The notes: generated by a model not told the origin, from the sequence alone. DNA of 56,419 nucleotides from Acidobacteriota bacterium (GCA_016190945.1 JACPPO010000088.1:1-56419); one strand, 5' to 3'; shown: positions 1 through 56,419, counted from the stretch's first letter. Made by a program: numbers and translations.

Positions 1-987
1 ATAGAGCACTGGCCCTGCCCGCTCTGGACCCGGCATCACGTCGTCTACGTCGAACGCCTCGCCGGTGACCTCGATACCGCTGCTGAGGAGCGCACCCCGC
101 AGGACGCTGGCAAACCAGAACGTCGGGTTACCAGCCGACACCGATAACTGCGCCGGCGGTGCGCCCGCGGGTATGGATCCCGCGATTGTCAGGAACGGTT
201 CGCCAGGTCGCTGTTCCGGCCAAATCAGCAGCGGTGATCCCGGAGCGCCCGTGACCGTGCTGTTAATCAGCGGCCGATATGACGCGTATGGATCGACACT
301 GAGCCTCGTTGGAGCGTCCGCGTCCGAACCGGGCGTGATCGTCACCACCATGCGGTTCTCCGCCACATTGAGCGCGCCGAACAGCACGCCGGTCGGATAC
401 CCGAGATCGTCCCACGCCCATGCGAGCTGCGGCCGCGGATCCTCCAACGCGTCGTCGTCGCCAATCACCCGGCCATCGACGCGGCGCAAGCCAAGGTCTT
501 TCAGTGTGTCGACCCAGACAGACAACTCCTCCCCCCCGCGTCCGCCAATGGACGGATCGCCCGATCCGACGATGAGCAGGTCGCCTTGGAGTGTGCCGTC
601 CACGAGAGGCGCCGTGGCACGGACGGTTGTTTCGAACCTGAAGTTCCACCCGACCGCATCAACGGCCGTTGACAGGCTGACGAGCTTTGCCGCCGACGCG
701 GGGACGAGCAGCGTACGCGGATTCAGCTCGAAAATCCGCTCGTTGCGATCGAGCGAGTGCACGACGATGCCCCAGGCGGCGCGTTGAACGCCCATCGACG
801 CCGTGGCGGCCGCGATGTCCTGTTTGAGCTGCTGGAGGGGATCGAGGCGGGGGAGTGAGAGGGTGGCGGGGGCCTTGGCACAGCCGACTAGGTCAAAAGT
901 CAAAAGGCAAAAGGTAAATCGAATACATAGGCGCCGCGACCAGGCTGGACTTGACCTCTGCCCTTTGCCCTTTGACCTACACGTCAT
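1..987 (-). CDS. dacB: D-alanyl-D-alanine carboxypeptidase/endopeptidase, PBP4 (peptidase S13) family; C-terminus lies beyond the window
   Basis: Absent from the ORF track because there is no stop in the window. My translation of the minus strand in the frame ending at nt 1 is open for all 329 codons from ATG 987-985. It reads ...AAWGIVVHSLDRNERIFELNPRTLLVPASAAKLVSLSTAVDAVGW...DLLIVGSGDPSIGG..., with the SxxK box and layout of PBP4. The start sits right after the upstream stop (TGAAATG). It is uncertain because an inverted repeat occupies the first ~100 nt. Confidence 0.7.
   Translation of the reverse strand, partial: MTCRSKGKGQRSSPAWSRRLCIRFTFCLLTFDLVGCAKAPATLSLPRLDPLQQLKQDIAAATASMGVQRAAWGIVVHSLDRNERIFELNPRTLLVPASAAKLVSLSTAVDAVGWNFRFETTVRATAPLVDGTLQGDLLIVGSGDPSIGGRGGEELSVWVDTLKDLGLRRVDGRVIGDDDALEDPRPQLAWAWDDLGYPTGVLFGALNVAENRMVVTITPGSDADAPTRLSVDPYASYRPLINSTVTGAPGSPLLIWPEQRPGEPFLTIAGSIPAGAPPAQLSVSAGNPTFWFASVLRGALLSSGIEVTGEAFDVDDVMPGPERAGPVLY
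889..979. repeat. Imperfect ~30-bp-arm inverted repeat built from period-7/8 words (GTCAAAA GTCAAAAG GCAAAAG / TTGACCT CTGCCCT TTGCCCT TTGACCT)
   Basis: Left arm 889-918 and right arm 951-979. Hand pairing gives about 21 of 30 positions paired around a 32-nt loop. The right arm is four exact-period heptads. Confidence 0.8.
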
Positions 988-988
988 T

Positions 989-2299
989 TCATTTCAAGCC
1001 GTCCAGCGCCTTGACCGCCTCGTCAAACGTCATGGCGTCGATTCTGGCGGTGCCCGGTTCGTCGGCGCGGCTGGCGAAGACGACGGCTCCCGAACGGCCG
1101 AACGTGACGGTCTCCGTCTTGCTATCGTCGAAACGCACGGTCACGGCGAGCGCCGGCATCTTCAGGGACGCGTGGGCCGCCGCCTCGAACGCCTGCGCCC
1201 GCACGTTGGAGAGCTTCGTCAGCAGATCCTCCACCTTGGCGGTGTCGATGTCTTGGCCTGTGGCGTTTCGCCAGGTCGCCTTGCCGTCACGGCTTTTTTC
1301 AAACGCCAGGGTCTCGTCGCCGCGGCGAGTGTCGATCCGGCTGGCGGTGAACGACCGGGCATCGAACATGTCCTTACGGCGATACTCCGGCACGTCCTTG
1401 GCGAGATCCGTGAAGAGGCTCTCCTCGACCGTGAAGACCTCTGGCCGCGCAGCGTCCTTTGCGAAACGCCCGCCCTCGTCAGCGCGTCCGATCAATAACG
1501 TCGCCTTAGAGCTCCCGCTGAGCACCGTCGCCGTCAACGCGGGTCGATCGAGGCCGTATGCCTTCAGGTCTCCAGCGTCGGATGCCACGATCTTCTGCAT
1601 CTGCGTCGAGGACAGCCGCGTCATCAGCCCTTCGGACGCCGCATAATCCGCCCGTACGGCGACAGGTTTCACGATGCGCCAGTCCGTTCCGTTTCTTGCA
1701 AACTGGAGGGTCGTCGAGCCGTCCACGACTTCGATGCCGTCTGCCTTGTCCCGCTCGAACCTGAGAACGACCTTGTCGCGCAGGTCGAACGGCGTCTTGT
1801 TGAAGATGGAATCAAGAAAGGACGAGATCAGGAACACCCTGTTCTCGTCGGGCCGCTTTGCGAACAGGTCGCCGCCGGTTGGTGTTTTCTCGCCGACGAG
1901 CAGGCTTTGAAAGTCCTTTCGATTCTTCACGCGGAACGCTACCTCGATGCGCGCCGGGTTGAGCCCGTACTGCGCCAGGTCAACGGGATTCTCGTCCACG
2001 ACGCGCTGGACCTCGAGCGACGCGAGGTTGCTGGTGATCGCACCGACCACTCCGGCGTCCGCATCCGCCGCGTTGGGCTCGACGAGGCGCCAGGTCTCGC
2101 CGACGCGCCGCACGCGCGAGGTTTCGCGGCTACCGTCGCGGATCTCTATCTCCTCGATGGTGTCGGCCGACAGTTCGACGAACGTCTTCGGTTTGGCGCC
2201 GGCCGCCACGGGATCTCTGCTCGCGTCGACGAAGTAGATATAGGCGACCAGACCGCCAAGCACGACCAGCAGGAGAACGGTCGACCTGAGCCCGTGCAT
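989..2299 (-). CDS. DUF4340 domain protein (accessory component of a GldG-type ABC system)
   Basis: Track ORF 989..2317. One N-terminal TM helix (LLLVVLGGLVAYIYF) followed by repeated beta-rich modules typical of DUF4340, directly downstream of a GldG-like gene. I prefer ATG 2299, which is preceded by GGAGGCGGAG, over the GTG at 2317. Confidence 0.65.
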   Translation of the reverse strand: MHGLRSTVLLLVVLGGLVAYIYFVDASRDPVAAGAKPKTFVELSADTIEEIEIRDGSRETSRVRRVGETWRLVEPNAADADAGVVGAITSNLASLEVQRVVDENPVDLAQYGLNPARIEVAFRVKNRKDFQSLLVGEKTPTGGDLFAKRPDENRVFLISSFLDSIFNKTPFDLRDKVVLRFERDKADGIEVVDGSTTLQFARNGTDWRIVKPVAVRADYAASEGLMTRLSSTQMQKIVASDAGDLKAYGLDRPALTATVLSGSSKATLLIGRADEGGRFAKDAARPEVFTVEESLFTDLAKDVPEYRRKDMFDARSFTASRIDTRRGDETLAFEKSRDGKATWRNATGQDIDTAKVEDLLTKLSNVRAQAFEAAAHASLKMPALAVTVRFDDSKTETVTFGRSGAVVFASRADEPGTARIDAMTFDEAVKALDGLK

Positions 2300-2301
2300 C
2301 G

Positions 2302-3894
2302 CTATCTCCGCCTCCACCAGGTAAAGATGCCCGCGGCGAAGACCAGTGCGGGCAGCACCAGCATGGATGTCAGCATGGCGAGGGTCTGTTGACGCGGCGT
2401 CATGGTAACCCTGCGGTCCTCCGCCGCGGTCGGACGAATGGCGATCAGGTTCTCCTGCTGCGCGAGCCAGCTGATGGCGTTGGCGAAGAGGTTGGCATTG
2501 CCGGGGACGCCGGCGTACGCGTTGGTGGCGAAATCCGAATCGCCGAACACGACGACCCTGGTTTCCGGCTTTGGAGCGTCGCTTGCCGCTGATGCGCCCT
2601 CGCTTCCGGCCAAGGCCTCCGCAGGGGCCGATACCGCGGCCCCAAGTGAGATGGGGCCGGGCTCGTCGCCGCTGGCTTCGTCCATCGCGACGCCGGTGTT
2701 GCTCGTCAGCGAGGCGAGGTTGGACTCAGCCCAGCTTTGCCGGCTCGTTTCGACAATCGATTGAGCGACGCGTCCGTTGGTGCCGCCGGATACCGCTTCG
2801 ACCGCGCGCGCGAGCGGGTAGATCGTGAGCGTCGCAAAGCGTTCCGTGATGGCGTGCGGCGGATAAATCGCCGCCACCGCGATGCTCGGCTCGTTGGTCG
2901 CGCCGCTCACATCGACGACGACGTTGTGGCCGGGATCGATGCCCCACTCCCTGATGATGGCCTCGAGGTTGGGAAGCCGCGCCGCCTGCGTGCCGACGGG
3001 TGGGTCGAGGAGGATCATCAGCTTTCCCGCCCGCCCCAGGTAGCGCCTCAGCGCGTCGGCTTCGGCTGGCAGAACGTCGGTCGTCGGGCCGGCGATCACC
3101 ACGACGGTGGCATCAGCCGGAACATCTTTCTGCTGGGCGAGCACGAGCCGCTCGACGGTGTAATTGTCCCGTCGCAGTGAACCGCTGATGGCGGTGTAGC
3201 CGTCGCGCTCGGTGCGGCTGAACTCCTTTTCACCGTGACCCTCGAGGAAGTACACCTTGCGCTCCATTGTAGACATCGCCTTGATCAGCGCATTAGTCAG
3301 ATCCTGTTCGGTGTCAGTGGTGACGCGTTGGCGGCGCCCCATGTAGTCCACGACGACAGTGCCGTAGGCCTGAACGTCGTATTCGCGCGCCACGACGGGC
3401 CTCATGTCGGGGTCGATATACTCGACGGAGACCTGACGCGAGTTGTAGGCGTACCCGTCGAGGCGGCCGCGAAACCGATCGAACTCGGTCTGCCGGTCGA
3501 ACACCGTGAACTTCACCGGCGCCTCGAGGCTTTGCAGCACCTTGACGGTCTGCTCCGACAGGCTGTGCTGCCTGCTGGCTGTCAGGTCCCAGCGCTTGTT
3601 CTGTCTTGCGCCGAGGTAGTTGACGGCCACGACGATCGCCAGCGCGACGAGCACGCCGACAGTGGCGATAGCACCGTAGCGCGCCTGGCGGCGCCGGAAG
3701 TATCCAACAATCTCCCGCCACTGGCCGAGCGTGTAAAGGACCACCAGGCCAAGGCCGGCCCACGCGCTCCACGTGGCGTACTGATCCCATTCCGGCCTGG
3801 TGAAGCGAATGGCCACGGCGCCAAAGACGAGCGCCGTTCCGACCCACCCGAGGATGCTGAGGATGCGATGCAGCATGGCTCCTATCCGCGCCAA
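2302..3894 (-). CDS. gldG: GldG-like ABC-transporter auxiliary protein (ABC-type uncharacterized transport system)
   Basis: 530-aa ORF with N- and C-terminal TM anchors around a large soluble domain (…VVFGDSDFATNAY… motif region), in the operon position after the ABC-2 permease. Confidence 0.65.
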   Translation of the reverse strand: MARIGAMLHRILSILGWVGTALVFGAVAIRFTRPEWDQYATWSAWAGLGLVVLYTLGQWREIVGYFRRRQARYGAIATVGVLVALAIVVAVNYLGARQNKRWDLTASRQHSLSEQTVKVLQSLEAPVKFTVFDRQTEFDRFRGRLDGYAYNSRQVSVEYIDPDMRPVVAREYDVQAYGTVVVDYMGRRQRVTTDTEQDLTNALIKAMSTMERKVYFLEGHGEKEFSRTERDGYTAISGSLRRDNYTVERLVLAQQKDVPADATVVVIAGPTTDVLPAEADALRRYLGRAGKLMILLDPPVGTQAARLPNLEAIIREWGIDPGHNVVVDVSGATNEPSIAVAAIYPPHAITERFATLTIYPLARAVEAVSGGTNGRVAQSIVETSRQSWAESNLASLTSNTGVAMDEASGDEPGPISLGAAVSAPAEALAGSEGASAASDAPKPETRVVVFGDSDFATNAYAGVPGNANLFANAISWLAQQENLIAIRPTAAEDRRVTMTPRQQTLAMLTSMLVLPALVFAAGIFTWWRRR

Positions 3895-4652
3895 CGTTCG
3901 CTGTCCACCGCTCGCACGGTCAGGAACAGGCTGAACGCGATGAAGGACACGTAGTACACAAGATGCTTCGTGTCGATCACGCCCCTGGCGAAATCATTCA
4001 GGTGCTCCGTGATCGACAGGTAGTTCAAGACGTTCTGCATCGTCGGGCCGGTGAACGTCGCGATCCAGTTGATGACCCAGAACAGCAGGAAGACCGCGAA
4101 CGTCACCATCCCCGCCACGATTTGATTTCGCGTGAGACTCGACACAAAGAGGCCGAGCGACAGGAAGCAGCCGCCCATGAGCAGCAGCCCCAGGTACCCC
4201 GTGGCGACCGGCCGCCATTCGGGATTGCCGAACGCGAACAGGAAGCCGATGTGAACGACCGTGACGGCCAGCATCGCGGCATACAACACCAGGCCGCCCA
4301 GAAACTTGCCCGTCACGATCTGGAGATCGGTCAGCGGAGATGTCAGAAGAAGTTCGATCGTGCCCGAGCGCTTCTCCTCGGCGTAGGTCCGCATGGTGAT
4401 GAGCGGGAGCGTGAACAGCAGAATGACGCTGACGTTCAAGAACAAGGGGGAGATCAGCATTTCGTTGACGTTCACCGACTGGGGGCCGCCGAAGCCCGCC
4501 CCCGCCTGCATCGACGCCCGGTCGAAGAAATACAGCAGGTTGATGAAGAACCAGCCGAAGAGAATCGCCGAAAACCCGATCACGACGTACGCAACCGGCG
4601 AAGCGAAGTAGCCCTTCAGCTCCTTATGCGCAATCGCCAGGACGTTATTCAT
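3882..4652 (-). CDS. ABC-2 type transporter permease (GldF-like)
   Basis: Polytopic membrane protein starting MNNVLAIAHKELKGYFASPVAYVV.... Start re-set to ATG 4652, giving an ATGAATAA overlap with the upstream ATPase stop. The track start at 4742 adds an Arg-rich non-native extension. Confidence 0.75.
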   Translation of the reverse strand: MNNVLAIAHKELKGYFASPVAYVVIGFSAILFGWFFINLLYFFDRASMQAGAGFGGPQSVNVNEMLISPLFLNVSVILLFTLPLITMRTYAEEKRSGTIELLLTSPLTDLQIVTGKFLGGLVLYAAMLAVTVVHIGFLFAFGNPEWRPVATGYLGLLLMGGCFLSLGLFVSSLTRNQIVAGMVTFAVFLLFWVINWIATFTGPTMQNVLNYLSITEHLNDFARGVIDTKHLVYYVSFIAFSLFLTVRAVDSERWRG

Positions 4653-5637
4653 GTACCGCCTCCTCTGGAGGTGCCGACGGACTGTCCGGTGCGCCCTCTG
4701 CGGCCGTGTCCTCGGTCGTGAGGTGCAGGAAGATTTCCTCAAGGCTCATCCGCAGCGGGCGAAGTTCGAGCAGGCCCCAGCCGTGTCTGACAATCGCGGC
4801 GGCAAGCTCGCGCCGGATGTCGCGCCCGGTCTCGCTATTGACCTCGAAGCCGACCAGGCTGCCGCGAGCGTCCGCCGGGGCCACCCGGGTGACGCCCGGG
4901 ATCGCTTCGAGCGCCTCCTTGACCTCCGCTCCAGGCGCGTCGACCTGCACGTACAGGGTTTCCGACCCGCTCAGCCGCGAGGTCAGATTCTCAGGCGTGT
5001 CGACGGCCACCACCCGCCCTTTGTTGATAATGACGACGCGCTGGCAGGTCTGGCCGACTTCCGGAAGGATGTGCGTGCTGAGAATGATCGTGTGATCGCC
5101 GCCGAGATCCTTGATCAGCTGCCGCGTTTCGATGATCTGTTTCGGGTCAAGTCCGGCCGTCGGCTCGTCGAGAATAAGGACCTCGGGATTGTGCAGCAGC
5201 GCCTGCGCGAGCCCGACCCGCTGCCGGTAGCCCTTGGAGAGCTTTCCACAATGCCGGTTGGCCACGTCCGCCACCCTCGTGCGCTCCATGACGCTGCCGA
5301 CGCGCGCTTTTCGCTCCGTGCGCGGCACGCCTTTGATCCGCGCGACGAAGGCCAGATAGTCGCGGACCGTCATTTCAGGATAGAGCGGCGGCGCTTCCGG
5401 GAGGTAACCGGTGCGCCGCTTCGCCTCGAGAGGCTGATCGAAGACGTCGTACCCCGCCACGATCGCCTTGCCCTCCGAGGGTGGCATGTAGCCGGTGAGC
5501 ACGCGCATCGTCGTGGTCTTGCCCGCGCCGTTCGGCCCGAGCAAGCCGAGGACCTCCCCTCGCTCCACCCGGAAGCTCACATCATCGACGGCCGTCGTCG
5601 GCCCGTAACGCTTGGTGAGGTGCTGAACCTCGATCAC
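4645..5637 (-). CDS. ABC transporter ATP-binding protein (GldA-like)
   Basis: Walker A GPNGAGKTT, signature LSKGYRQRV, Walker B LILDEPTAGLD, H-loop STHIL. Confidence 0.9.
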   Translation of the reverse strand: MIEVQHLTKRYGPTTAVDDVSFRVERGEVLGLLGPNGAGKTTTMRVLTGYMPPSEGKAIVAGYDVFDQPLEAKRRTGYLPEAPPLYPEMTVRDYLAFVARIKGVPRTERKARVGSVMERTRVADVANRHCGKLSKGYRQRVGLAQALLHNPEVLILDEPTAGLDPKQIIETRQLIKDLGGDHTIILSTHILPEVGQTCQRVVIINKGRVVAVDTPENLTSRLSGSETLYVQVDAPGAEVKEALEAIPGVTRVAPADARGSLVGFEVNSETGRDIRRELAAAIVRHGWGLLELRPLRMSLEEIFLHLTTEDTAAEGAPDSPSAPPEEAVHE

Positions 5638-5754
5638 ACCCTCGCCCCTCCTCGTAACTACTAGACCGACAGGTGTTTAGGTGCCGTCCAACCCCTAATC
5701 TTAGCCGATGCTCGGGCGAGCCGGCAACAGTCGGTCCCTGTTAGGCTGAGATCT

Positions 5755-7893
5755 GTGGCCGCCACCGAGACGCTCACCTGCGCAACGTGCGAGTTGCACG
5801 CGGAGGCCGTGTTCCGGGTTGAGGGGATGGACTGCACCGAGGAGGTGGTCATCCTCGAACGCCGGCTCAAGCCGCTCGCGGGGCTCGAGGCGGTGTCGGC
5901 CGACCTCATTGGACAGCGGCTGCACGTCAAGTATGACGCCGCGAAGTTAACCACCGCCGCGATCGTCGATGCGGCGGGCCAGACCGGCATGCGGATGTGG
6001 CTGGAGCATGAGGAGCCGGCAATCGGTGGTACCGACATCGCGTGGCGCTGGCGCCTCATAGTGGGTTGCGCTGCGGCCATGGGCGCCGGTCTCGTGTCAT
6101 CGGCGGCGGGCCGGGCTCCTGAGGCTGCCGCGTGCTTCATCGCCGCCTCTGTCGCGGGCGGCATCTTCCCGGCGCGGCGCGCGGTGGCCGCCATCCGCTC
6201 GCGCACGCTCGACATCAATACCCTGATGGTCGTCGCGGTCGCAGGCGCCCTGGTCCTCGGCGAATGGCTCGAGGCGGCCGGTGTCGTGCTTCTGTTCGCG
6301 GTGGCACAGTGGCTTGAAATACGCACGATGGAGCGCGCCCGCCAGGCGATCCGCGCGCTGCTCGATCTGTCGCCGCGCGAGGCGCTCGTCAGAGGCGGCG
6401 GTCTCGAACGCCGTGTGCCGGTGGATGAAATCCGTATCGGCGACGAGATTCTGGTGCGCCCGGGCGACAAGGTGCCGCTCGACGGGAGAGTCGTCTCCGG
6501 CCACGGCGACGTGAACGAGTCCCCGCTGACCGGCGAGTCATTGCCCGCGGACAAGGCGCCCGGCGACGAGGTGTTTGCGGGGACGATCAACGGCCGCGGG
6601 GCGCTCGACGTGCGGGTGACGCGGCTCGCGCGGGATACCCGCCTGGCCCGAATCACTCATCTCGTGGAAACCGCTCGGGCCAACCGCGCGCCGGTGCAGT
6701 CCTTCGTCGATCGCTTCGCGCGCATCTACACGCCGGCGGTGCTCGTTCTTGCCGTCGGCGTGGCGGTGATTCCTTCGCTCGCCGGCGCCGTCGACCCGGC
6801 CGCCTGGTTCTATCGCGCGTTGGTCCTTCTCGTGATCTCCTGCCCGTGCGCGCTCGTCATTTCGACGCCCGTCTCGATTGTGTCGGCGCTGTCGGCGGCG
6901 GCGCGCAACGGCGTGCTCGTCAAGGGCGGGGCGTATCTCGAGCGGCTCGCCGCCGTGCGCGTGGTTGCCTTCGACAAGACCGGCACGTTGACAAAGGGGG
7001 AGCTGCGCGTCACCGACGTCTTCCCTCTAGGCGCGACACGTGCCGATGAGTTGCTGCGATATGCCGCCGCGGTCGAGTCATGTTCCGAGCATCCCCTGGC
7101 CAGAGCGATCGTTGCTTACGCCCGCGACACAGGAATCACCGTATCGCCCGTAACGCGCTTTGCGTCGGTGCCTGGCATGGGCGCCGAGGGCGATGTCGCC
7201 ACCGCCCGCGTGGTCATCGGCAACGAACGCCTCCTTCAGGCGCGCGCGATCGACCTGCCGGCGGACGTTGCGGACATCACGCGCGCGAGGGACCACGGCA
7301 AGTCCGTCGTGCTCGTGGCGGTGAACGGCGTCCTCGCGGGCGGCGTGGCTCTCGCCGATCGGCCGCGCGACACGGCGCGCGAGGCCATCGGGCTGCTGCG
7401 CGAGCAGGGCATGCGATGGGTAGTGATGCTGACAGGGGACCACGAGCGCACCGCGGCGCGGGTGGCCGCGGAGCTGGACCTGGACGAACATCATCCGCAG
7501 CTCCTTCCCGAGCAGAAGCACACGCTCGTCGGTGCCTTGCGCCGCCGGCATGGCGCGGTCCTCATGGTGGGCGACGGCATCAACGACGCGCCGGCGCTCG
7601 CCGCGGCCGACGTCGGCATCGCGATGGGTGCCGCCGGGTCGGATGCCGCGCTCGAGACCGCCGACGTCGCGCTGATGTCCGATGAGTTGCTCAGGCTGCC
7701 GTACGCGGTTCGGCTCGCACGCGCCACCCTGCGCAATGTCAGGATGAACGTCGCCATCTCGCTGGCACTGAAAGCGGCCTTTCTCGTGATGGCCGTCACC
7801 GGGACCGCGACGCTCTGGATGGCGGTGTTGGCCGATACCGGCGCGTCGGTGATTGTGGTGGGGAACGCGCTGAGGCTGCTGCGAGCGCGGTAA
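5755..7893 (+). CDS. Heavy-metal translocating P1B-type ATPase (Zn/Cd/Co-like)
   Basis: N-terminal CATC plus an HMA-like GMDCTEE domain, TM CPC motif (SCPCALVIS), phosphorylation site DKTGTLT and hinge GDGINDAPAL. GTG start. Confidence 0.9.
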   Translation: MAATETLTCATCELHAEAVFRVEGMDCTEEVVILERRLKPLAGLEAVSADLIGQRLHVKYDAAKLTTAAIVDAAGQTGMRMWLEHEEPAIGGTDIAWRWRLIVGCAAAMGAGLVSSAAGRAPEAAACFIAASVAGGIFPARRAVAAIRSRTLDINTLMVVAVAGALVLGEWLEAAGVVLLFAVAQWLEIRTMERARQAIRALLDLSPREALVRGGGLERRVPVDEIRIGDEILVRPGDKVPLDGRVVSGHGDVNESPLTGESLPADKAPGDEVFAGTINGRGALDVRVTRLARDTRLARITHLVETARANRAPVQSFVDRFARIYTPAVLVLAVGVAVIPSLAGAVDPAAWFYRALVLLVISCPCALVISTPVSIVSALSAAARNGVLVKGGAYLERLAAVRVVAFDKTGTLTKGELRVTDVFPLGATRADELLRYAAAVESCSEHPLARAIVAYARDTGITVSPVTRFASVPGMGAEGDVATARVVIGNERLLQARAIDLPADVADITRARDHGKSVVLVAVNGVLAGGVALADRPRDTAREAIGLLREQGMRWVVMLTGDHERTAARVAAELDLDEHHPQLLPEQKHTLVGALRRRHGAVLMVGDGINDAPALAAADVGIAMGAAGSDAALETADVALMSDELLRLPYAVRLARATLRNVRMNVAISLALKAAFLVMAVTGTATLWMAVLADTGASVIVVGNALRLLRAR

Positions 7894-7897
7894 GCGC

Positions 7898-8620
7898 CTA
7901 CGCCTTGCGATTCGAGAAGAAGTGCGACCGCACGAAATCGTCGATCCCCGCCTGGTCGACAGGTTCAAGCCTGGTGAACTGCAACCCCATGCCGACACGG
8001 CGATCCGTCCAGGCGACAGAGGCCTCGGCGTCGATATCCTTCGTGGCGCCGGGAAGCCGGAACCGGACCTTTACCGTGGTGCCCCGATCGAGCGGGTTCG
8101 TGGTCCGTATGGCAAGCCCTCCGTGACTGATATTCAGGCTCAGCGCCGCCGCGATCGTGTTGTCGAGCCGGTACGCCACCGGAATGCCCAGCGCGACCCG
8201 CGGACTCGACCGCCGATTCTTGCGATCCGGAAACAGGTGTGGCGCGAGCGCCGGAGCGATATGCTGGACCGCGCTGTACTCGTTGATATATCCGGCCACG
8301 CCGAGCGCCGAAAGCTCGCGGACTTCATCCGCGTTCGCGATCGTGCCGCTGAAGACGACGATCGGCGCCTCGAATCCGTCGATGCCGCGGAGGGCGCGTA
8401 CCAGCGCGACGCCCTGTGCCTGCGGCAGGCGCAAGTCGAGCACGACGAGATCGATCCGGACACCGCCGCTGCGGATCTGCGACAGGAGCTCCGCGGCGCT
8501 CCCGACCGTGCTGGCCCGATGGCCGGCCGACTGAAGCGCCGCCTTGAACCGGTCGCGTACGAATGCCGTATCATCGGCGACGATCACGGTCTTGGCGGCA
8601 GCGGCCGCCGTGGCGGGCAT
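7898..8620 (-). CDS. Response-regulator receiver domain fused to a PilZ (c-di-GMP binding) domain
   Basis: The C-terminal 240 aa of the artefactual 648-aa track ORF. REC features are VIVADD...DLVVLDLRLP. PilZ motifs RSSPR (RxxxR) and NISHGG (D/NxSxxG) are present. Start set at ATG 8620 (MPATAAAAAKTVIV). Confidence 0.8.
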   Translation of the reverse strand: MPATAAAAAKTVIVADDTAFVRDRFKAALQSAGHRASTVGSAAELLSQIRSGGVRIDLVVLDLRLPQAQGVALVRALRGIDGFEAPIVVFSGTIANADEVRELSALGVAGYINEYSAVQHIAPALAPHLFPDRKNRRSSPRVALGIPVAYRLDNTIAAALSLNISHGGLAIRTTNPLDRGTTVKVRFRLPGATKDIDAEASVAWTDRRVGMGLQFTRLEPVDQAGIDDFVRSHFFSNRKA

Positions 8621-8662
8621 GACAAGTGTATCGGAAGAGTGGTTGTAGACCCGTAGAGCGCG

Positions 8663-8692
8663 TTGCGGAGATCGCCGGAATCTCGCTATAAT
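8663..8692 (+). promoter_or_regulatory. Sigma70-like promoter candidate TTGCGG-18-TATAAT
   Basis: Read directly: TTGCGG at 8663-8668 and TATAAT at 8687-8692, about 90 nt upstream of the zinc-ribbon gene. Confidence 0.45.
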
Positions 8693-8780
8693 CCGACCGT
8701 TGCGGGGAAGTGCTGGATCCACTTGAGGATGCGGTAACTCCCCGGACCCTAGAGCGGCCGAACCGCTGCGTGGAGCCCGT

Positions 8781-9002
8781 ATGGCAACCTGCCCCGAGTG
8801 CGATTTCGACGAGATTGACACGGCCGACCACGAGGAGGGCGATACCTTGAGTTGTCCCGAGTGCGGTAAGAACCTCGTGGTGTTGGGCGCCGGCGAACTC
8901 GACTTCGCCGACGACGATGACGATGATGTCGACGAAGACGACGTCGATGACGACGAGTTGGTCGACGACGAGGACGAAGTCGACAAAGAAGAGGACGAGT
9001 GA
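8781..9002 (+). CDS. LysW-like zinc-ribbon protein with a long poly-acidic C-terminal tail
   Basis: MATCPECDFDEID...EGDTLSCPECGKNLVVLGAGELDFA matches the LysW/ArgW carrier layout (CPxC...G[DE]xxxCPxCGxxLxV). 24 of the last 32 residues are Asp/Glu and the protein ends ...KEEDE. GGAG lies 6 nt upstream of the ATG. Confidence 0.6.
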   Translation: MATCPECDFDEIDTADHEEGDTLSCPECGKNLVVLGAGELDFADDDDDDVDEDDVDDDELVDDEDEVDKEEDE

Positions 9003-9838
9003 GCGTTGAGGCGCCGGCAACCGCGCTGACTTCCCGCGAGCGGCGCCTCCACGACCTTCTGGCGTCGTTCGATTCCGTAATCGTGGCGTTCAGTGGCGGG
9101 GTTGACAGCGCCTACCTCGCATGGGCCGCCACCCAGCGCCTCGGTCCCGCCGCGCTGTGTGTGACCGCCGACAGTCCCAGTTACCCCGACCACCATCGGC
9201 GGCTTGCGCTTCGGATCGCGCGTGAATTCGGCTTGCATCACGAGTTCGTCCGTACGGCGGAAATGGAGCGGCCGGAGTACCGCGCCAACCCGGTCGATCG
9301 GTGCTATCACTGCAAACACGAGCTGTACGCGGTCCTCTCCAGCCTGGCCGCCGCGCGCGGCATACCCGCCATGGTCGACGGCAGCAATGCGGACGATCGC
9401 GGCGACTATCGGCCGGGGCGGAAGGCGGCGCGCGAGTTCGGCGTGCGCAGTCCGCTCGATGAGTCGGATCTGACCAAAGCGGATATTCGCGAACTGTCGC
9501 GCCTCGCCGGCCTGCCGACCTGGGATGAGCCTGCGTCCGCGTGCCTCTCGTCGCGGATTCCGTACCACTCCGAGGTGACGGGCGAGAAGCTCCGGATGAT
9601 CGAGCGCGCCGAGACCGTGCTGAGAGATCTCGGCTTTCGCGTGTGCCGCGTGCGGCATCACGACACGCTTGCGCGGCTGGAGATTGGCCTCGACCAGATG
9701 CGGCGCGCGCTCGATCCCAATGTGCGCGAGCGGATCGTGCGGGAACTCCGCGCGATTGGCTACGAGCACGTTGCAATCGACCCGCGGGGGTATAGGATGG
9801 GCAGCTTGAATGAAGGTGTCCGTCTCCGTCCAGCCTAA
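8999..9838 (+). CDS. larE: LarE-like PP-loop ATP pyrophosphatase (COG1606 family sulfur transferase)
   Basis: PP-loop AFSGGVDSAYLA, a conserved ACLSSRIPY cysteine box and a CYHC pair. The GTG start overlaps the zinc-ribbon stop (GTGA). Confidence 0.75.
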   Translation: MSVEAPATALTSRERRLHDLLASFDSVIVAFSGGVDSAYLAWAATQRLGPAALCVTADSPSYPDHHRRLALRIAREFGLHHEFVRTAEMERPEYRANPVDRCYHCKHELYAVLSSLAAARGIPAMVDGSNADDRGDYRPGRKAAREFGVRSPLDESDLTKADIRELSRLAGLPTWDEPASACLSSRIPYHSEVTGEKLRMIERAETVLRDLGFRVCRVRHHDTLARLEIGLDQMRRALDPNVRERIVRELRAIGYEHVAIDPRGYRMGSLNEGVRLRPA

Positions 9839-12083
9839 GGTCACCTACATCCTCGCCGCGGCGTATCTCGCCGCACACCTTCCATATCTCGCGCCGTCGC
9901 TCGAGGACATCGATTCGATCAACTACGCCCTGGGCCTCCGCGATTTCGATCTCGCGCGTCATCAGCCGCACCCTCCCGGTTCGCCCGTCTACATCGCGCT
10001 CGGCCGAGCGCTGCTGATGCCGGTCTCGAGCGGCTGGCCGTCGCTCGGCCGGACCGCCGCCGAAGCCCTGACGCTCGGCATCTTGTCTGTGGTCGCGGGT
10101 GCCATCGCCATTGTGGCCGTCGCCCGGATATTTGCGGCGTTGGATGGAGACCCGGCTAAACATCAGCCGCCACGTTCTCGGCACCTTGTGCTCTGGGCCA
10201 CGGCGCTCCTCGCGGTGGCCCCACTGTTCTGGCTGTCAGGGCTGCGCCCCATGAGCGACTTGCCTGGGCTCGCCTTCGCACTTGTCGCGCAGCGGTTGAT
10301 TCTCCAGGGAAGAAGCGATCGTCGTCGGCTCATTCACGGTGCGCTTGCAAGCGGACTTGCCGCCGGCATTCGGGTGCAGACCGCGTGCCTCACGATTCCG
10401 CTGCTTGGCTTCGCGCTGGTTCGTCACCGGCGCGCGGGAGCCCGGTGGCTCCTGACGCGCCCGGTTGCGGCGCTCGCCGCTGGAGGTCTCGTCTGGGCCG
10501 TGCCGCTCGTCGCCGACAGCGGAGGCGTGGCTGGCTATCTGCGCGCGTTGGGCGCGCAGGCCGGTGAGGATTTCGCGTGGGTGAACATGCTCTGGCTGGA
10601 ACCGACGCCTCGCCGGCTCGCCTTCGCCCTGTACGAGACGTTCATCCTGCCGTGGGGCTCGCTTTCGCTGGCGGCGGCGATTGGCGCCGCGGCGGTTCTT
10701 GGCACCTTCGTGATGGTCCTCCGCGAAGGAAGCGCACTCGTCGTACTGCTGGTGGCCTTTGGACCGTATATCGCATTTCATCTGCTGTTTCACGACACAA
10801 TCGAGGTCAGGTACGCTCTCCCGATCTTGCCGTTGGTCGCCTGCCTGGCGGCGCGAGGCCTGAGCGCGGCCGGTCGATTTACGCCCATCGTGGCGACGCC
10901 GCTCGTTGCCGGAGCGCTCATTGTCTCGGTTCCGGTCGGCCTCGCGTATGGCCGCGCCGCCCACCCTGCGTTTCAGGCGATCGCTGACGCGCAGCGCCGC
11001 GCGCGCACGACGCCGCCCGCGGCGGTGTACTCGCATTACAGTCTTTGGCGCGCACTGCAGGCGGAGCCAGGCGCGCTGCCGCTGGTTGAACCACGCCGGC
11101 AGTATGAGTGGCTAGGCCCTGTTGCCTATTGGAAAGACGGCGGTGCCGGTCCGATCTGGTTTCTGGCAGACCCTCGGAGGACCGACCTGGCGCTGATCGA
11201 TCCGCGGGCCCGCCTGGACGTCGCCCGCTACCGATGGGCGGTTGCGGACCGGCCGGAGCTGGGCGGAACGCGACCGGCAGGAGCCGAGTGGTACCGGATT
11301 GCCCCGCCGGGCTGGTTTGCGGGCGAAGGCTGGTCGCTCACGCCGGAAACGGGCGGCCTGGCCCGGGTGGCTGCGGCCGGGCCGGATCATCGCCCCATCG
11401 AGGCCTGGGTGCGGCGGCGGCCAGGCCCGCTCCATCTCTTCGTCGGGGGGCGGCACTTGGGGGAGCGCGGCGATCCGGCCGCCGAATTCCAGCTTACGCT
11501 CGATGAAGTGGTCCGCGACCGCTGGACGCTGACCTTCGATGAGCGCAATTTCCTTCGCTTCCTGGATATTCCTGAAGGGATCGCACCAGGCACTGGAGGT
11601 TATGCCCGGCTGGCCATCACCTCCCGCAGCGGCGGCGGCGACCACCGCCGCGCGGCCGTCGGCGTGCGACAGTTCGACATTCAGTCTGCAGGCCACATGC
11701 TCTACGCATTCGGCGAAGGATGGCACGAGGAAGAGTACGACGCGGTCACCGGCCGGCGTTGGCGCTGGACCAGCGAGCGATCGGTGTTGCGGGTGAAGGG
11801 AGCGGCGGGCGCTGTGCGCATCACGATGCGTGGCGAATCACCGCTTCGCTATTTTGACGCCCCGCCTACCGTGCGCATCACCGCGGCCGGGCGCGTCATC
11901 GCCCAGTTCCAGCCGGATGCGGACTTTGAATGGGCCATCACGGTTCCCGCCGAGGACGTCGTCCGCGCCGCGGGGGGCATCGCTATCGAGACGGCCCCGG
12001 TGTACCTGCCGGGTCCGGCGGAGGGCACCGCTGACGAGCGGCGCCTCGGGCTGCGAGTCTACGAGTGCCAGGTCTCCCAGTGA
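9810..12083 (+). CDS. GT-C fold membrane glycosyltransferase-like protein (DUF2723/PMT-like) with a large C-terminal soluble domain
   Basis: N-terminal DSINYALGLRDFDLARHQPHPPGSPVYIALG resembles the DUF2723/GT39 first-loop motif. It has more than 10 predicted TM segments followed by ~300 soluble residues. It overlaps the larE-like end by 29 nt. Confidence 0.6.
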   Translation: MKVSVSVQPKVTYILAAAYLAAHLPYLAPSLEDIDSINYALGLRDFDLARHQPHPPGSPVYIALGRALLMPVSSGWPSLGRTAAEALTLGILSVVAGAIAIVAVARIFAALDGDPAKHQPPRSRHLVLWATALLAVAPLFWLSGLRPMSDLPGLAFALVAQRLILQGRSDRRRLIHGALASGLAAGIRVQTACLTIPLLGFALVRHRRAGARWLLTRPVAALAAGGLVWAVPLVADSGGVAGYLRALGAQAGEDFAWVNMLWLEPTPRRLAFALYETFILPWGSLSLAAAIGAAAVLGTFVMVLREGSALVVLLVAFGPYIAFHLLFHDTIEVRYALPILPLVACLAARGLSAAGRFTPIVATPLVAGALIVSVPVGLAYGRAAHPAFQAIADAQRRARTTPPAAVYSHYSLWRALQAEPGALPLVEPRRQYEWLGPVAYWKDGGAGPIWFLADPRRTDLALIDPRARLDVARYRWAVADRPELGGTRPAGAEWYRIAPPGWFAGEGWSLTPETGGLARVAAAGPDHRPIEAWVRRRPGPLHLFVGGRHLGERGDPAAEFQLTLDEVVRDRWTLTFDERNFLRFLDIPEGIAPGTGGYARLAITSRSGGGDHRRAAVGVRQFDIQSAGHMLYAFGEGWHEEEYDAVTGRRWRWTSERSVLRVKGAAGAVRITMRGESPLRYFDAPPTVRITAAGRVIAQFQPDADFEWAITVPAEDVVRAAGGIAIETAPVYLPGPAEGTADERRLGLRVYECQVSQ

Positions 12084-12091
12084 CGTCTTGA

Positions 12092-12120
12092 TTGACACGC
12101 GGCGGATCAGGACGTAAGCT
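12092..12120 (+). promoter_or_regulatory. Sigma70-like promoter candidate TTGACA-17-TAAGCT
   Basis: TTGACA at 12092-12097 and TAAGCT at 12115-12120. GGAG lies ~12 nt before the pal ATG. Confidence 0.5.
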
Positions 12121-12162
12121 CGTCCGAACTCGAAACGCAAGAAAACGCAGGAGAATCCGCTG

Positions 12163-12747
12163 ATGAGACTGCGCCGTTCGGTGCTGCTGACTACTGTTGC
12201 GCTGCTGATCGTTATGGTAATGGCGAACTGCTCGAGGAGAACGCCGCCTCCAGCGCCGCCACCGCCCGCACCGCCGCCTCCGGCCGCGACCCCGCCGCCG
12301 CCACCGCCGCCGCCACCGCCGCCACCGCCACCGGCCCCCGCACCGCCGCCAGCGCCGCTGACGGAGGACGAGATCTTCTCGCGGAAAACGCTCGCCGATC
12401 TGAACGCGGAGATGCCGCTCGGGGACGCCTTCTTCGACTTCGACATGTTCGCGATCCGGGATGATGCCCGGGCCACGCTGCAGAAGAACGCGGACTATCT
12501 GAGGCGCTGGGCGTCAACACGCGTGACGATTGAAGGTCACGCGGATTCGCGGGGCACCAACGAGTACAACCTGGGGCTTGGCGACCGCCGCGCCAATGCG
12601 GTCAGAGACTACCTGGCGAGTCTCGGGATCGCCGCCGACCGGATGCTGGCTGTGACCAGGGGTGAGGAAAGCCCGCAGTGCACCGAGGAAAACGAGACCT
12701 GCTGGCAGCGGAACCGGCGCGGGCACTTCGTCTTCACGGCGAAATAG
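12163..12747 (+). CDS. pal: Peptidoglycan-associated lipoprotein (OmpA-C family) with a poly-proline linker
   Basis: Lipobox VMANC, then ~40 residues of almost pure Pro/Ala, then an OmpA-like domain (TIEGHADSRGTNEYNLGLGDRRANAV). Confidence 0.85.
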   Translation: MRLRRSVLLTTVALLIVMVMANCSRRTPPPAPPPPAPPPPAATPPPPPPPPPPPPPPAPAPPPAPLTEDEIFSRKTLADLNAEMPLGDAFFDFDMFAIRDDARATLQKNADYLRRWASTRVTIEGHADSRGTNEYNLGLGDRRANAVRDYLASLGIAADRMLAVTRGEESPQCTEENETCWQRNRRGHFVFTAK

Positions 12748-12763
12748 AAAGGAAGAGAGAAGT

Positions 12764-12792
12764 GTAGGGGCGGACCTTCAGGTCCGCCCTAC
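12764..12792. terminator. GC-rich hairpin between convergent pal and pyrF (bidirectional terminator candidate)
   Basis: GTAGGGGCGGACC-TTCA-GGTCCGCCCTAC: a 9-bp perfect stem plus 3 bp after a 1-nt bulge. The pyrF stop (12778-12780) lies in the loop. Confidence 0.55.
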
Positions 12793-13500
12793 CGAAGCCA
12801 GCTCCTCGACAATCGCCTCCGCCGCTGCGCGCGGATCGGGCGCGGCGATGATCGGCCGCCCCACCACAATGTAGCTCGCGCCTGCCCGCAGCGCCTCCGC
12901 CGGCCCCATCGTCCTCGCTTGATCGTTTCGCTCGGTACCCGCTGACGCACTCCGGATTCCCGGCGTTACGATCAAGAACTGGTCGCCGCAGGCGTGTCGA
13001 ATCGCCGCGGTTTCCAGGGGCGAGGCAACGACACCATCCAGGCCGGCGGTCTGCGTCATCTTCGCCAGCGCCACGACCTGGTCGAGCGCGGAACGTTGTA
13101 TCCCCGTGCCACGCAGGCCGGCGTCGTCCATGCTCGTGAGTACGGTAACACCGATCAGGAGAGGTGGCGGACGTCGCAGCCGCTGCGCGGCGTCGCGGCC
13201 GGCTTGCGCGGCGGCCTGCATCATGGGGACGCCGCCAGACGCATGGACGTTCATCATCCATGCGCCCGTTCGCACGGCGGCGTCCACTGCCTGCGACACC
13301 GTGTTCGGAATGTCGTGAAACTTGAGGTCGAGGAACACGCGCGCGCCCAGGGCGCCAAGCTGTCGTACGAGGTCGGGGCCCTCGAGTGTGAAGAGACGGC
13401 TGCCGACCTTGAATCCGCCAGCGACGCCCTCGAGCGCCGAAGCCAAGTCGAGCGCGCGTTCACCGGTTTCGACGTCGAGCGCGACTAGGAGCTTATCCAC
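12778..13500 (-). CDS. pyrF: Orotidine 5'-phosphate decarboxylase
   Basis: VDKLLVALDV...FLDLKFHDIPNTV...VGRPI motifs. Start re-set to GTG 13500. The track ORF extends upstream into pyrD in another frame. Confidence 0.85.
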   Translation of the reverse strand: MDKLLVALDVETGERALDLASALEGVAGGFKVGSRLFTLEGPDLVRQLGALGARVFLDLKFHDIPNTVSQAVDAAVRTGAWMMNVHASGGVPMMQAAAQAGRDAAQRLRRPPPLLIGVTVLTSMDDAGLRGTGIQRSALDQVVALAKMTQTAGLDGVVASPLETAAIRHACGDQFLIVTPGIRSASAGTERNDQARTMGPAEALRAGASYIVVGRPIIAAPDPRAAAEAIVEELASVGRT

Positions 13501-14426
13501 TGCTTTTCGCGTGCGCTCGTGTCGAGCGTGCCCGTCAGGTCGCTGACGCGCGAGACGCCGTGGCGCTCGAGATACTGGCGGATCCCGTCCAGGAGCTTTG
13601 TGCAGATGAACGGGTCGACGAAGTTGGCCGTGCCGACCTGCACGGCGCTGGCGCCCGCGATCAGGAACTCCAGCGCATCGCCGGTCGAGGCGATGCCCCC
13701 CATCCCAATCACCGGAATCTGCACGGCGCGGCGGCACTCGTACACCATGCGTACGGCAATCGGCCGGATCGCGGGCCCGCTCAGTCCGCCGACGATGTTC
13801 GAGAGCCTGGGCCGCCGCGTCTCGACGTCGATGGCCATGGCGAGAAAAGTGTTGACCAGCGAGACGGCGTCGGCGCCAGCCTCCTCCGAGGCGCGGGCAA
13901 ACGAGGCGACATCCGTCACGTTCGGCGTCAATTTTGGAATCACGGGGAGGCGGGTCACCTTCCTGACCGCACTGACCACGTCAAAGGTGCCGTTCAGGCT
14001 GCACCCGAACGTGATGCCGCCTTCCTTGATGTTCGGACACGAAATATTGAGTTCGAGCGCAGCCACGCCGTCCGCGTCCGACAGGATGCGCGCAAGCTCC
14101 ACATATTCGTCGAGCGTGCTGCCACAGATGTTGACGATGACCGTGGCACGGCGCTCGCGCAGCTCCGGCAGTTTTTCCTTGATGAACCGATGAACGCCGA
14201 TGCCCTGGAGTCCGATGGCGTTGAGCATTCCCGCGGGGGTTTCAACGATCCGCTCCGGCGGATGTCCCTGGCGCTCGGCGAGAAACAAGCCTTTGACGGC
14301 AACGCCGCCCAGCAGCGACAGGTCGACGACCTCTCCATATTCGACGCCGTACCCGAAACATCCACTTGCCGCGATAACGGGGTTGGCAAGCTTGAGCGAT
14401 CCGATCTGGACGGAAAGATCCGGCAC
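13485..14426 (-). CDS. pyrD: Dihydroorotate dehydrogenase B (NAD+), catalytic subunit
   Basis: LKLANPVIAASGCFGYG, class 1B features, and it follows pyrK. I prefer GTG 14426 (MPDLSVQIG...). The track start at 14459 is a TTG inside the spacer repeat. Confidence 0.85.
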   Translation of the reverse strand: MPDLSVQIGSLKLANPVIAASGCFGYGVEYGEVVDLSLLGGVAVKGLFLAERQGHPPERIVETPAGMLNAIGLQGIGVHRFIKEKLPELRERRATVIVNICGSTLDEYVELARILSDADGVAALELNISCPNIKEGGITFGCSLNGTFDVVSAVRKVTRLPVIPKLTPNVTDVASFARASEEAGADAVSLVNTFLAMAIDVETRRPRLSNIVGGLSGPAIRPIAVRMVYECRRAVQIPVIGMGGIASTGDALEFLIAGASAVQVGTANFVDPFICTKLLDGIRQYLERHGVSRVSDLTGTLDTSAREKQWISS

Positions 14427-14430
14427 GCTA

Positions 14431-14495
14431 AATCCCAACTCCCAACTCCCAACGACCAAGTCCCAGTTGGGTTCTGGGACTCAGGATTCTGGATT
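14431..14495. repeat. Heptad-word hairpin in the pyrK-pyrD spacer (CCCAACT x3 / GTTGGGT TCTGGGA CTCAGGA TTCTGGA)
   Basis: Period-7 units read directly. The core is an 8-bp perfect stem, 14459-14466 with 14474-14481, around a 7-nt loop. Confidence 0.8.
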
Positions 14496-14503
14496 CGCTC
14501 ATG

Positions 14504-15457
14504 CTAGTCCCAGACAATATCGGCGCCCGCGAAAACCGGCCCGCCGATGCACGACCTGACGTAACGCCAACCGTCGCGGCCCTCCCGCACCGGAATCACG
14601 CAGCTGTAGCAGCCTCCAAGGCCACATCCCATTACGCGCTCTACCGACACCTGGGATGGCCGGCCGTACCTGGCCGCGAGGTGCGCGACGGCTTCGAGCA
14701 TCGGCTCGGGACCGCACGCGTAGATCGTGATGCTGCTTCCGGAGGGTTGACCGCCCCCGCCAAGGTCGGGTCGCTGTGCGCCCCGCCCGGCCAGTGTCGG
14801 CCGGGCGATCCGCTCTGGCGGATCCCCCCTGCGTTCCGCCGAAGCTTCAGACGAAGGCGGAAGGTCTCCGGCTGCCTTCTGGGGGCGTCCGGCGACCCGC
14901 AGTGCGCGCTCGAGGGGCACCGTGACGCGCCCGTGGTCTCCCACGCTGCCGTCTTCTGTCGCGAGCACCATCCGGACGCCTCGAGCCTGAAACCAGTCGA
15001 GATAGAACAGCTCGCGGCCGCTGCGCGCGCCGTAAAAGAGTGTGACCGTGGTGCCGCGACCGCGCAGCGCCTCGGTGAGCGTCGCGAAGGGCGCAAGCCC
15101 GACGCCGCCCGCAACCATCCACGCTTCGGCGGGCGGATCCAGCAGCTCGAACGGACGGCCGAGCGGCCCAAGACACGAGACGACATCGCCTTCCACGGCG
15201 TCAAACAGCATGCTTGTTGTCACGCCCACCCGCTTGCTGAGCAACGTCAGGCCGTCAACGTGCCCGTTGGTGCGCAGAACTTCAAAAACAGAGAAGGGCC
15301 GCCGCAGCAGCGGAGTGAACCCGCGGCCCAGCTTGACCATGACGAACTGGCCAGGGGCGGTGGAGGCGGCAATGTCTGGAGCGGCGAGCGCGATGACGTT
15401 GTAGTCCGGGGAGAGGCGCGTGTTGGCGATAACCCGTGCCTCGACGTCGACGGGCAT
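14504..15457 (-). CDS. pyrK: Dihydroorotate dehydrogenase electron-transfer subunit (FAD/[2Fe-2S]) carrying a ~55-aa in-frame insertion
   Basis: RPFSV FAD motif, GGVGLAP, and a C-terminal CGLGGCYSC...C cluster. Start set at ATG 15457 (MPVDVEARV). The product is 317 aa, against the roughly 260 aa I expect for this family from memory. Confidence 0.85.
   Translation of the reverse strand: MPVDVEARVIANTRLSPDYNVIALAAPDIAASTAPGQFVMVKLGRGFTPLLRRPFSVFEVLRTNGHVDGLTLLSKRVGVTTSMLFDAVEGDVVSCLGPLGRPFELLDPPAEAWMVAGGVGLAPFATLTEALRGRGTTVTLFYGARSGRELFYLDWFQARGVRMVLATEDGSVGDHGRVTVPLERALRVAGRPQKAAGDLPPSSEASAERRGDPPERIARPTLAGRGAQRPDLGGGGQPSGSSITIYACGPEPMLEAVAHLAARYGRPSQVSVERVMGCGLGGCYSCVIPVREGRDGWRYVRSCIGGPVFAGADIVWD
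14749..14880 (+). repeat. Dispersed double-hairpin repeat, copy A (inside pyrK)
   Basis: The 100-nt core 14764-14863 aligns with 41288-41386, mostly identical with one indel. It contains GATCCGC-TCTG-GCGGATC and CCGCC-N15-GGCGG hairpins. Confidence 0.85.
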
Positions 15458-15703
15458 TAAGGGGGAGTATACCGTTGGTTCAGAGGGTTCGGAGCCGCTA
15501 GAGTAAGCCGTGCGTAAGGGGCTCTCAACCCATTGTGGCAAACTCGTCCCGCGAACTCCTCTCGACGTGCCATCTGGCGGAGCACGGTGAAAACCTGGCC
15601 GCACCTGGCGTCTGCTGGTATAGCATCGTGCCTACTCCGACGGCCAACCTGGAAACGCCGGTTGACGCGAACCCGACCCCACGACCTGCTACGTGAAAAA
15701 AGC

Positions 15704-18112
15704 ATGAAGATGCGATCTGATGGTGCCGGACCACACTGGAAACACCTTGCACCGTCTTTTAGAGAACCTGCCGCGATCGCTTCACCGGGGCACAGTGGTG
15801 GCCGACGGAGTGCCTTGCTCCGAAGCCTTGTGCTGCTGGCGGCGGTCTGGGCATACGTCGTTCCACCAGTGCTCTGTGCTGCCACTCCCCAAGAGCAGGA
15901 GTATGCGCAGGATGGCTCCGTTGGGACCGGCCGGCAGTCGGAAGCCGGAGCGGAGTCGGCTAAGTCGGCTGTCGTCACGGCGATCACGTCGGACATCACT
16001 GTTGATGGGTTGCTTGACGAAGAGGTATGGCGAACGGCGCCGAAGATTGGCGAGTTGACACAGAGAGAGCCGCGGACCGGCGAAAGACCAAGCGAAAGGA
16101 CGGACGTTACCCTTCTTCGCGACGCCAACAACCTGTACGTCGGCGTCATGTGTTACGACACGGAGCCGCAAAGAGTCATCGGCACACAGATGGCGCGCGA
16201 CGCCACCCTGACCAGGACTGACGACTGGGTCACGATTCTGCTCGACACCTATCGCGACCAGCGCAACGCCTTCTTGTTTTCCACCAATCCAGCTGGCGCG
16301 CTGGTGGACGGCCTCGTGTTTGCGAATGGTCAGTCGGATATGAACTGGAATGCCATCTGGACAGTCCGCACGAGGCGCACGAGCGAGGGCTGGAGTGCGG
16401 AATTCGCCATTCCGTTCAAGAGCTTAAGCTTTCCGGCCGATCGGTCGGTCTGGGGCTTCAACATTGCCCGCATGATCCAGCGGAAGTTGGAGGAGGATCG
16501 CTGGTCCGGGGCGCGTCTGGAAGTCGATCTCTTTCACGTGTCGGAAGCGGGTGAAATCACCAATCTGAATGGGCTCACACAAGGCATCGGCCTCGACATC
16601 CGGCCGTTCGCCGCGGGCCGCTGGCTGTATCGCGACGCGACTGGCAAGGATACGGTCACCGGAAAGCCGGGCCTCGATGTGTTCTACAACTTCACCCCCA
16701 GCCTGAAACTGACCGCCACCGTGAACACGGACTTCGGCGAAACGGAAGCGGATGCGCGCCAGATCAACCTGACGCGGTTTTCTCTGTTCTTTCCGGAAAA
16801 GCGGTCGTTCTTTCTGGAGGATGCCGGGGTCTTCACGTTTGCCAGCACATTAGCCAGTGTTCCAATTCCAGGCATTCCCGCTACCGGCTCTGATCTGTAC
16901 CCGTTCTTCAGTCGCCAAATCGGCCTGCTTTCCGGCGAAGAAGTGCCCCTCGAGGCCGGACTGAAGCTGACGGGCAAGATTGGCCGGACCGATCTTGGCG
17001 TGCTCGACGTGCGATCGGGTGACTTACGGACCGTATCCGCCAAGAACTTCTTCGTGGGCCGTGTCAAACGGAATGTGCTGCGGCAATCCTATCTTGGTGC
17101 GATGTTTACCACGGGGAATCCCGCTCTTCCCGCGTCGAGCAGCACCTTCGGTACAGACGCCCGGCTCGCGACGTCTCGTTTTCTGGGCAGGTCTCGGAAT
17201 TTCGTCTTGAACGCCTACGGTCTCCGAAGCCTCACCGAGGGCAATTCCAGCCGAGATGCGTCGTATGGCGTTTCGGCGGAGTATCCGAACGACAACTTAC
17301 AACTTCAGTTTATCTGGCGCGACGTGCAAGAGAACTTTCGACCCGCGCTTGGTTTCGTTCCGCGGAGGAATGTGCGGGTGCTGCGGGTTGGCGGATCGTT
17401 CAACCCTCGCCCGAAACGGAGACGCTTCCTGAGCGTTCAGCAGATGTTCCTCGCTTCATTTTATACGCGGCACACGCGCCTCGATAACGGACTGGTAGAA
17501 AGCTCGGACTTCTATTTTACGAATTTCATGGACTGGCACTTCAACTCGGGCGACGCGATTCACCGCCTTCTTGATCCGAATATCGTGTACGAGCGTTTGT
17601 TCGTTCCGTTTCAGATTTCTCCTGGCGTCATTCTCCCGCCGGGCGAGTACCGGTTCATACGCTGGAAGACGCACCTGACGACGGCATCGAAGCGGCGGCT
17701 GCTCGGCAGCATCCAATGGCTATTCGGTAGCTACTGGTCCGGAGACGCCGATCAATTCGTCGGCTCGCTCACCTACAAGATACCGCCGCGCTTCAACATC
17801 AGCGTCACCGCGGACCAGACGTTTGCCACGTTGCCCCAGGGCAATTTTGTCGCTCGGCTCCTGAGTGGGCAGGTGAACTACGCGGCTTCACCCTTTCTTA
17901 CGGTTTCGAACCTGATTCAGTACGATAACCGGTCTCGGAATCTCGGTTGGCAGAATCGTGTTCGCTGGATCTTGCAGCCCGGGAATGACCTGTTCTTTGT
18001 GTTCGAACAGGGATGGATTGAGGACCGGAGTCAGGATCCGACACGCGGGCACCAATTCCGTCCGATAGACAGGAAGGTATCCGTAAAACTGCAGTACACA
18101 TCCCGCTTCTGA
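15704..18112 (+). CDS. CBM9-like plus DUF5916 outer-membrane beta-barrel family protein
   Basis: Signal peptide after MKMRS..., then ITVDGLLDEEVW...NLYVGVMCYD...FNIAR (CBM9-like), followed by a long beta-rich C-terminus ending in F. Start re-set to ATG 15704. Confidence 0.55.
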   Translation: MKMRSDGAGPHWKHLAPSFREPAAIASPGHSGGRRSALLRSLVLLAAVWAYVVPPVLCAATPQEQEYAQDGSVGTGRQSEAGAESAKSAVVTAITSDITVDGLLDEEVWRTAPKIGELTQREPRTGERPSERTDVTLLRDANNLYVGVMCYDTEPQRVIGTQMARDATLTRTDDWVTILLDTYRDQRNAFLFSTNPAGALVDGLVFANGQSDMNWNAIWTVRTRRTSEGWSAEFAIPFKSLSFPADRSVWGFNIARMIQRKLEEDRWSGARLEVDLFHVSEAGEITNLNGLTQGIGLDIRPFAAGRWLYRDATGKDTVTGKPGLDVFYNFTPSLKLTATVNTDFGETEADARQINLTRFSLFFPEKRSFFLEDAGVFTFASTLASVPIPGIPATGSDLYPFFSRQIGLLSGEEVPLEAGLKLTGKIGRTDLGVLDVRSGDLRTVSAKNFFVGRVKRNVLRQSYLGAMFTTGNPALPASSSTFGTDARLATSRFLGRSRNFVLNAYGLRSLTEGNSSRDASYGVSAEYPNDNLQLQFIWRDVQENFRPALGFVPRRNVRVLRVGGSFNPRPKRRRFLSVQQMFLASFYTRHTRLDNGLVESSDFYFTNFMDWHFNSGDAIHRLLDPNIVYERLFVPFQISPGVILPPGEYRFIRWKTHLTTASKRRLLGSIQWLFGSYWSGDADQFVGSLTYKIPPRFNISVTADQTFATLPQGNFVARLLSGQVNYAASPFLTVSNLIQYDNRSRNLGWQNRVRWILQPGNDLFFVFEQGWIEDRSQDPTRGHQFRPIDRKVSVKLQYTSRF

Positions 18113-18127
18113 CTAGGCGAGATCCAG

Positions 18128-18136
18128 TGCTATAAT
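18128..18136 (+). promoter_or_regulatory. Extended -10 element TGcTATAAT upstream of pyrR
   Basis: Read directly, 48 nt upstream of the pyrR ATG. The -35 is weak. Confidence 0.45.
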
Positions 18137-18151
18137 CTCAAGACTCTTTAA

Positions 18152-18172
18152 TTGCGGTCCGGGAGATCGCAA
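18152..18172 (+). promoter_or_regulatory. Candidate PyrR-binding hairpin in the pyrR leader
   Basis: TTGCG-GTCCGGGAGAT-CGCAA. The loop resembles the PyrR binding-loop consensus UCCAGAGAGG at 7 of 10 positions. The hairpin abuts the AGAGG ribosome-binding site. Confidence 0.3.
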
Positions 18173-18183
18173 AGAGGTGCTAC

Positions 18184-18750
18184 ATGCCTGTCGTCATGGA
18201 TGCGGATCGGATTGCCCGCACCCTCACCCGCATCGCCCACGAAATCGTCGAACGCAACAGAGGCGTGGAAGACCTCGCCCTGGTCGGCGTGCGGACGCGC
18301 GGTGTCCATCTGGCGCATCGGCTGGCGCGGAGCCTCCACGAGATTACCGGCCAGGACGTTCCAACGGGCACGCTCGACATCACGCTGTATCGGGATGATC
18401 TGATGCGCCATGCCGTCGGCCCGCAGCCGCTCGTGCGGCGCACGGAGATTCCATTCTCCATCGACGACCGCAAGATCCTGCTCGTGGATGATGTGCTGTA
18501 TACGGGCCGGACGACGCGCGCCGCCCTCGACGCGCTGATCGATTTCGGGCGGCCGCGCAACATCCAGCTGATCGTGCTGGTCGACCGCGGCCATCGCGAG
18601 CTGCCCATCAAGGCCGATTACGTGGGAAAAAGCCTGCCGACCTCTCCCGAGGAAAGCGTTCAGGTATACCTGCAGGAGAGCGACTCCCGAGACGAGGTGA
18701 TTCTGGAAGCGGGGTCCCCGCCGCGCACGCTTGCGCGGTGGAGTGCCTAG
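18184..18750 (+). CDS. pyrR: Bifunctional pyrimidine operon regulator / uracil phosphoribosyltransferase
   Basis: [24 protein letters not shown] (PRPP motif) and DRGHRELPI. Confidence 0.9.
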
Positions 18751-18764
18751 CAGGGAGGTGCCGT

Positions 18765-19748
18765 ATGAGCGCGCCGGTCATCACGCACGTTGACGAGACT
18801 CCAGCCGTGACATCGCTCCGCAGGAAGGACCTGCTGGGCATCGCGGATCTGGCGCCGGATGAAATCTCGCTCATCCTCGACACCGCCGAAGCGATGAAGG
18901 AGATCGGGTCGCGGCCTATCAAGAAGGTCCCGGCGCTGCGAGGCAAGACGGTCGTCAACCTGTTTTTCGAGCCGAGCACGCGGACGCGCACCTCGTTTGA
19001 GATCGCTGAAAAGCGGCTGAGCGCCGACACGCTCAACATCGCCAGCGCCTCGTCCAGCGTCGTGAAGGGCGAAACGCTGGCGGACACCGCGCTGAACCTC
19101 GAGGCGATGCAGCCCGACATGATCGTGCTGCGGCACCCCTCGTCGGGCGCATGCCACCTGCTGTCGCGAATCTGCCGATCGGCGATTATCAACGCCGGCG
19201 ACGGGATGCACGAGCACCCGACGCAGGCGCTGCTCGACGCCTTCACGATCCGCGAGCGGAAGAAGCGCCTCGCTGGCCTGAAGGTGGCGATTATCGGCGA
19301 CCTGCTCCACAGCCGCGTGCTGCGATCGAACATTCACCTGCTCACGAAGATGGGCGCCGACGTCTGGGTATGTGGGCCGCCGACGCTGTTTCCGACCGAC
19401 ATCACGCGCTGTGGCGTACGTGCCACCAGCGCTATCGAAGAGGCCGTGGCGGATGCCGACGTGATCATGCTGCTGCGGATTCAGCTCGAGCGGATGGAAG
19501 GCGCCTTCCTCCCATCGCTTCGCGAGTACTTCAACGTGTGCGGAATGACGGAAGCGCGGCTTCGGCGTGCCAAGCCGGACGTCATCATCATGCACCCTGG
19601 CCCGATGAACCGGGGCGTCGAGATCGCGTCGGAGGTCGCCGATGGGCCGTATTCAGTGATCCTCGACCAGGTGGCCAATGGCGTCGCCGTGCGGATGGGG
19701 GTCCTGTATCTGCTGGCCGGGGGAGTGGAACATGAAACGGCTGTTTAA
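18765..19748 (+). CDS. pyrB: Aspartate carbamoyltransferase catalytic subunit
   Basis: [13 protein letters not shown] and HPGP motifs. Start re-set to ATG 18765, with GGGAGG 8 nt upstream. Confidence 0.9.
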
Positions 19749-21039
19749 GGGCGGCCGCGTGGTCGATCCCGCCAATGGAATCGACGGCGTGCATGACGTG
19801 CTCATTGATGGCGATCGGATCGCCGCGATCGGTCGCGACCTTCCGGTGGACGGTGCGGCCGTGGTGGAGATTCCGCACGGACTGGTCGTCTGTCCCGGTT
19901 TTATCGACATGCACGTCCACCTTCGCGAGCCGGGACAGGAGCACAAGGAAACCGTGGCAAGCGGGGCCGCCGCGGCGGTCGCTGGCGGCTTCACCGCCGT
20001 TGCCTGCATGCCGAATACGATCCCTGTCAATGACGACGCGAACGTCACGACCTACATCCTCGCAAAGGCGGCGGAAGCAGGCCTGGCGCGTGTCTATCCC
20101 ATCGGGGCCGTCTCGCGCGGCTCGAAAGGCGCACTGCTGGCGGACATCGCGGAGCTGAAACAGGCCGGCTGCGTCGCCATTACCGACGACGGGCATCCCG
20201 TGGCGACCGCGCTGCTGCTGCGGCGCGCCATGGAGTACGCAGGGATGTTCGGGATGCCGGTCATCGAGCACTGCGAGGACCCGTCACTCAGGGGCGACGG
20301 CGTGGCGCACGAAGGTTACCACGCGGCGATGCTCGGATTGCGCGGGATGCCGGGTGCGTGCGAGGCGCTGGGCGTGGAACGGGGCATCCTGCTGTCCGAG
20401 CTGACCGGCTCCGCCTTTCACGTCGCACACATGAGCGCGCGCGCCTCGTTGCGGGCGGTGCGGAAGGGCAAGGAGGCCGGCATCCGCGTGACCTGCGAGG
20501 TTGCACCGCATCATTTCACGCTGACCGATGAGTCCCTCGCCTCCCCGATTCCGTACGATACCAACATGAAGATGAATCCGCCGCTGCGCGAGGCCGCCGA
20601 TCGGGACGCGATGCTCGCCGGCATCGCCGACGGCAGCGTTGATGCCATCGCCACCGATCATGCGCCCCACCACTACGACGAGAAGAAAGTGGAGTTCGAC
20701 CGCGCGCCCTTCGGCATCGTCGGCCTCGAGACGGCTGTGCCGCTGTCACTCGATCGCCTCGTGCACGCCGGCCTCATCCGGCTCCCGCGTCTGGTGGAGT
20801 TACTGTCGGTGAACCCGGCGCGCATCCTCGGCGTGCGAGGCGGATCGCTGTCACCTGGCGCTCCGGCTGACGTTACAATTGTGGCGCCCGACCTTCACGT
20901 GCGGATCGAGGCGAGCCGGCTGCGTTCCCGATCAAGAAACACCCCATTCGACGGCTGGCAACTGCAGGGTGGCGTGGCGGCGACCATCGTCGGCGGTCGA
21001 CCGGTGTTCATCAATTCCGACGCCGGCCTCGCCGTATGA
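19732..21039 (+). CDS. pyrC: Dihydroorotase
   Basis: [10 protein letters not shown] metal site and ATDHAPH. Start re-set to ATG 19732 ([13 protein letters not shown]). Confidence 0.9.
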
Positions 21040-21656
21040 CGCGCCGGGACGAAATACGCGAGAAGGCGCTCAAGGACCTCCAGCAGTACGAAGTGCTGAT
21101 GCTCAACGGTCACTTCGATTTCGGCAACGGCTACCATGGCCCTGTCTATCTGAATCCGCACCAGCTCTTCCGGTATCCCTCGACGATCTGGCGCTTCGCC
21201 CAGGATCTCCTCGACGTGCTGCCCGCGTCCATCGTCGAGGCAACGGAAGTCGTCACCGGCCCCATCACGGGTGGCGCCTTGCTCGCGCACACCATGGCGG
21301 GACTGCTCGACAGCCGGAGGGCGATCACCAGCCCGCCCACGCTCTTTGCGCCTCTTACGCTCGACGCCGACCGTGGGCACACACTCACGCGCTTCTACGA
21401 GTGTCAGGTTGCCGGAAAGAAGGCTCTGGTCGTCGATGACGTCCGCAACACCGGTCAGACGCAGGCCCGCTGCGTGGAGCTCGTGCGCAAGGCAGGCGGC
21501 ACGGTCCTCGCCACCGCGGAACTCTACGACCGGCTGGAAGCCATGGTCGACGCCGGCGTTCCGAACGTCGCCCTTGCGGAGTACAAGGCGCCGGACAACT
21601 ATCCTGCCGAGCGCTGCCCGCTGTGTCGGACAGGCACGCCCGTCACGACGTTTTAG
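21036..21656 (+). CDS. pyrE: Type I phosphoribosyltransferase, probable orotate phosphoribosyltransferase
   Basis: PRPP loop ALVVDDVRNTGQT. ATGA-coupled to pyrC at the end of the pyr operon. The C-terminal CPLC tail is atypical. Confidence 0.55.
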   Translation: MTRRDEIREKALKDLQQYEVLMLNGHFDFGNGYHGPVYLNPHQLFRYPSTIWRFAQDLLDVLPASIVEATEVVTGPITGGALLAHTMAGLLDSRRAITSPPTLFAPLTLDADRGHTLTRFYECQVAGKKALVVDDVRNTGQTQARCVELVRKAGGTVLATAELYDRLEAMVDAGVPNVALAEYKAPDNYPAERCPLCRTGTPVTTF

Positions 21657-21658
21657 CC

Positions 21659-22144
21659 ATGCCGAACGAGGTTCGGATAGAGCCGGCGGACGTTCGAGAC
21701 GTGCCGGTCGTCCTGAGCCTGATCGAGGCGCTTGCGGAGTACGAGCGGCTCGCTCATGAAGTCGTGGCTACCGAGGCTGACGTTCGCGAATCGTTGTTTG
21801 GCGCGACGCCGCACGCGGAGGCAGTCGTCGCCCGCGCCGGAACCGAGGCCGTCGGCTTTGCTGTGTGGTTCCACAACTACTCGACGTTTCTCTCCCGGCC
21901 CGGCCTCTACCTTGAAGATCTGTTCGTGCTGCCGGCGTGGCGCGGCCGCGGCATCGGCCAGGCGCTGCTTCGCCATCTCGCGCGGGTCGCGGTTGAACGC
22001 GGCTGCGGCCGCATGGAATGGGCCGTGCTGGACTGGAACGACCCGGCGATCGGTTTCTACCGGCGCATCGGGGCACGGCCCATGGACGAATGGACCGTCT
22101 ACCGGCTGACAGGCGACGCGCTCGAGCGGCTGGCGATGGCATAG
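21659..22144 (+). CDS. GNAT family N-acetyltransferase (diamine/SSAT-like)
   Basis: Acetyl-CoA motif WRGRGIGQALLRHL. Start re-set to ATG 21659. Confidence 0.75.
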   Translation: MPNEVRIEPADVRDVPVVLSLIEALAEYERLAHEVVATEADVRESLFGATPHAEAVVARAGTEAVGFAVWFHNYSTFLSRPGLYLEDLFVLPAWRGRGIGQALLRHLARVAVERGCGRMEWAVLDWNDPAIGFYRRIGARPMDEWTVYRLTGDALERLAMA

Positions 22145-22148
22145 AGCG

Positions 22149-23036
22149 GTGCCGTCACCCCGACGCTCCGAGCTGCGCGCGCCCTTCGAACGGCTCTATC
22201 GCACGTTCGATCGCCTGCACTCAGCCGGCGATCCCGTACACATCGTCCGGCGCTACACCGCGCCGGACGATCGCGAGGTGGTCGGTTTCTGCGCCGCCGG
22301 CCTGGCCTTCGGACGGGTCGCCAGCGTGCTGAACTCGATCGAGGCGCTGCTGGCCGTCATGGGCCCGCGGCCGGCGGCGTTCGTGCGCAGCTTCCATCCT
22401 CTGAAGGACCGTGGGCGGCTCGCGCCGCTCGTGCACCGGTGGATTCGCGGCCAGGATCTGATTGCGCTGGTGCTTGTTCTGCAGCGGATGCTTCGCGAGT
22501 CCGGATCGATCGAACGCTTTTTTCTGGCGGGTGATGACGCGGAGGCGCCTGACATCGGACCGGCCCTCGACGCCTTCTCGACGCGAGCGCTTGCCACGGA
22601 TGTGCGCCCCGCCTACGGCCGCATGCCCAGGCGCCCGGGCGTTTGCTCCTTTTTCCCACGGCCCTCGGCCGGCAGTGCCTGCAAGCGTCTCAACCTGTTC
22701 CTGCGCTGGATGGTGCGGAAGGACGTCGTCGATCTCGGCGTGTGGACGGGACTGTCGTCCTCACGGCTCATCGTGCCGCTCGACACGCACGTGATCCGCC
22801 TGGGGCAATGCCTGCGGCTGACGCGCTACCGGAGTCCCGGATGGAAGATGGCAGCGGAGATTACCGCGTCGCTGCGCGCCCTCGATCCCGTCGATCCCGT
22901 GCGCTACGACTTCTCCCTCTGCCACGTTGGGATGATGAACGCCTGCGGATTCAACCGGGCTCAGAAGGATTCGCAGTGTCCCCTGCGTGGCGTGTGCCAT
23001 CCGAAGGTCAAAGGTCAACCGTCAAAGCTTCGTTAG
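22149..23036 (+). CDS. TIGR02757 (DUF2400) family protein
   Basis: CKRLNLFLRWMVRKD...VPLDTHV...C..CP.. layout typical of this family. GTG start. The last 11 codons are read from a heptad-word repeat. Confidence 0.55.
   Translation: MPSPRRSELRAPFERLYRTFDRLHSAGDPVHIVRRYTAPDDREVVGFCAAGLAFGRVASVLNSIEALLAVMGPRPAAFVRSFHPLKDRGRLAPLVHRWIRGQDLIALVLVLQRMLRESGSIERFFLAGDDAEAPDIGPALDAFSTRALATDVRPAYGRMPRRPGVCSFFPRPSAGSACKRLNLFLRWMVRKDVVDLGVWTGLSSSRLIVPLDTHVIRLGQCLRLTRYRSPGWKMAAEITASLRALDPVDPVRYDFSLCHVGMMNACGFNRAQKDSQCPLRGVCHPKVKGQPSKLR
23007..23027 (+). repeat. Orphan heptad-word arm GTCAAAG GTCAACC GTCAAAG
   Basis: Three period-7 units forming the C-terminal codons (KVKGQPSK) of the TIGR02757 gene. It is followed by the hairpin AGCTTCG-TTAGCA-CGAAGCT, whose loop holds the TAG stop. 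Confidence 0.75.
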
Positions 23037-23094
23037 CACGAAGCTGCCGGTGGCGCCACCACGGAGATGGGTGGCACACAACTGTACATGAAAA

Positions 23095-23120
23095 GGGCCG
23101 CCCCCCCGAGGGGGCGGCCC
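23095..23120 (-). terminator. Intrinsic terminator of the TPR lipoprotein gene
   Basis: An 11-bp all-GC stem (GGGCCGCCCCC-CCGA-GGGGGCGGCCC), followed on the minus strand by TTTT. Confidence 0.65.
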
Positions 23121-23141
23121 GAAACGCCAATAGGGCCGAGC

Positions 23142-24098
23142 CTAGCTGAGGCCGGCGGCCTTCTGCTTGCGCAGCTCCTCGGCGCGATTACGAAGCTGGT
23201 CCGCTTCCTTGAGCAGCGTCTGCTGTCGCGTGGGATTTCTTTCCACGTTCGCCTGAAGCCGGAGAAACAGGTTCTTGAAGACGAGCGCCTCCATATAGTC
23301 CTTGTTGAGCGCGAGCGCCTTGTCCACCGCGACGACCCCCGCCGCAGCGTACTTGGCCTTCTCGGCGTTGCTGAGGCTGAAGTCACGAGAGGCCTTGTTG
23401 AAGTAGTAGGTGGCAATCGTGTAGTGGGCCTCGGGGTTGTTCGGCTCCTGCGCCGTGCGGGCCTCGAGAGCTTCAATCAACTTGTCGAAGTTGCCCTGAC
23501 GGTCGTAGTAGCCGGCGAGCGTCGTGTAGACGGCCGCGTCGCTGGGCCGGGCCTCGCGCGCCTTGACCAGCGTCGCCTCGGCGTTCTCGTAGTCGCCGAT
23601 GTCCTCGTAGAGCCGCGAGAGCAGGAAGTAATTGGCCGCTTCCGTGGGATCCATTTGAATCATCTGCTGGAGCAGCGGCTCGGCCTGCGCCGGGTCGTTC
23701 AGCTTGTCTGCGCCGTACGCCGCCACCAGATACTGAAGCGAGAGTGTCCTGATCTGTGGGTTCTCCTTGAGTACGTCGGCCGCCTTCTTGTAGTTGTCGA
23801 TGGCCTTGGTCAGAAGGGCGTCGTTGGCGGGGTCATTCGTTCGACCCGGTTTGTACTGGTTATCGTAACTGTTACCGAGAAAGAAATACGACGTCAACAT
23901 TTGCGGGTCCGTCGGATCGGCCGCGACGACCTCTTCGTATTTCTCAGCCGCCGCTTTCCAGTCCTGCGCCTGGTACAGGCCGTTGGCTTCCCTGAACGAC
24001 ATCTTGGCCTTGAGATTCGCGACCTGACCGCAACCGGTCACCACGAGGCTGAGCGCGGCAACGCAGACGAAGACGGCCCGCGACGAAAACTTCCGCAT
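23142..24098 (-). CDS. TPR-repeat lipoprotein
   Basis: Start re-set to ATG 24098 (MRKFSSRAVFVCVAALSLVVTGC lipobox, AGGGGGA RBS). TPR-like repeats run throughout. Confidence 0.7.
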   Translation of the reverse strand: MRKFSSRAVFVCVAALSLVVTGCGQVANLKAKMSFREANGLYQAQDWKAAAEKYEEVVAADPTDPQMLTSYFFLGNSYDNQYKPGRTNDPANDALLTKAIDNYKKAADVLKENPQIRTLSLQYLVAAYGADKLNDPAQAEPLLQQMIQMDPTEAANYFLLSRLYEDIGDYENAEATLVKAREARPSDAAVYTTLAGYYDRQGNFDKLIEALEARTAQEPNNPEAHYTIATYYFNKASRDFSLSNAEKAKYAAAGVVAVDKALALNKDYMEALVFKNLFLRLQANVERNPTRQQTLLKEADQLRNRAEELRKQKAAGLS

Positions 24099-24332
24099 CG
24101 TTATCCCCCTTGCAAACGTGTATATGGCGGGCCGCGCCGGGCGGCCTGTCAAGTGTTCGAGCAGCCGTCCGCCTGGGACCGGCAACTTGGGCCCCCCAGG
24201 ATGCTGCAAGCGGGCCAGTATAGTAACCCGCTTTCCAGCGAGTCAAGGACATCCCGCACGCCGCCTTGACCCCTCTCAACCCCACTTCTATCATGAAGAT
24301 GGCGCGCCGTACACGTTCAAATACGTTCCTTC

Positions 24333-26501
24333 ATGATCCGGTTCGAGACGCTGCTTGAAAAAGTGCGGAGCTACAGCCCGGAAGCAGACCTGGAGCTCCT
24401 GCGCCGGGCGTACGTGTTTTCCGCCTTGGAGCACAAAGGGCAGGTGCGCCATTCGGGCGAGCCGTATCTCGTTCATCCGCTCAAGGTTGCGGACTTTCTG
24501 GCCGATATGAAGCTGGACGTTGTGGCCGTGGCCGCGGGCCTCCTCCACGACGTCGTCGAGGACACGCTGACCACCCCGGAGCGCATCGCCGAGCTCTTCG
24601 GCCCGGAGGTCGCGCACGTGGTGGAGGGCGTCACGAAGATCGGCGCCATTCCCTTTTCGTCGAGCGAGGAGCGCCAGGCGGAGAACTTCCGCAAGATGCT
24701 CCTCGCGATGGTGGATGACATCCGGGTCATCCTCGTCAAGCTCGCCGACCGCCTTCACAACATGCGGACGCTCCATCACCTGCCCGAGGAGCGCCGGACA
24801 ATGATCGCCCAGGAGACGCTCGACATCTACGCCCCGATTGCGAACCGGCTCGGGATGAGCAAGGTCAAGAACGAGCTCGAGGAGCTGTCGTTCCGCCACC
24901 TCGAGCCGGAGGCGTACGAGGCGCTCCGGTCGAAGGTTGAAGGCAAACGGAAGTTCGCGGAGGGCGTGATCGAGGAGCTGACCCGGACGATCCGCGCCAA
25001 GCTGGAAGACGCGCAGGTCCCGATCCTTCATCTCGACGGACGGATCAAGCGTCTCTACAGCATTCACCTGAAGCTGAAGCGCCAGAAGATCGAGCTCGAG
25101 CGGGTGTACGACTTCGTGGCCCTGCGCGTGACCACGCAGTCGGTCAAGGACTGCTACGCGGCGCTCGGCATCATCCACCAGACGTGGTCACCAGTGCCCG
25201 GACGGATCAAGGACTTCATCGCGATGCCGCGCCCGAACGGGTATCAGTCGCTGCACACGTCGGTCATCAGCGAGCATGGTTTTCCATTCGAGGTCCAGAT
25301 CCGCACCGAGGAGATGCACCGGCGCGCCGAAGAAGGCATTGCGGCGCACTGGAAGTACAAGGAAGGCCGCGTCGGCGATCGTCGCGATGAGCGGTATTTT
25401 CAGTGGATGCGCCAGCTGCTGGAGCTCCAGCAGGAGGTCCGCGATCCGCAGGAGTTCCTCCGGAACCTCAAGATCGATCTGTATCCGGAAGAGGTCTACA
25501 TCTTCACGCCCAAGGGCGAGGTCAAGTCGCTGCCGCGAGGCGCGACGGCCGTGGACTTCGCGTACAGCGTGCACACGGACGTCGGCAACCAGTGTGTCGG
25601 AGCGCGCATCAACGGCAAGATGGTCCCCTTGCGGACGCGGCTTCAGAACGGTGACATTGTCATGATCGTTACGCAGGCCGGCCACAGGCCGAGCCGCGAC
25701 TGGTTGACGTTTGTCGCGACCGCTCGCGCACGGAGCAAGATTCGGCACGTACTGCAGGGCGCGGAGCGCGCGGGCAGCATCGAGCTTGGTCGGCGCCTGT
25801 TCGAGAAGGAAGCGCGGCGTTTCGGCCTGAATCCCAAGACAATCCTGGAGAGCGAGGCACTCGCGAAGTTCGCCTCCGAATACGGCGCGCAGAAGGCCGA
25901 CGAGCTGCTGGCGCACATCGGCTACGGCAAGCTGTCGGCGCGGACCGTGCTGCAGAAGGCGGTGCCCGCCGGCCTGCTCAAGGAGAGGGCGCCCGAGTCC
26001 GGCGTGGTGTCGGCGGTCAAGCGCGTGCTGCGATCAGGTGCCGCCGGGGACCGGATCAAGGTCCGCGGGACCGACGACGTGATGGTATTCCGGGCAAAAT
26101 GCTGCAACCCAATCCGCGGCGAACCAATCCTGGGCTACATCACGCGCGGGAAGGGCGTCTCCGTGCATTCGGCCAGCTGTTCGAACGTGCTCAAGCTGAT
26201 GTTCGACCCGGAGCGGCGCATCGATGTCGAATGGGACCGCGACAGCGGCGATCAGGCGCCGTATACCGTGCGCCTCACGATGCAGGTTGAAGACCGCAAG
26301 GGCATGTTGGCCGAGATCAGCGCGAAGATCTCGGACATCAACACCAACATCACCAACATGGAAGCCCGCTCAGGGAGCGACCACCATGCCCGCATCGATA
26401 TGACAGTGGAGATCAGGGACCTGAAACACCTTGAGAAGGTGATCAAGTCGATCAGGGCGGTCGAGGGCGTGCTGGCGGTGGAGAGAACCGCGCGCGCCTA
26501 G
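24333..26501 (+). CDS. relA: Bifunctional (p)ppGpp synthetase/hydrolase
   Basis: HD domain (HSGEPYLVHPLKVA...HDVVED), RelA/SpoT synthetase domain, and TGS and ACT domains. Confidence 0.92.
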   Translation: MIRFETLLEKVRSYSPEADLELLRRAYVFSALEHKGQVRHSGEPYLVHPLKVADFLADMKLDVVAVAAGLLHDVVEDTLTTPERIAELFGPEVAHVVEGVTKIGAIPFSSSEERQAENFRKMLLAMVDDIRVILVKLADRLHNMRTLHHLPEERRTMIAQETLDIYAPIANRLGMSKVKNELEELSFRHLEPEAYEALRSKVEGKRKFAEGVIEELTRTIRAKLEDAQVPILHLDGRIKRLYSIHLKLKRQKIELERVYDFVALRVTTQSVKDCYAALGIIHQTWSPVPGRIKDFIAMPRPNGYQSLHTSVISEHGFPFEVQIRTEEMHRRAEEGIAAHWKYKEGRVGDRRDERYFQWMRQLLELQQEVRDPQEFLRNLKIDLYPEEVYIFTPKGEVKSLPRGATAVDFAYSVHTDVGNQCVGARINGKMVPLRTRLQNGDIVMIVTQAGHRPSRDWLTFVATARARSKIRHVLQGAERAGSIELGRRLFEKEARRFGLNPKTILESEALAKFASEYGAQKADELLAHIGYGKLSARTVLQKAVPAGLLKERAPESGVVSAVKRVLRSGAAGDRIKVRGTDDVMVFRAKCCNPIRGEPILGYITRGKGVSVHSASCSNVLKLMFDPERRIDVEWDRDSGDQAPYTVRLTMQVEDRKGMLAEISAKISDINTNITNMEARSGSDHHARIDMTVEIRDLKHLEKVIKSIRAVEGVLAVERTARA

Positions 26502-26878
26502 GGGATCAGTGCGATGGCGTCGATTTCCACGCGCACATCCCGTGGAAGTCGCGCTACCTGCACCGTGGCGCGGGCCGGCGGCGGATCCACGACAAACTTC
26601 GCGTAGCACTCGTTCATCGCCGCGAACTCGTTCATGTCCGCCAGGAACACCGTGGTTCGAACCACGTCCTCGAAGCCGGTGCCCGCCGCTTCAAGCAATG
26701 CGGCGATGTTCCGCATCACCTGTTCGGTCTGCGCGGTGATGCCGCCGTCAACGAGTGCGCCGCTGGCCGGATCGATCGGGATCTGGCCTGAGAGGAACAG
26801 GAGGTTACCCGCGCGGATGGCGGGCGAGTACGGGCCAATCGCTTTGGACGCCCCGGGGGCGGCGATCGCCTGCCGCAC
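26498..26878 (-). CDS. ridA: RidA/YjgF family reactive-intermediate deaminase
   Basis: GPYSPAI...LFLSGQIP...RVEIDAIA. Confidence 0.88.
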   Translation of the reverse strand: MRQAIAAPGASKAIGPYSPAIRAGNLLFLSGQIPIDPASGALVDGGITAQTEQVMRNIAALLEAAGTGFEDVVRTTVFLADMNEFAAMNECYAKFVVDPPPARATVQVARLPRDVRVEIDAIALIP

Positions 26879-26879
26879 G

Positions 26880-27071
26880 TCAGGCGGCCTTTGTCACCTT
26901 GCCACCGCGGAGGCACCGGGTGCACACGCGGATCCGCTTGGCGGCGCCGTTGATGAAGGCCCGCACCGACTGCAGGTTGGGCTCGAATCGGCGAGGCCCG
27001 ACGTTGTGGGCGTGAGACACCGTTCGGCCGACCACAGGGCCCTTACCGCAGACTTCGCACCGTCTTGCCAT
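26880..27071 (-). CDS. rpmB: 50S ribosomal protein L28
   Basis: [23 protein letters not shown].... Start re-set to ATG 27071. Confidence 0.9.
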
Positions 27072-27094
27072 GATTGCCTTTCTAATGATAAACC

Positions 27095-27167
27095 GTGGGC
27101 CGAAAGTCAAAGGTCGGAGGTCAACCTCGCGTCCCGGGCAGGATTTGCCTCTTGACCTTTGACCCAC
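27095..27167. repeat. Heptad-word hairpin upstream of rpmB (GTCAAAG GTCGGAG GTCAACC / TTGCCTC TTGACCT TTGACCC)
   Basis: A perfect 10-bp stem, GTCAAAGGTC (27106-27115) with GACCTTTGAC (27154-27163), plus an outer GTGGG/CCCAC pair. Confidence 0.85.
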
Positions 27168-27191
27168 GAGAAACGATTCAGCATAACAGGT

Positions 27192-27830
27192 TCACGGCAG
27201 GATCAGCGCGCGGGCCGGCGCCGCCTCGGCCGGCGCGTGCCGTGCCGCGTTGACCTGAAGCAGCCGGGCAATCAGGTCCACGTACGCGGCGTCGCCCTCA
27301 TCGGGCGCCTTGACCTCCCTCGCGCCCTGTTCGATGGCTCTGAGCACGATTGCTGTCTCGCGGTCGTAGACGGCTGCCCCCTGCTCCCGCATCCGCGCCA
27401 GCATCGTCTTCATTTCCGCCGAGAGGGCCTGCGCCGGCGGCGCCGGCGGCATCTGCTCGTAAATCACGCCACGCGCCGCGGTCTCGAGCGTGGCCGCCAG
27501 CGCGGCGGCAGCCTCGGCAATGTCGCTGTCGACGAGCCGTGTGAGCCCCTGTGGCTTGTGTCGCGCAATCACCGTGTGAAACAGAAAGAAGAGCTGATAC
27601 TGCCGTTCGGTGAGGTGGCGGATCGTCGGCAGCAGCCGCGAGACATCGCGCTCCTGGCGCCGTCGCACGACGGCCGCAGGGTGTTCCCGTGCCGAGGCGA
27701 GGTACCCGCAATCGCCCGGGCATTGGATCTCAACAAGGCGCTTCCTGCCGCAACACACCGGACAGATGCTTTGGGCGAGCGCGGGGCACTGGCGACGAGG
27801 ATTACGCTGGCCGCAGGAAGGGCAGAGCAT
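27192..27830 (-). CDS. Cys-rich (putative zinc-binding) protein of unknown function
   Basis: The N-terminus MLCPSCGQRNPRRQCPALAQSICPVCCGRKRLVEIQCPGDCGY has 9 Cys in 41 aa. The rest is helical with no family I recognise. Confidence 0.55.
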   Translation of the reverse strand: MLCPSCGQRNPRRQCPALAQSICPVCCGRKRLVEIQCPGDCGYLASAREHPAAVVRRRQERDVSRLLPTIRHLTERQYQLFFLFHTVIARHKPQGLTRLVDSDIAEAAAALAATLETAARGVIYEQMPPAPPAQALSAEMKTMLARMREQGAAVYDRETAIVLRAIEQGAREVKAPDEGDAAYVDLIARLLQVNAARHAPAEAAPARALILP

Positions 27831-27872
27831 TCCTCAGCTTCGCACACGCGCCGGCGCCGGCAACGATTGCCG

Positions 27873-27901
27873 TTGTCGCGATCGCAAAAAACCCGTATAA
27901 T
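27873..27901 (+). promoter_or_regulatory. Sigma70-like promoter candidate TTGTCG-17-TATAAT
   Basis: Read directly, upstream of the 27990 gene (GGGAGG RBS). Confidence 0.45.
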
Positions 27902-27989
27902 CCCGCCGAATTTCGCATAGTTTGGCTGGACTAGGCTTTGCAATTTCACCTGCTGTCAGGCCGAGTGCCTGCAGTTTGACAGGGAGGCT

Positions 27990-28577
27990 ATGGCCGAATC
28001 GCTTGTTCACAACGCATCGCCGGTCGAATACTTCCGCGAGCTCGTCGACTCCGCCATGCGGCGTCAGCATCTGTCCACGCGTCAGCTGACATCATTCTAT
28101 CTGGTGAACCTGCTCGCCGGCTTCGTGCACTTCGACCGTTCGCCGGCCTCTGGCGACGATGGGCCGCTTGGCGTGCGGTTCGTGAAGGCACTACAGGAAG
28201 CAGGCGTCAGGCAGCGCGACGAGCTCCGCCAAGTGGGCGATTTGTCGCTTTTCATCTCCGGATTCTTCGCTGACAGTCTCACGCGCAGCCTCGTGGACAT
28301 CGACTATTACATTCAACTCGGGGAGCACGCGTACGGGTCACTGGCCCGCCAGGGCGACGGGACGTTTGGCGACGTGTTCGACGAGCTCTCGGGGAAGTTC
28401 CCGGCGTTTGTCGACGTGCTGGGAGAAGTCAGCGAGCGAAGCGCGCTGACCTCGAACGCAGACCTGCTGCGCCTCTACGAGAGGTGGCTGCGTACCAGGA
28501 GCCGCAGGAGTGGGGATCTACTAGCGTCGCGGGGAATTGTGCCCAACGCCTCCGTCGGGAGCCGATTTGTTCAGTAA
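27990..28577 (+). CDS. Hypothetical protein (all-helical, no recognised family)
   Basis: 195-aa ORF with a good RBS and typical high-GC codon usage. Confidence 0.55.
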   Translation: MAESLVHNASPVEYFRELVDSAMRRQHLSTRQLTSFYLVNLLAGFVHFDRSPASGDDGPLGVRFVKALQEAGVRQRDELRQVGDLSLFISGFFADSLTRSLVDIDYYIQLGEHAYGSLARQGDGTFGDVFDELSGKFPAFVDVLGEVSERSALTSNADLLRLYERWLRTRSRRSGDLLASRGIVPNASVGSRFVQ

Positions 28578-28602
28578 TCAGCGAGAAAATGGGAAGAACG
28601 CT

Positions 28603-28630
28603 GAAAATTCGACAGGTTGTCTATTTTTTC
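28603..28630 (+). terminator. Weak AT-rich hairpin plus T6 after the 27990 gene
   Basis: GAAAA-TTC-GACA-GGT-TGTC-TAT-TTTTTC. The stem is short and imperfect. Confidence 0.3.
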
Positions 28631-28984
28631 GTCAAGTCTCAGCAAGTAGCCGAATATGACGGGCCCCAATGCCGATCGCTCCGCTCCAGGCTGTGGGCGA
28701 GCGGGTACTCGTGCTATTGCCGATGCCGAGCAGACCTAACAAACCCATTTATATCTGCGGTTTAGACGATTGAGCGACCGAATTGGCCGGTGCCTCCTGC
28801 TGGCTGGGTGCCGGTGCCCTTCAGCTAAGTGTCACGATCTCATTTTAGGCCGGGCGATCGCTGAGGCTATCGCGCCATAGCTGGTCAGTTTTACCGTCCT
28901 TTCAGCAGGACATAAAGGATTCCGAACCCGATTGAGCACTCCAGCGTCTAGTCCGTGAGTCCGGATACGCGTGAAGCTTTCCGG

Positions 28985-29015
28985 TTGACATATTCCATTA
29001 ACTTATAGATAAAAT
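28985..29015 (+). promoter_or_regulatory. AT-rich promoter-like block (TTGACA ... TAGATAAAAT)
   Basis: Perfect TTGACA at 28985-28990. Several overlapping -10-like hexamers lie 13-19 nt downstream, so the spacing is ambiguous. Confidence 0.4.
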
Positions 29016-29173
29016 AGTAGTTAAAGGCAGAAACGGCCGCTCTACTCATACCCAGGATTGATGCGGCGACCCCGAAAGCCGCACTTGGATTCAAGGAGGC
29101 ATCGTAATTGCACAGGTGATGCGGTCATAACGGTTACCCGGGTAAGAGTGGCGTGGAAGGAGCGGCAGGCATC

Positions 29174-29623
29174 ATGGCGACGACGAAGAGTACGAAGGCA
29201 TCGGCAAGGTCGACCCGTTACAACGAGCTCAGGCAGATGCTCGAGGACCGCCGCCGCGAGTTGATGAACGAGGTGCAGGGCCGGATTCGCGACGTTCGGG
29301 CCGATGGCGGCAAGGATCGAGAGGTTCTCGATCAGGGTGAGAGCTCCGAAGTCGACATCCAGGAAGATATCGAGTTCGCCCTCATCCAGATGAAGTCGGA
29401 GACGCTCAACAAGATCAACGAGGCCCTCCGGCGGCTCGAGGACGGCAGCTACGGCAACTGCTTCGAGTGCGACGAGGAAATCGCCGAGGCTCGGCTGCGG
29501 GCGCTGCCGTTCGCCGTCCGATGCAAGGATTGCGAAGAGGCGCGGGAAACTGCGGAGCAGCGCGAGCGAATGATGGCGCACAAACGCGGTTCGTCGACGC
29601 TCTTCTTCGACATGCCAAGTTAA
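29174..29623 (+). CDS. dksA: DksA/TraR family C4 zinc-finger protein
   Basis: Coiled-coil region plus CFECDEEI-x17-CKDC. Start re-set to ATG 29174, with GGAAGGAG upstream. Confidence 0.8.
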   Translation: MATTKSTKASARSTRYNELRQMLEDRRRELMNEVQGRIRDVRADGGKDREVLDQGESSEVDIQEDIEFALIQMKSETLNKINEALRRLEDGSYGNCFECDEEIAEARLRALPFAVRCKDCEEARETAEQRERMMAHKRGSSTLFFDMPS

Positions 29624-29666
29624 CTGTTCGGGTCGTTCGAACCGTTCGGTGCGTGGCTCTTTCGCA

Positions 29667-29697
29667 GGGCGGCCCTCCCAGGCCGCCCTTTCTCTTT
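29667..29697 (+). terminator. Intrinsic terminator after the dksA-like gene
   Basis: GGGCGGCC-CTCCCA-GGCCGCCC followed by TTTCTCTTT. Confidence 0.65.
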
Positions 29698-29708
29698 CCA
29701 GGTGACAC

Positions 29709-32147
29709 ATGAGCGAACGCGACGAGGCGATGGATCTTCAGGAGGTATCGTTGGGCGACCGGCCGCGTGCCATTCCCGCCGAGCTTCCGATTCTTCCGCT
29801 GCGCGACACCGTCCTCTTTCCCAACTCGTTCATGCCACTCGCGGTGGCGAGGGAGAGCTCCGTGCGGCTGATCGATGAGGCGATTTCCAGCGGTTCGCTG
29901 ATTGGAGTCTTCACCCAACGCGACGCCTCCGTCGAGGAACCACAGCAGGACGACCTGTACCGCGTGGGGACGGCGAGCCACATCCACAAGATGTTCAAGC
30001 TGCCGGACGGAAGTCTGCGCCTGATCGTTCAGGGCCTCTCGCGGCTGACGCTCGAGCAGGTGACCGACACGCGGCCGTACCTGCGGGCCCGCGTGAGCGC
30101 CGCGGCCGAGGCCACCAACGAGGCCGACCATCTCGAGGTCGACGCGCTCCTGCGCAACATCAAGACGAATTTTCAGCAGGTCGTCTCGCTCTCACCCCTG
30201 CTCTCCAACGATCTGCAGACGCTGGCCACCAGTATCGCCGAGCCTGGCCGGCTGACTGACTTCATCGCCTCGAGCCTCACCACCATCGCCACGTCCGTCA
30301 AGCAGGAGGTGCTCGAGACGCTCGACGTGCGCACGCGCATGGACACCCTGAACCGTATTTTGGTCAAGGAACTCGAGGTCCTGGAACTCGGGTCCAGGAT
30401 TCAGTCGCAGGTGCAGTCCGAAGTTGGCAAGAACCAGCGCGAATATTTCCTTCGCGAGCAGATGAAGGCGATCCAGAAGGAGCTTGGCGAGGGCGACGAC
30501 CAGACAAGGGACGTGGAGGAGCTGCAGCAGAAGATCGACGCCGCGGGCATGCCCGATGCCGTGAAAAAGGAAGCGCTGCGCGAGCTCGATCGGCTGTCCA
30601 AGATGCCCGTGGCGGCGGCCGAGTACACAGTGTCCCGGACGTATCTGGACTGGCTGATCACCCTGCCGTGGCAGAAACGGACGGATGAAGTCATCGACCT
30701 GCCGAAGGCCAAGGCGGTGCTCGATGCCGATCACACCGGGCTGGCCAAGGCCAAGGACCGCATTCTCGAATACCTGGCGGTGCGCAAGCTAAACCCCGGC
30801 GTGAAGGGCCCCATACTGTGCTTCGTTGGCCCGCCTGGCGCCGGCAAGACCTCCCTTGCGCGATCGATCGCGCAATCACTCGGCCGGAAGTTCGTCCGGG
30901 TGTCGCTGGGTGGCATGCGCGACGAGGCCGAGATCCGCGGACATCGCCGCACCTACATCGGTGCGCTCCCTGGCCAAATCGTGCAGGGCCTGCGCCGGGC
31001 GGAGTCGAAGAACCCGGTTTTCATCCTCGACGAGATCGACAAGCTCGGCTCCGATTTCCGCGGGGATCCGGCGTCAGCGCTGCTGGAGGTCCTGGATCCC
31101 GAGCAGAACTCGACGTTCAGGGACCACTACCTCGACGTGCCGTTCGACCTGTCGGAGGTGCTGTTCATTACCACCGCGAACGTCCTCGACCCGGTACCGC
31201 CCGCGCTTCGCGATCGGATGGAGGTGCTCGAGATCCCCGGATACACGGAGGAAGAGAAGCTGGCGATCGCGCGCGAGCACCTGGTGGAGAAGCAGGTCAC
31301 GAACCACGGCCTGACTCCCGATCAGTTCACGATTACCGACGCCGCGCTGAGCGCGGTGATTCGCGGGTACACGCGCGAGGCCGGGGTCCGCAATCTCGAG
31401 CGCGAGATCGGCGCGCTGTGCCGCAAAGCGGCCCGCCGCCGCGCGGAAGGCAACCTCGACCCGCTCCTCGTCACGCCGGAGATCGTGGCCGAGATGCGCG
31501 GCGCCCCCATCTTCCTGGACGAGGAGATGGAAGAGCGCACCAAGGAGCCCGGTGTCGCCATCGGCCTGGCCTGGACGCCCGCGGGCGGCGACGTCCTGTT
31601 CGTCGAGGCATCGCGCATGGCGGGCACCGGCACGCTCACGCTGACGGGCCAGCTCGGTGAGGTCATGAAGGAGTCGGCCCGCGCGGCGCTGTCGTGGTTT
31701 CGCGCCCACGCGGCGGCGTACGGCGCCGAGCCGGATTTTTTCAAGAACGCTGAAGTTCATCTGCACGTCCCGGCGGGCGCCATTCCGAAAGACGGCCCTT
31801 CGGCAGGCGTGACCATCGCCACGGCGCTCGCATCCGAACTGACCGGACGGCCCGTGCGCGGCGATATTGCAATGACGGGAGAAATTACGCTCTCGGGCCG
31901 CGTGCTGCCGGTGGGCGGCATCAAGGAAAAGGTGCTTGCGGCCCGGCGCGCGGGCATCCGCGAAGTCATCCTGCCGAGGCAGAACGAGAAGAACGTCAAG
32001 GAGGATTTGACGGAAGCACTGCGGCGCGAGTTGACATTCCACTTCGTCCAGAGCGTGCACGAGGTACTGCTCCTGGCCCTGATGCCTGGGCCACAGGCGT
32101 CAGGTGTCAAGAAGACTGATCGCCGCGTGCAGCCGCGGGTTCAGTGA
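29709..32147 (+). CDS. lon: ATP-dependent Lon protease
   Basis: LON N-domain, Walker [10 protein letters not shown] and catalytic PKDGPSAG. Confidence 0.95.
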
Positions 32148-32689
32148 CCTTTGACCTCCAGCAACAGCAGCCCCGCGACGGTCTTCAGGTCGACGATCTG
32201 CCCCGAACCGATCATCTGTCGTATCGCCTCGACTGAGAACGCCCTGGCTTCGATGTCCTCGTCCTCATCCTGCTGGGCGGCGGAATCCTCATCCGTCGGT
32301 GCACGCAAGCCTGTCGCGCGATAAAAACTCATCTCCTCGTCGCAGTAGCCCGGCGTAGGAAAGAACGCGCCGAGGCGCTCCACGGCGGAAGGGATCAGAC
32401 CGATCTCTTCGTGACATTCACGCACGGCGGCCGCTCGCGGATCTTCTCCCTGTTTGAGGCTCCCCGCCGGTAGTTCCCACGCCGACCGACCAATCGCGTG
32501 GCGGTACTGTCGGACGAGCACGATCTCTCCGCTGTCGGTCGTCGGGATCAGCACGACCGAACCAGGATGGCGGACGATCTCCGCCTCGAGCCGGGCGCCG
32601 CTCGACAGCGTGATCGACTCCACAGTGACGGCAAGAATCCGCCCCTCGAAGACCTTGCGGATCCGATGCGGCACAATCGGCTTATTCAT
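32141..32689 (-). CDS. NUDIX hydrolase (ADP-ribose pyrophosphatase-like)
   Basis: Nudix box GSLKQGEDPRAAAVRECHEEIG. Start re-set to ATG 32689 (ATGAATAA overlap with rluD). The 3' end overlaps the lon stop by 7 nt. Confidence 0.8.
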   Translation of the reverse strand: MNKPIVPHRIRKVFEGRILAVTVESITLSSGARLEAEIVRHPGSVVLIPTTDSGEIVLVRQYRHAIGRSAWELPAGSLKQGEDPRAAAVRECHEEIGLIPSAVERLGAFFPTPGYCDEEMSFYRATGLRAPTDEDSAAQQDEDEDIEARAFSVEAIRQMIGSGQIVDLKTVAGLLLLEVKGH

Positions 32690-33629
32690 CTTTCTTCCAC
32701 CCCGGTAGGTCGTCGAGGACGCGCTGCAGGTCCTCCGGCAACGGGGCGATGAACTCCATCCGTCGAGCATCGCGCGGATGGTTGAACACGAGCCGGGCCG
32801 CGTGCAGGAACGGCCGCTCGAGATGCTGCACCGCGCGGAGATCACCGGGGACGCGGCGGCGTACGCCTCCGTACATCGAGTCACCGACGATCGGATGGCC
32901 GATGGCACTTAGATGAACCCGAATCTGGTGGGTACGACCCGTGTGAATGGCCACCTGGCACAACGTGACACCCGGCAGGTGACGCGCTCGGGTGATCCGG
33001 GTCACGGCGTCGCGCGCGCGCCTGGCGCGGGCGGACATTTTCTGCCGATTCACCGGATCGCGTCCGATGGCCGCATCAATACGCCGGCCCGCCTGCACGA
33101 CCCCCCAGACGAGCGCGATGTACTCCTTCTCCACCTCGCGGTCCTGAAACTGTCGCGAGAGCTCCTGGTGCGAGGCGTCGTTCTTGGCGACGACCATCAC
33201 GCCCGACGTGCCGCGATCCAGCCGGTGGACGATGCCGGGTCTCGCCTCACCGCCGATGCCGCTCAGGTCAGGCATGTGATGGAGGAGGGCGTTGACGAGC
33301 GTCCCCGACGCGTGACCCGCCCCCGGATGCACGACCATGCCCCCCGGTTTGTTCAGCACGGCCACGTCCGCGTCCTGGTACAGAATATCGAGCGGCAACG
33401 CTTCGGCGGCCATCTCCGCCGGCGCGAGTTCCGGAAGGTGGATAGTCACGCGTTCACCCTTTCGCATCGCGAGGTTGGCGCGGGCCTCGCGACGTTCGAG
33501 TGTGACGTGACCGTCCGCGATGAGCTTCTGGATCTGCGATCGCGAATGGCTCTCGAGAACGGAAACGAGGAATCGATCGAGCCGCTGCCCGTTGAAATCG
33601 GGCGGAACGGTGAACTCGAGCGGCCGCAC
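32682..33629 (-). CDS. rluD: RluA-family 23S rRNA pseudouridine synthase
   Basis: S4 domain and catalytic HRLDRGTSGVMVVAK. GTG start. Confidence 0.88.
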   Translation of the reverse strand: MRPLEFTVPPDFNGQRLDRFLVSVLESHSRSQIQKLIADGHVTLERREARANLAMRKGERVTIHLPELAPAEMAAEALPLDILYQDADVAVLNKPGGMVVHPGAGHASGTLVNALLHHMPDLSGIGGEARPGIVHRLDRGTSGVMVVAKNDASHQELSRQFQDREVEKEYIALVWGVVQAGRRIDAAIGRDPVNRQKMSARARRARDAVTRITRARHLPGVTLCQVAIHTGRTHQIRVHLSAIGHPIVGDSMYGGVRRRVPGDLRAVQHLERPFLHAARLVFNHPRDARRMEFIAPLPEDLQRVLDDLPGWKKDE

Positions 33630-33632
33630 GGC

Positions 33633-34445
33633 TTACGCGGCCAGCTTGCGGCGGCGATGCATTTCCTGGGGGGTCTCCGGCGACGTCCTGGACAGCCAGG
33701 CCAGCATCACGAGACTCAGCGGCCCGAGCACCAGCGAGATGAACTGCGAGGTCGAAATCCCGAAGATCTGTCCGCGTGGATCGCCGCGATAGAGCTCGAC
33801 GATGAAGCGCGAGATCGCGTACAGGAGCATGTAGGACCAGAACGTCCGACCCGCGAATGGCCGGCCCCTGCGTTCGGTGGCGAGCAGGAACGCCAGGATG
33901 ATCAACTCCGCGCCGGCTTCGTAGATCTGTGTGGGGTGCAGCGGAATGCCCAGGGGTGTGCCGACGTTCGCGGCGGCGAGCGGACTGGTGAACGTGATCG
34001 CCCAGGGGACATCCGCCGGTTTGCCGTAGCAACACCCCGCCGCGAGGCAACCAAGCCGTCCCGTGACGTGGCCGAGCGCAATCCCCGGCGCGAACACGTC
34101 GCACGTTGTCCAGAAGGGCAGGCGGTGGCGGGCGATGTGCCAGAACGCCACGACCACGGCGAGAATCAGCCCTCCGTAGAACACCCCGCCCGATCGGGCG
34201 AGCGACAGCAGGTCCGCCGGCGATCCGCTGAACCGGTCGAAATCGACCACGAACAGGAGAAGCTTCGCCCCGATCAGGGCCGCGATGATGATGTAGATAC
34301 CGAGGTCGAGCACGCGGCTGGGGTCGAGCCCCCACCGCCGGGCGCGGCGCATGGCGAGCCATAAGCCGAGCAGGTAGGAGGCGGCGAGCAGGACGCCGTA
34401 CGAGTAAATCGTGAACGGCCCGAGGCTAAACAGTTCCGGGTACAC
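33633..34445 (-). CDS. lgt: Prolipoprotein diacylglyceryl transferase
   Basis: Typical Lgt N-terminus (GPFTIYSYGVLLA) and HPTQIYE motif. GTG start. Confidence 0.9.
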   Translation of the reverse strand: MYPELFSLGPFTIYSYGVLLAASYLLGLWLAMRRARRWGLDPSRVLDLGIYIIIAALIGAKLLLFVVDFDRFSGSPADLLSLARSGGVFYGGLILAVVVAFWHIARHRLPFWTTCDVFAPGIALGHVTGRLGCLAAGCCYGKPADVPWAITFTSPLAAANVGTPLGIPLHPTQIYEAGAELIILAFLLATERRGRPFAGRTFWSYMLLYAISRFIVELYRGDPRGQIFGISTSQFISLVLGPLSLVMLAWLSRTSPETPQEMHRRRKLAA

Positions 34446-34929
34446 GGCGTGTCCTCCTGTCCAGAAGCTCGATAATCATGCATGCCACGCCAACGGTAAT
34501 CGCGGCGTCGGCCACGTTGAAGGCCCAGAAGTGCCAGTCCCGCCAGTACAGGTCGACGAAGTCCACCACGTAACCCGTTCCAAGCCGGTCGATGAGGTTG
34601 CCGGCCGCGCCCCCGACGATCATCGCGAGGCCGACTCGCGCGACCCGCTGCTCGACCGGCAGCGTTGCCGCGTACAGCGTCAGCGCCGAGAGTGCCCCGG
34701 CGGCCACGATGGAGAGCAACGCCGTCTTGAATGGGAAATCGACCGCATTCATCAACCCGAACGCGGCCCCATAATTGTGTACCCGTGTCAAGTTGAAAAA
34801 GTCCGGGATCACCACAACGCTCTGGTGCAGCTCGAAGCGGGACCGAACGAGCGCCTTGGCTGCCTGATCGAGCGCCACGATCGACCCCGATGTCCACAGT
34901 TCAAGCTGCAGCCGTTTCGAAATGGCCAT
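34426..34929 (-). CDS. lspA: Lipoprotein signal peptidase II
   Basis: NYGAAFG and FNVAD motifs. Start re-set to ATG 34929, which shares one nt with the ileS stop. Confidence 0.88.
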   Translation of the reverse strand: MAISKRLQLELWTSGSIVALDQAAKALVRSRFELHQSVVVIPDFFNLTRVHNYGAAFGLMNAVDFPFKTALLSIVAAGALSALTLYAATLPVEQRVARVGLAMIVGGAAGNLIDRLGTGYVVDFVDLYWRDWHFWAFNVADAAITVGVACMIIELLDRRTRRVPGTV

Positions 34930-37748
34930 CAGCCGTTCACGGGCTCGGCCAGGGCCTCGACGCAGCGGTCGCAGATCCCCGCCCAGTCGGGCTCCGTCCG
35001 GACGCTCCGCACGTACCGCCAGCACCGATCGCATCTGACCCCGTCGACCTTTCGGACGCGAATATTGGACGACGGCGAGACCATCGAGCCGCCGTCCCCG
35101 GCGAATCCAGCGCTCACCCGAATGGGGCCGACACCCACATCCGATACGCCGAACAACGTTGGCAAGAAGTCTTGGTACTGCCTGAAGAACGCGAAGCCGT
35201 TATCGTCGAATTCAAGATCGACGCGTGCTGACAGGTTCGAGCTGATCGTCTTGGCCTGTCTCGCATTCTCAAGCTCGACGTTTACGCGATCTCTCACTGA
35301 CCGGAGCTGGTCCCATTGGTGCAGCAGTGCATCGTTCTCCCATGCAACGACATCGGACGGGAAGACCGCGAGGTGCACAGACGGCTCCCGCTGCCCGGGT
35401 ATATTGCGCCACACCTCGTCCGTCGTGAACGGCAGGATGGGCGCGAGGAGCCGTGCGAGGCCGTCGACGATGAAGAACATGGCGGTTTGCCCGGAGCGGC
35501 GCGCTTCCGACTTCGCGCCGAGCGTGTACATGCGGTCTTTCGTGATGTCCACGTAAAACGCGCTGAGATCGACCGTGATGAACGCGTTGACCACTTGATA
35601 GATCGTCGGGTAGTCGTACTGGTCGTACGCCTTCACTATCTTGGCGGCAACACCCGCATGGCGCGCCATCACCCAACGATCGATCTCCAGCATGCGTGAC
35701 GGCGGCACGGCGTCCGCACTTGGATCGAAGTCAAACAGATTCCCCAGCAAAACGCGTAGCACATTGCGGAACTTCCGATAAGCCTCGACAACACGCGCGA
35801 GAATCTCGGGACCGAGGCGTACCTCCTCGCCGTAGTCGACCATCGACACCCACAACCGCAGGATCTCGGCGCCGCTCTGCTTGATCACATCCTGCGGCGC
35901 CACGGTATTGCCGAGCGACTTCGACATCTTCCGGCCCTGCTCGTCGACGACAAAGCCGTGGGTGAGCACCTGCCTGAACGGCGCCTCGCCACGGGTCCCG
36001 AGCCCGATGAGCAGCGAGCTGTGGAACCATCCGCGATGCTGATCGCTACCTTCCAGATACATGTCGGCGGGCCACGTCAGATTCGCGTCCGGCGGTAGCA
36101 CGGCCTGGTGGCTCGATCCGGAGTCAAACCAGACATCCAGGATGTTGTACTCCCGATCGAAGGCGTGGCCGCCGCAACGAGGGCACGTGAGACCCGCGGG
36201 GACGAACTCCGCCGCCGGCCGCTCGTACCAGGCGTCGGCGCCATGCTGTTCGAACACATGTGCCGCGCGCTCGACGAGATCCGTCGTCAGGACCGGCGTC
36301 CGGCACTCCGTGCAATTCACCGCCGGAATCGGTACGCCCCAGGATCGCTGTCGCGAGATGCACCAGTCGGGCCGGAGCGCGACCATGTTGTAGATGCGGT
36401 CGCGTCCCCAGGCGGGGATCCACCGCACGCGGTCAACGGCCGCGAGCGCCTGCCGCCGGAGGCCGCCTGTGTCCATCGAAATGAACCACTGAGACGTGGC
36501 GATAAAGACGACCGGATTCTGGCAGCGCCAACAGTGCGGATACGAATGCTCGAAGCTCTCGCGGTGCCACAGGCGCCCTCGCTCCTTCAGCGCGGCTTCG
36601 ATGTTCGGGTTTGCATCGAAGACACGCTGGCCACCGAAACGTTCCACGGTGTCGAGAAACCGCCCGCCCGCGTCCACTGGCGTATAGATGTCGAGCCCGT
36701 ATTTCACGCCCGTGTGGAAGTCGTCGCTGCCGTGACCGGGCGCGGTATGCACCACACCGGTACCCTGTTCGAGCGTGACATAGTCACCAAGCACCGCAAG
36801 CGAGTCACGGTCGTACAGGGGATGGCGAAAGACGAGACGTTCCATGGACGCGCCGGGGAACGTTGCGACCGGCTCACCTAACGCTCGGCCCGTCGCCTGA
36901 CTCACGCGATCGGCAAGGGCCTGCGCCACGACGAGGTGCGTGCTGCCGACCGGATAAGCGCCGTAGATGAGGGCTGGATGGAAGGCAATAGCGAGATTCG
37001 ACGGAATCGTCCAGGGCGTCGTCGTCCAGATGAGAGTTGACACATAGCGCCCGGAGAGCTCCGGGACGCGCGCGGCGAGATCGTCCGCGCAGCCGAGCGC
37101 GAGCCGGAACTCGACGTAGATGGACGGTGATGTGTGCGGCTCGTACTCGACCTCGGCCTCAGCGAGCGCCGTCCGGCAGTGGATGCACCAGTGGACGGGC
37201 TTCTTGCCCTTGTACACCATGCCCTTCTCGACGAACGTGCCGAGCGCGCGGACGATCGCCGCCTGGTAAAGGTGGTTCATCGTCAGGTACGGCCGGGACC
37301 AGAGACCGAGCACGCCGAGACGCTCGAATTCCTCGCGCTGGATCTGCACGTACTGGTCGGCGTAGCGGCGGCACGCCCGGCGAAAGTCCACCACGCCCAT
37401 GTCGCGCTTCTTCGGCCCGAGCTCGCGGTCGACCTTGAGCTCGATCGGCAAGCCGTGGCAGTCCCATCCCGGCACGTACGGGGCGTCGTAGCCGGCCATC
37501 GTGCGCGAGCGGACGACGAAGTCCTTGAGAATCTTGTTGAGGGCGTGTCCGATGTGGATGTGTCCGTTCGCGTACGGGGGACCGTCGTGCAGCACGAACT
37601 TCGGCCGGCCCGCGCGGTTCTGCCGGATCCGTCCGTACAGATCCATTGCCTGCCAGCGCGCCAGCCATTCCGGTTCGGCGGTCTGCAGGTTCGCCTTCAT
37701 CGGGAAACCTGTTCGCGGCAGGTTTACCGTGTTCTTCCACTCGGGCAT
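34929..37748 (-). CDS. ileS: Isoleucine--tRNA ligase
   Basis: HIGH ([11 protein letters not shown]), KMSKS and a C-terminal Zn finger (CDRCW...CDRC). Confidence 0.95.
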
Positions 37749-37754
37749 TTATGT

Positions 37755-37827
37755 CAGGAGGCAGGAAGCAGCAGGCAGACAAACCACGATGACCGGGCGC
37801 TGCCTACCGCCTGCTGCCTACTGCTAG
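37755..37827. repeat. Heptad-word hairpin in the ileS/M16 divergent region (CAGGAGG CAGGAAG CAGCAGG / CTGCCTA CCGCCTG CTGCCTA CTGCTAG)
   Basis: Period-7 units read directly. The core is a 9-bp stem, GCAGCAGGC (37768-37776) with GCCTGCTGC (37809-37817). Confidence 0.8.
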
Positions 37828-37831
37828 ATTC

Positions 37832-37837
37832 TATAAT
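37832..37837 (+). promoter_or_regulatory. -10 element TATAAT, 12 nt upstream of the M16 peptidase ATG
   Basis: Read directly. There is no good -35; that position is occupied by the hairpin's right arm. Confidence 0.35.
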
Positions 37838-37849
37838 GCAGGGATAGCC

Positions 37850-39238
37850 ATGCTCGAACGGCGCTCAACCGCGTCACACGTGCACGAAGAGGTCCTCGAC
37901 AACGGCCTGCGTGTGCTGATTCAGGAGATGCACACGGCGCCGCTGGCGTCCGTGTGGTGCTGGTATCGTGTCGGCTCGAAGGACGAAGCCACCGGCCAGA
38001 CGGGCGTATCGCACTGGGTCGAGCACATGAACTTCAAGGGGACCACCAACATCCCGCGCGACAAGGTCAAAGGGATCATCGAGCAGTTCGGCGGCTACTG
38101 GAACGGATATACGTGGATCGATCAGACTGCTTATACCGAGACCGCCACGCGCGATGCGCTCGACCGGATGCTCTTCATCGAGGCCGAGCGGATGGCGAAC
38201 TGCCTGTACGATCCAGCCGATTGTGAGTCGGAGCGCACGGTCATCATCTCTGAGTTGCAGGGGGGCGAGAACGATCCGGAGACGCTCCTCGACCAGGAGC
38301 TGACCGCGACCGCCTTCAAGGCGCATCCGTACCGGCATCCCACGATTGGCTGGCTCTCGGATCTCCGAACGATGACCCGGGATGATTTGTACGGGTACTA
38401 CCGGCGGTTCTACGTTCCCAATAACGCCACCCTGGTCGTCGTGGGTGACGTCGACACCAACGACGCGATGCGTCGCGTTGTCCAGCATTTCGGCGGCATC
38501 CGGCCCGTTGACGTGGCACGGAGGCCTCATACGCTGGAGCCGCGGCAGCTCGGCGAGCGGCGGCTGACGCTTTCACGCGAGGGCACGACCGCGTATCTCA
38601 AGCTCGGCCATCACGCGCCGGCGATAGGCGACCCGGATTTCTTTCCGATGCTGGTGCTCGACGCCGTGCTCACCGGCGCGAAGGGTCTCAATCTGTGGGC
38701 AAGCTTTCGCACGCCTCCGCCACAGCGCAGCGCGCGGCTGTATCGGGCGCTGGTCGACGCCGGTCTTGCCTCATCGGTTATGGGCGGGCTGGTGCCGACC
38801 TCAGAGCCGTTCCTCTACACGATTTCGATGACCGCGACCGACGGCACGCCGGTCGCGCGGCTGGAGGAGACCGCGCTTGGCGAGCTCAATCGCGTCCGAT
38901 TGCGAGGCGTGACGGAGACGGAGCTGCAAAAGGCGACCAGGCAGCTGCGCGCCCGCCTCGTGTTCGAAAATGACAGCATCTCCAACATTGCCCACCAGCT
39001 CGGCTTCTTCGAGTCGATCGCGAGCTGGCGGATCTGCGAGACGCTGCGGGACCGGATCGACGCCGTCTCGCTCGAGCAGGTGGCCGCCGCGGCGTTCGAG
39101 CGTCTGAAGCCGTTCAATCGAACCGTTGCCTGGTTTGAGCCGCTGCCGGTCGGCGCAGGCGGGGAAGTCCCGACAGGGGACGGCGCCGGCCCCGCGTCCA
39201 CGGGCCGCAGAGTCACAGAGACACAGAGTCACCGATGA
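37850..39238 (+). CDS. M16 family zinc peptidase (catalytic subunit)
   Basis: Inverzincin motif HWVEH plus a downstream E. The C-terminal tail RVTETQSHR is read from a repeat arm. Confidence 0.85.
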   Translation: MLERRSTASHVHEEVLDNGLRVLIQEMHTAPLASVWCWYRVGSKDEATGQTGVSHWVEHMNFKGTTNIPRDKVKGIIEQFGGYWNGYTWIDQTAYTETATRDALDRMLFIEAERMANCLYDPADCESERTVIISELQGGENDPETLLDQELTATAFKAHPYRHPTIGWLSDLRTMTRDDLYGYYRRFYVPNNATLVVVGDVDTNDAMRRVVQHFGGIRPVDVARRPHTLEPRQLGERRLTLSREGTTAYLKLGHHAPAIGDPDFFPMLVLDAVLTGAKGLNLWASFRTPPPQRSARLYRALVDAGLASSVMGGLVPTSEPFLYTISMTATDGTPVARLEETALGELNRVRLRGVTETELQKATRQLRARLVFENDSISNIAHQLGFFESIASWRICETLRDRIDAVSLEQVAAAAFERLKPFNRTVAWFEPLPVGAGGEVPTGDGAGPASTGRRVTETQSHR

Positions 39239-39272
39239 CAAGTATTTCTCCGTGTTTCTGCGGCTCTGTGGC
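39205..39272. repeat. Octad-word hairpin between the two M16 genes (AGTCACAG AGACACAG AGTCACCG / ...CTGCGG CTCTGTGG)
   Basis: Period-8 left arm at 39211-39234. CCGCAG/CTGCGG and CACAGAG/CTCTGTG pairings are possible. Confidence 0.7.
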
Positions 39273-39290
39273 CTGTTTGAGCGAGCCGCG

Positions 39291-40571
39291 ATGACCATGG
39301 CAATTCACCGCGGCCTCGCTCCTGTCCGGGCGGTCCTTGGCAACGGGGCCGTCGTCATCGCCAAGGAGTCGCCGACAACGCCCGCCGTCACCGTGCATGC
39401 GTCGTTCCGCGCAGGAACCGTGTTCGATCCGGCGGATCAGGCCGGTCTGTCGCACTTCGTCTCGCGGACGATCGATCGCGGCACGGAGACGCGCCCGGCG
39501 GACCGCATCGCCGAGGCATTGGACGGTCGCGGCGTGTCACTCTCCATCAGCGTCAACCGCCACGCGCTGTCGCTGGTGTGCACCTGCCTGGTCGAGGATC
39601 TCGTTCCGATTCTCGACCTGCTGGCCGACATCGTCAGCCGTCCCACGTTTCCGAAGGACGAGGTCGACACGAAACGTGGCGAAATCGTCACGCTGATCCG
39701 CCAGGATGAAGACAACCCGGCGGCGCTCGCCACCGAAGGGTTGCTCACGGAGCTCTACGGTGCGGCGCATCCGTACGGACGCCGGCCGCGAGGATCGGTT
39801 GAGGGCGTCGAGACGATCGGCGGTGCCGCGCTGCAGAGGTTTCATGCCGAGCGCTTCAGCCCGGATTCGCTGTCGCTTGTCATGGTGGGTGATATCGAGC
39901 CGGCTCGCGCGATCGACGCCGCCGGGACCGCGTTCGGTCAATGGGCTGTTGCAACGCCGCCGGCGTTCGAGTTGCCCGAGGTCGCCCCCGCGTCAAGCCG
40001 TCGGGTTCGCGTGATCCCGATGATGAACAAGGCGCAGGCCGACATCGCCTACGGCTTCACCAGTGTGCGGCGTGCCGATCCTGGCTATGACGCGTACTGG
40101 CTGATGAACAACATCCTCGGGCAGTACGCCATTGGTGGCCGGCTGGGCGACAGCATCCGTGAGCGTCAGGGGATGGCCTATTACGTCTTCAGCGCGCTCG
40201 ACGCCAATGTCATTCCGGGCCCATTGACGATCCGCGCGGGGGTGAGCCCCGCCAACGTGGACCGCGCCGTCGCTTCAATTGACGAGGAACTGCGGAAGCT
40301 GGCCGCGGAGGGGCCGACCGATTCGGAGATGACCGAATCGAAGCAATACCTCATCGGCTCGATGCCGCGAACGCTGGAGACCAATCTCGGCATCGCCACG
40401 CTCCTGCAGACGGAAGAGTTCTTCGGTCTTGGCCTTGACTATGACCTGCGCGTGCCCGACCTCCTTCGGGCCGTGACGCGCGAAGACGTCAACGCCGCGG
40501 CCCGGCGGACACTGGTTCCCGCGCATGCGACGGTCGTGATTGCGGGCCCGTACGCGGGCGAGGCGCGATGA
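39291..40571 (+). CDS. M16 family peptidase, non-catalytic subunit (no HxxEH)
   Basis: M16 fold similarity (…VTVHASFRAGTVFDP…). Start re-set to ATG 39291. Confidence 0.8.
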   Translation: MTMAIHRGLAPVRAVLGNGAVVIAKESPTTPAVTVHASFRAGTVFDPADQAGLSHFVSRTIDRGTETRPADRIAEALDGRGVSLSISVNRHALSLVCTCLVEDLVPILDLLADIVSRPTFPKDEVDTKRGEIVTLIRQDEDNPAALATEGLLTELYGAAHPYGRRPRGSVEGVETIGGAALQRFHAERFSPDSLSLVMVGDIEPARAIDAAGTAFGQWAVATPPAFELPEVAPASSRRVRVIPMMNKAQADIAYGFTSVRRADPGYDAYWLMNNILGQYAIGGRLGDSIRERQGMAYYVFSALDANVIPGPLTIRAGVSPANVDRAVASIDEELRKLAAEGPTDSEMTESKQYLIGSMPRTLETNLGIATLLQTEEFFGLGLDYDLRVPDLLRAVTREDVNAAARRTLVPAHATVVIAGPYAGEAR

Positions 40572-41263
40572 GGCCAGCGCCTGTCAAGGCGGTGTTCTTC
40601 GACGTCGATTTCACGCTGATTTATCCTGGGCCGACGTTCCAGGGCGCGGGCTACCAACGTTTCTGCGTCCGCTACGGCATCGACGTCGATCCGTCGCGAT
40701 TTTCCGAGGCGGTCCTGTCCGCGGCGGCGATTCTGGGCGAGCAGCACGACCACACCTACGACCCCGACATCTTTGTCCGGTACACGCGACGGATCATCGA
40801 GGGAATGGGCGGCAGCGGCGAGCAGCTCGGTCCATGCGCGAAGGAAATCTACACCGAATGGGCCGCCTGCCAGCATTTCTTTCTGTATGACGATGTGACA
40901 CCGGCGCTGCGGGAGCTGGCGGCCCGGGGCGTTCAGGTGGGGCTCATTTCGAACTCCCATCGCTGCCTGGCGTCATTTCAGCAGCATTTCGAGCTTCACG
41001 GGCTGATTGCTGTCGCGCTTTCTTCATCTGAGCACGGATACCTGAAGCCGCACCCCAGCATCTTCGAATCGGCGCTGAAGCTGCTCGGCGTCGCCGCTGC
41101 GGAGGCGGTGATGGTTGGCGACAGCCTGTCGCACGACATCGAAGGCGCGCGGCGCGTGGGGATGCGCGGCATCCTGGTCCGGCGCTCACCTGACGCTGCT
41201 CAGGCAGGGGTACCCGGCGTACCGGTGATCCACGACCTGTCGGAACTGCCGGCGCTGCTCTGA
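40568..41263 (+). CDS. HAD superfamily hydrolase
   Basis: Motif I FFDVDFT, motif III/IV ...MVGDSLSHDIEGA. ATGA overlap with the upstream gene. Confidence 0.8.
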   Translation: MRPAPVKAVFFDVDFTLIYPGPTFQGAGYQRFCVRYGIDVDPSRFSEAVLSAAAILGEQHDHTYDPDIFVRYTRRIIEGMGGSGEQLGPCAKEIYTEWAACQHFFLYDDVTPALRELAARGVQVGLISNSHRCLASFQQHFELHGLIAVALSSSEHGYLKPHPSIFESALKLLGVAAAEAVMVGDSLSHDIEGARRVGMRGILVRRSPDAAQAGVPGVPVIHDLSELPALL

Positions 41264-41272
41264 GGTCCGGCT

Positions 41273-41398
41273 GATCGCCTCCGCCCAGGTCGGGTCGCTG
41301 TGCGACCCGTCCAACCGGTGCCGGCCGGGCGATCCGCTCTGGCGGATCGCCCCTGGGTCCGCCGAAGCTTCACGCGAAGGCGGAAGCCGGACCCTGCG
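41273..41398 (+). repeat. Dispersed double-hairpin repeat, copy B (intergenic, between convergent HAD and HIT genes)
   Basis: The core 41288-41386 aligns with 14764-14863. It includes the perfect hairpin GGCGATCCGC-TCTG-GCGGATCGCC. Confidence 0.85.
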
Positions 41399-41410
41399 TA
41401 CGAAAGAGGA

Positions 41411-41755
41411 TTACCCCGGCGGCCAGGTCAGGCCGCGCCCGGCCAGGAGGTGCAGATGGATGTGAAACACCGTTTGCCCGGCTTCGCGGTTCGTGTTGAA
41501 GACCGTCCGGTACCCGCGTTCGTGATAGCCGTGCTCTTTCGCAAGGGCGGCCGCCCGGCGAAACATCGACCCCACAAGCGCATCGTCGTCGGGCGACAGG
41601 TCGTTGAGTGAGGCGATGTGCTTCCGGGGCACGATCAACACGTGCAGCGGCGCCTGCGGATGGATGTCCTTGAAGGTCACGAGCGAATCGTCCTGATGCA
41701 CGAGGGCGCTCGGGATGTCGCCCGCGATGATCTTGCAGAAGAGACAGTCGCTCAT
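41411..41755 (-). CDS. HIT family nucleotide hydrolase
   Basis: CLFCKI... and histidine triad HIHLHLL. Start re-set to ATG 41755 (ATGA overlap with prmC). Confidence 0.88.
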   Translation of the reverse strand: MSDCLFCKIIAGDIPSALVHQDDSLVTFKDIHPQAPLHVLIVPRKHIASLNDLSPDDDALVGSMFRRAAALAKEHGYHERGYRTVFNTNREAGQTVFHIHLHLLAGRGLTWPPG

Positions 41756-42612
41756 CGGCACTGAATGATAGCGGTTCGCGGTATTCCCAGCAGATCGGCG
41801 CGCACGCGGTCCAGGCGAAGCGGCGGCCGCGCGTCGACCAGCGCTTCGACGTGCTCCTCCTGCCCGTAGCCGAACTCCAAGACGAGCCACCCGCCGGGCG
41901 TCAGTTTTTCCGCGGCGGTATCCAGCACCCCGATGACATCGCGCAGGCCCTGGGCGCCGCCGAACAGCGCGACCTCCGGCTCGTGCCGCACAGCGGGCGA
42001 CAGCGCCGGCTTGTCGCCGTCTTTCACGTACGGCGGGTTTGCCGTCATGACCTCGAACCTTCCATCGACGCCGTCAAGGTACGAGGTGGCGACGAACTCG
42101 ACCCGATTCGCCACGCCGTGACGCACCGCGTTGGCGCCAGCCACCACAAGCGCCTCCAGGGAAATATCGGACGCAACCAACCGGCACCCCGGCACCTCGC
42201 ATGCCAACGCGATGGCGACGCAGCCGCTGCCGGTGCCAATATCGGCGACACGTACCTGACCCGACGCGGGGTCACTCGAACGCAACAATGACAGCGCCTC
42301 CTCGACGACGAACTCCGTTTCTGGACGCGGGATCAGGACGGCGGGCGTGACGGCGAAGTCGAGACCCCAAAACTCGCGAACGCCGACGATATACGCGGAC
42401 GGCTCGTGGCGCTCCCGTCTGGTGACCCATTCAGACAGCGTCGGCTCGAGCCTCTCGGGCACGGCGCCCTGCTGGTCCGACAGAAGCGTGGCCCGATCCC
42501 ATTCCAGGATCGTGCGAGCGTACAGATCGACGTCGATGGAGGCTTCCGGCTGGGAGATTCCCGCCGCGACAAGCCGTGCACGCGCCTCAGCAAGCCTCTC
42601 GTGGAGTGTCAA
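41752..42612 (-). CDS. prmC: Release-factor glutamine N5-methyltransferase
   Basis: DIGTGSG SAM motif and NPPY. Confidence 0.88.
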
Positions 42613-43682
42613 CTGACGGTGGTCGCTTCCTTGAGCTTCTCGGCGTTGTAGAAGGCGATGACCTGGTCGAGAATCTCCCCCGGATCGCCTTCGAGGACAT
42701 CGTGGAGCCGGTGGGTCGTGAAATTGATGCGGTGATCGGTGATGCGGCTCTGCGGGAAGTTGTAGGTCCTGATTTTTTCCGACCGCTCGCCGGTTCCCAC
42801 CTGGCCGCGGCGCTCCTTGGCGATGGCCTCCTGCTGCTTCCGCATCTCCATTTCGTAGAGACGGGCGCGCAGGACTTTCATGGCCTTCGCGCGGTTCTTG
42901 ATCTGAGACTTCTCATCCTGCTGTGAGACGACGAGGCCGGTGGGAACGTGCGTGAGCCGCACGGCGGAATACGTCGTGTTGACGCTCTGGCCGCCAGGAC
43001 CGCTCGAGCAGAACGTGTCGACACGGAGGTCCTTCTCGTTGATCTGGATGTCGACCTCCTCGGCTTCAGGGAGGACGGCCACGGTGGCGGTGGACGTGTG
43101 GATGCGTCCGCTCGCCTCCGTCGCGGGAACCCGCTGCACGCGATGCACGCCGCTCTCGTACTTCAGACGGCTGTACACGCCGCGGCCCTCGATCGAGGCG
43201 ATGGCTTCCTTGAGGCCTCCGGTGCCGCTCTCGCTACTGGATATCACCTCGAGCTTCCATCGCTGCCGTTCCGCAAAGCGGCTGTACATGCGGAAGAGGT
43301 CCGCGGCAAATAGCGATGCCTCGTCGCCGCCCGTGCCCGCGCGGATTTCAAGGATGACGTTCTTCTCGTCATTCGGATCCTTGGGAACCAGCAGCGTCCG
43401 CAGGTCGCTGGCAACGGCCTCGCGCTTCTCCTGGAGTTCCTTGAGCTCTGCATGGGCGAGCTCACGCATGTCGGCGTCCGCGCCGCGGACAATCTCTTCG
43501 GAGTCCTCGATATCCTTCTGCACCACCTTGTATTCGCGATACTTCTGCACCAGCGGCTCGATCTCGGACAACGCTTTGGCGGCCTTCCGGTATTCGGCGG
43601 GGTCGGACTGGACCTCAGCCGTGCCAAGGCGCGTCATGAGCTCCTCGTACTGCGCTTCAACGATGCTCAGTTTGTCGAACAT
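42609..43682 (-). CDS. prfA: Peptide chain release factor 1
   Basis: PAT-type domain (VPATEASGR) and [11 protein letters not shown]. Confidence 0.95.
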
Positions 43683-43691
43683 AAGAACTGG

Positions 43692-43937
43692 TCATCCTCC
43701 GGATACGGGAGGCAGGAACGCCACCTCGTCGCCGTCGTGCACGGCCGCGGCCATGCGTGCATATTCCGCGTTCACCGCCACTGACATCGTGCCCTCGTAT
43801 TTCACGAGCGAGGGCATCTCGGCGGTCAGCGAGTTCCACACGGTCTGAACGGTGGCCGGGGCCGCGACTTCGCGAATCAGTTCGCCGGTACCAGCCAGGT
43901 CCCGCAGCCGCGCGAAGAGCTTGACCGTCACGCGCAC
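43692..43937 (-). CDS. moaD: Molybdopterin synthase sulfur-carrier subunit
   Basis: 81-aa ubiquitin-like protein ending PPVSGG. Confidence 0.8.
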   Translation of the reverse strand: MRVTVKLFARLRDLAGTGELIREVAAPATVQTVWNSLTAEMPSLVKYEGTMSVAVNAEYARMAAAVHDGDEVAFLPPVSGG

Positions 43938-44404
43938 GCGATTCTGTATGCGGCCAGCTTCGTCTTCTCGTCGTCTGGATCGGCGGTGGCGCCTTCCAGC
44001 CAGACCTCTCCGCCCTCGAAGTGTTCGCGCTTCCAGATCGGCACGATCTGCTTCACCCGCTCGATGGCATAGCGGCAGGTGGCAAACGCGTGCGCGCGGT
44101 GCGCGGAGGCCGCCACGATAATGATGCTCGCCTCGCCGATCTCGAGCCGGCCGATCCGGTGGTGCATGCCGACCCGGACACCGGGCCAGGTCTCGCGCGC
44201 CTCATCGATGATCCGGCCGAGCGCGCGCAGAGCGAGCGGCTCGTAGGCCTCGTACTCGAGGAAGCGTACCTTCCGGCCCTGATTGTGGTCGCGGACGAGA
44301 CCGGTGAAGGCCGCGACCGCCCCGTCGCCGGCGCCGCCTTCCGCAATGTCCCGCATCAGCGCCTGAAGATCGAGCGGGTCCCGGGTGACAGCTGCCAGGG
44401 CCAT
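43928..44404 (-). CDS. moaE: Molybdopterin synthase catalytic subunit
   Basis: FTGLVRD...YEAYEPLA...IGE.SI..AASAHR...PIWK motifs. Confidence 0.85.
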   Translation of the reverse strand: MALAAVTRDPLDLQALMRDIAEGGAGDGAVAAFTGLVRDHNQGRKVRFLEYEAYEPLALRALGRIIDEARETWPGVRVGMHHRIGRLEIGEASIIIVAASAHRAHAFATCRYAIERVKQIVPIWKREHFEGGEVWLEGATADPDDEKTKLAAYRIACA

Positions 44405-44408
44405 AAGT

Positions 44409-45206
44409 TCAAGTATAACGACCCGAACGATCCCAAAAATGGTCCATCGGTCCGGGCCCCCGTCCCAGATCGGAGGCCGCGCGAATGGCGCCAGCCACGT
44501 ATTGCTGAGCTCGCGGGACCGCTTCTTCGAGCAGGTGTCCGAGGGCGAGATGCGCGGTCACCGCGGCGGCAAAAGTACAACCCGTGCCATGAGTGTTGCG
44601 TCCGGTCACCCGTTCGGTACGGAATTCGATGAATCGGCGCCCGTCGTACAGCAGGTCGACGATATCCGGCGATGGAAAGTGTCCGCCCGTGATAATCACC
44701 GCCGCCGCGCCGAGTGCGATGATTCGGCGCGCCGCCTCCCGACGAGCCTCTTCGGCGCCGATGGTGATTCCCGCGAGCGTTTCAGCTTCCGGAATGTTCG
44801 GGGTGACGAGGAACGCGCGACGCAGCAGCTCGGACTTTATCGCGCCGACGGCGTCATCGTTTATTAATCGGTCGCCGCTTTTCGCGATCATCACCGGATC
44901 GACGACGAGCCAGGGTATTTCGAGATTGTCGACCCCAGCCGCCACGGCCTCGACGATGGCGGCATTGGCGAGCATACCCGTCTTAACGGCGTGCGCGCCG
45001 ATGTCAGAGACGACCGCCTCCATCTGGGCCGACACGAGATCTGCCGAGACCGCTTCGAACTTCGTCACGCCGATCGTATTCTGCGCGGTGACCGCCGTGA
45101 TGACACTGAGACCGTACACGCCGTGGGCAGCGAACGTCTTGAGGTCGGCCTGGATGCCGGCCCCGCCGCTCGAGTCGCTTCCGGCGATCGTTAACGCTGT
45201 TCGCAT
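44409..45206 (-). CDS. thiD: Hydroxymethylpyrimidine/phosphomethylpyrimidine kinase
   Basis: TIAGSDSSGGAGIQADLKT and GTGCTFAAA. Start re-set to ATG 45206. The upstream 270 codons of the track ORF are shadow frame. Confidence 0.88.
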   Translation of the reverse strand: MRTALTIAGSDSSGGAGIQADLKTFAAHGVYGLSVITAVTAQNTIGVTKFEAVSADLVSAQMEAVVSDIGAHAVKTGMLANAAIVEAVAAGVDNLEIPWLVVDPVMIAKSGDRLINDDAVGAIKSELLRRAFLVTPNIPEAETLAGITIGAEEARREAARRIIALGAAAVIITGGHFPSPDIVDLLYDGRRFIEFRTERVTGRNTHGTGCTFAAAVTAHLALGHLLEEAVPRAQQYVAGAIRAASDLGRGPGPMDHFWDRSGRYT

Positions 45207-45265
45207 GTCGGTGGGAATCGCACCCACGCGCGGTACGACTGCACTGACGCTTGTCCGTGCGCCGG

Positions 45266-45898
45266 CTAACGCGTATCCGTTCGTCCCAGTACGCGCCAGA
45301 AGCCGGGAAGGATGCCCGCGGCCGCGACGAGCTTCACCAGATCGGCCACGATGAACGGGTACACGCCCGCGACGAGCGCGGCCCGCAGCCCGATCGGAGC
45401 GCCTTGCGCGCCGGCGCGCGCGAAGAAGCCAAGCCACACCGCGCCGCACGCGTAAATCATGAGAAGCCCGGCGAACATCGCCAATACGGACGTCAGGTAA
45501 CGGCGATCGAAGCCGCGTTCGGCGAGATACCCCACCAGGAACGCCGCGAGGGGATAGGCCATCAGGTAACCGCCGGTCGGCCCGAGGAAACGCAACGCAC
45601 CTGGAGGGAGCGTCACAGAGGAGGCAAAGACCGGCAGCCCGGCAATTCCCGCCATCAGGTACAGCATCTGACTTCCGAGTGCCAGGCGCGAACCCAGCGC
45701 CAGGCCGCCAAGCAGCACGACCATCGGCTGGAACGTGAACGGCACCTCCGTGAATGGCAGTGGCGTGCTGATCTGCGCCGCCGCCGCCGTCAGCGCCGCG
45801 ACGAACGCCATCGCCGCCATGCGGATCGCGCCGCCGCGTGTGTCGCGTCGTTCCGCCAGCGTGTCCACGAGCGTTGCACAGGACGCCGTGTGAGGCAT
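45266..45898 (-). CDS. bioY: Biotin transporter S-component
   Basis: PFTFQ...GP(T)GGYL motifs and 5-6 TM helices. Confidence 0.82.
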   Translation of the reverse strand: MPHTASCATLVDTLAERRDTRGGAIRMAAMAFVAALTAAAAQISTPLPFTEVPFTFQPMVVLLGGLALGSRLALGSQMLYLMAGIAGLPVFASSVTLPPGALRFLGPTGGYLMAYPLAAFLVGYLAERGFDRRYLTSVLAMFAGLLMIYACGAVWLGFFARAGAQGAPIGLRAALVAGVYPFIVADLVKLVAAAGILPGFWRVLGRTDTR

Positions 45899-45939
45899 CA
45901 GGCAAATTGTACAGCAGGCAGGACGGCGGCCGCGTTGGC

Positions 45940-46581
45940 TTATCGCCCGAAGACAAGGAGATATTGGTAGGGAAGCGTCTGGCGGCCGAGCACGCGCAGT
46001 CCGGCTGCCTGGGCATCTCCTTCGACGCTGGCGCTTTCCACCCGTACGCTTTCCTGCGGCGCAGGGCCAGGGCCGCCGCGGCCCGGTTTGTAGTTCACGA
46101 TGCCCAGCCGGCCGCCAGGCTTGAGGCCCGCGGTGAGATTCCGCAGGAACGTGACGCGGTCTTCAACTTCCGGGTAGACGTCCACCACCAGCACCGCGTC
46201 AAGGGAACGGTCGGGGAGATTCGGCGCGCTGCCGGCGCCGAGCCGCGTTTCGACGTTGCGCAGGCCCTCGCGGGCGACCCGACGCCGGATGGCTTCGAGC
46301 ATCTGCCGTTGCACGTCCTGCGCGTACACGATGCCGTTGGGGCCGACGCGGCGAGCCAGCCGGATCGTGAACCAGCCGGCGCCCGCACCAATGTCCGCCA
46401 CCGCGGAGCCATCGGCGATTCCCAATGCATCCATGATCTGATCGGGCTTCTGCCACGCCTCGCGGTCGGGCCCTTCCAGCAGCCCAAGATCCTGGGGCGG
46501 AAACAGCCGGCCGTGTCGCCCGGCGGGGACGCTCTGCGCGTCGAGGGGGGCCGCGAGCCCAGCGTTCGCCACGAGCAACAC
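45940..46581 (-). CDS. Class I SAM-dependent methyltransferase with an N-terminal signal-like segment
   Basis: VADIGAGAGWFT motif I. The start is uncertain: in-frame upstream codons read SVRRLRLTILVLLVANAGLAAP but have no canonical start. Confidence 0.65.
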   Translation of the reverse strand: MLLVANAGLAAPLDAQSVPAGRHGRLFPPQDLGLLEGPDREAWQKPDQIMDALGIADGSAVADIGAGAGWFTIRLARRVGPNGIVYAQDVQRQMLEAIRRRVAREGLRNVETRLGAGSAPNLPDRSLDAVLVVDVYPEVEDRVTFLRNLTAGLKPGGRLGIVNYKPGRGGPGPAPQESVRVESASVEGDAQAAGLRVLGRQTLPYQYLLVFGR

Positions 46582-46610
46582 CAGTATGGTCAGTCGAAGC
46601 CGACGGACGC

Positions 46611-48017
46611 TCAGGGTCTCACCTCGCCCACGATGCCCGGACGCGTCATGTGTTCGGCCGAGAGGACCTGTTCAAGTCGTCTCGCGTCCATCAAGCCGCG
46701 TTCGAGGACGATGTCACGAATCGTTCGGCCGGTTCTGATCGATTCCTTCGCAATCTCGGCGGTCTGGGCGTAGCCGAGGTACGGGCTGAGCGCCGTGGCC
46801 ACCACGGTGCTGCGCTCGAGCAGTTCGCCGCACCGCGCGGCATCCGCTTCGATGCCGTCCACGCACCGGACGCGCAGCGCCTTCATCGCCTCGCGGAGGA
46901 TCGTCGACATGTGGATCGCGTTCCACGCAATCACCGGCATCATGACGTTGAGTTCCAGTTGCCCCGCTTCGGCCGCGATGGCAATCGTCACGTCGCAGCC
47001 CATCGTCTGATAGCAGACCTGATTGACCATTTCCGGGATCGACGGATTCACCTTGCCGGGCATGATCGAGGATCCAGGTTGCACGGCCGGCAGGACGATC
47101 TCGCCGATGCCCGCGCGCGGTCCCATGCCGAGCAATCGTAAATCGGCCGCGATCTTTCCCAGCTCCACGGCCAGCCGGCGCATCGCACCCGAGTACGCCA
47201 GGACATCGCCCATGCTTTGCGTGACGCGAAATCGATTGGCGGCCGGCCTCAACGACAGGCCGGTGTAGCGGCTCACGTTCCGGATGGCGAGCGCCGCATA
47301 CTCCTCGCCGGCGTTCAGCCCGGTGCCTACCGCGGTTGCGCCGAGGTTCAACTCCTCGAGTCCCCTGGCCGCGTGGTCGACCTCGTCTGCCGCGCGCGCG
47401 AGACAGGCCGCGTATCCGCCGAACTCCTGGCCGAGCGTCATCGGAACCGCATCCTGCAGATGCGTCCGGCCGACCTTGAGAACCGAGTCGAAGGCCTCCG
47501 CCTTGCGCGCGAACGATGCCGCCAGGGTACGCGTCGACTCCACCAGTCCGCCGTGCGCGAGGAGAAGGGCAATCCGCGTTGCCGTTGGGAACACGTCGTT
47601 GGTCGACTGTCCCATGTTGACGTGGTCGTTGGGATGGACAAGGCGGTACTGGCCGCGCGCTCCGCCCAGCAGCTCGGCGGCGCGGTTGGCGAGCACTTCG
47701 TTGGCGTTCATGTTGTGCGACGTGCCGGCACCTGCCTGGTACACATCCAGTACGAACTGATCGCGCAGCGCGCCGGCAAGCACTTCGTCCGCGGCCCGGA
47801 CGATCGCGTCCCCGACGAAGGCGTCGAGGCGATCGAGCGCGACATTCGCCTGCGCGGCGGCCTTCTTGACGAGAATGGTGGCGGTGACGAGGTCAGCCTG
47901 GGCGCGCAACCCGCTGATTGGAAAGTTTTCCACTGCCCGCGCCGTCTGAATACCGTAGTACGCGTCGGCCGGAACGACGTATTCACCGAGGGGATCGCGC
48001 TCGGTTCTGAATTGCAT
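46611..48017 (-). CDS. aspA: Aspartate ammonia-lyase (fumarate-lyase superfamily)
   Basis: ENFPISG and GSSIMPGKVNP. The N-terminus is typical of AspA rather than FumC. Confidence 0.7.
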   Translation of the reverse strand: MQFRTERDPLGEYVVPADAYYGIQTARAVENFPISGLRAQADLVTATILVKKAAAQANVALDRLDAFVGDAIVRAADEVLAGALRDQFVLDVYQAGAGTSHNMNANEVLANRAAELLGGARGQYRLVHPNDHVNMGQSTNDVFPTATRIALLLAHGGLVESTRTLAASFARKAEAFDSVLKVGRTHLQDAVPMTLGQEFGGYAACLARAADEVDHAARGLEELNLGATAVGTGLNAGEEYAALAIRNVSRYTGLSLRPAANRFRVTQSMGDVLAYSGAMRRLAVELGKIAADLRLLGMGPRAGIGEIVLPAVQPGSSIMPGKVNPSIPEMVNQVCYQTMGCDVTIAIAAEAGQLELNVMMPVIAWNAIHMSTILREAMKALRVRCVDGIEADAARCGELLERSTVVATALSPYLGYAQTAEIAKESIRTGRTIRDIVLERGLMDARRLEQVLSAEHMTRPGIVGEVRP

Positions 48018-48124
48018 GGCGGTCGCCAGGGCTGAGGCCTGCGCCTAGCTGGGAGGCTCGGCGTGGCCCGGTTGCCGACGGTGGCCTCTCCTGTTGGACC
48101 TCACCAGTAAATTATACTGCTCGG

Positions 48125-49654
48125 ATGGCACCCATATTCTTGGACAGCGTGCTCTCGCTGATCGTCAGGACGTCCACAGACTTGCCGCCGGACGTGCGCG
48201 CCGCGATGAAAGCGGCCATGGCGCAGGAGACCGTCGGAACGCTGTCGGCCCAAGCCCTTTCGATCATCGCGCAGAACATCGACCAGGCCGCCGACTGCGA
48301 AGGCGCGATCTGCCAGGACACTGGGATGCCGACCTTCGAGGTCAAAACCCCGGTCGGGGCGAACCAGATCGTGTTGAAACAGCAGATTCGCGAGGCGGTT
48401 GCCGAGGCCACTCGCCGCGGAGCGCTGCGGCCCAACTCGGTTGACTCGATTACGGGCGAGAACTCCGGCAGCAATCTGGGGCCCGGCACCCCGATCATCC
48501 ACTTCGAGCAGTGGGAGAACGACGAGATCGAAGTGAAGCTGATTCTGAAGGGGGGCGGCTGCGAGAACATGAATGCGCAGTACTCGGTCCCGATGGAACT
48601 GCCCGGCCTGGGACGCGCCGACCGCACCCTCGATGGCGTGCGCAAGTGCATCCTTCACGCCGTCTGGAATGCGCAAGGGAAAGGGTGTGCGCCCGGCGCG
48701 GTCGGTGTGTGCATCGGCGGCGACCGCACATCGGGCTACGTCCATGCCAAGGAACAGCTCTTTCGGACGCTGGACGATGTGAATCCCGATCCACGGCTCG
48801 CGGGGCTCGAAGCGTCGATCATGGGTGAAGTGAACAAGCTGGGCATCGGGACGATGGGGTTCGGCGGCCGCACGTCGCTCATCGGGTGCAAGATCGGGGC
48901 GCTCAATCGCCTTCCCGCATGCTTTTTCGTCTCCGTCGCCTACGATTGCTGGGCGTTCCGCCGGCTCGGCGTAGTCCTCGATGAGCGCAGCGGCGAGATC
49001 ACGCGGTGGCTCTATCGCGACCCGTCGACACCGGTTGCGGCGATGGCCGACCAGGCAGGGTTCCAGCGCACCGGTCGGGAAGTGACGCTGCGTACGCCGC
49101 TGACCGAAGAGCAGGTGCGCGCCTTGAAGGTTGGCGACCTCGTGCTGATCTCAGGTCGGGTCAACACCGGCCGCGACGCCGTGCATGCCCACCTGATGAA
49201 GCATGACCCTCCGACAGATTTGCGAGGCTCCGTGCTGTACCACTGCGGTCCGGTGGTGGCGAAGGAGGGTGACGGCTGGCGCGTGACCGCGGCGGGTCCC
49301 ACGACGAGCATTCGGGAGGAGCCGTACCAGGCCGATATCATCCGTCGTTGCGGTGTGCGCGCCGTCATTGGGAAGGGCGGCATGGGCGCGAAGACGCTCG
49401 CCGCGCTGAAAGACGCTGGTGCCGTGTACCTCAACGCCATCGGTGGGGCCGCCCAGTTCTACGCTCGCGCCGTCGACCGCGTCGTGGGGGTGTCGCTCAT
49501 CGAGTTCGGAACGCCGGAGGCGATGTGGCACCTGGAGGTGACCGAGTTTCCGGCGATCGTGACCATGGACGCCCACGGCAACAGCCTGCACAAGGACATC
49601 GAAGAGGCGTCGGCGAAGGAGCTGGCGGCCATGGGTGCGGGGGCTGTGGTATAG
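48125..49654 (+). CDS. fumA: Class I (Fe-S) fumarate hydratase, fused alpha/beta type
   Basis: CQDTGMP motif and N- and C-terminal hydro-lyase domains in one 509-aa chain. Confidence 0.8.
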   Translation: MAPIFLDSVLSLIVRTSTDLPPDVRAAMKAAMAQETVGTLSAQALSIIAQNIDQAADCEGAICQDTGMPTFEVKTPVGANQIVLKQQIREAVAEATRRGALRPNSVDSITGENSGSNLGPGTPIIHFEQWENDEIEVKLILKGGGCENMNAQYSVPMELPGLGRADRTLDGVRKCILHAVWNAQGKGCAPGAVGVCIGGDRTSGYVHAKEQLFRTLDDVNPDPRLAGLEASIMGEVNKLGIGTMGFGGRTSLIGCKIGALNRLPACFFVSVAYDCWAFRRLGVVLDERSGEITRWLYRDPSTPVAAMADQAGFQRTGREVTLRTPLTEEQVRALKVGDLVLISGRVNTGRDAVHAHLMKHDPPTDLRGSVLYHCGPVVAKEGDGWRVTAAGPTTSIREEPYQADIIRRCGVRAVIGKGGMGAKTLAALKDAGAVYLNAIGGAAQFYARAVDRVVGVSLIEFGTPEAMWHLEVTEFPAIVTMDAHGNSLHKDIEEASAKELAAMGAGAVV

Positions 49655-49708
49655 GGTTGTGTCGGCTAACCTATGACCGCACAATAACATACGGCAGCAC
49701 GACCGGGC

Positions 49709-49737
49709 TTGCCGGGCTGAATGGCGGGGCTTATAAT
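49709..49737 (+). promoter_or_regulatory. Sigma70-like promoter candidate TTGCCG-17-TATAAT
   Basis: Read directly upstream of erpA. It is followed by the palindrome CAGGAATCTTCCTG at 49744-49757. Confidence 0.5.
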
Positions 49738-49772
49738 CGAAGGCAGGAATCTTCCTGGGAGAACCCAAGACC

Positions 49773-50096
49773 ATGATCAACGTGTCCGCGACGGCAGCGT
49801 CGAAAATCAACGAGCTGCTCACCGAAGAGGGGAAGGCCGGCAGCGGCCTGCGAGTGTTTGTGCAGGGCGGCGGCTGTTCGGGCTTTCAGTACGGCCTGAT
49901 GATCGAAGAGGGGGGCGGCGCCGCTGACCAGGTGTTCGAGTCGAACGGCGTCAAGTTGTTCGTCGATCCGGTGAGCATCAGCTACCTCAAGGGCGCTGAA
50001 GTCGACTTCGTCGATACCGTGACGGGCGGCGGTTTTACGATCAAGAACCCGAACGCGGTCTCGACGTGCGGGTGCGGATCGTCATTTAACGTCTAA
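49773..50096 (+). CDS. erpA: Iron-sulfur cluster insertion protein (HesB/IscA/ErpA family)
   Basis: GGGCSGFQY and C-terminal CGCGSSF. Confidence 0.9.
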   Translation: MINVSATAASKINELLTEEGKAGSGLRVFVQGGGCSGFQYGLMIEEGGGAADQVFESNGVKLFVDPVSISYLKGAEVDFVDTVTGGGFTIKNPNAVSTCGCGSSFNV

Positions 50097-50106
50097 GCAG
50101 CCCTCA

Positions 50107-51087
50107 GTGGCGACGACCCTTCAGGACCTGACCCGGCTCAAGCCTTCGGGCGGGAAACGGTCCAGCAAGCGGGAACAGATCGTCAATGTGTTTCTGCGTC
50201 AGGAGGGGCATCTCAGCGCCGACGATCTGGTCGATCTCATACGCCGCGAAGATCAGCGGATCGGCCGCGCCACCGTCTACCGCACGTTGCAGTGGATGGT
50301 GGATGCCGGCATTGCCAGCAAGGTTGACTTTGGCGAAGGTCGCTTCCGGTTCGAGCATTCCTATCGCCAGCCGCGCCACTTCCACCTGATCTGCAAGACC
50401 TGTCACCGCTCCTTCGAGTTTCTCAGCTCCGATATTGAAGCGTTGGTCGAAGAGGTGGCGACGGCCCGGAGCTTTACCGCGTCCCAAAGCGTGGTGCAGA
50501 TCTATGGCACGTGCGAAGAGTGCCGGACGGGCCGCAACTCGACCAGTGAGCCCGGCCATACGGACATGCTGTTTGCGCGTGACGCGCTCCGCATCGCGAT
50601 TGCCACGGAGCGCAGCGGTCTCGAGTTCTACAGCCGGGCGGCGCGGCTGACACGCGACGCGCGCGGCCGCAAAGTGTTCGAGGACCTCGCGCATGAGGAG
50701 AAGGAGCATCTCGGCAAGCTCGAGGCGCGCTACACCGAGCTGCTGCAGCGGGATCCCAAGCTGGAGTCGCTGCCCACGTTCCTGTTCTTCAAGGGTGCGG
50801 CGCACGGCCTGTTTGCCGAGGGTGCCGAGCGTCTGCTGCGCGGGATCAACGACCAGCAGGCGCTCCTGATCGGCATTCGCTGCGAACGCGGTTCGCACAG
50901 GTTCTTCAAGAAGTACGGGGAGCGCTTCGAGGATTCGGAAGGCAAGCAGATCTTCCTGGAATTCGCCGACGAAGAGCGCGAACACCTCGACCTGCTCGTT
51001 CGCGAATACCGCGCGCTGCTCAAACGTCAGGGGCGTACGCGACGCACGGCTCGGCACGGATCCGCCGGCGCGCGCGCCGCCCGGTGA
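50107..51087 (+). CDS. Fur-family regulator fused to a rubrerythrin/ferritin-like diiron domain
   Basis: The N-terminal ~145 aa has a wHTH (RATVYRTLQWMVDAGI), HFH, CKTC and CEEC. The C-terminal ~170 aa has E...EEKEH...E...EEREH (E, ExxH, E, ExxH). GTG start. Confidence 0.75.
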   Translation: MATTLQDLTRLKPSGGKRSSKREQIVNVFLRQEGHLSADDLVDLIRREDQRIGRATVYRTLQWMVDAGIASKVDFGEGRFRFEHSYRQPRHFHLICKTCHRSFEFLSSDIEALVEEVATARSFTASQSVVQIYGTCEECRTGRNSTSEPGHTDMLFARDALRIAIATERSGLEFYSRAARLTRDARGRKVFEDLAHEEKEHLGKLEARYTELLQRDPKLESLPTFLFFKGAAHGLFAEGAERLLRGINDQQALLIGIRCERGSHRFFKKYGERFEDSEGKQIFLEFADEEREHLDLLVREYRALLKRQGRTRRTARHGSAGARAAR

Positions 51088-51959
51088 CCGTTCGATACCC
51101 TCAGGGTCACCCCGGGCATGCTCGAGGGCTGATCGACCTTCATCTCCATACGGCCGCATCGGACGGCCGCTGTGCGCCGCGTGAGCTGGTCGAGCACGCC
51201 GCAAAGGCGGGCGTCACGGTGATGGCCGTGACCGATCACGACACCACGGCGGCCGTTGCGGAGGTCCGCGCAGCGGCGCTCGAACGTGGCGTTCAGGCGA
51301 TCTCTGGCATAGAAATTACTGCCGTCGAGGAGGGCCGGGACCTCCACGTGCTCGGGTATCTGTTCGATCCCCTGTACCAGCCACTTGGCGCGTTTCTCCT
51401 GGCGCAACGCGCGGCGAGAATCGCGCGCGTCGAGGCGATCGGCTCGCGTCTGGCCGCATTGGGCGTGCCCATCGACGTCGAGCCGCTGGTGCGGCAGGCC
51501 AGGCGTGAGAGCGGCCGCTCGATCGGGCGTCCCCAGGTCGCGCGTGCCATGGTGGAGGCCGGGCATGTCGCCGACACGCGGGAGGCGTTCGAGTGTTGGC
51601 TCGGTCACGCGGGTCGTGGCTATGTTCCCCGCGCGGGGCCGGCGCCCGAAGCGGTGATCGAGATCATCCACCAGGCCGGCGGCATCGCCTCGCTGGCGCA
51701 TCCGGGCAAACTCGATCTGGCGGCACGCATCCCTTCGCTCGTCGAAGCGGGCCTCGACGCCGTGGAAGCGTTTCACCCCGACCACGACGCGTCCGTTGTC
51801 AATCAGTACATCCGGATCGCGCGTGAACTGGATCTCCTGCTTACGGGGGGGTCGGATTTCCACGGCGATCCCGCGCACGGACTGAGGCCGGGCTCCGTGA
51901 CGCTCCCCGCGGCGGAGTTCGCACGCCTGCGCGACGCGCGTCCGCATGCCTTCAATTGA
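51084..51959 (+). CDS. PHP-domain metal-dependent phosphoesterase (TrpH/YciV-like)
   Basis: DLHLHTAASDG and AVTDHD motifs. GTGA overlap with the upstream gene. Confidence 0.8.
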   Translation: MTVRYPQGHPGHARGLIDLHLHTAASDGRCAPRELVEHAAKAGVTVMAVTDHDTTAAVAEVRAAALERGVQAISGIEITAVEEGRDLHVLGYLFDPLYQPLGAFLLAQRAARIARVEAIGSRLAALGVPIDVEPLVRQARRESGRSIGRPQVARAMVEAGHVADTREAFECWLGHAGRGYVPRAGPAPEAVIEIIHQAGGIASLAHPGKLDLAARIPSLVEAGLDAVEAFHPDHDASVVNQYIRIARELDLLLTGGSDFHGDPAHGLRPGSVTLPAAEFARLRDARPHAFN

Positions 51960-52683
51960 GGTCGTCATCTCGCTTCGCCGCGTGCGAAAGGACTACCGTG
52001 GTCTTCGTCCGCTGCGGGTCGAACACCTCGAGCTTCGCGAGGGCGAGTCCGTGGCCCTGCTGGGCTTCGATCGCGTCGCTGCCGAAGTGCTCGTCAACCT
52101 GATCACCGGCGCGACGCTTCCCGATTCCGGGGATGTGAACGTCTTCGGCACATCCACTCGGACCATCACCGACCCGGATGCGTGGCTGGTAGCCATGGAC
52201 CGGTTCGGCATCCTCAGCGAGCGCGTCGTCCTGCTGGAGGCGTTCGCCGTGGAGCAGAACCTGGCGTTGCCCTTCTCGCTGGAGGTCGACGACATACCCG
52301 TGACCGTGCGCTCGAACGTTCGACAGCTGGCGCACGAGGTCGGAATCACGCCAGACCAGTTGCCGCAATCTGTCGCACGGCTGGACGGGAACGCGCAGTT
52401 GCGCCTTCGCCTTGGTAAGGCGCTGGCCCTCAGCCCTCGAGTGCTCCTCGCCGAGCATCCCAACGCCGCATTGCCGCCAGACGAGGTGCCGCGATTTGCG
52501 GCCGACCTCGCAGGCATTGCGGCGAGACGCCGGCTGGCGATGGTCGTCATGACCGCGGACGCGACCTTCGCACGCGCGGTGTCGGACCGCGTGCTCACAT
52601 TGCAACCTGCCACGGGGAAACTGCTCCCGGCGTCCGGGTGGCGGGACCCCTTTACCCGGTACACCCGCTGGTTGGCGTCTTAG
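51946..52683 (+). CDS. ABC-ATPase-like protein with degenerate catalytic motifs
   Basis: ABC fold order is recognisable, but Walker A is GFDRVAAE, the signature is LDGNAQ, Walker B is LLAEHP and the H-loop is TAD. Confidence 0.6.
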   Translation: MPSIEVVISLRRVRKDYRGLRPLRVEHLELREGESVALLGFDRVAAEVLVNLITGATLPDSGDVNVFGTSTRTITDPDAWLVAMDRFGILSERVVLLEAFAVEQNLALPFSLEVDDIPVTVRSNVRQLAHEVGITPDQLPQSVARLDGNAQLRLRLGKALALSPRVLLAEHPNAALPPDEVPRFAADLAGIAARRRLAMVVMTADATFARAVSDRVLTLQPATGKLLPASGWRDPFTRYTRWLAS

Positions 52684-53327
52684 GCTCCAAGCCCGAAGAG
52701 GTAGGCGAGGAATTTCGGCACTTCGGGGACGATCTCACGTACGTCCCGGCGTCGCTGCCACCACCGGTTCGGCTCCAGGCCGTCGTAGCGTGTTCCGCGC
52801 ATCATAAGCTGGACACCAGTCCCGCGCAGCTCGCGGCGAAAGGCGAAACCGGCGCGGCGCAGATGGTACTTCGACGACACGACGATTACGCGATGCCAGC
52901 CGTGCCGTTCCGCCAGTTCACGCAGCGTAATCGCTTCCGCGGCGGTACTGTCGTGAATCCGGTCGGGCACGAGGATGGCCTCCGCTGGAATCCCCAGTTG
53001 GATGAAGGCATCCCGCGCGCGCGCGACATCTTCCAGGAACGGGACGCCACGTTCAACGAGCGCCCGCTCTCCGCCTTCGGGGGTCTGACGCGTCAGGACG
53101 ATTCGTGAGCCGAAGCCCTCGATGTACAGGTCTGCCGCCTCGAGCGGGCGCCGCATCGGTGTGCCGGACAGCACCAGAATGGCGTCTGCCTTCTGCAGGG
53201 TGTCCTCTCTCGCTAGAAAGGCACCCAGCTCGACGAACCCATACGCACTCAATGCGAGAAGGATGAGTGAAGCGGCGAGAAGAGTGCGGCGGAGCTTGCC
53301 ACCCGAGGCAGGCGTGGCTGGCGGCAT
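52680..53327 (-). CDS. DUF218 (YdcF/ElyC-like) membrane-anchored protein
   Basis: N-terminal TM helix, then AILVLSG...VVSSKYHLRRA. I prefer ATG 53327 over the track's TTG at 53333. Confidence 0.72.
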   Translation of the reverse strand: MPPATPASGGKLRRTLLAASLILLALSAYGFVELGAFLAREDTLQKADAILVLSGTPMRRPLEAADLYIEGFGSRIVLTRQTPEGGERALVERGVPFLEDVARARDAFIQLGIPAEAILVPDRIHDSTAAEAITLRELAERHGWHRVIVVSSKYHLRRAGFAFRRELRGTGVQLMMRGTRYDGLEPNRWWQRRRDVREIVPEVPKFLAYLFGLGA

Positions 53328-53340
53328 AGGCAACGAATCT

Positions 53341-53362
53341 CCCGGCCCCGCCGGGGGCCGGG
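53341..53362 (-). terminator. GC hairpin downstream of csp
   Basis: CCCGGCCCC-GCCG-GGGGCCGGG, a 9-bp stem with no clear U-tract. Confidence 0.4.
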
Positions 53363-53373
53363 CGACCAGGGTC

Positions 53374-53580
53374 TTAACTTTCGATCAGGCGAACGTCACC
53401 CGCGCGAGGTCCCTTGGTGGAATCCTCCGACGAGAACTCCACGCGCTGCCCTTCACGCAGCAGCTCGAAAACGGCGCCGCGCACCGCGCTGCGGTGGAAG
53501 AAGTGCTCGATGCCACCTTCATCGCGAATAAATCCGAATCCTTTGTCGATGAGGAGGCGTGCGATAGTCCCGGTCGGCAT
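53374..53580 (-). CDS. cspA: Cold-shock domain protein
   Basis: KGFGFI (RNP1) and the beta-barrel length fit. Start re-set to ATG 53580, with GGAGG 8 nt upstream. Confidence 0.85.
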   Translation of the reverse strand: MPTGTIARLLIDKGFGFIRDEGGIEHFFHRSAVRGAVFELLREGQRVEFSSEDSTKGPRAGDVRLIES

Positions 53581-53770
53581 GGCCGTGTCCTCCGATGCGC
53601 GAAGCCTGGGACAACATCCCAGGCGCTCCATGGGCCGCTGGTGAGCGAACAATGAAGCCACGACATACGTAGCGGTCACACGCGCGCCGGCGCCTGAAAG
53701 CTCGGCCAGTGTAGGAAGTCCGGCCGGGGAAGTCAAGGCGTACCGCCAGAACTCCTTACCCGCCTATGAA

Positions 53771-53799
53771 TTGCGCGCGCGACGGCCTGCCGCTAGCAT
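53771..53799 (+). promoter_or_regulatory. Promoter candidate TTGCGC-17-TAGCAT placed 6 nt from the ATG (leaderless geometry)
   Basis: Read directly. No Shine-Dalgarno fits between the -10 and ATG 53806. Confidence 0.4.
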
Positions 53800-53805
53800 T
53801 ACCGG

Positions 53806-54417
53806 ATGCTGGTCGCCATCATCCTCGCCGCGGGCGGCTCGACGCGGATGGGCACGCCCAAGGCGTTGCTCCCCGATCCCGACGGCCGGCCGTTCGTCGC
53901 ACGAATCGTGCGCGCGCTCGTGGCTGCGGACATCAGCGACGTGGTCATCGTCACAGGCAACCAGCACGCCGGGATCGTCGACGCGATTGCCGCCGACCGG
54001 CCACCCATCAACCCGGCGTTCGTCAATAATCCTCAGCCGTCGCTTGGCCAGGTTTCGTCGCTCTGGATCGGACTGGATGGCGCGACGAGGCGCGATCTCG
54101 AAGGCGTGCTGGTGACGCCCGTCGACATTCCGATGGTCCGCCCCTCGACGATACGACAGGTGATCGAGGCATGGGAGCGGACGCACGCACCGGTCGTGCG
54201 TCCGGCGGTCGGCGAGCGTCACGGTCACCCGGTGATCTTCGATCGCGCGGTGTTCGATGCCCTGCGGCACGCGCCGCTCACCGAGGGCGCCCGAGCCGTC
54301 GTCCATGCCAACGGCGATCGGCTCGTGAACGTACCAGTCGACGACGAGGGCTGTGTCGTCGACGTGGATACCCCGGCCGACTACGACGCCCTCGTGAAGC
54401 AATTCACCAAGGAATGA
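53806..54417 (+). CDS. MobA/MocA-like nucleotidyltransferase (NTP_transf_3)
   Basis: ILAAGGSTRMG..K motif and the fold length. Confidence 0.75.
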   Translation: MLVAIILAAGGSTRMGTPKALLPDPDGRPFVARIVRALVAADISDVVIVTGNQHAGIVDAIAADRPPINPAFVNNPQPSLGQVSSLWIGLDGATRRDLEGVLVTPVDIPMVRPSTIRQVIEAWERTHAPVVRPAVGERHGHPVIFDRAVFDALRHAPLTEGARAVVHANGDRLVNVPVDDEGCVVDVDTPADYDALVKQFTKE

Positions 54418-56300
54418 GTACTGCGCGATGGCGGCTGATCGGCGATGGATTGTTCGCAGCGCTCGTCGCTCTGGGGGTGGCGATCAGGATCACGGGGGGC
54501 ATTCAAGGGGAGATCTTTGGCTTCCGCGTGTCGGTGACTTCGGCGTGGCGGGTTTTTGCCTGGGCGGCGGTCGTTGTCGCCTTGCGGCACTTGATTGTCC
54601 CCACACGGCCCTTGTACAACCGCGCGTGGACGCAGAAGGCCGATGTGGCGGAACGGCACGTACTCGAAGAGGCCGGGCGCAGCCGCAAGAACCCCGCCTT
54701 GAGATACGCCCTGCTCATCCTGTTTTTCACCGTCACCGCGGCACTGATGCTTCTGCCGCAGGTACTGGCGCCGTTCAGTGTTCCGGATCAGGGAGATCCG
54801 CTCTTCTCAATGTGGCGGCTCGCATGGGTCGCGCACCAGCTCCCGCGCGATCCGATGCACCTGTTCGACGCCAACATCTTTCATCCGAATGTTCGAACGC
54901 TTGCGTACTCGGACGCGATGCTCCTCCAGGCGGCCGTCGGAGCTCCACTGCTGTGGCTGGGTATACACCAGGTACTCGTCTACGACATCATTTTTTTTGT
55001 ATCGATTGTCTCATCCGGCGTGATGATGTTTCTGCTGGCGCGGGCGCTGACCGCGCGGTCCGACGCCGCCCTCGTGGCTGGAATTCTGTTCGCGTTTTGC
55101 GCGTTTCGCTTCGCCCATTACAGCCACCTGGAATTGCAGGTGACACCGTGGATGCCGTTGGGCCTGTTCTGGTTTCACCGTACCACCGCCACGAACCGAT
55201 TGCGTGATGGACTGTTGACAGGCCTCGCCGTTGTGCTCCAGGGACTGTCAAGTCTGTACTTCGGCATGTTCTTCGCCGCCCTGCTTGTCTGTCTGGCGGT
55301 GGTGTCTCACGTGGCCGGCTCCGCGAGCCTGCGGCGGGCGGCCCGCCCCTTGTTGGCTGGTGCGCTGCTGGCGGCGGTTCTGCTAATCCCCGTCACCGTG
55401 CCCTACTGGCAAAACCGGGCCGTCGTCGGCGAACGCAGCGAGTTCGAGGTCTGGTTTTACAGTGCCGTTCCAGCGGATTATCTTGTCCCCCACCGACAGA
55501 GCATTTACTGGGGGCCGCAGGTCCCTGTTCGACCGGAGCGGGAGCTGTTCCCTGGCCTCGTGCCGGTGGCGCTTGCTGCGGTCGGTCTGGCGCCGCCCCT
55601 GTCGGCCGTGCGGGTCGCATACCTGGCGGGGCTCGCGCTCGGCGTTGACGCCTCATTCGGACTGAATGGCGTCATATACCCGTTCCTGTATGGCTGGGTG
55701 CCGCCGTTCCGGGGTTTGCGGGTACCGGCACGATTTGGCGTCATCGTCGCGCTTGTCTTGAGCGTGCTGGCGGGATACGGCGTCGCCCGGATTGTCGGGC
55801 GTATGAAACGGCCTCTTTGGCGACACGCCACCGTTGTGGCCATTGTGCTGGCTGCGCTCGTCGAGGCGCGTCCGGTGCTGGCACTCGAGCCGATCTGGCG
55901 GGACGCACCTGCAATCTACGCCGCTCTCCCGGCGGGCCGCACCGCCGTCCTGGCGGAGCTGCCCTTCCCGGCTCCCGATGACACCTTCGGGCATGAATTC
56001 ATATTCATGTACTTCTCGACATTTCATTGGCAGCGGCTCGTCAACGGCACCAGCGGTTTCTTTCCGGACGATTATCTGGAGCTGCGAGACGTCATGTACG
56101 GATTCCCCTCCGATGAATCGCTGGCGGCGCTCCGCGCGCGTGGGGTCGAGTACCTGGTCCTGCACCGACAGTTCTACGATCCGTCCGAGTACGCGCGCGC
56201 GACGGCGGACCTGGACAGGCACCGGTCGGTTCGGCTCGTGACCGTGGGTCAGTGGAACGACAGCGAAGTGCGCCTCTACAGACTGGACCGGGCGAGCTGA
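54414..56300 (+). CDS. Large polytopic membrane protein of unknown function (GT-C-like architecture)
   Basis: Start re-set to ATG 54414 (ATGA overlap). More than 10 TM segments, a conserved-looking first loop (DQGDPLFSMWRLAWVAHQL...FDANIFHP) and a C-terminal soluble domain. Confidence 0.6.
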   Translation: MSTARWRLIGDGLFAALVALGVAIRITGGIQGEIFGFRVSVTSAWRVFAWAAVVVALRHLIVPTRPLYNRAWTQKADVAERHVLEEAGRSRKNPALRYALLILFFTVTAALMLLPQVLAPFSVPDQGDPLFSMWRLAWVAHQLPRDPMHLFDANIFHPNVRTLAYSDAMLLQAAVGAPLLWLGIHQVLVYDIIFFVSIVSSGVMMFLLARALTARSDAALVAGILFAFCAFRFAHYSHLELQVTPWMPLGLFWFHRTTATNRLRDGLLTGLAVVLQGLSSLYFGMFFAALLVCLAVVSHVAGSASLRRAARPLLAGALLAAVLLIPVTVPYWQNRAVVGERSEFEVWFYSAVPADYLVPHRQSIYWGPQVPVRPERELFPGLVPVALAAVGLAPPLSAVRVAYLAGLALGVDASFGLNGVIYPFLYGWVPPFRGLRVPARFGVIVALVLSVLAGYGVARIVGRMKRPLWRHATVVAIVLAALVEARPVLALEPIWRDAPAIYAALPAGRTAVLAELPFPAPDDTFGHEFIFMYFSTFHWQRLVNGTSGFFPDDYLELRDVMYGFPSDESLAALRARGVEYLVLHRQFYDPSEYARATADLDRHRSVRLVTVGQWNDSEVRLYRLDRAS

Positions 56301-56315
56301 GCCGTGGGTGAAGGA

Positions 56316-56391
56316 TGGTGGACCTGACCGGGATCGAACCGGTGACCTCCTGAATGCCATTCAGGCGCGCTCCCAACTGCGCTACAGGCCC
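56316..56391 (-). tRNA. tRNA-Ala (anticodon GGC), CCA encoded
   Basis: Hand-folded cloverleaf: acceptor GGGCCTG/CAGGTCC with G3:U70, D stem GCGC, anticodon stem CCTGA/TCAGG with loop AUGGCAU, T arm ACCGG-TTCGATC-CCGGT. 76 nt. Confidence 0.9.
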
Positions 56392-56419
56392 ACTCTTGCC
56401 AGGCGCGGAACACCCATCG

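Follow-up and report, generated by a model that had tools for sequence, protein, structure and literature searches.

The window analyzed here is a stretch of DNA of 56,419 nucleotides, and its host is a Vicinamibacterales-like soil acidobacterium. Five hairpin loci (Table 1) lie among genes for a PBP4 lipoprotein, PyrK- and PyrD-like proteins, ribosomal protein L28, an IleS-like protein, and two M16 peptidases. On rereading of the window sequence, all five were found as described in the original prediction, according to which tandem arms of constant architecture are built from a word that differs between loci. The window arrays comprise four different words, among which only that at 14431 has a G3-containing unit (CCCAACT/AGTTGGG). 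The inner sequence forming loop or center is unique to each locus, and every array is situated at a gene edge.

Table 1. Repeat arms of the five hairpin loci and one unpaired array in the window
Locus	Feature	Position	Strand	Units	Remark
1 (889-979)	Arm A	889..918	+	TAGGTCA AAAGTCA AAAGGCA AAAGGTA	Period 7
1 (889-979)	Arm B	951..979	+	TTGACCT CTGCCCT TTGCCCT TTGACCTA	
2 (14431-14495)	Left arm	14431..14459	+	(TCCCAAC) x3-4	
2 (14431-14495)	Right arm	14464..14495	+	CCCAGTTGGGTTCTGGGACTCAGGATTCTGG	Degenerate complement
	Unpaired array	23004..23027	+	AAGGTCA AAGGTCA ACCGTCA AAG	GTCAAAG word as at locus 1
3 (27095-27167)	Left arm	27106..27126	+	GTCAAAG GTCGGAG GTCAACC	Weak array
3 (27095-27167)	Right arm	27144..27163	+	TTTGCCT CTTGACC TTTGAC	
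4 (37755-37827)	Left arm	37755..37778	+	CAGGAGG CAGGAAG CAGCAGG CAG	
4 (37755-37827)	Right arm	37800..37827	+	CTGCCTA CCGCCTG CTGCCTA CTGCTAG	
5 (39205-39272)	Left arm	39203..39232	+	GGCC GCAGAGT CACAGAGA CACAGAGT CAC	Period 8
5 (39205-39272)	Right arm	39248..39273	+	CTCCGTG TTTCTGCG GCTCTGTG GCC	

Locus 1 is not intergenic and covers approximately codons 3 to 33 of a minus-strand Peptidase_S13 (PBP4) gene starting at 987 (ATG at 985-987). Read on the minus strand, arm B comes first, as the 5' arm, and encodes the charged n-region CRSKGKGQRS; it is followed in the mRNA by arm A, the 3' arm, which encodes the hydrophobic signal-peptide stretch FTFCLLTFDLVGC of the lipoprotein. The left arm of locus 5 encodes the C-terminal tail of the first M16 peptidase (GRRVTETQSH / RRVTETQSHR), the stop codon of which (TGA, 39236-39238) falls into the loop, and the second M16 gene begins further on, at 39291. 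The expectation that arms spill into ORFs was thus confirmed at both sites. Locus 2 occupies a 77-nt minus-strand spacer between the stop of the pyrK-like gene (14504) and the probable GTG start of pyrD (14426). In the minus-strand mRNA, its TTGGGAG units, just upstream of pyrD, appear from their sequence to resemble a ribosome-binding site. Locus 3 is located in the region upstream of rpmB (L28), where a 212-amino-acid gene stops at 27192 and rpmB starts at 27071, both on the minus strand. Its arms of only two to three degenerate units are accompanied by an outer stem, CGTGGG/CCCACG, spanning 27094-27168. Locus 4 separates the ileS-like gene from the M16 gene, which diverges from it. The start codon of the ileS-like gene (37748, minus strand) is 7 nt away from the beginning of the left arm, and the right arm leads straight into a conserved -10-like box, ATTCTATAAT, belonging to the M16 gene. 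The unpaired array is located within the last codons of a DUF2400 gene (22149-23036). As one site falls in the 5' part of a gene, one in a divergent promoter, and two between genes within operons, the positions are, as anticipated, not only terminator-like.

Arrays were scored by a composite of the lag-p identity of both arms and arm complementarity, for arms of three units and loops of 3 to 60 nt, and compared with 40 dinucleotide-preserving shuffles of the window. At period 7, the segments 888-980, 14429-14497, and 37754-37824 scored 41, 38, and 38, respectively (shuffle maximum, 35), and at period 8, segment 39201-39275 scored 43 (shuffle maximum, 38). The shared architecture was confirmed: loci 1, 2, 4, and 5 exceeded every shuffle, whereas locus 3 failed this test against the 40 shuffles and is a weaker example. 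Locus 3 folds well (-36.9 kcal/mol, z -3.5) and locus 5 strongly (-45.7 kcal/mol, z -7.1); z-scores were modest at three loci (-1.5 to -2.5) because of periodic mismatches in the stems. Plain period-7 arrays numbered four in the window versus 0.5 expected from shuffles, and TRF recovered the same arrays plus the unpaired one, as GGTCAAA x3.

Extending the survey to 194 kb of Vicinamibacterales sequence and 798 kb of related contigs fetched regardless of repeats (approximately 1 Mb) showed that this repeat type is abundant in the Vicinamibacterales (Acidobacteriota) lineage. The 194-kb set contained 33 arrays of period 7, and five, one, and two arrays of periods 6, 8, and 9, respectively. As originally noted, a period of 7 nt is not that of coding sequence. 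In the 798-kb set, 56 period-7 arrays were found versus approximately 7 by chance (scaled from window shuffle rates), and the excess over shuffle rates thus extends from the window to its relatives. An inverted partner was present within 250 nt for 20 of the 33 and 30 of the 56 arrays, compared to none and two, respectively, in controls with reversed but not complemented arrays. Only 10 of the 56 arrays lay mostly in ORF cores and 46 outside, though cores make up 84% of the sequence.

Dozens of words occur across the lineage, including AATCACG and AAATCAC arrays in related genomes, and a few recur at unrelated loci far above the expectation from approximately 1,170 possible heptamer classes. 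GTCAAAG was found at 889, 23004, and 27095 and at position 4228 of relative L001; CCCAACT was found at 14431, at L003 4290, at L001 15858, and at many further loci in relatives. Six loci in one genome have outer GGTCAAA units in common and unique inner words and centers. This recurrence, not predicted by purely local seeds, hints at a preference arising via mutation bias, selection, or a binding factor. The arms also show polarity: A exceeded T in the 5' arm of 15 of 17 hairpins, some of them at orthologous sites, and a GTCAAAG array stood 5' of a CTTTGAC array in approximately 22 cases versus 3 in the opposite order.

Comparison of orthologous sites revealed fast turnover, with four states among relatives (M16/M16, ileS/M16, L28 leader, and Lon/NUDIX). 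Close relatives lacked a given hairpin or carried a different word at the same junction. In most of 43 relatives, the two M16 genes overlap by 4 nt (ATGA) at their junction; the hairpin is confined to a subset, and in two of the hairpin-bearing relatives, L125 and L127, it has decayed. At the convergent Lon/NUDIX junction, 8 of 23 unique relatives had no spacer and 9 had heptamer arrays with at least five different words. In the ileS/M16 spacer, relatives have either arrays, a simple GC hairpin, or no hairpin at all. The arms of the arrays change independently: left and right units number approximately 8 and 4.5 in L125, whereas L127, with the same right arm, has 4.5 units on the left. The unit number in the PBP4 signal-peptide hairpin varies among related genomes, and the L28 leader hairpin was absent in relatives L002 and L205. 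At three sites, one of the arms is an extended version of a short native motif already present in hairpin-less relatives: CCTTTGACC forms the end of the NUDIX gene in the window, whose Lon/NUDIX junction is hairpin-less; CTACTACTTACTATAAT or the palindrome GTAAGTACTTAC adjoins the -10 box in relatives without the ileS/M16 hairpin; and in L210, whose PBP4 signal peptide is minimal, TTGACCTTTGAC specifies the residues LTFD of that peptide. This extension of preexisting motifs suggests that the hairpins originate where they stand, a motif first being copied in inverted orientation and the copies then slipping by 7 nt at a time. Conserved RNA genes and copies of a master element were rejected, given absence or a different word in relatives, copy-number changes, and unique centers.

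We therefore consider, with moderate confidence, that the hairpins are inverted pairs of heptanucleotide (in one case octanucleotide) SSR arrays that arose in situ by seed, inverted copy, and slippage. The seed would be a native gene-edge sequence, either a short motif or a small palindrome, as observed at three sites. An inverted copy would then be laid down on its other side, possibly by intrastrand template switching or fold-back synthesis. Subsequently, the arms would gain and lose 7-nt units independently, and the observed copy-number changes may reflect replication slippage. Arrays would survive only where extra sequence is tolerated, namely in intergenic spacers, C-terminal tails, and the signal-peptide region, and would decay or vanish over time. 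Slippage, proposed from the start as one possible generator, is the likely one, with orthologous arms differing in copy number, and precedents for polymerase slippage of heptamers and for inverted pairs have been reported (PMC4679880, PMC4692102). Effects on expression are probably secondary consequences and not the reason for the arrays; possible effects are an intergenic mRNA hairpin, lost ATGA translational coupling, a displaced -35 region, and a sequestered ribosome-binding site. The proposed model gives no account of the 7-nt step size, and neutral slippage leaves the arm polarity unexplained.

It is conceivable, though unlikely, that the hairpins are instead selected RNA or DNA structures, such as bidirectional terminators, transcript-end stabilizers, or insulators, with heptamers offering an easy route to long stems. 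The four intact 39205 orthologs fold at -47 to -57 kcal/mol, with 98% of cells paired and two double-sided changes; they show an A-U to G-C exchange in L126 and an A.C intermediate in the window. However, covariation on these four sequences was not significant (59 of 500 shuffles were as high). Some hairpin, simple GC or array, is present at the Lon/NUDIX junction in approximately 15 of 23 relatives, and together with the 39205 pairing this could be compatible with selection for structure. The A-rich 5' arm and T-rich 3' arm likewise recall the layout of bidirectional terminators. Yet close relatives need no spacer at all or let the genes overlap by 4 nt, the 39205 hairpin has decayed in two of them, and the sites in the 5' part of a gene, at a divergent promoter, and inside operons do not fit such roles. 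An intrinsic-terminator consensus scan called none of the five loci and recovered canonical examples with GC stem and T-run elsewhere in the window (23095-23120 and 29666-29689); as three of the five loci are also not downstream of a transcription unit, we rejected their identity as intrinsic terminators. A search of Rfam 15 at gathering score gave no match at the hairpins, the sole match in the window being a tRNA (56319-56391).

Insertion by a transposase of small nonautonomous mobile elements, REP/REPIN- or MITE-like and later diversified, could explain why presence differs between relatives approximately 89% identical in protein sequence and why words recur at unrelated loci in many genomes. 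REPs form families of related sequences that carry a conserved tag, GTAG or CGTC, and have a transposase of their own (PMC3733652); some outer ends of the hairpins, GTAGGTC...GACCTAC, recall the GTAG tag. The hairpins also resemble REP/REPIN sequences as mostly intergenic imperfect palindromes that vary between strains, inverted REP doublets likewise forming long hairpins, but differ from them in their tandem-repeat arms, unique centers, and outer ends without consistent tag or core (TAGGTC, AAGGTC, CAGGTC, and AAGTC), and we rejected REP/REPIN identity. MITE identity was rejected as well, as no internal sequence was common to the loci and no target-site duplication was seen at three insertion sites aligned with empty sites. 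Considering further that one junction bears different words in different relatives, that one arm is native sequence of hairpin-less relatives, and that arms are unequal in unit number, an origin from mobile elements appears very improbable.

Tandem and inverted WATCACW heptads are the target of the omega repressor of plasmid pSM19035 and bear comparison to the AATCACG and AAATCAC arrays of related genomes. The hairpins might be arrays to which DNA- or RNA-binding proteins attach, with one unit of protein for each heptad and facing arrays forming an operator or nucleoprotein complex, as the strict 7-nt period would suggest. Paired hepta- and octanucleotide arrays in a Geobacter genome were read as global-regulator sites (PMC2700814), deletion of heptamer repeats alters reporter output at Nostoc recO (bioRxiv 10.1101/2022.06.06.494920), and the -35 position of the M16 promoter lies within the right arm of locus 4. 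But many proteins would be needed to serve the four or more unrelated words in 56 kb and the dozens found across the lineage, the sites are not conserved among close relatives, arrays also lie within coding sequence, and no candidate binding protein was found; we hold this explanation to be quite improbable.

Bacterial heptamer repeats have been on record since 1990. The hairpins belong to an already described, little-studied bacterial class of paired opposite-strand 7-nt simple-repeat arrays, and the statement in the original prediction that no such class had been described was wrong. Heptanucleotide simple repeats are over-represented in bacteria (Mrazek 2007, as cited in PMC4679880), and STRR heptamer repeats occur in Calothrix (as cited in PMC4692102). 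Xanthomonas genomes contain 70 to 75 stem-loop-capable inverted pairs of heptamer arrays each (Rehm et al. 2015, PMC4692102). Like the GGGAATC pairs of X. campestris and X. axonopodis, the acidobacterial arrays are close, convergent, and on opposite strands, occur in a GC-rich genome mostly between genes in all orientations, and differ in length and presence between related species. In contrast to the Xanthomonas pairs, with essentially one G-rich, quadruplex-capable word, the window has at least four words, only one of them of the G3 type, and some arms are coding.

Geobacter metallireducens harbors paired hepta- and octanucleotide arrays, designated global regulator binding sites of classes 1 to 3 (Aklujkar et al. 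2009, PMC2700814), which similarly comprise several word classes in one genome (GTTGCTYN, TCTCCGTS[Y], and MTYCTGA) as opposite-strand pairs of three to five tandem units at variable distance. However, these classes are families of 16 to 48 similar sites found by BLAST, some at a fixed distance from IS elements, whereas window loci with the same word share the word only and no IS association was seen. With the cyanobacterial STRR and other heptanucleotide LSSR repeats (Mazel 1990; Mrazek 2007; TAACTGA, MacGregor 2015, PMC4679880), the arrays share a dominant period of 7, many words per genome, intergenic location often beside start codons, and patchy phylogenetic distribution. The period-7 excess, mostly noncoding location, and variable unit number among relatives characterize the arrays as heptanucleotide SSRs (LSSR/STRR), and the close complementary opposite-strand arrangement as inverted pairs. 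Most arrays in cyanobacteria and Bacteroidota are unpaired, with an inverted partner for 17 of 126 and 14 of 72, respectively, versus 20 of 33 and 18 of 27 in Acidobacteriota.

We also entertain, as a rather doubtful extension, a specific DNA transaction that would make an inverted copy of a short gene-edge motif and lengthen the original and the copy by 7 nt at a time, preferentially with the A-rich arm 5' and the T-rich arm 3', and that would be common to phyla of patchy distribution and a source of new coding sequence. If so, it would be common to Acidobacteriota, Gemmatimonadota, Xanthomonas, Geobacter, cyanobacteria, and Bacteroidota. An in-frame A-rich arm would yield Lys/Gly/Arg-rich and a T-rich arm Phe/Leu-rich sequence, together a ready-made signal-peptide n- and h-region as in the PBP4 lipoprotein, and arms would also be a source of new C-terminal tails.

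Returning to the in situ origin of SSR pairs, the lineage offers an orthologous series from the empty site through a 12-nt palindrome, unequal arms, and a long nested palindrome to a decayed remnant; since every stage is present, the order of events is testable. The PBP4 signal peptide and the C-terminal tails provide a concrete route from noncoding repeats to protein sequence. The hairpins also matter for annotation, as predicted starts and stops are displaced by them; for the PBP4 gene, the gene caller chose a start inside a repeat arm.

The five hairpins of the window have the tandem 7- or 8-nt arms that the original prediction had described, as direct reading of the sequence confirms (see the table). 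Their arrays were also recovered by TRF, which in addition detected one array of the word GGTCAAA, without an inverted partner, at 23004-23027. We compared a composite score, combining lag-p identity in both arms with arm complementarity, with that of 40 dinucleotide-preserving shuffles. At period 7 it reached 41 at 888-980 and 38 at both 14429-14497 and 37754-37824 (shuffle maximum, 35), and at period 8 it reached 43 at 39201-39275 (shuffle maximum, 38). The proposed non-random architecture was upheld at these four loci, all above the shuffle maximum, and not at 27095, which fell below the cut and is a weak member of the set. What the score picked up at period 9 were coding repeats of the ordinary trinucleotide type. 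The window has four plain period-7 arrays, versus 0.5 expected. A strict array finder was too stringent, recovering only two loci, and a multi-register inverted-repeat statistic either failed to find loci or produced about one background match per period; the composite score was used instead. Single-strand folding of the loci gave -23 to -46 kcal/mol, with z-scores that were modest at most loci because of periodic mismatches in the stems, the exceptions being 39205 (z -7.1) and 27095 (z -3.5).

Tandem-arm hairpins of the window, their arms as read directly, and their gene context
Positions	Arms and spacer	Gene context
889-979	TAGGTCA AAAGTCA AAAGGCA AAAGGTA, ~32 nt, TTGACCT CTGCCCT TTGCCCT TTGACCTA	inside minus-strand Peptidase_S13 (PBP4/DacB) gene, not intergenic
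14431-14495	(TCCCAAC)x3-4, then degenerate complement	between pyrK-like gene and pyrD, both minus strand
27095-27167	GTCAAAG GTCGGAG GTCAACC ... TTTGCCT CTTGACC TTTGAC	between 212-aa gene and rpmB (L28)
37755-37827	CAGGAGG CAGGAAG CAGCAGG ... CTGCCTA CCGCCTG CTGCCTA CTGCTAG	between divergent ileS-like and M16 genes
39205-39272	CACAGAGN (8 nt) x3, with complementary right arm	between two M16 peptidase genes

Apart from these, strong tandem repeats in the window are limited to coding low-complexity repeats at 8909-8992 and 12242-12358, with periods of 9, 12, and 18 nt (CGACGACGA..., CCGCCGCCA...). Three copies of TGATGCGG, with period 7/8, lie within the RF-1 (prfA) gene region at 42725-42747 and are conserved in relatives (L002, 14824-14846; L003, 14662-14684); they represent a phenomenon different from the boundary arrays.

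In a terminator consensus scan of the window, none of the five loci was terminator-like. Canonical intrinsic terminators do occur, on the minus strand at 23095-23120 (GC stem of 11 pairs) and on the plus strand at 29666-29689 (9 pairs), each with a T-run after the stem, so ordinary terminators are in use in this genome. The plus-strand one stands at the place that corresponds to that of period-9 arrays (TCGTTCGGG, GTTCGGATC), which directly follow a dksA-like gene in the related loci L001 (1701-1742) and L003 (1774-1799). An Rfam search of the window matched none of the five loci, its sole match being a tRNA gene at 56319-56391 (minus strand). The G+C content of the window is 65%, and the nearest homologs of its M16 peptidase bear the names Vicinamibacterales or Acidobacteria.

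Three tandem copies of GTCAAAG were scanned for in one genome per species (596 Gb), and the matches listed came from many phyla. This spread, considered as a sign of a special word, was dropped, because 596 Gb is so array-rich that any word may recur. In the 8-kb stretches fetched around the matches, many further words form arrays, and period 7 was dominant in every group, with 33 arrays in 194 kb of Vicinamibacterales (periods 6, 8, and 9: 5, 1, and 2), 126 in 265 kb of Cyanobacteria (period 8: 16), and 72 in 202 kb of Bacteroidota (period 8: 8). It is pairing that sets Acidobacteriota and Gemmatimonadota apart. An inverted partner lay within 250 nt of 20/33 arrays in Vicinamibacterales, 18/27 in other Acidobacteriota, and 6/12 in Gemmatimonadota, compared with 17/126 in Cyanobacteria and 14/72 in Bacteroidota; controls with the array reversed, not complemented, gave 0 to 5 matches. 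A repeat-blind set of 84 loci (798 kb), comprising 80 contigs from a metagenome scan with the M16 protein and the related loci L124-L127, contained 56 period-7 arrays, with about 7 expected by chance as scaled from the window shuffle rates, and 30 of the 56 had an inverted partner (2 in the control). The suggested placement at gene boundaries was borne out in this set: 10 of the 56 arrays lay mostly in ORF cores, although cores make up 84% of the sequence. In Acidobacteriota and Gemmatimonadota, GTCAAAG itself occurs as short inverted pairs; in distant phyla it makes unpaired arrays of 23-46 units, seen in Oscillatoria sp. (L033), Rivularia and Tolypothrix (L073 and L083), and Fibrobacterota (L101). 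In L077, 12 complementary units lie downstream.

The loci belong to the inverted heptamer simple-repeat pairs, a known kind of repeat, and the initial view that no described class has these properties does not stand. Xanthomonas genomes each hold 70-75 inverted GGGAATC array pairs, with a length that differs between species (PMC4692102), and in Geobacter metallireducens, opposite-strand pairs of hepta- and octanucleotide arrays fall into several classes (PMC2700814). As related in PMC4679880 and PMC4692102, in many bacteria the commonest long simple repeats are heptanucleotides, and polymerase slippage has been proposed as their cause (Mrazek 2007). In Nostoc, deletion of heptamer repeats altered reporter output (bioRxiv 10.1101/2022.06.06.494920). 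A literature search of limited reach found no earlier account of such repeats in Acidobacteria. What is new here is the use of several words in one genome, the nesting of palindromes, the apparently repeated and independent origin of arrays at one junction, and their recruitment into coding sequence.

Same-word loci have the word alone in common, while their loops and centres differ. Neither a conserved terminal tag among the array loci nor a target-site duplication at three aligned insertion sites was found, and on these comparisons the hairpins do not appear to constitute a mobile family. A REP reading, prompted by GTAGGTC ends, was set aside because the ends are not conserved. CGATGAC at 39233 and 39288 was considered as a target-site duplication; the left arm falls outside this interval, so that no simple insertion is bounded. 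The Vicinamibacterales MAG SMAG_U4494 contains five nested palindromes of 150-300 nt (L049, L056, L094, L100, and L108), in which GGTCAAA is the shared outer unit; the inner words differ, being either AGGTNNN units or 13-15-mers such as GTCTCAGGTCTAC, and no two palindromes have the same centre. In L001, IS1595-family transposase fragments (655-1116 and 20823-21377) flank the syntenic block.

Orthologous junctions revealed a rapid turnover of these structures. The two M16 genes overlap by ATGA in most of 43 relatives, and the 8-mer hairpin between them is intact in only the window, L124/L128, and L126 (-47 to -57 kcal/mol); its right arm has decayed in L125 and L127/L131. The left arm encodes the tail STGHRVTETxSRK, found in several homologs. 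Between ileS and M16, some relatives lack a hairpin, others have a simple GC one, and others again have heptamer arrays whose length differs widely. In L125 the left arm has about 8 units and the right arm 4.5, and in L127, with a right arm identical to that of L125, the left has 4.5; the arms therefore change independently. The M16 TATAAT box is very well conserved across the clade in alignments of about 70 loci, and many relatives have a TTGTAC-like hexamer 17-18 nt upstream of it, at a position that in the window's subclade is the right hairpin arm. The L28 leader, upstream of rpmB, lacks the hairpin in L002 and L205. At the Lon/NUDIX junction of 23 unique relatives, the spacer is missing in 8, is a simple hairpin or short and array-less in about 6, and holds heptamer arrays in 9, which between them use at least five words (GTCAAAG, CCCAACT, CCCAAAT, CCAGGAG, and CAAAACG). 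The window's own Lon and NUDIX genes converge without any spacer, their stop codons overlapping (TCAGTGA, 32141-32150), at a point where hairpin sequence of 20-140 nt is found in relatives.

One arm was seen, in three independent instances, to prolong a native motif already present in hairpin-less relatives, and the opposite arm is the novelty. These seeds are CCTTTGACC, which in the window codes for the end of the NUDIX protein (..EVKGH); CTACTACTTACTATAAT or, as a 12-nt palindrome, GTAAGTACTTAC, adjoining the M16 -10 box at the ileS/M16 junction; and TTGACCTTTGAC, encoding LTFD in the minimal signal peptide of the PBP4 ortholog L210. The native motif would serve as the starting point of one arm, an inverted copying step would make the opposite arm, and slippage would then act in each. 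Alternatively, the novel arm might stem from an insertion bias towards similar sequence instead of inverted copying. Of the accounts considered, slippage-driven birth in place has the best support, and we hold it with moderate confidence.

The hairpin at 889-979 lies within a coding sequence. The PBP4/DacB gene (minus strand) starts with ATG at 985-987, one base past the DUF4340 stop, and its frame continues through the hairpin, which rules out a terminator between convergent genes; the automatic gene call P0121 starts the gene at a TTG within the arm. The N-terminus of PBP4 homologs, MTCRS-[insert of 0 to 16 residues]-ALCLLTFDLLGC, with an n-region insert of variable length among relatives, is a predicted lipoprotein signal peptide. 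In the window (860-990, minus strand), CRSKGKGQRS, a charged K/G/R-rich n-region, comes from the A-rich 5' arm of the mRNA, and FTFCLLTFDLVGC, a hydrophobic F/L-rich h-region plus lipobox, from the T-rich 3' arm. Seven codons (KGKGQRS) equal three heptamers. The number of AAGGTCA/AAGGGCA units differs among the orthologs L208, L209, and L211, all of which stay in frame and fold at -33 to -56 kcal/mol, compared with -19 kcal/mol for the array-less L210. Since Lys and Phe/Leu codons are mutually complementary, this position may tolerate or even seed a hairpin.

Word recurrence, arm polarity, and pairing at 39205 are at odds with strict neutrality. Across loci, a few words recur well above chance, A exceeds T in the 5' arm of 15/17 hairpins (some being orthologous sites), and a GTCAAAG array lies 5' of a CTTTGAC array in about 22 cases versus 3 in the opposite order. 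The slippage account does not explain the step of 7 nt, the preference for certain words, or the polarity. In intact 39205 orthologs, 98% of cells are paired and two changes are double-sided; a covariation check for compensatory changes in only four intact orthologs was not significant (59/500 shuffles as high), and templating of one arm by the other would produce a pattern no different from that of selection. Heptad arrays of AATCACG/AAATCAC, some in inverted pairs, occur in L049 (2561-2594), L056 (2217-2309), L107 (3838-3871), and L108 (245-354) and resemble the WATCACW heptads of the operators to which the omega repressor of plasmid pSM19035 binds.

Follow-up and report, generated by a model that had tools for sequence, protein, structure and literature searches.

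A nested REP-type palindromic element within the reading frame of pyrK in an Acidobacteriota bacterium

The element in pyrK and its relatives in the window

The pyrK gene in a 56,419-nucleotide stretch from an Acidobacteriota bacterium (GCA_016190945.1, JACPPO010000088.1:1-56419; the whole stretch is called the window below) contains a hairpin-rich segment that recurs in intergenic DNA. The locus raises the question of what this segment is, how it came to occupy the coding sequence of an essential enzyme, and whether it matters to the protein or to the transcript. The gene and its neighbours are arranged as follows.

14504–15457, minus strand: pyrK (dihydroorotate dehydrogenase B electron-transfer subunit), 317 amino acids from MPVDV (ORF list)
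13485–14459, minus strand: pyrD, directly downstream of pyrK
12778–13737, minus strand: pyrF, downstream, same strand as pyrK

The minus-strand ORF extends mechanically to 15604, and the likely start of pyrK is the MPVDV at 15457. A total of 8000 PyrK homologues were found, with PF10418 and PF00175, and phmmer matched the protein to PyrK and NfnI-S (NfnI small subunit) chains in the PDB. The AlphaFold model resembled 5ksw_B and 1ep1_B with TM scores of 0.77–0.78 (Foldseek). FNR-like FAD and NAD domains, a C-terminal 2Fe-2S domain with four cysteines and the adjoining pyrD identify the protein as PyrK. In orthologue alignments, the Fe-S cysteines (C278, C283, C286 and C303) and the YACGP motif were invariant columns, which bears out an earlier, sequence-only reading that placed an insertion just before YACGP and described the Fe-S cysteines as intact. 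The closest PyrK homologues carry names from Vicinamibacterales, Acidobacteriota, and an exact look-up of the window PyrD matched no record.

Codon-level comparison with orthologues delimited a 137-nt composite element within the gene. Its parts, with the bases beside it, are listed below.

14739–14875, minus strand: composite REP-derived element in pyrK, 137 nt
14836–14860, minus strand: hairpin A, 25 nt (exact pattern matches)
14767–14828, no strand assigned: three overlapping inner hairpins of the long form (hairpin scan, folds, and alignment with other long-form copies)
14767–14785, no strand assigned: hairpin 1, 7 of 8 pairs
14784–14807, no strand assigned: middle hairpin, 9-bp stem
14803–14828, no strand assigned: hairpin 2, 10 of 11 pairs
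14750–14766, minus strand: 3′ half of segment B (match to canonical B, CCTTGGCGGAGGCGGT)
14876–14887, minus strand: twelve extra bases beside the element, CGCCCCCAGAAG, coding for RPQK

In sense-strand order, the element consisted of the head GCAG, the arm CCGGAGACC, TT, hairpin A, an interrupted B, CA and the arm ACCCTCCGG, and its translation was AAGDLPPSSEASAERRGDPPERIARPTLAGRGAQRPDLGGGGQPSG. The outer arms occupied 14739–14747 and 14863–14871, and the head was a degenerate GCAG (complement at 14872–14875). Hairpin A, which read CCGCCGAAGCTTCAGACGAAGGCGG on the plus strand and CCGCCTTCGTCTGAAGCTTCGGCGG on the sense strand, coded for PPSSEASAE and was kept in all four of the four pyrK inserts possessing one; the 3′ half of segment B (sense CCTTGGCGGGGGCGGT) coded for LGGGG. 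What had been described as a double hairpin was thus an outer stem with four or five internal hairpins. In the pyrK element, a GTAG-headed REP palindrome forms the base of a nested composite and holds extra hairpin modules in its apical loop. The pyrK frame was open through the repeat copy, and the peptide quoted in the sequence-only reading was a correct translation of it. The RPQK-coding bases separate the element from the VAG codons, which are native or older, and the closest orthologues (P0002, P0003 and P0009) have this piece as PQK; these 12 nt may be left over from an earlier layer of insertion.

Two further family members were present in the window, making three in 56 kb.

41264–41397, minus strand: intergenic long-form copy with perfect hairpins and the same interior as the pyrK copy (hairpin 1, 41291–41309; hairpin 2, 41327–41352; hairpin A, 41359–41383)
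12764–12793, no strand assigned: plain REP of the same superfamily, GTAGGGGCGGACC TTCA GGTCCGCCCTAC

In the intergenic copy, GGTCCGGC (41264–41271) pairs with GCCGGACC (41386–41393) to form the outer stem, and the head is a GCAG on the minus strand (41394–41397). On one side this copy directly adjoins the stop codon of the HAD-type hydrolase ORF at 40568–41263 (plus strand); on the other, the end of a convergent HIT-family ORF (from 41411, minus strand) is 14 nt away. The plain REP, headed by GTAG, is located between a convergent pal/ompA-like ORF and pyrF, and pyrF ends in its loop, which contributes the stop codon on the minus strand. Both extragenic copies in the window therefore lie between convergent genes.

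The pyrK and intergenic copies matched in the same orientation (14745–14863 and 41269–41386) with 88% identity and one indel. A repeat search gave 87% over the first 90 nt (14745–14834 and 41269–41358), and in a MAFFT alignment the match ran on past the indel to the end of a shared 28-mer at 14863/41386. Within the interior, 100 of 113 aligned bases were identical, with one gap column, even though the two copies are 26.5 kb apart and have different outer stems. The core 23-mer and the 28-mer had no further occurrences in the window, for which 100 dinucleotide-preserving shuffles gave a chance expectation of 0.00. The earlier claim of two matching same-orientation copies with a single indel was thus sound and held under alignment statistics, but the core start it gave, 14764, was not, since the similarity begins at 14745, about 20 nt earlier.

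A palindrome family that enters genes in frame

A scan for hairpin A (21 fixed bases, one genome per species) yielded at least 119 stretches. At least 46 acidobacterial copies shared a canonical form consisting of GTAG, a 7–10-nt stem, CTT, A, B, (C/T)AG and the complementary stem, in which hairpin B was ACCGCCGTAGCCTTGGCGGAGGCGGT. In 39 canonical copies, GTAG or GTGG was found 0–2 nt ahead of the outer stem. When 39 canonical copies were aligned for covariation analysis, changes on both sides were seen at 6 of the 8 outer-stem pairs. Paired cells made up 93.9% of the outer stem, compared with 82% after shuffling and 22–49% with a slid partner, and the covariation score was 0.316, compared with 0.110 and at most 0.07, respectively. 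The outer stem thus shows the compensatory changes expected of a GTAG-type REP. The B stem covaried as well, from G-C to A-U in nine copies.

Outer stems were largely genome-specific, with GGGCGCGGC occurring four times in Luteitalea Dino_bin50 and GTGCCGGGC four times in MEKU01. Dispersed copies with genome-specific stems are characteristic of GTAG-type REPs and REPINs. Matches to the family numbered 177 in ~0.97 Mb (nhmmer); weak nhmmer matches within pyrD (E 0.003–0.9) were judged compositional. Most copies lay outside genes, and the two extragenic window copies had convergent neighbours, in keeping with the usual placement of GTAG-type REPs behind convergent or co-directional genes.

Plain REPs in the same loci had the apex CT-[TT/TC]-AG (CTTTAG in 14, CTTCAG in 11), and composites had CT-T[51 nt]C/T-AG. 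These apex sequences place the A+B module, which is 51 nt or 17 codons long, exactly in the 2-nt apical loop. The stem of the plain REP in the window (GGCGGACC) itself bears the A+B module in three other loci (L016, L088 and L097). The long form, with hairpins nested in B, was rarer; it was found in the window, in L001 and in six soil-metagenome contigs, and the long-form composites here measured 130–137 nt. The pattern of hairpin 2 (GGCGATCCGC-N4-GCGGATC-N-CC) was rejected as a metagenome probe, being a common word in coding DNA and terminators, and only 6 of 120 hairpin-2 loci had related long-form elements (L169, L189, L196, L201, L207 and L224).

Rfam contained no family for the element, either at gathering thresholds (window and 18 loci) or in E-value mode (both copies); the matches obtained were tRNAs, one group I intron and a chance CRISPR-DR9 at E 0.69. 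Assignment to the MITEs was rejected, as the termini differ by copy and genome and the interior is conserved. The only sign of a target-site duplication was one ambiguous T at the apex. A crude HUH/WQxR regular expression detected no RAYT or other transposase in the six-frame window and ~1.6 Mb of related loci, which are genome fragments.

Among ~70 distinct A+B copies in the matches listed, ~7–9 were intragenic, so that about one in ten lies in frame. Candidates were required to have at least 60 stop-free codons on both sides; this gave 15, several of which were one copy counted on both strands. Seven were located in clearly real genes.

L063: in-frame copy in the GATase domain of HisH (hisH); the Pfam alignment spans the insert
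L091: in-frame copy in the SMC hinge (SMC_hinge, smc); the Pfam alignment spans the insert
L082: in-frame copy in a Ser/Thr kinase (Pkinase) domain; the Pfam alignment spans the insert
L052: in-frame copy in Ala_racemase_N (alr); the Pfam alignment spans the insert
L011: in-frame copy in an AMP-binding enzyme gene; the Pfam alignment spans the insert
L036: in-frame copy in a DinB-like polymerase gene of a Doudnabacteria MAG, between domains
L014: in-frame copy in an S9 peptidase gene, between domains

The outer stem of the pyrK element recurred in the kinase-gene copy (L082). Intragenic copies occurred in both orientations relative to the host gene, and the element was read in at least two ways, as LPPSREASADRRSLGGGGQ or, from the other strand, as DRLRQGYGGPPKLHAKAE. 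Reading in two ways indicates that no single peptide or orientation is required. With pyrK and these seven genes, in-frame copies are present in unrelated genes whose domains are undisrupted, as for the Rickettsia palindromic elements (RPEs) to which the pyrK repeat had been likened in its behaviour. Occupying genes in frame is a habit of the whole family, beyond pyrK.

The pyrK linker in DNA, RNA and protein

The linker between ‘PLEREL’ and ‘IYACGP’ was compared codon by codon in nine pyrK genes. L245 and L246 had a short linker without insert (QVAGGRDVM and RVAGGNDIT). In L003 and L248, a 27-nt unit was present, GTAG-CCGGAGGCC-TT(C/A)A-GGCCTCCGG, read as VAGGLQASG or VAGGLKASG. With its GTAG head and perfect 9-bp palindrome, this unit fits the definition of a GTAG-type REP. 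L002 had an outer stem of the L003/L248 type with the 25-nt hairpin A (CCGCCTTCGCGTGAAGCTTCGGCGG) in its loop, and the pyrK genes of the window and L001 had the long form, with an outer stem, hairpin A and three further hairpins. All of the pyrK inserts compared were in frame.

Across 120 orthologues, 66 had a linker of at most 10 residues (mostly 8–10) and seven had one of more than 35; the REP-coded motif (A/G)G-x-(L/R/P)(Q/K/E)-x-S was found in 25 and the hairpin-A peptide in six. The sequence-only reading had put the addition at about 55 residues and implied a single recent insertion special to this genome. The pyrK segment instead accounts for ~49 residues, compared with the 8–10-residue linker of most orthologues, and orthologues of the same order carry graded homologous inserts.

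The linker states were patchy on a rough NJ tree of PyrK. This distribution fits recurrent insertion at a hot spot, and it also fits a single old insertion that lost parts by repeated deletion. The offset of the 27-nt unit varied, following QRARS in P0071 and IAGGPPQK in P0002. The seemingly empty L246 allele reads GTAGCCGG-GGGG, which could be a footprint. In addition, the identity of the window pyrK insert was 88% with the intergenic copy of the window and only 76% with the L001 pyrK insert, and the L001 insert was, if anything, closer to the window intergenic copy (79%). These identities indicate that the long interior was not vertically inherited at the pyrK site and goes with the resident genome, not with the gene tree; it was either acquired separately in the two lineages or is homogenised against other copies within each genome. 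Compensatory changes have preserved both hairpins in L001, from GGGTCGC/GCGACCC to GCGTCGC/GCGACGC in hairpin 1 and, in hairpin 2, from C-G to T-A.

The graded series at one site (no insert, 27 nt, REP with A, long form) resembles the steps expected if the nesting arose by local hairpin extension, that is, by template switching or fold-back synthesis growing the element in place, and the apparently uninserted L246 allele already carries GTAGCCGG. Hairpins A and B, however, occur with the same sequence at hundreds of unlinked places and genomes, and the interior in the window is shared with the copy 26.5 kb away despite the other outer stem. Stepwise growth in place is thus very unlikely to account for the nesting.

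The folding of the two long-form copies bears on a role in RNA. The pyrK copy had folding energies of -61/-68 kcal/mol on the two strands, compared with -77/-76 kcal/mol for the intergenic copy, and its z-scores against shuffles were -2.2 and -2.8, compared with -5.0 and -4.0. Mismatches in the pyrK copy affected hairpin 1, hairpin 2 and the outer stem. The mismatches and poorer fold are as expected of an older copy decaying under protein-level constraints. If the hairpins instead acted on RNA in the pyrK-pyrD-pyrF operon, whether to direct processing, to stabilise the transcript, to pause translation or to attenuate, they would be kept for that reason. Both strands of the pyrK segment do fold better than shuffles, a plain REP lies at the 3′ end of the operon (12764–12793), and REPs elsewhere stabilise or terminate transcripts (PMC3733652). 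Against this, the copy within the operon is the one that folds worse and carries the mismatches, more than half of the orthologous operons have no insert, intragenic family copies occur in both orientations, and no Rfam family matches. We therefore consider retention for an RNA function improbable; the RNA-level role raised in the sequence-only reading gained nothing from the orientation of the intragenic copies or from the fold of the pyrK copy.

At the protein level, AlphaFold (63 homologues) predicted the FAD- and NAD-binding domains with confidence. Between the helix at 179–190 and the strand at 243–249, pLDDT fell below 50 over approximately residues 198–238. Solved homologues aligned to residues 8–187 and 244–317, with a 6-residue linker at this place (phmmer). 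The insert peptide was rich in Gly, Pro, Arg and Ala. On the simplest reading of the model, the pyrK insert would be a tolerated, disordered surface loop, a possibility that the sequence-only reading had raised. Its predicted disorder, together with the variability among orthologues, suggests that the loop is neutral for the enzyme and has no catalytic role.

The segment might alternatively be a lineage-specific functional loop of PyrK, for docking or regulation, from which the intergenic copy was derived. Many orthologues in the order are extended at this position, and the motifs GGLQASG and PPSREASA are common to several of them. The same DNA modules, however, are found in unrelated genes and intergenic DNA of many genomes, in other frames and orientations elsewhere (LPPSREASADRRSLGGGGQ versus DRLRQGYGGPPKLHAKAE), and it is the base pairing that is conserved, not the peptide. 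AlphaFold gives the loop no structure, and it is absent from solved PyrK structures and from the 66 orthologues with short linkers. The dispersed copies largely refute a functional loop, which we regard as extremely improbable.

Proposed origin and relation to known repeats

Taken with the copies elsewhere, the pyrK segment is very probably a dispersed, selfish palindromic element of REP type that was enlarged by nested modules and is translated as a disordered loop of ~49 residues. The basic unit is a GTAG-headed hairpin of ~26–27 nt whose apical loop measures 2 nt. Vicinamibacterales copies often bear the 51-nt A+B module at this apex, and in the window lineage B itself bears three more hairpins. 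The PyrK NAD-binding domain has a variable linker joining its last helix to its last strand, and a basic unit probably inserted there. Three things would have allowed it to persist: a length divisible by three, the lack of an in-frame stop and the tolerance of the site for loops. Nested modules would later have enlarged it, probably through exchange with copies in the same genome, either by gene conversion or by renewed insertion at the apex. We infer that mobilisation was by a RAYT-like HUH tyrosine transposase. The end product would be a translated, disordered surface loop of ~49 residues, rich in Gly, Pro, Arg and Ala.

Di Nocera, De Gregorio and Rocco (2013) sorted REPs into the GTAG and CGTC superfamilies (PMC3733652). 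They described REPs within known genes of Opitutus terrae, Thauera, Rickettsia conorii and others, with clusters coding for 43–82 residues, and equated RPE-4 and RPE-6 of R. conorii with such REPs (PMC3733652). Bradyrhizobium REPs were reported to have large self-complementary loops of up to 27 bp with GCGG/CCGC termini; loop sequences were common to several species, and movement by a RAYT-type transposase was proposed for GTAG REPs, as also in the REPIN literature (PMC3733652). As intragenic GTAG REPs were described in 2013, the pyrK element joins a known phenomenon, and the novelty implied by the sequence-only reading was overstated, since intragenic GTAG/CGTC REPs of free-living bacteria were already included in that survey. 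We found no literature on such repeats in Vicinamibacteria. Full-text searches with 12- and 16-mers of hairpins A and B gave no match, and 10-mers matched only primers and 16S.

The family resembles GTAG REPs in its GTAG (or GYRG) head, 7–10-bp GC-rich stem and minimal loop, in its genome-specific stems and its location mostly after convergent or co-directional genes, and in having some copies in frame in known genes; some GTAG REP families likewise have large self-complementary loops. It differs in the 51-nt two-hairpin module set in a 2-nt apex and in the three-hairpin layer within B. Its host, in Acidobacteriota/Vicinamibacterales, is outside the described phyla, and the window composites are headed by GCAG. 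The element stands out for an unusually clear nesting and for the graded series of states at a single site.

In-frame insertions of MITEs and RPEs are known and are documented best in Rickettsia, according to a 2024 review (PMC10969869). As far as the RPEs (Ogata et al. 2000) are summarised in PMC10969869 and PMC3733652, they share with the present family a palindromic repeat of ~100–150 nt, in-frame insertion into unrelated housekeeping genes and a peptide compatible with the fold. RPE-1, however, conserves the peptide it codes for. The present family conserves its stems and is translated in two or more frames and in either orientation. The host here is a free-living, high-GC soil bacterium rather than a reduced intracellular genome. 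The likeness to RPEs is one of behaviour only, and the two are set apart by host and by GTAG-REP anatomy.

Other systems combine palindromic units in different ways. BIMEs, the REP clusters of enterobacteria, are mosaics of several palindromic units, and for elements of the IS1397/ISKpn1 type the apical loop of a REP hairpin is the specific insertion target. The modules here differ from the latter in being tiny non-coding hairpins, not insertion sequences. They also differ from BIMEs in placing hairpin within hairpin rather than alternating REPs with linkers.

The pyrK element extends the concept of selfish DNA inside protein genes to the abundant free-living soil Acidobacteriota. At one site of an essential enzyme, pyrK genes of Vicinamibacterales range from no insert to a 137-nt three-layer palindrome, and they constitute a natural experiment on how proteins tolerate and accumulate repeat-encoded loops and on how REP-type elements grow. 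Such repeats have a practical side as well: in metagenomic protein catalogues they add to the variation in gene length, give rise to low-complexity ‘domains’ that are spurious and, through common peptides such as LPPSREASADRRSLGGGGQ and RLRQGYGGPPKLHAKAE, tie unrelated proteins together.

Hairpin A also occurred beyond the Acidobacteriota; repeat families of at least five phyla, differing in architecture, have its 25 nt with hardly any change. Among the matches listed for its 21 fixed bases, there were at least 59 loci in Acidobacteriota, at least 28 in Bacteroidota and Ignavibacteria, at least 13 in Pseudomonadota, at least 11 in Patescibacteria and at least 7 in Verrucomicrobiota; by our own estimate, assuming uniform composition, less than one match was expected by chance. 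In the same matches, hairpin A was nested in an outer stem in 69% of acidobacterial cases, compared with 10% in the control, perhaps in 3 of 7 in Verrucomicrobiota, and in 0 of 28 in Bacteroidota. The rule that hairpin A always lies within an outer stem thus fails for Bacteroidota, Patescibacteria and Pseudomonadota. Hairpin A may recur as a module that moves on its own, as a sequence spread by horizontal transfer or as the target of a common protein. Tentatively, and with rather low confidence, we suggest that hairpin A, alone or with B, is an independent mobile or exchangeable module that enters the 2-nt REP apex and spreads between phyla. If this is true, the ‘complex loops’ of REPs would be a second selfish layer on REPs, enlarging proteins by steps of 17 codons. 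In Bacteroidota, hairpin A was part of a ~110-nt repeat or was terminator-like, following tRNA genes.

Hairpin A outside the host lineage

The 25-nt hairpin A of the pyrK element was found to recur in at least five phyla, with 21 of its bases fixed (loci L006-L124 of the hairpin A scan). Example loci are L009, L013, L015, L027, L032, L076, L080, L115 and L120; L008, L026, L051 and L077; and L031 and L036. In Bacteroidales, hairpin A belongs to a repeat of ~110 nt that contains several hairpins and has TTTAAT…T(T/A)TAAT at its flanks. Some Bacteroidota carry hairpin A immediately 3' of tRNA genes, with a T-run after it. Patescibacteria carry it in single copies within AT-rich DNA. Hairpin A matched no family in Rfam, and a literature search returned no match.

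The two-hairpin module (A+B) was also detected within a coding sequence of a Candidatus Doudnabacteria MAG, whose GC content is ~46% according to its record name. Here, a DinB-like polymerase gene (L036 3232-4875) carries the A+B element in frame, at a position that separates its IMS and IMS_C domains. The same 8-kb locus contains a group I intron (L036 224-516; Rfam, 67.7 bits).

REP and element-like sequence around the pyr genes

A plain GTAG REP lies between pyrF and the convergent pal/ompA-like ORF:

12764-12793, GTAGGGGCGGACC TTCA GGTCCGCCCTAC

On the minus strand, the final codons of pyrF and its TGA stop consist of REP sequence (…TCG GTA GGG CGG ACC TGA). The convergent ORF, which encodes a Pal/OmpA-like lipoprotein (12163-12747, plus strand), contains overlapping CCG/CCA-rich direct repeats at 12242-12367, the product of which is a proline-rich linker, PPPAPPPPAPPPPAATPPPPPPPPPPPPPPAPAPPPAP.

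Using nhmmer, weak matches of the element profile (E 0.003-0.9) were obtained inside pyrD, at the same place in three genomes:

window 14246-14279
relative L005 10987-11079
relative L002 11082-11180

These matches are probably compositional. In relatives, transposase genes of the ISL3 family and DDE type lie no more than a few kb from the pyr genes (L002 1824-3095; L005 14747-16063).

Other hairpins and a tRNA gene in the window

Two GC-rich perfect hairpins, both unrelated to the REP family, were identified in the window, together with a tRNA gene close to the contig end:

23095-23120, hairpin with an 11 bp stem
29666-29689, hairpin with a 9 bp stem, followed by a T-rich run
56319-56391, minus strand, tRNA gene (Rfam, 64 bits)

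The hairpin at 29666-29689 looks like an ordinary intrinsic terminator.
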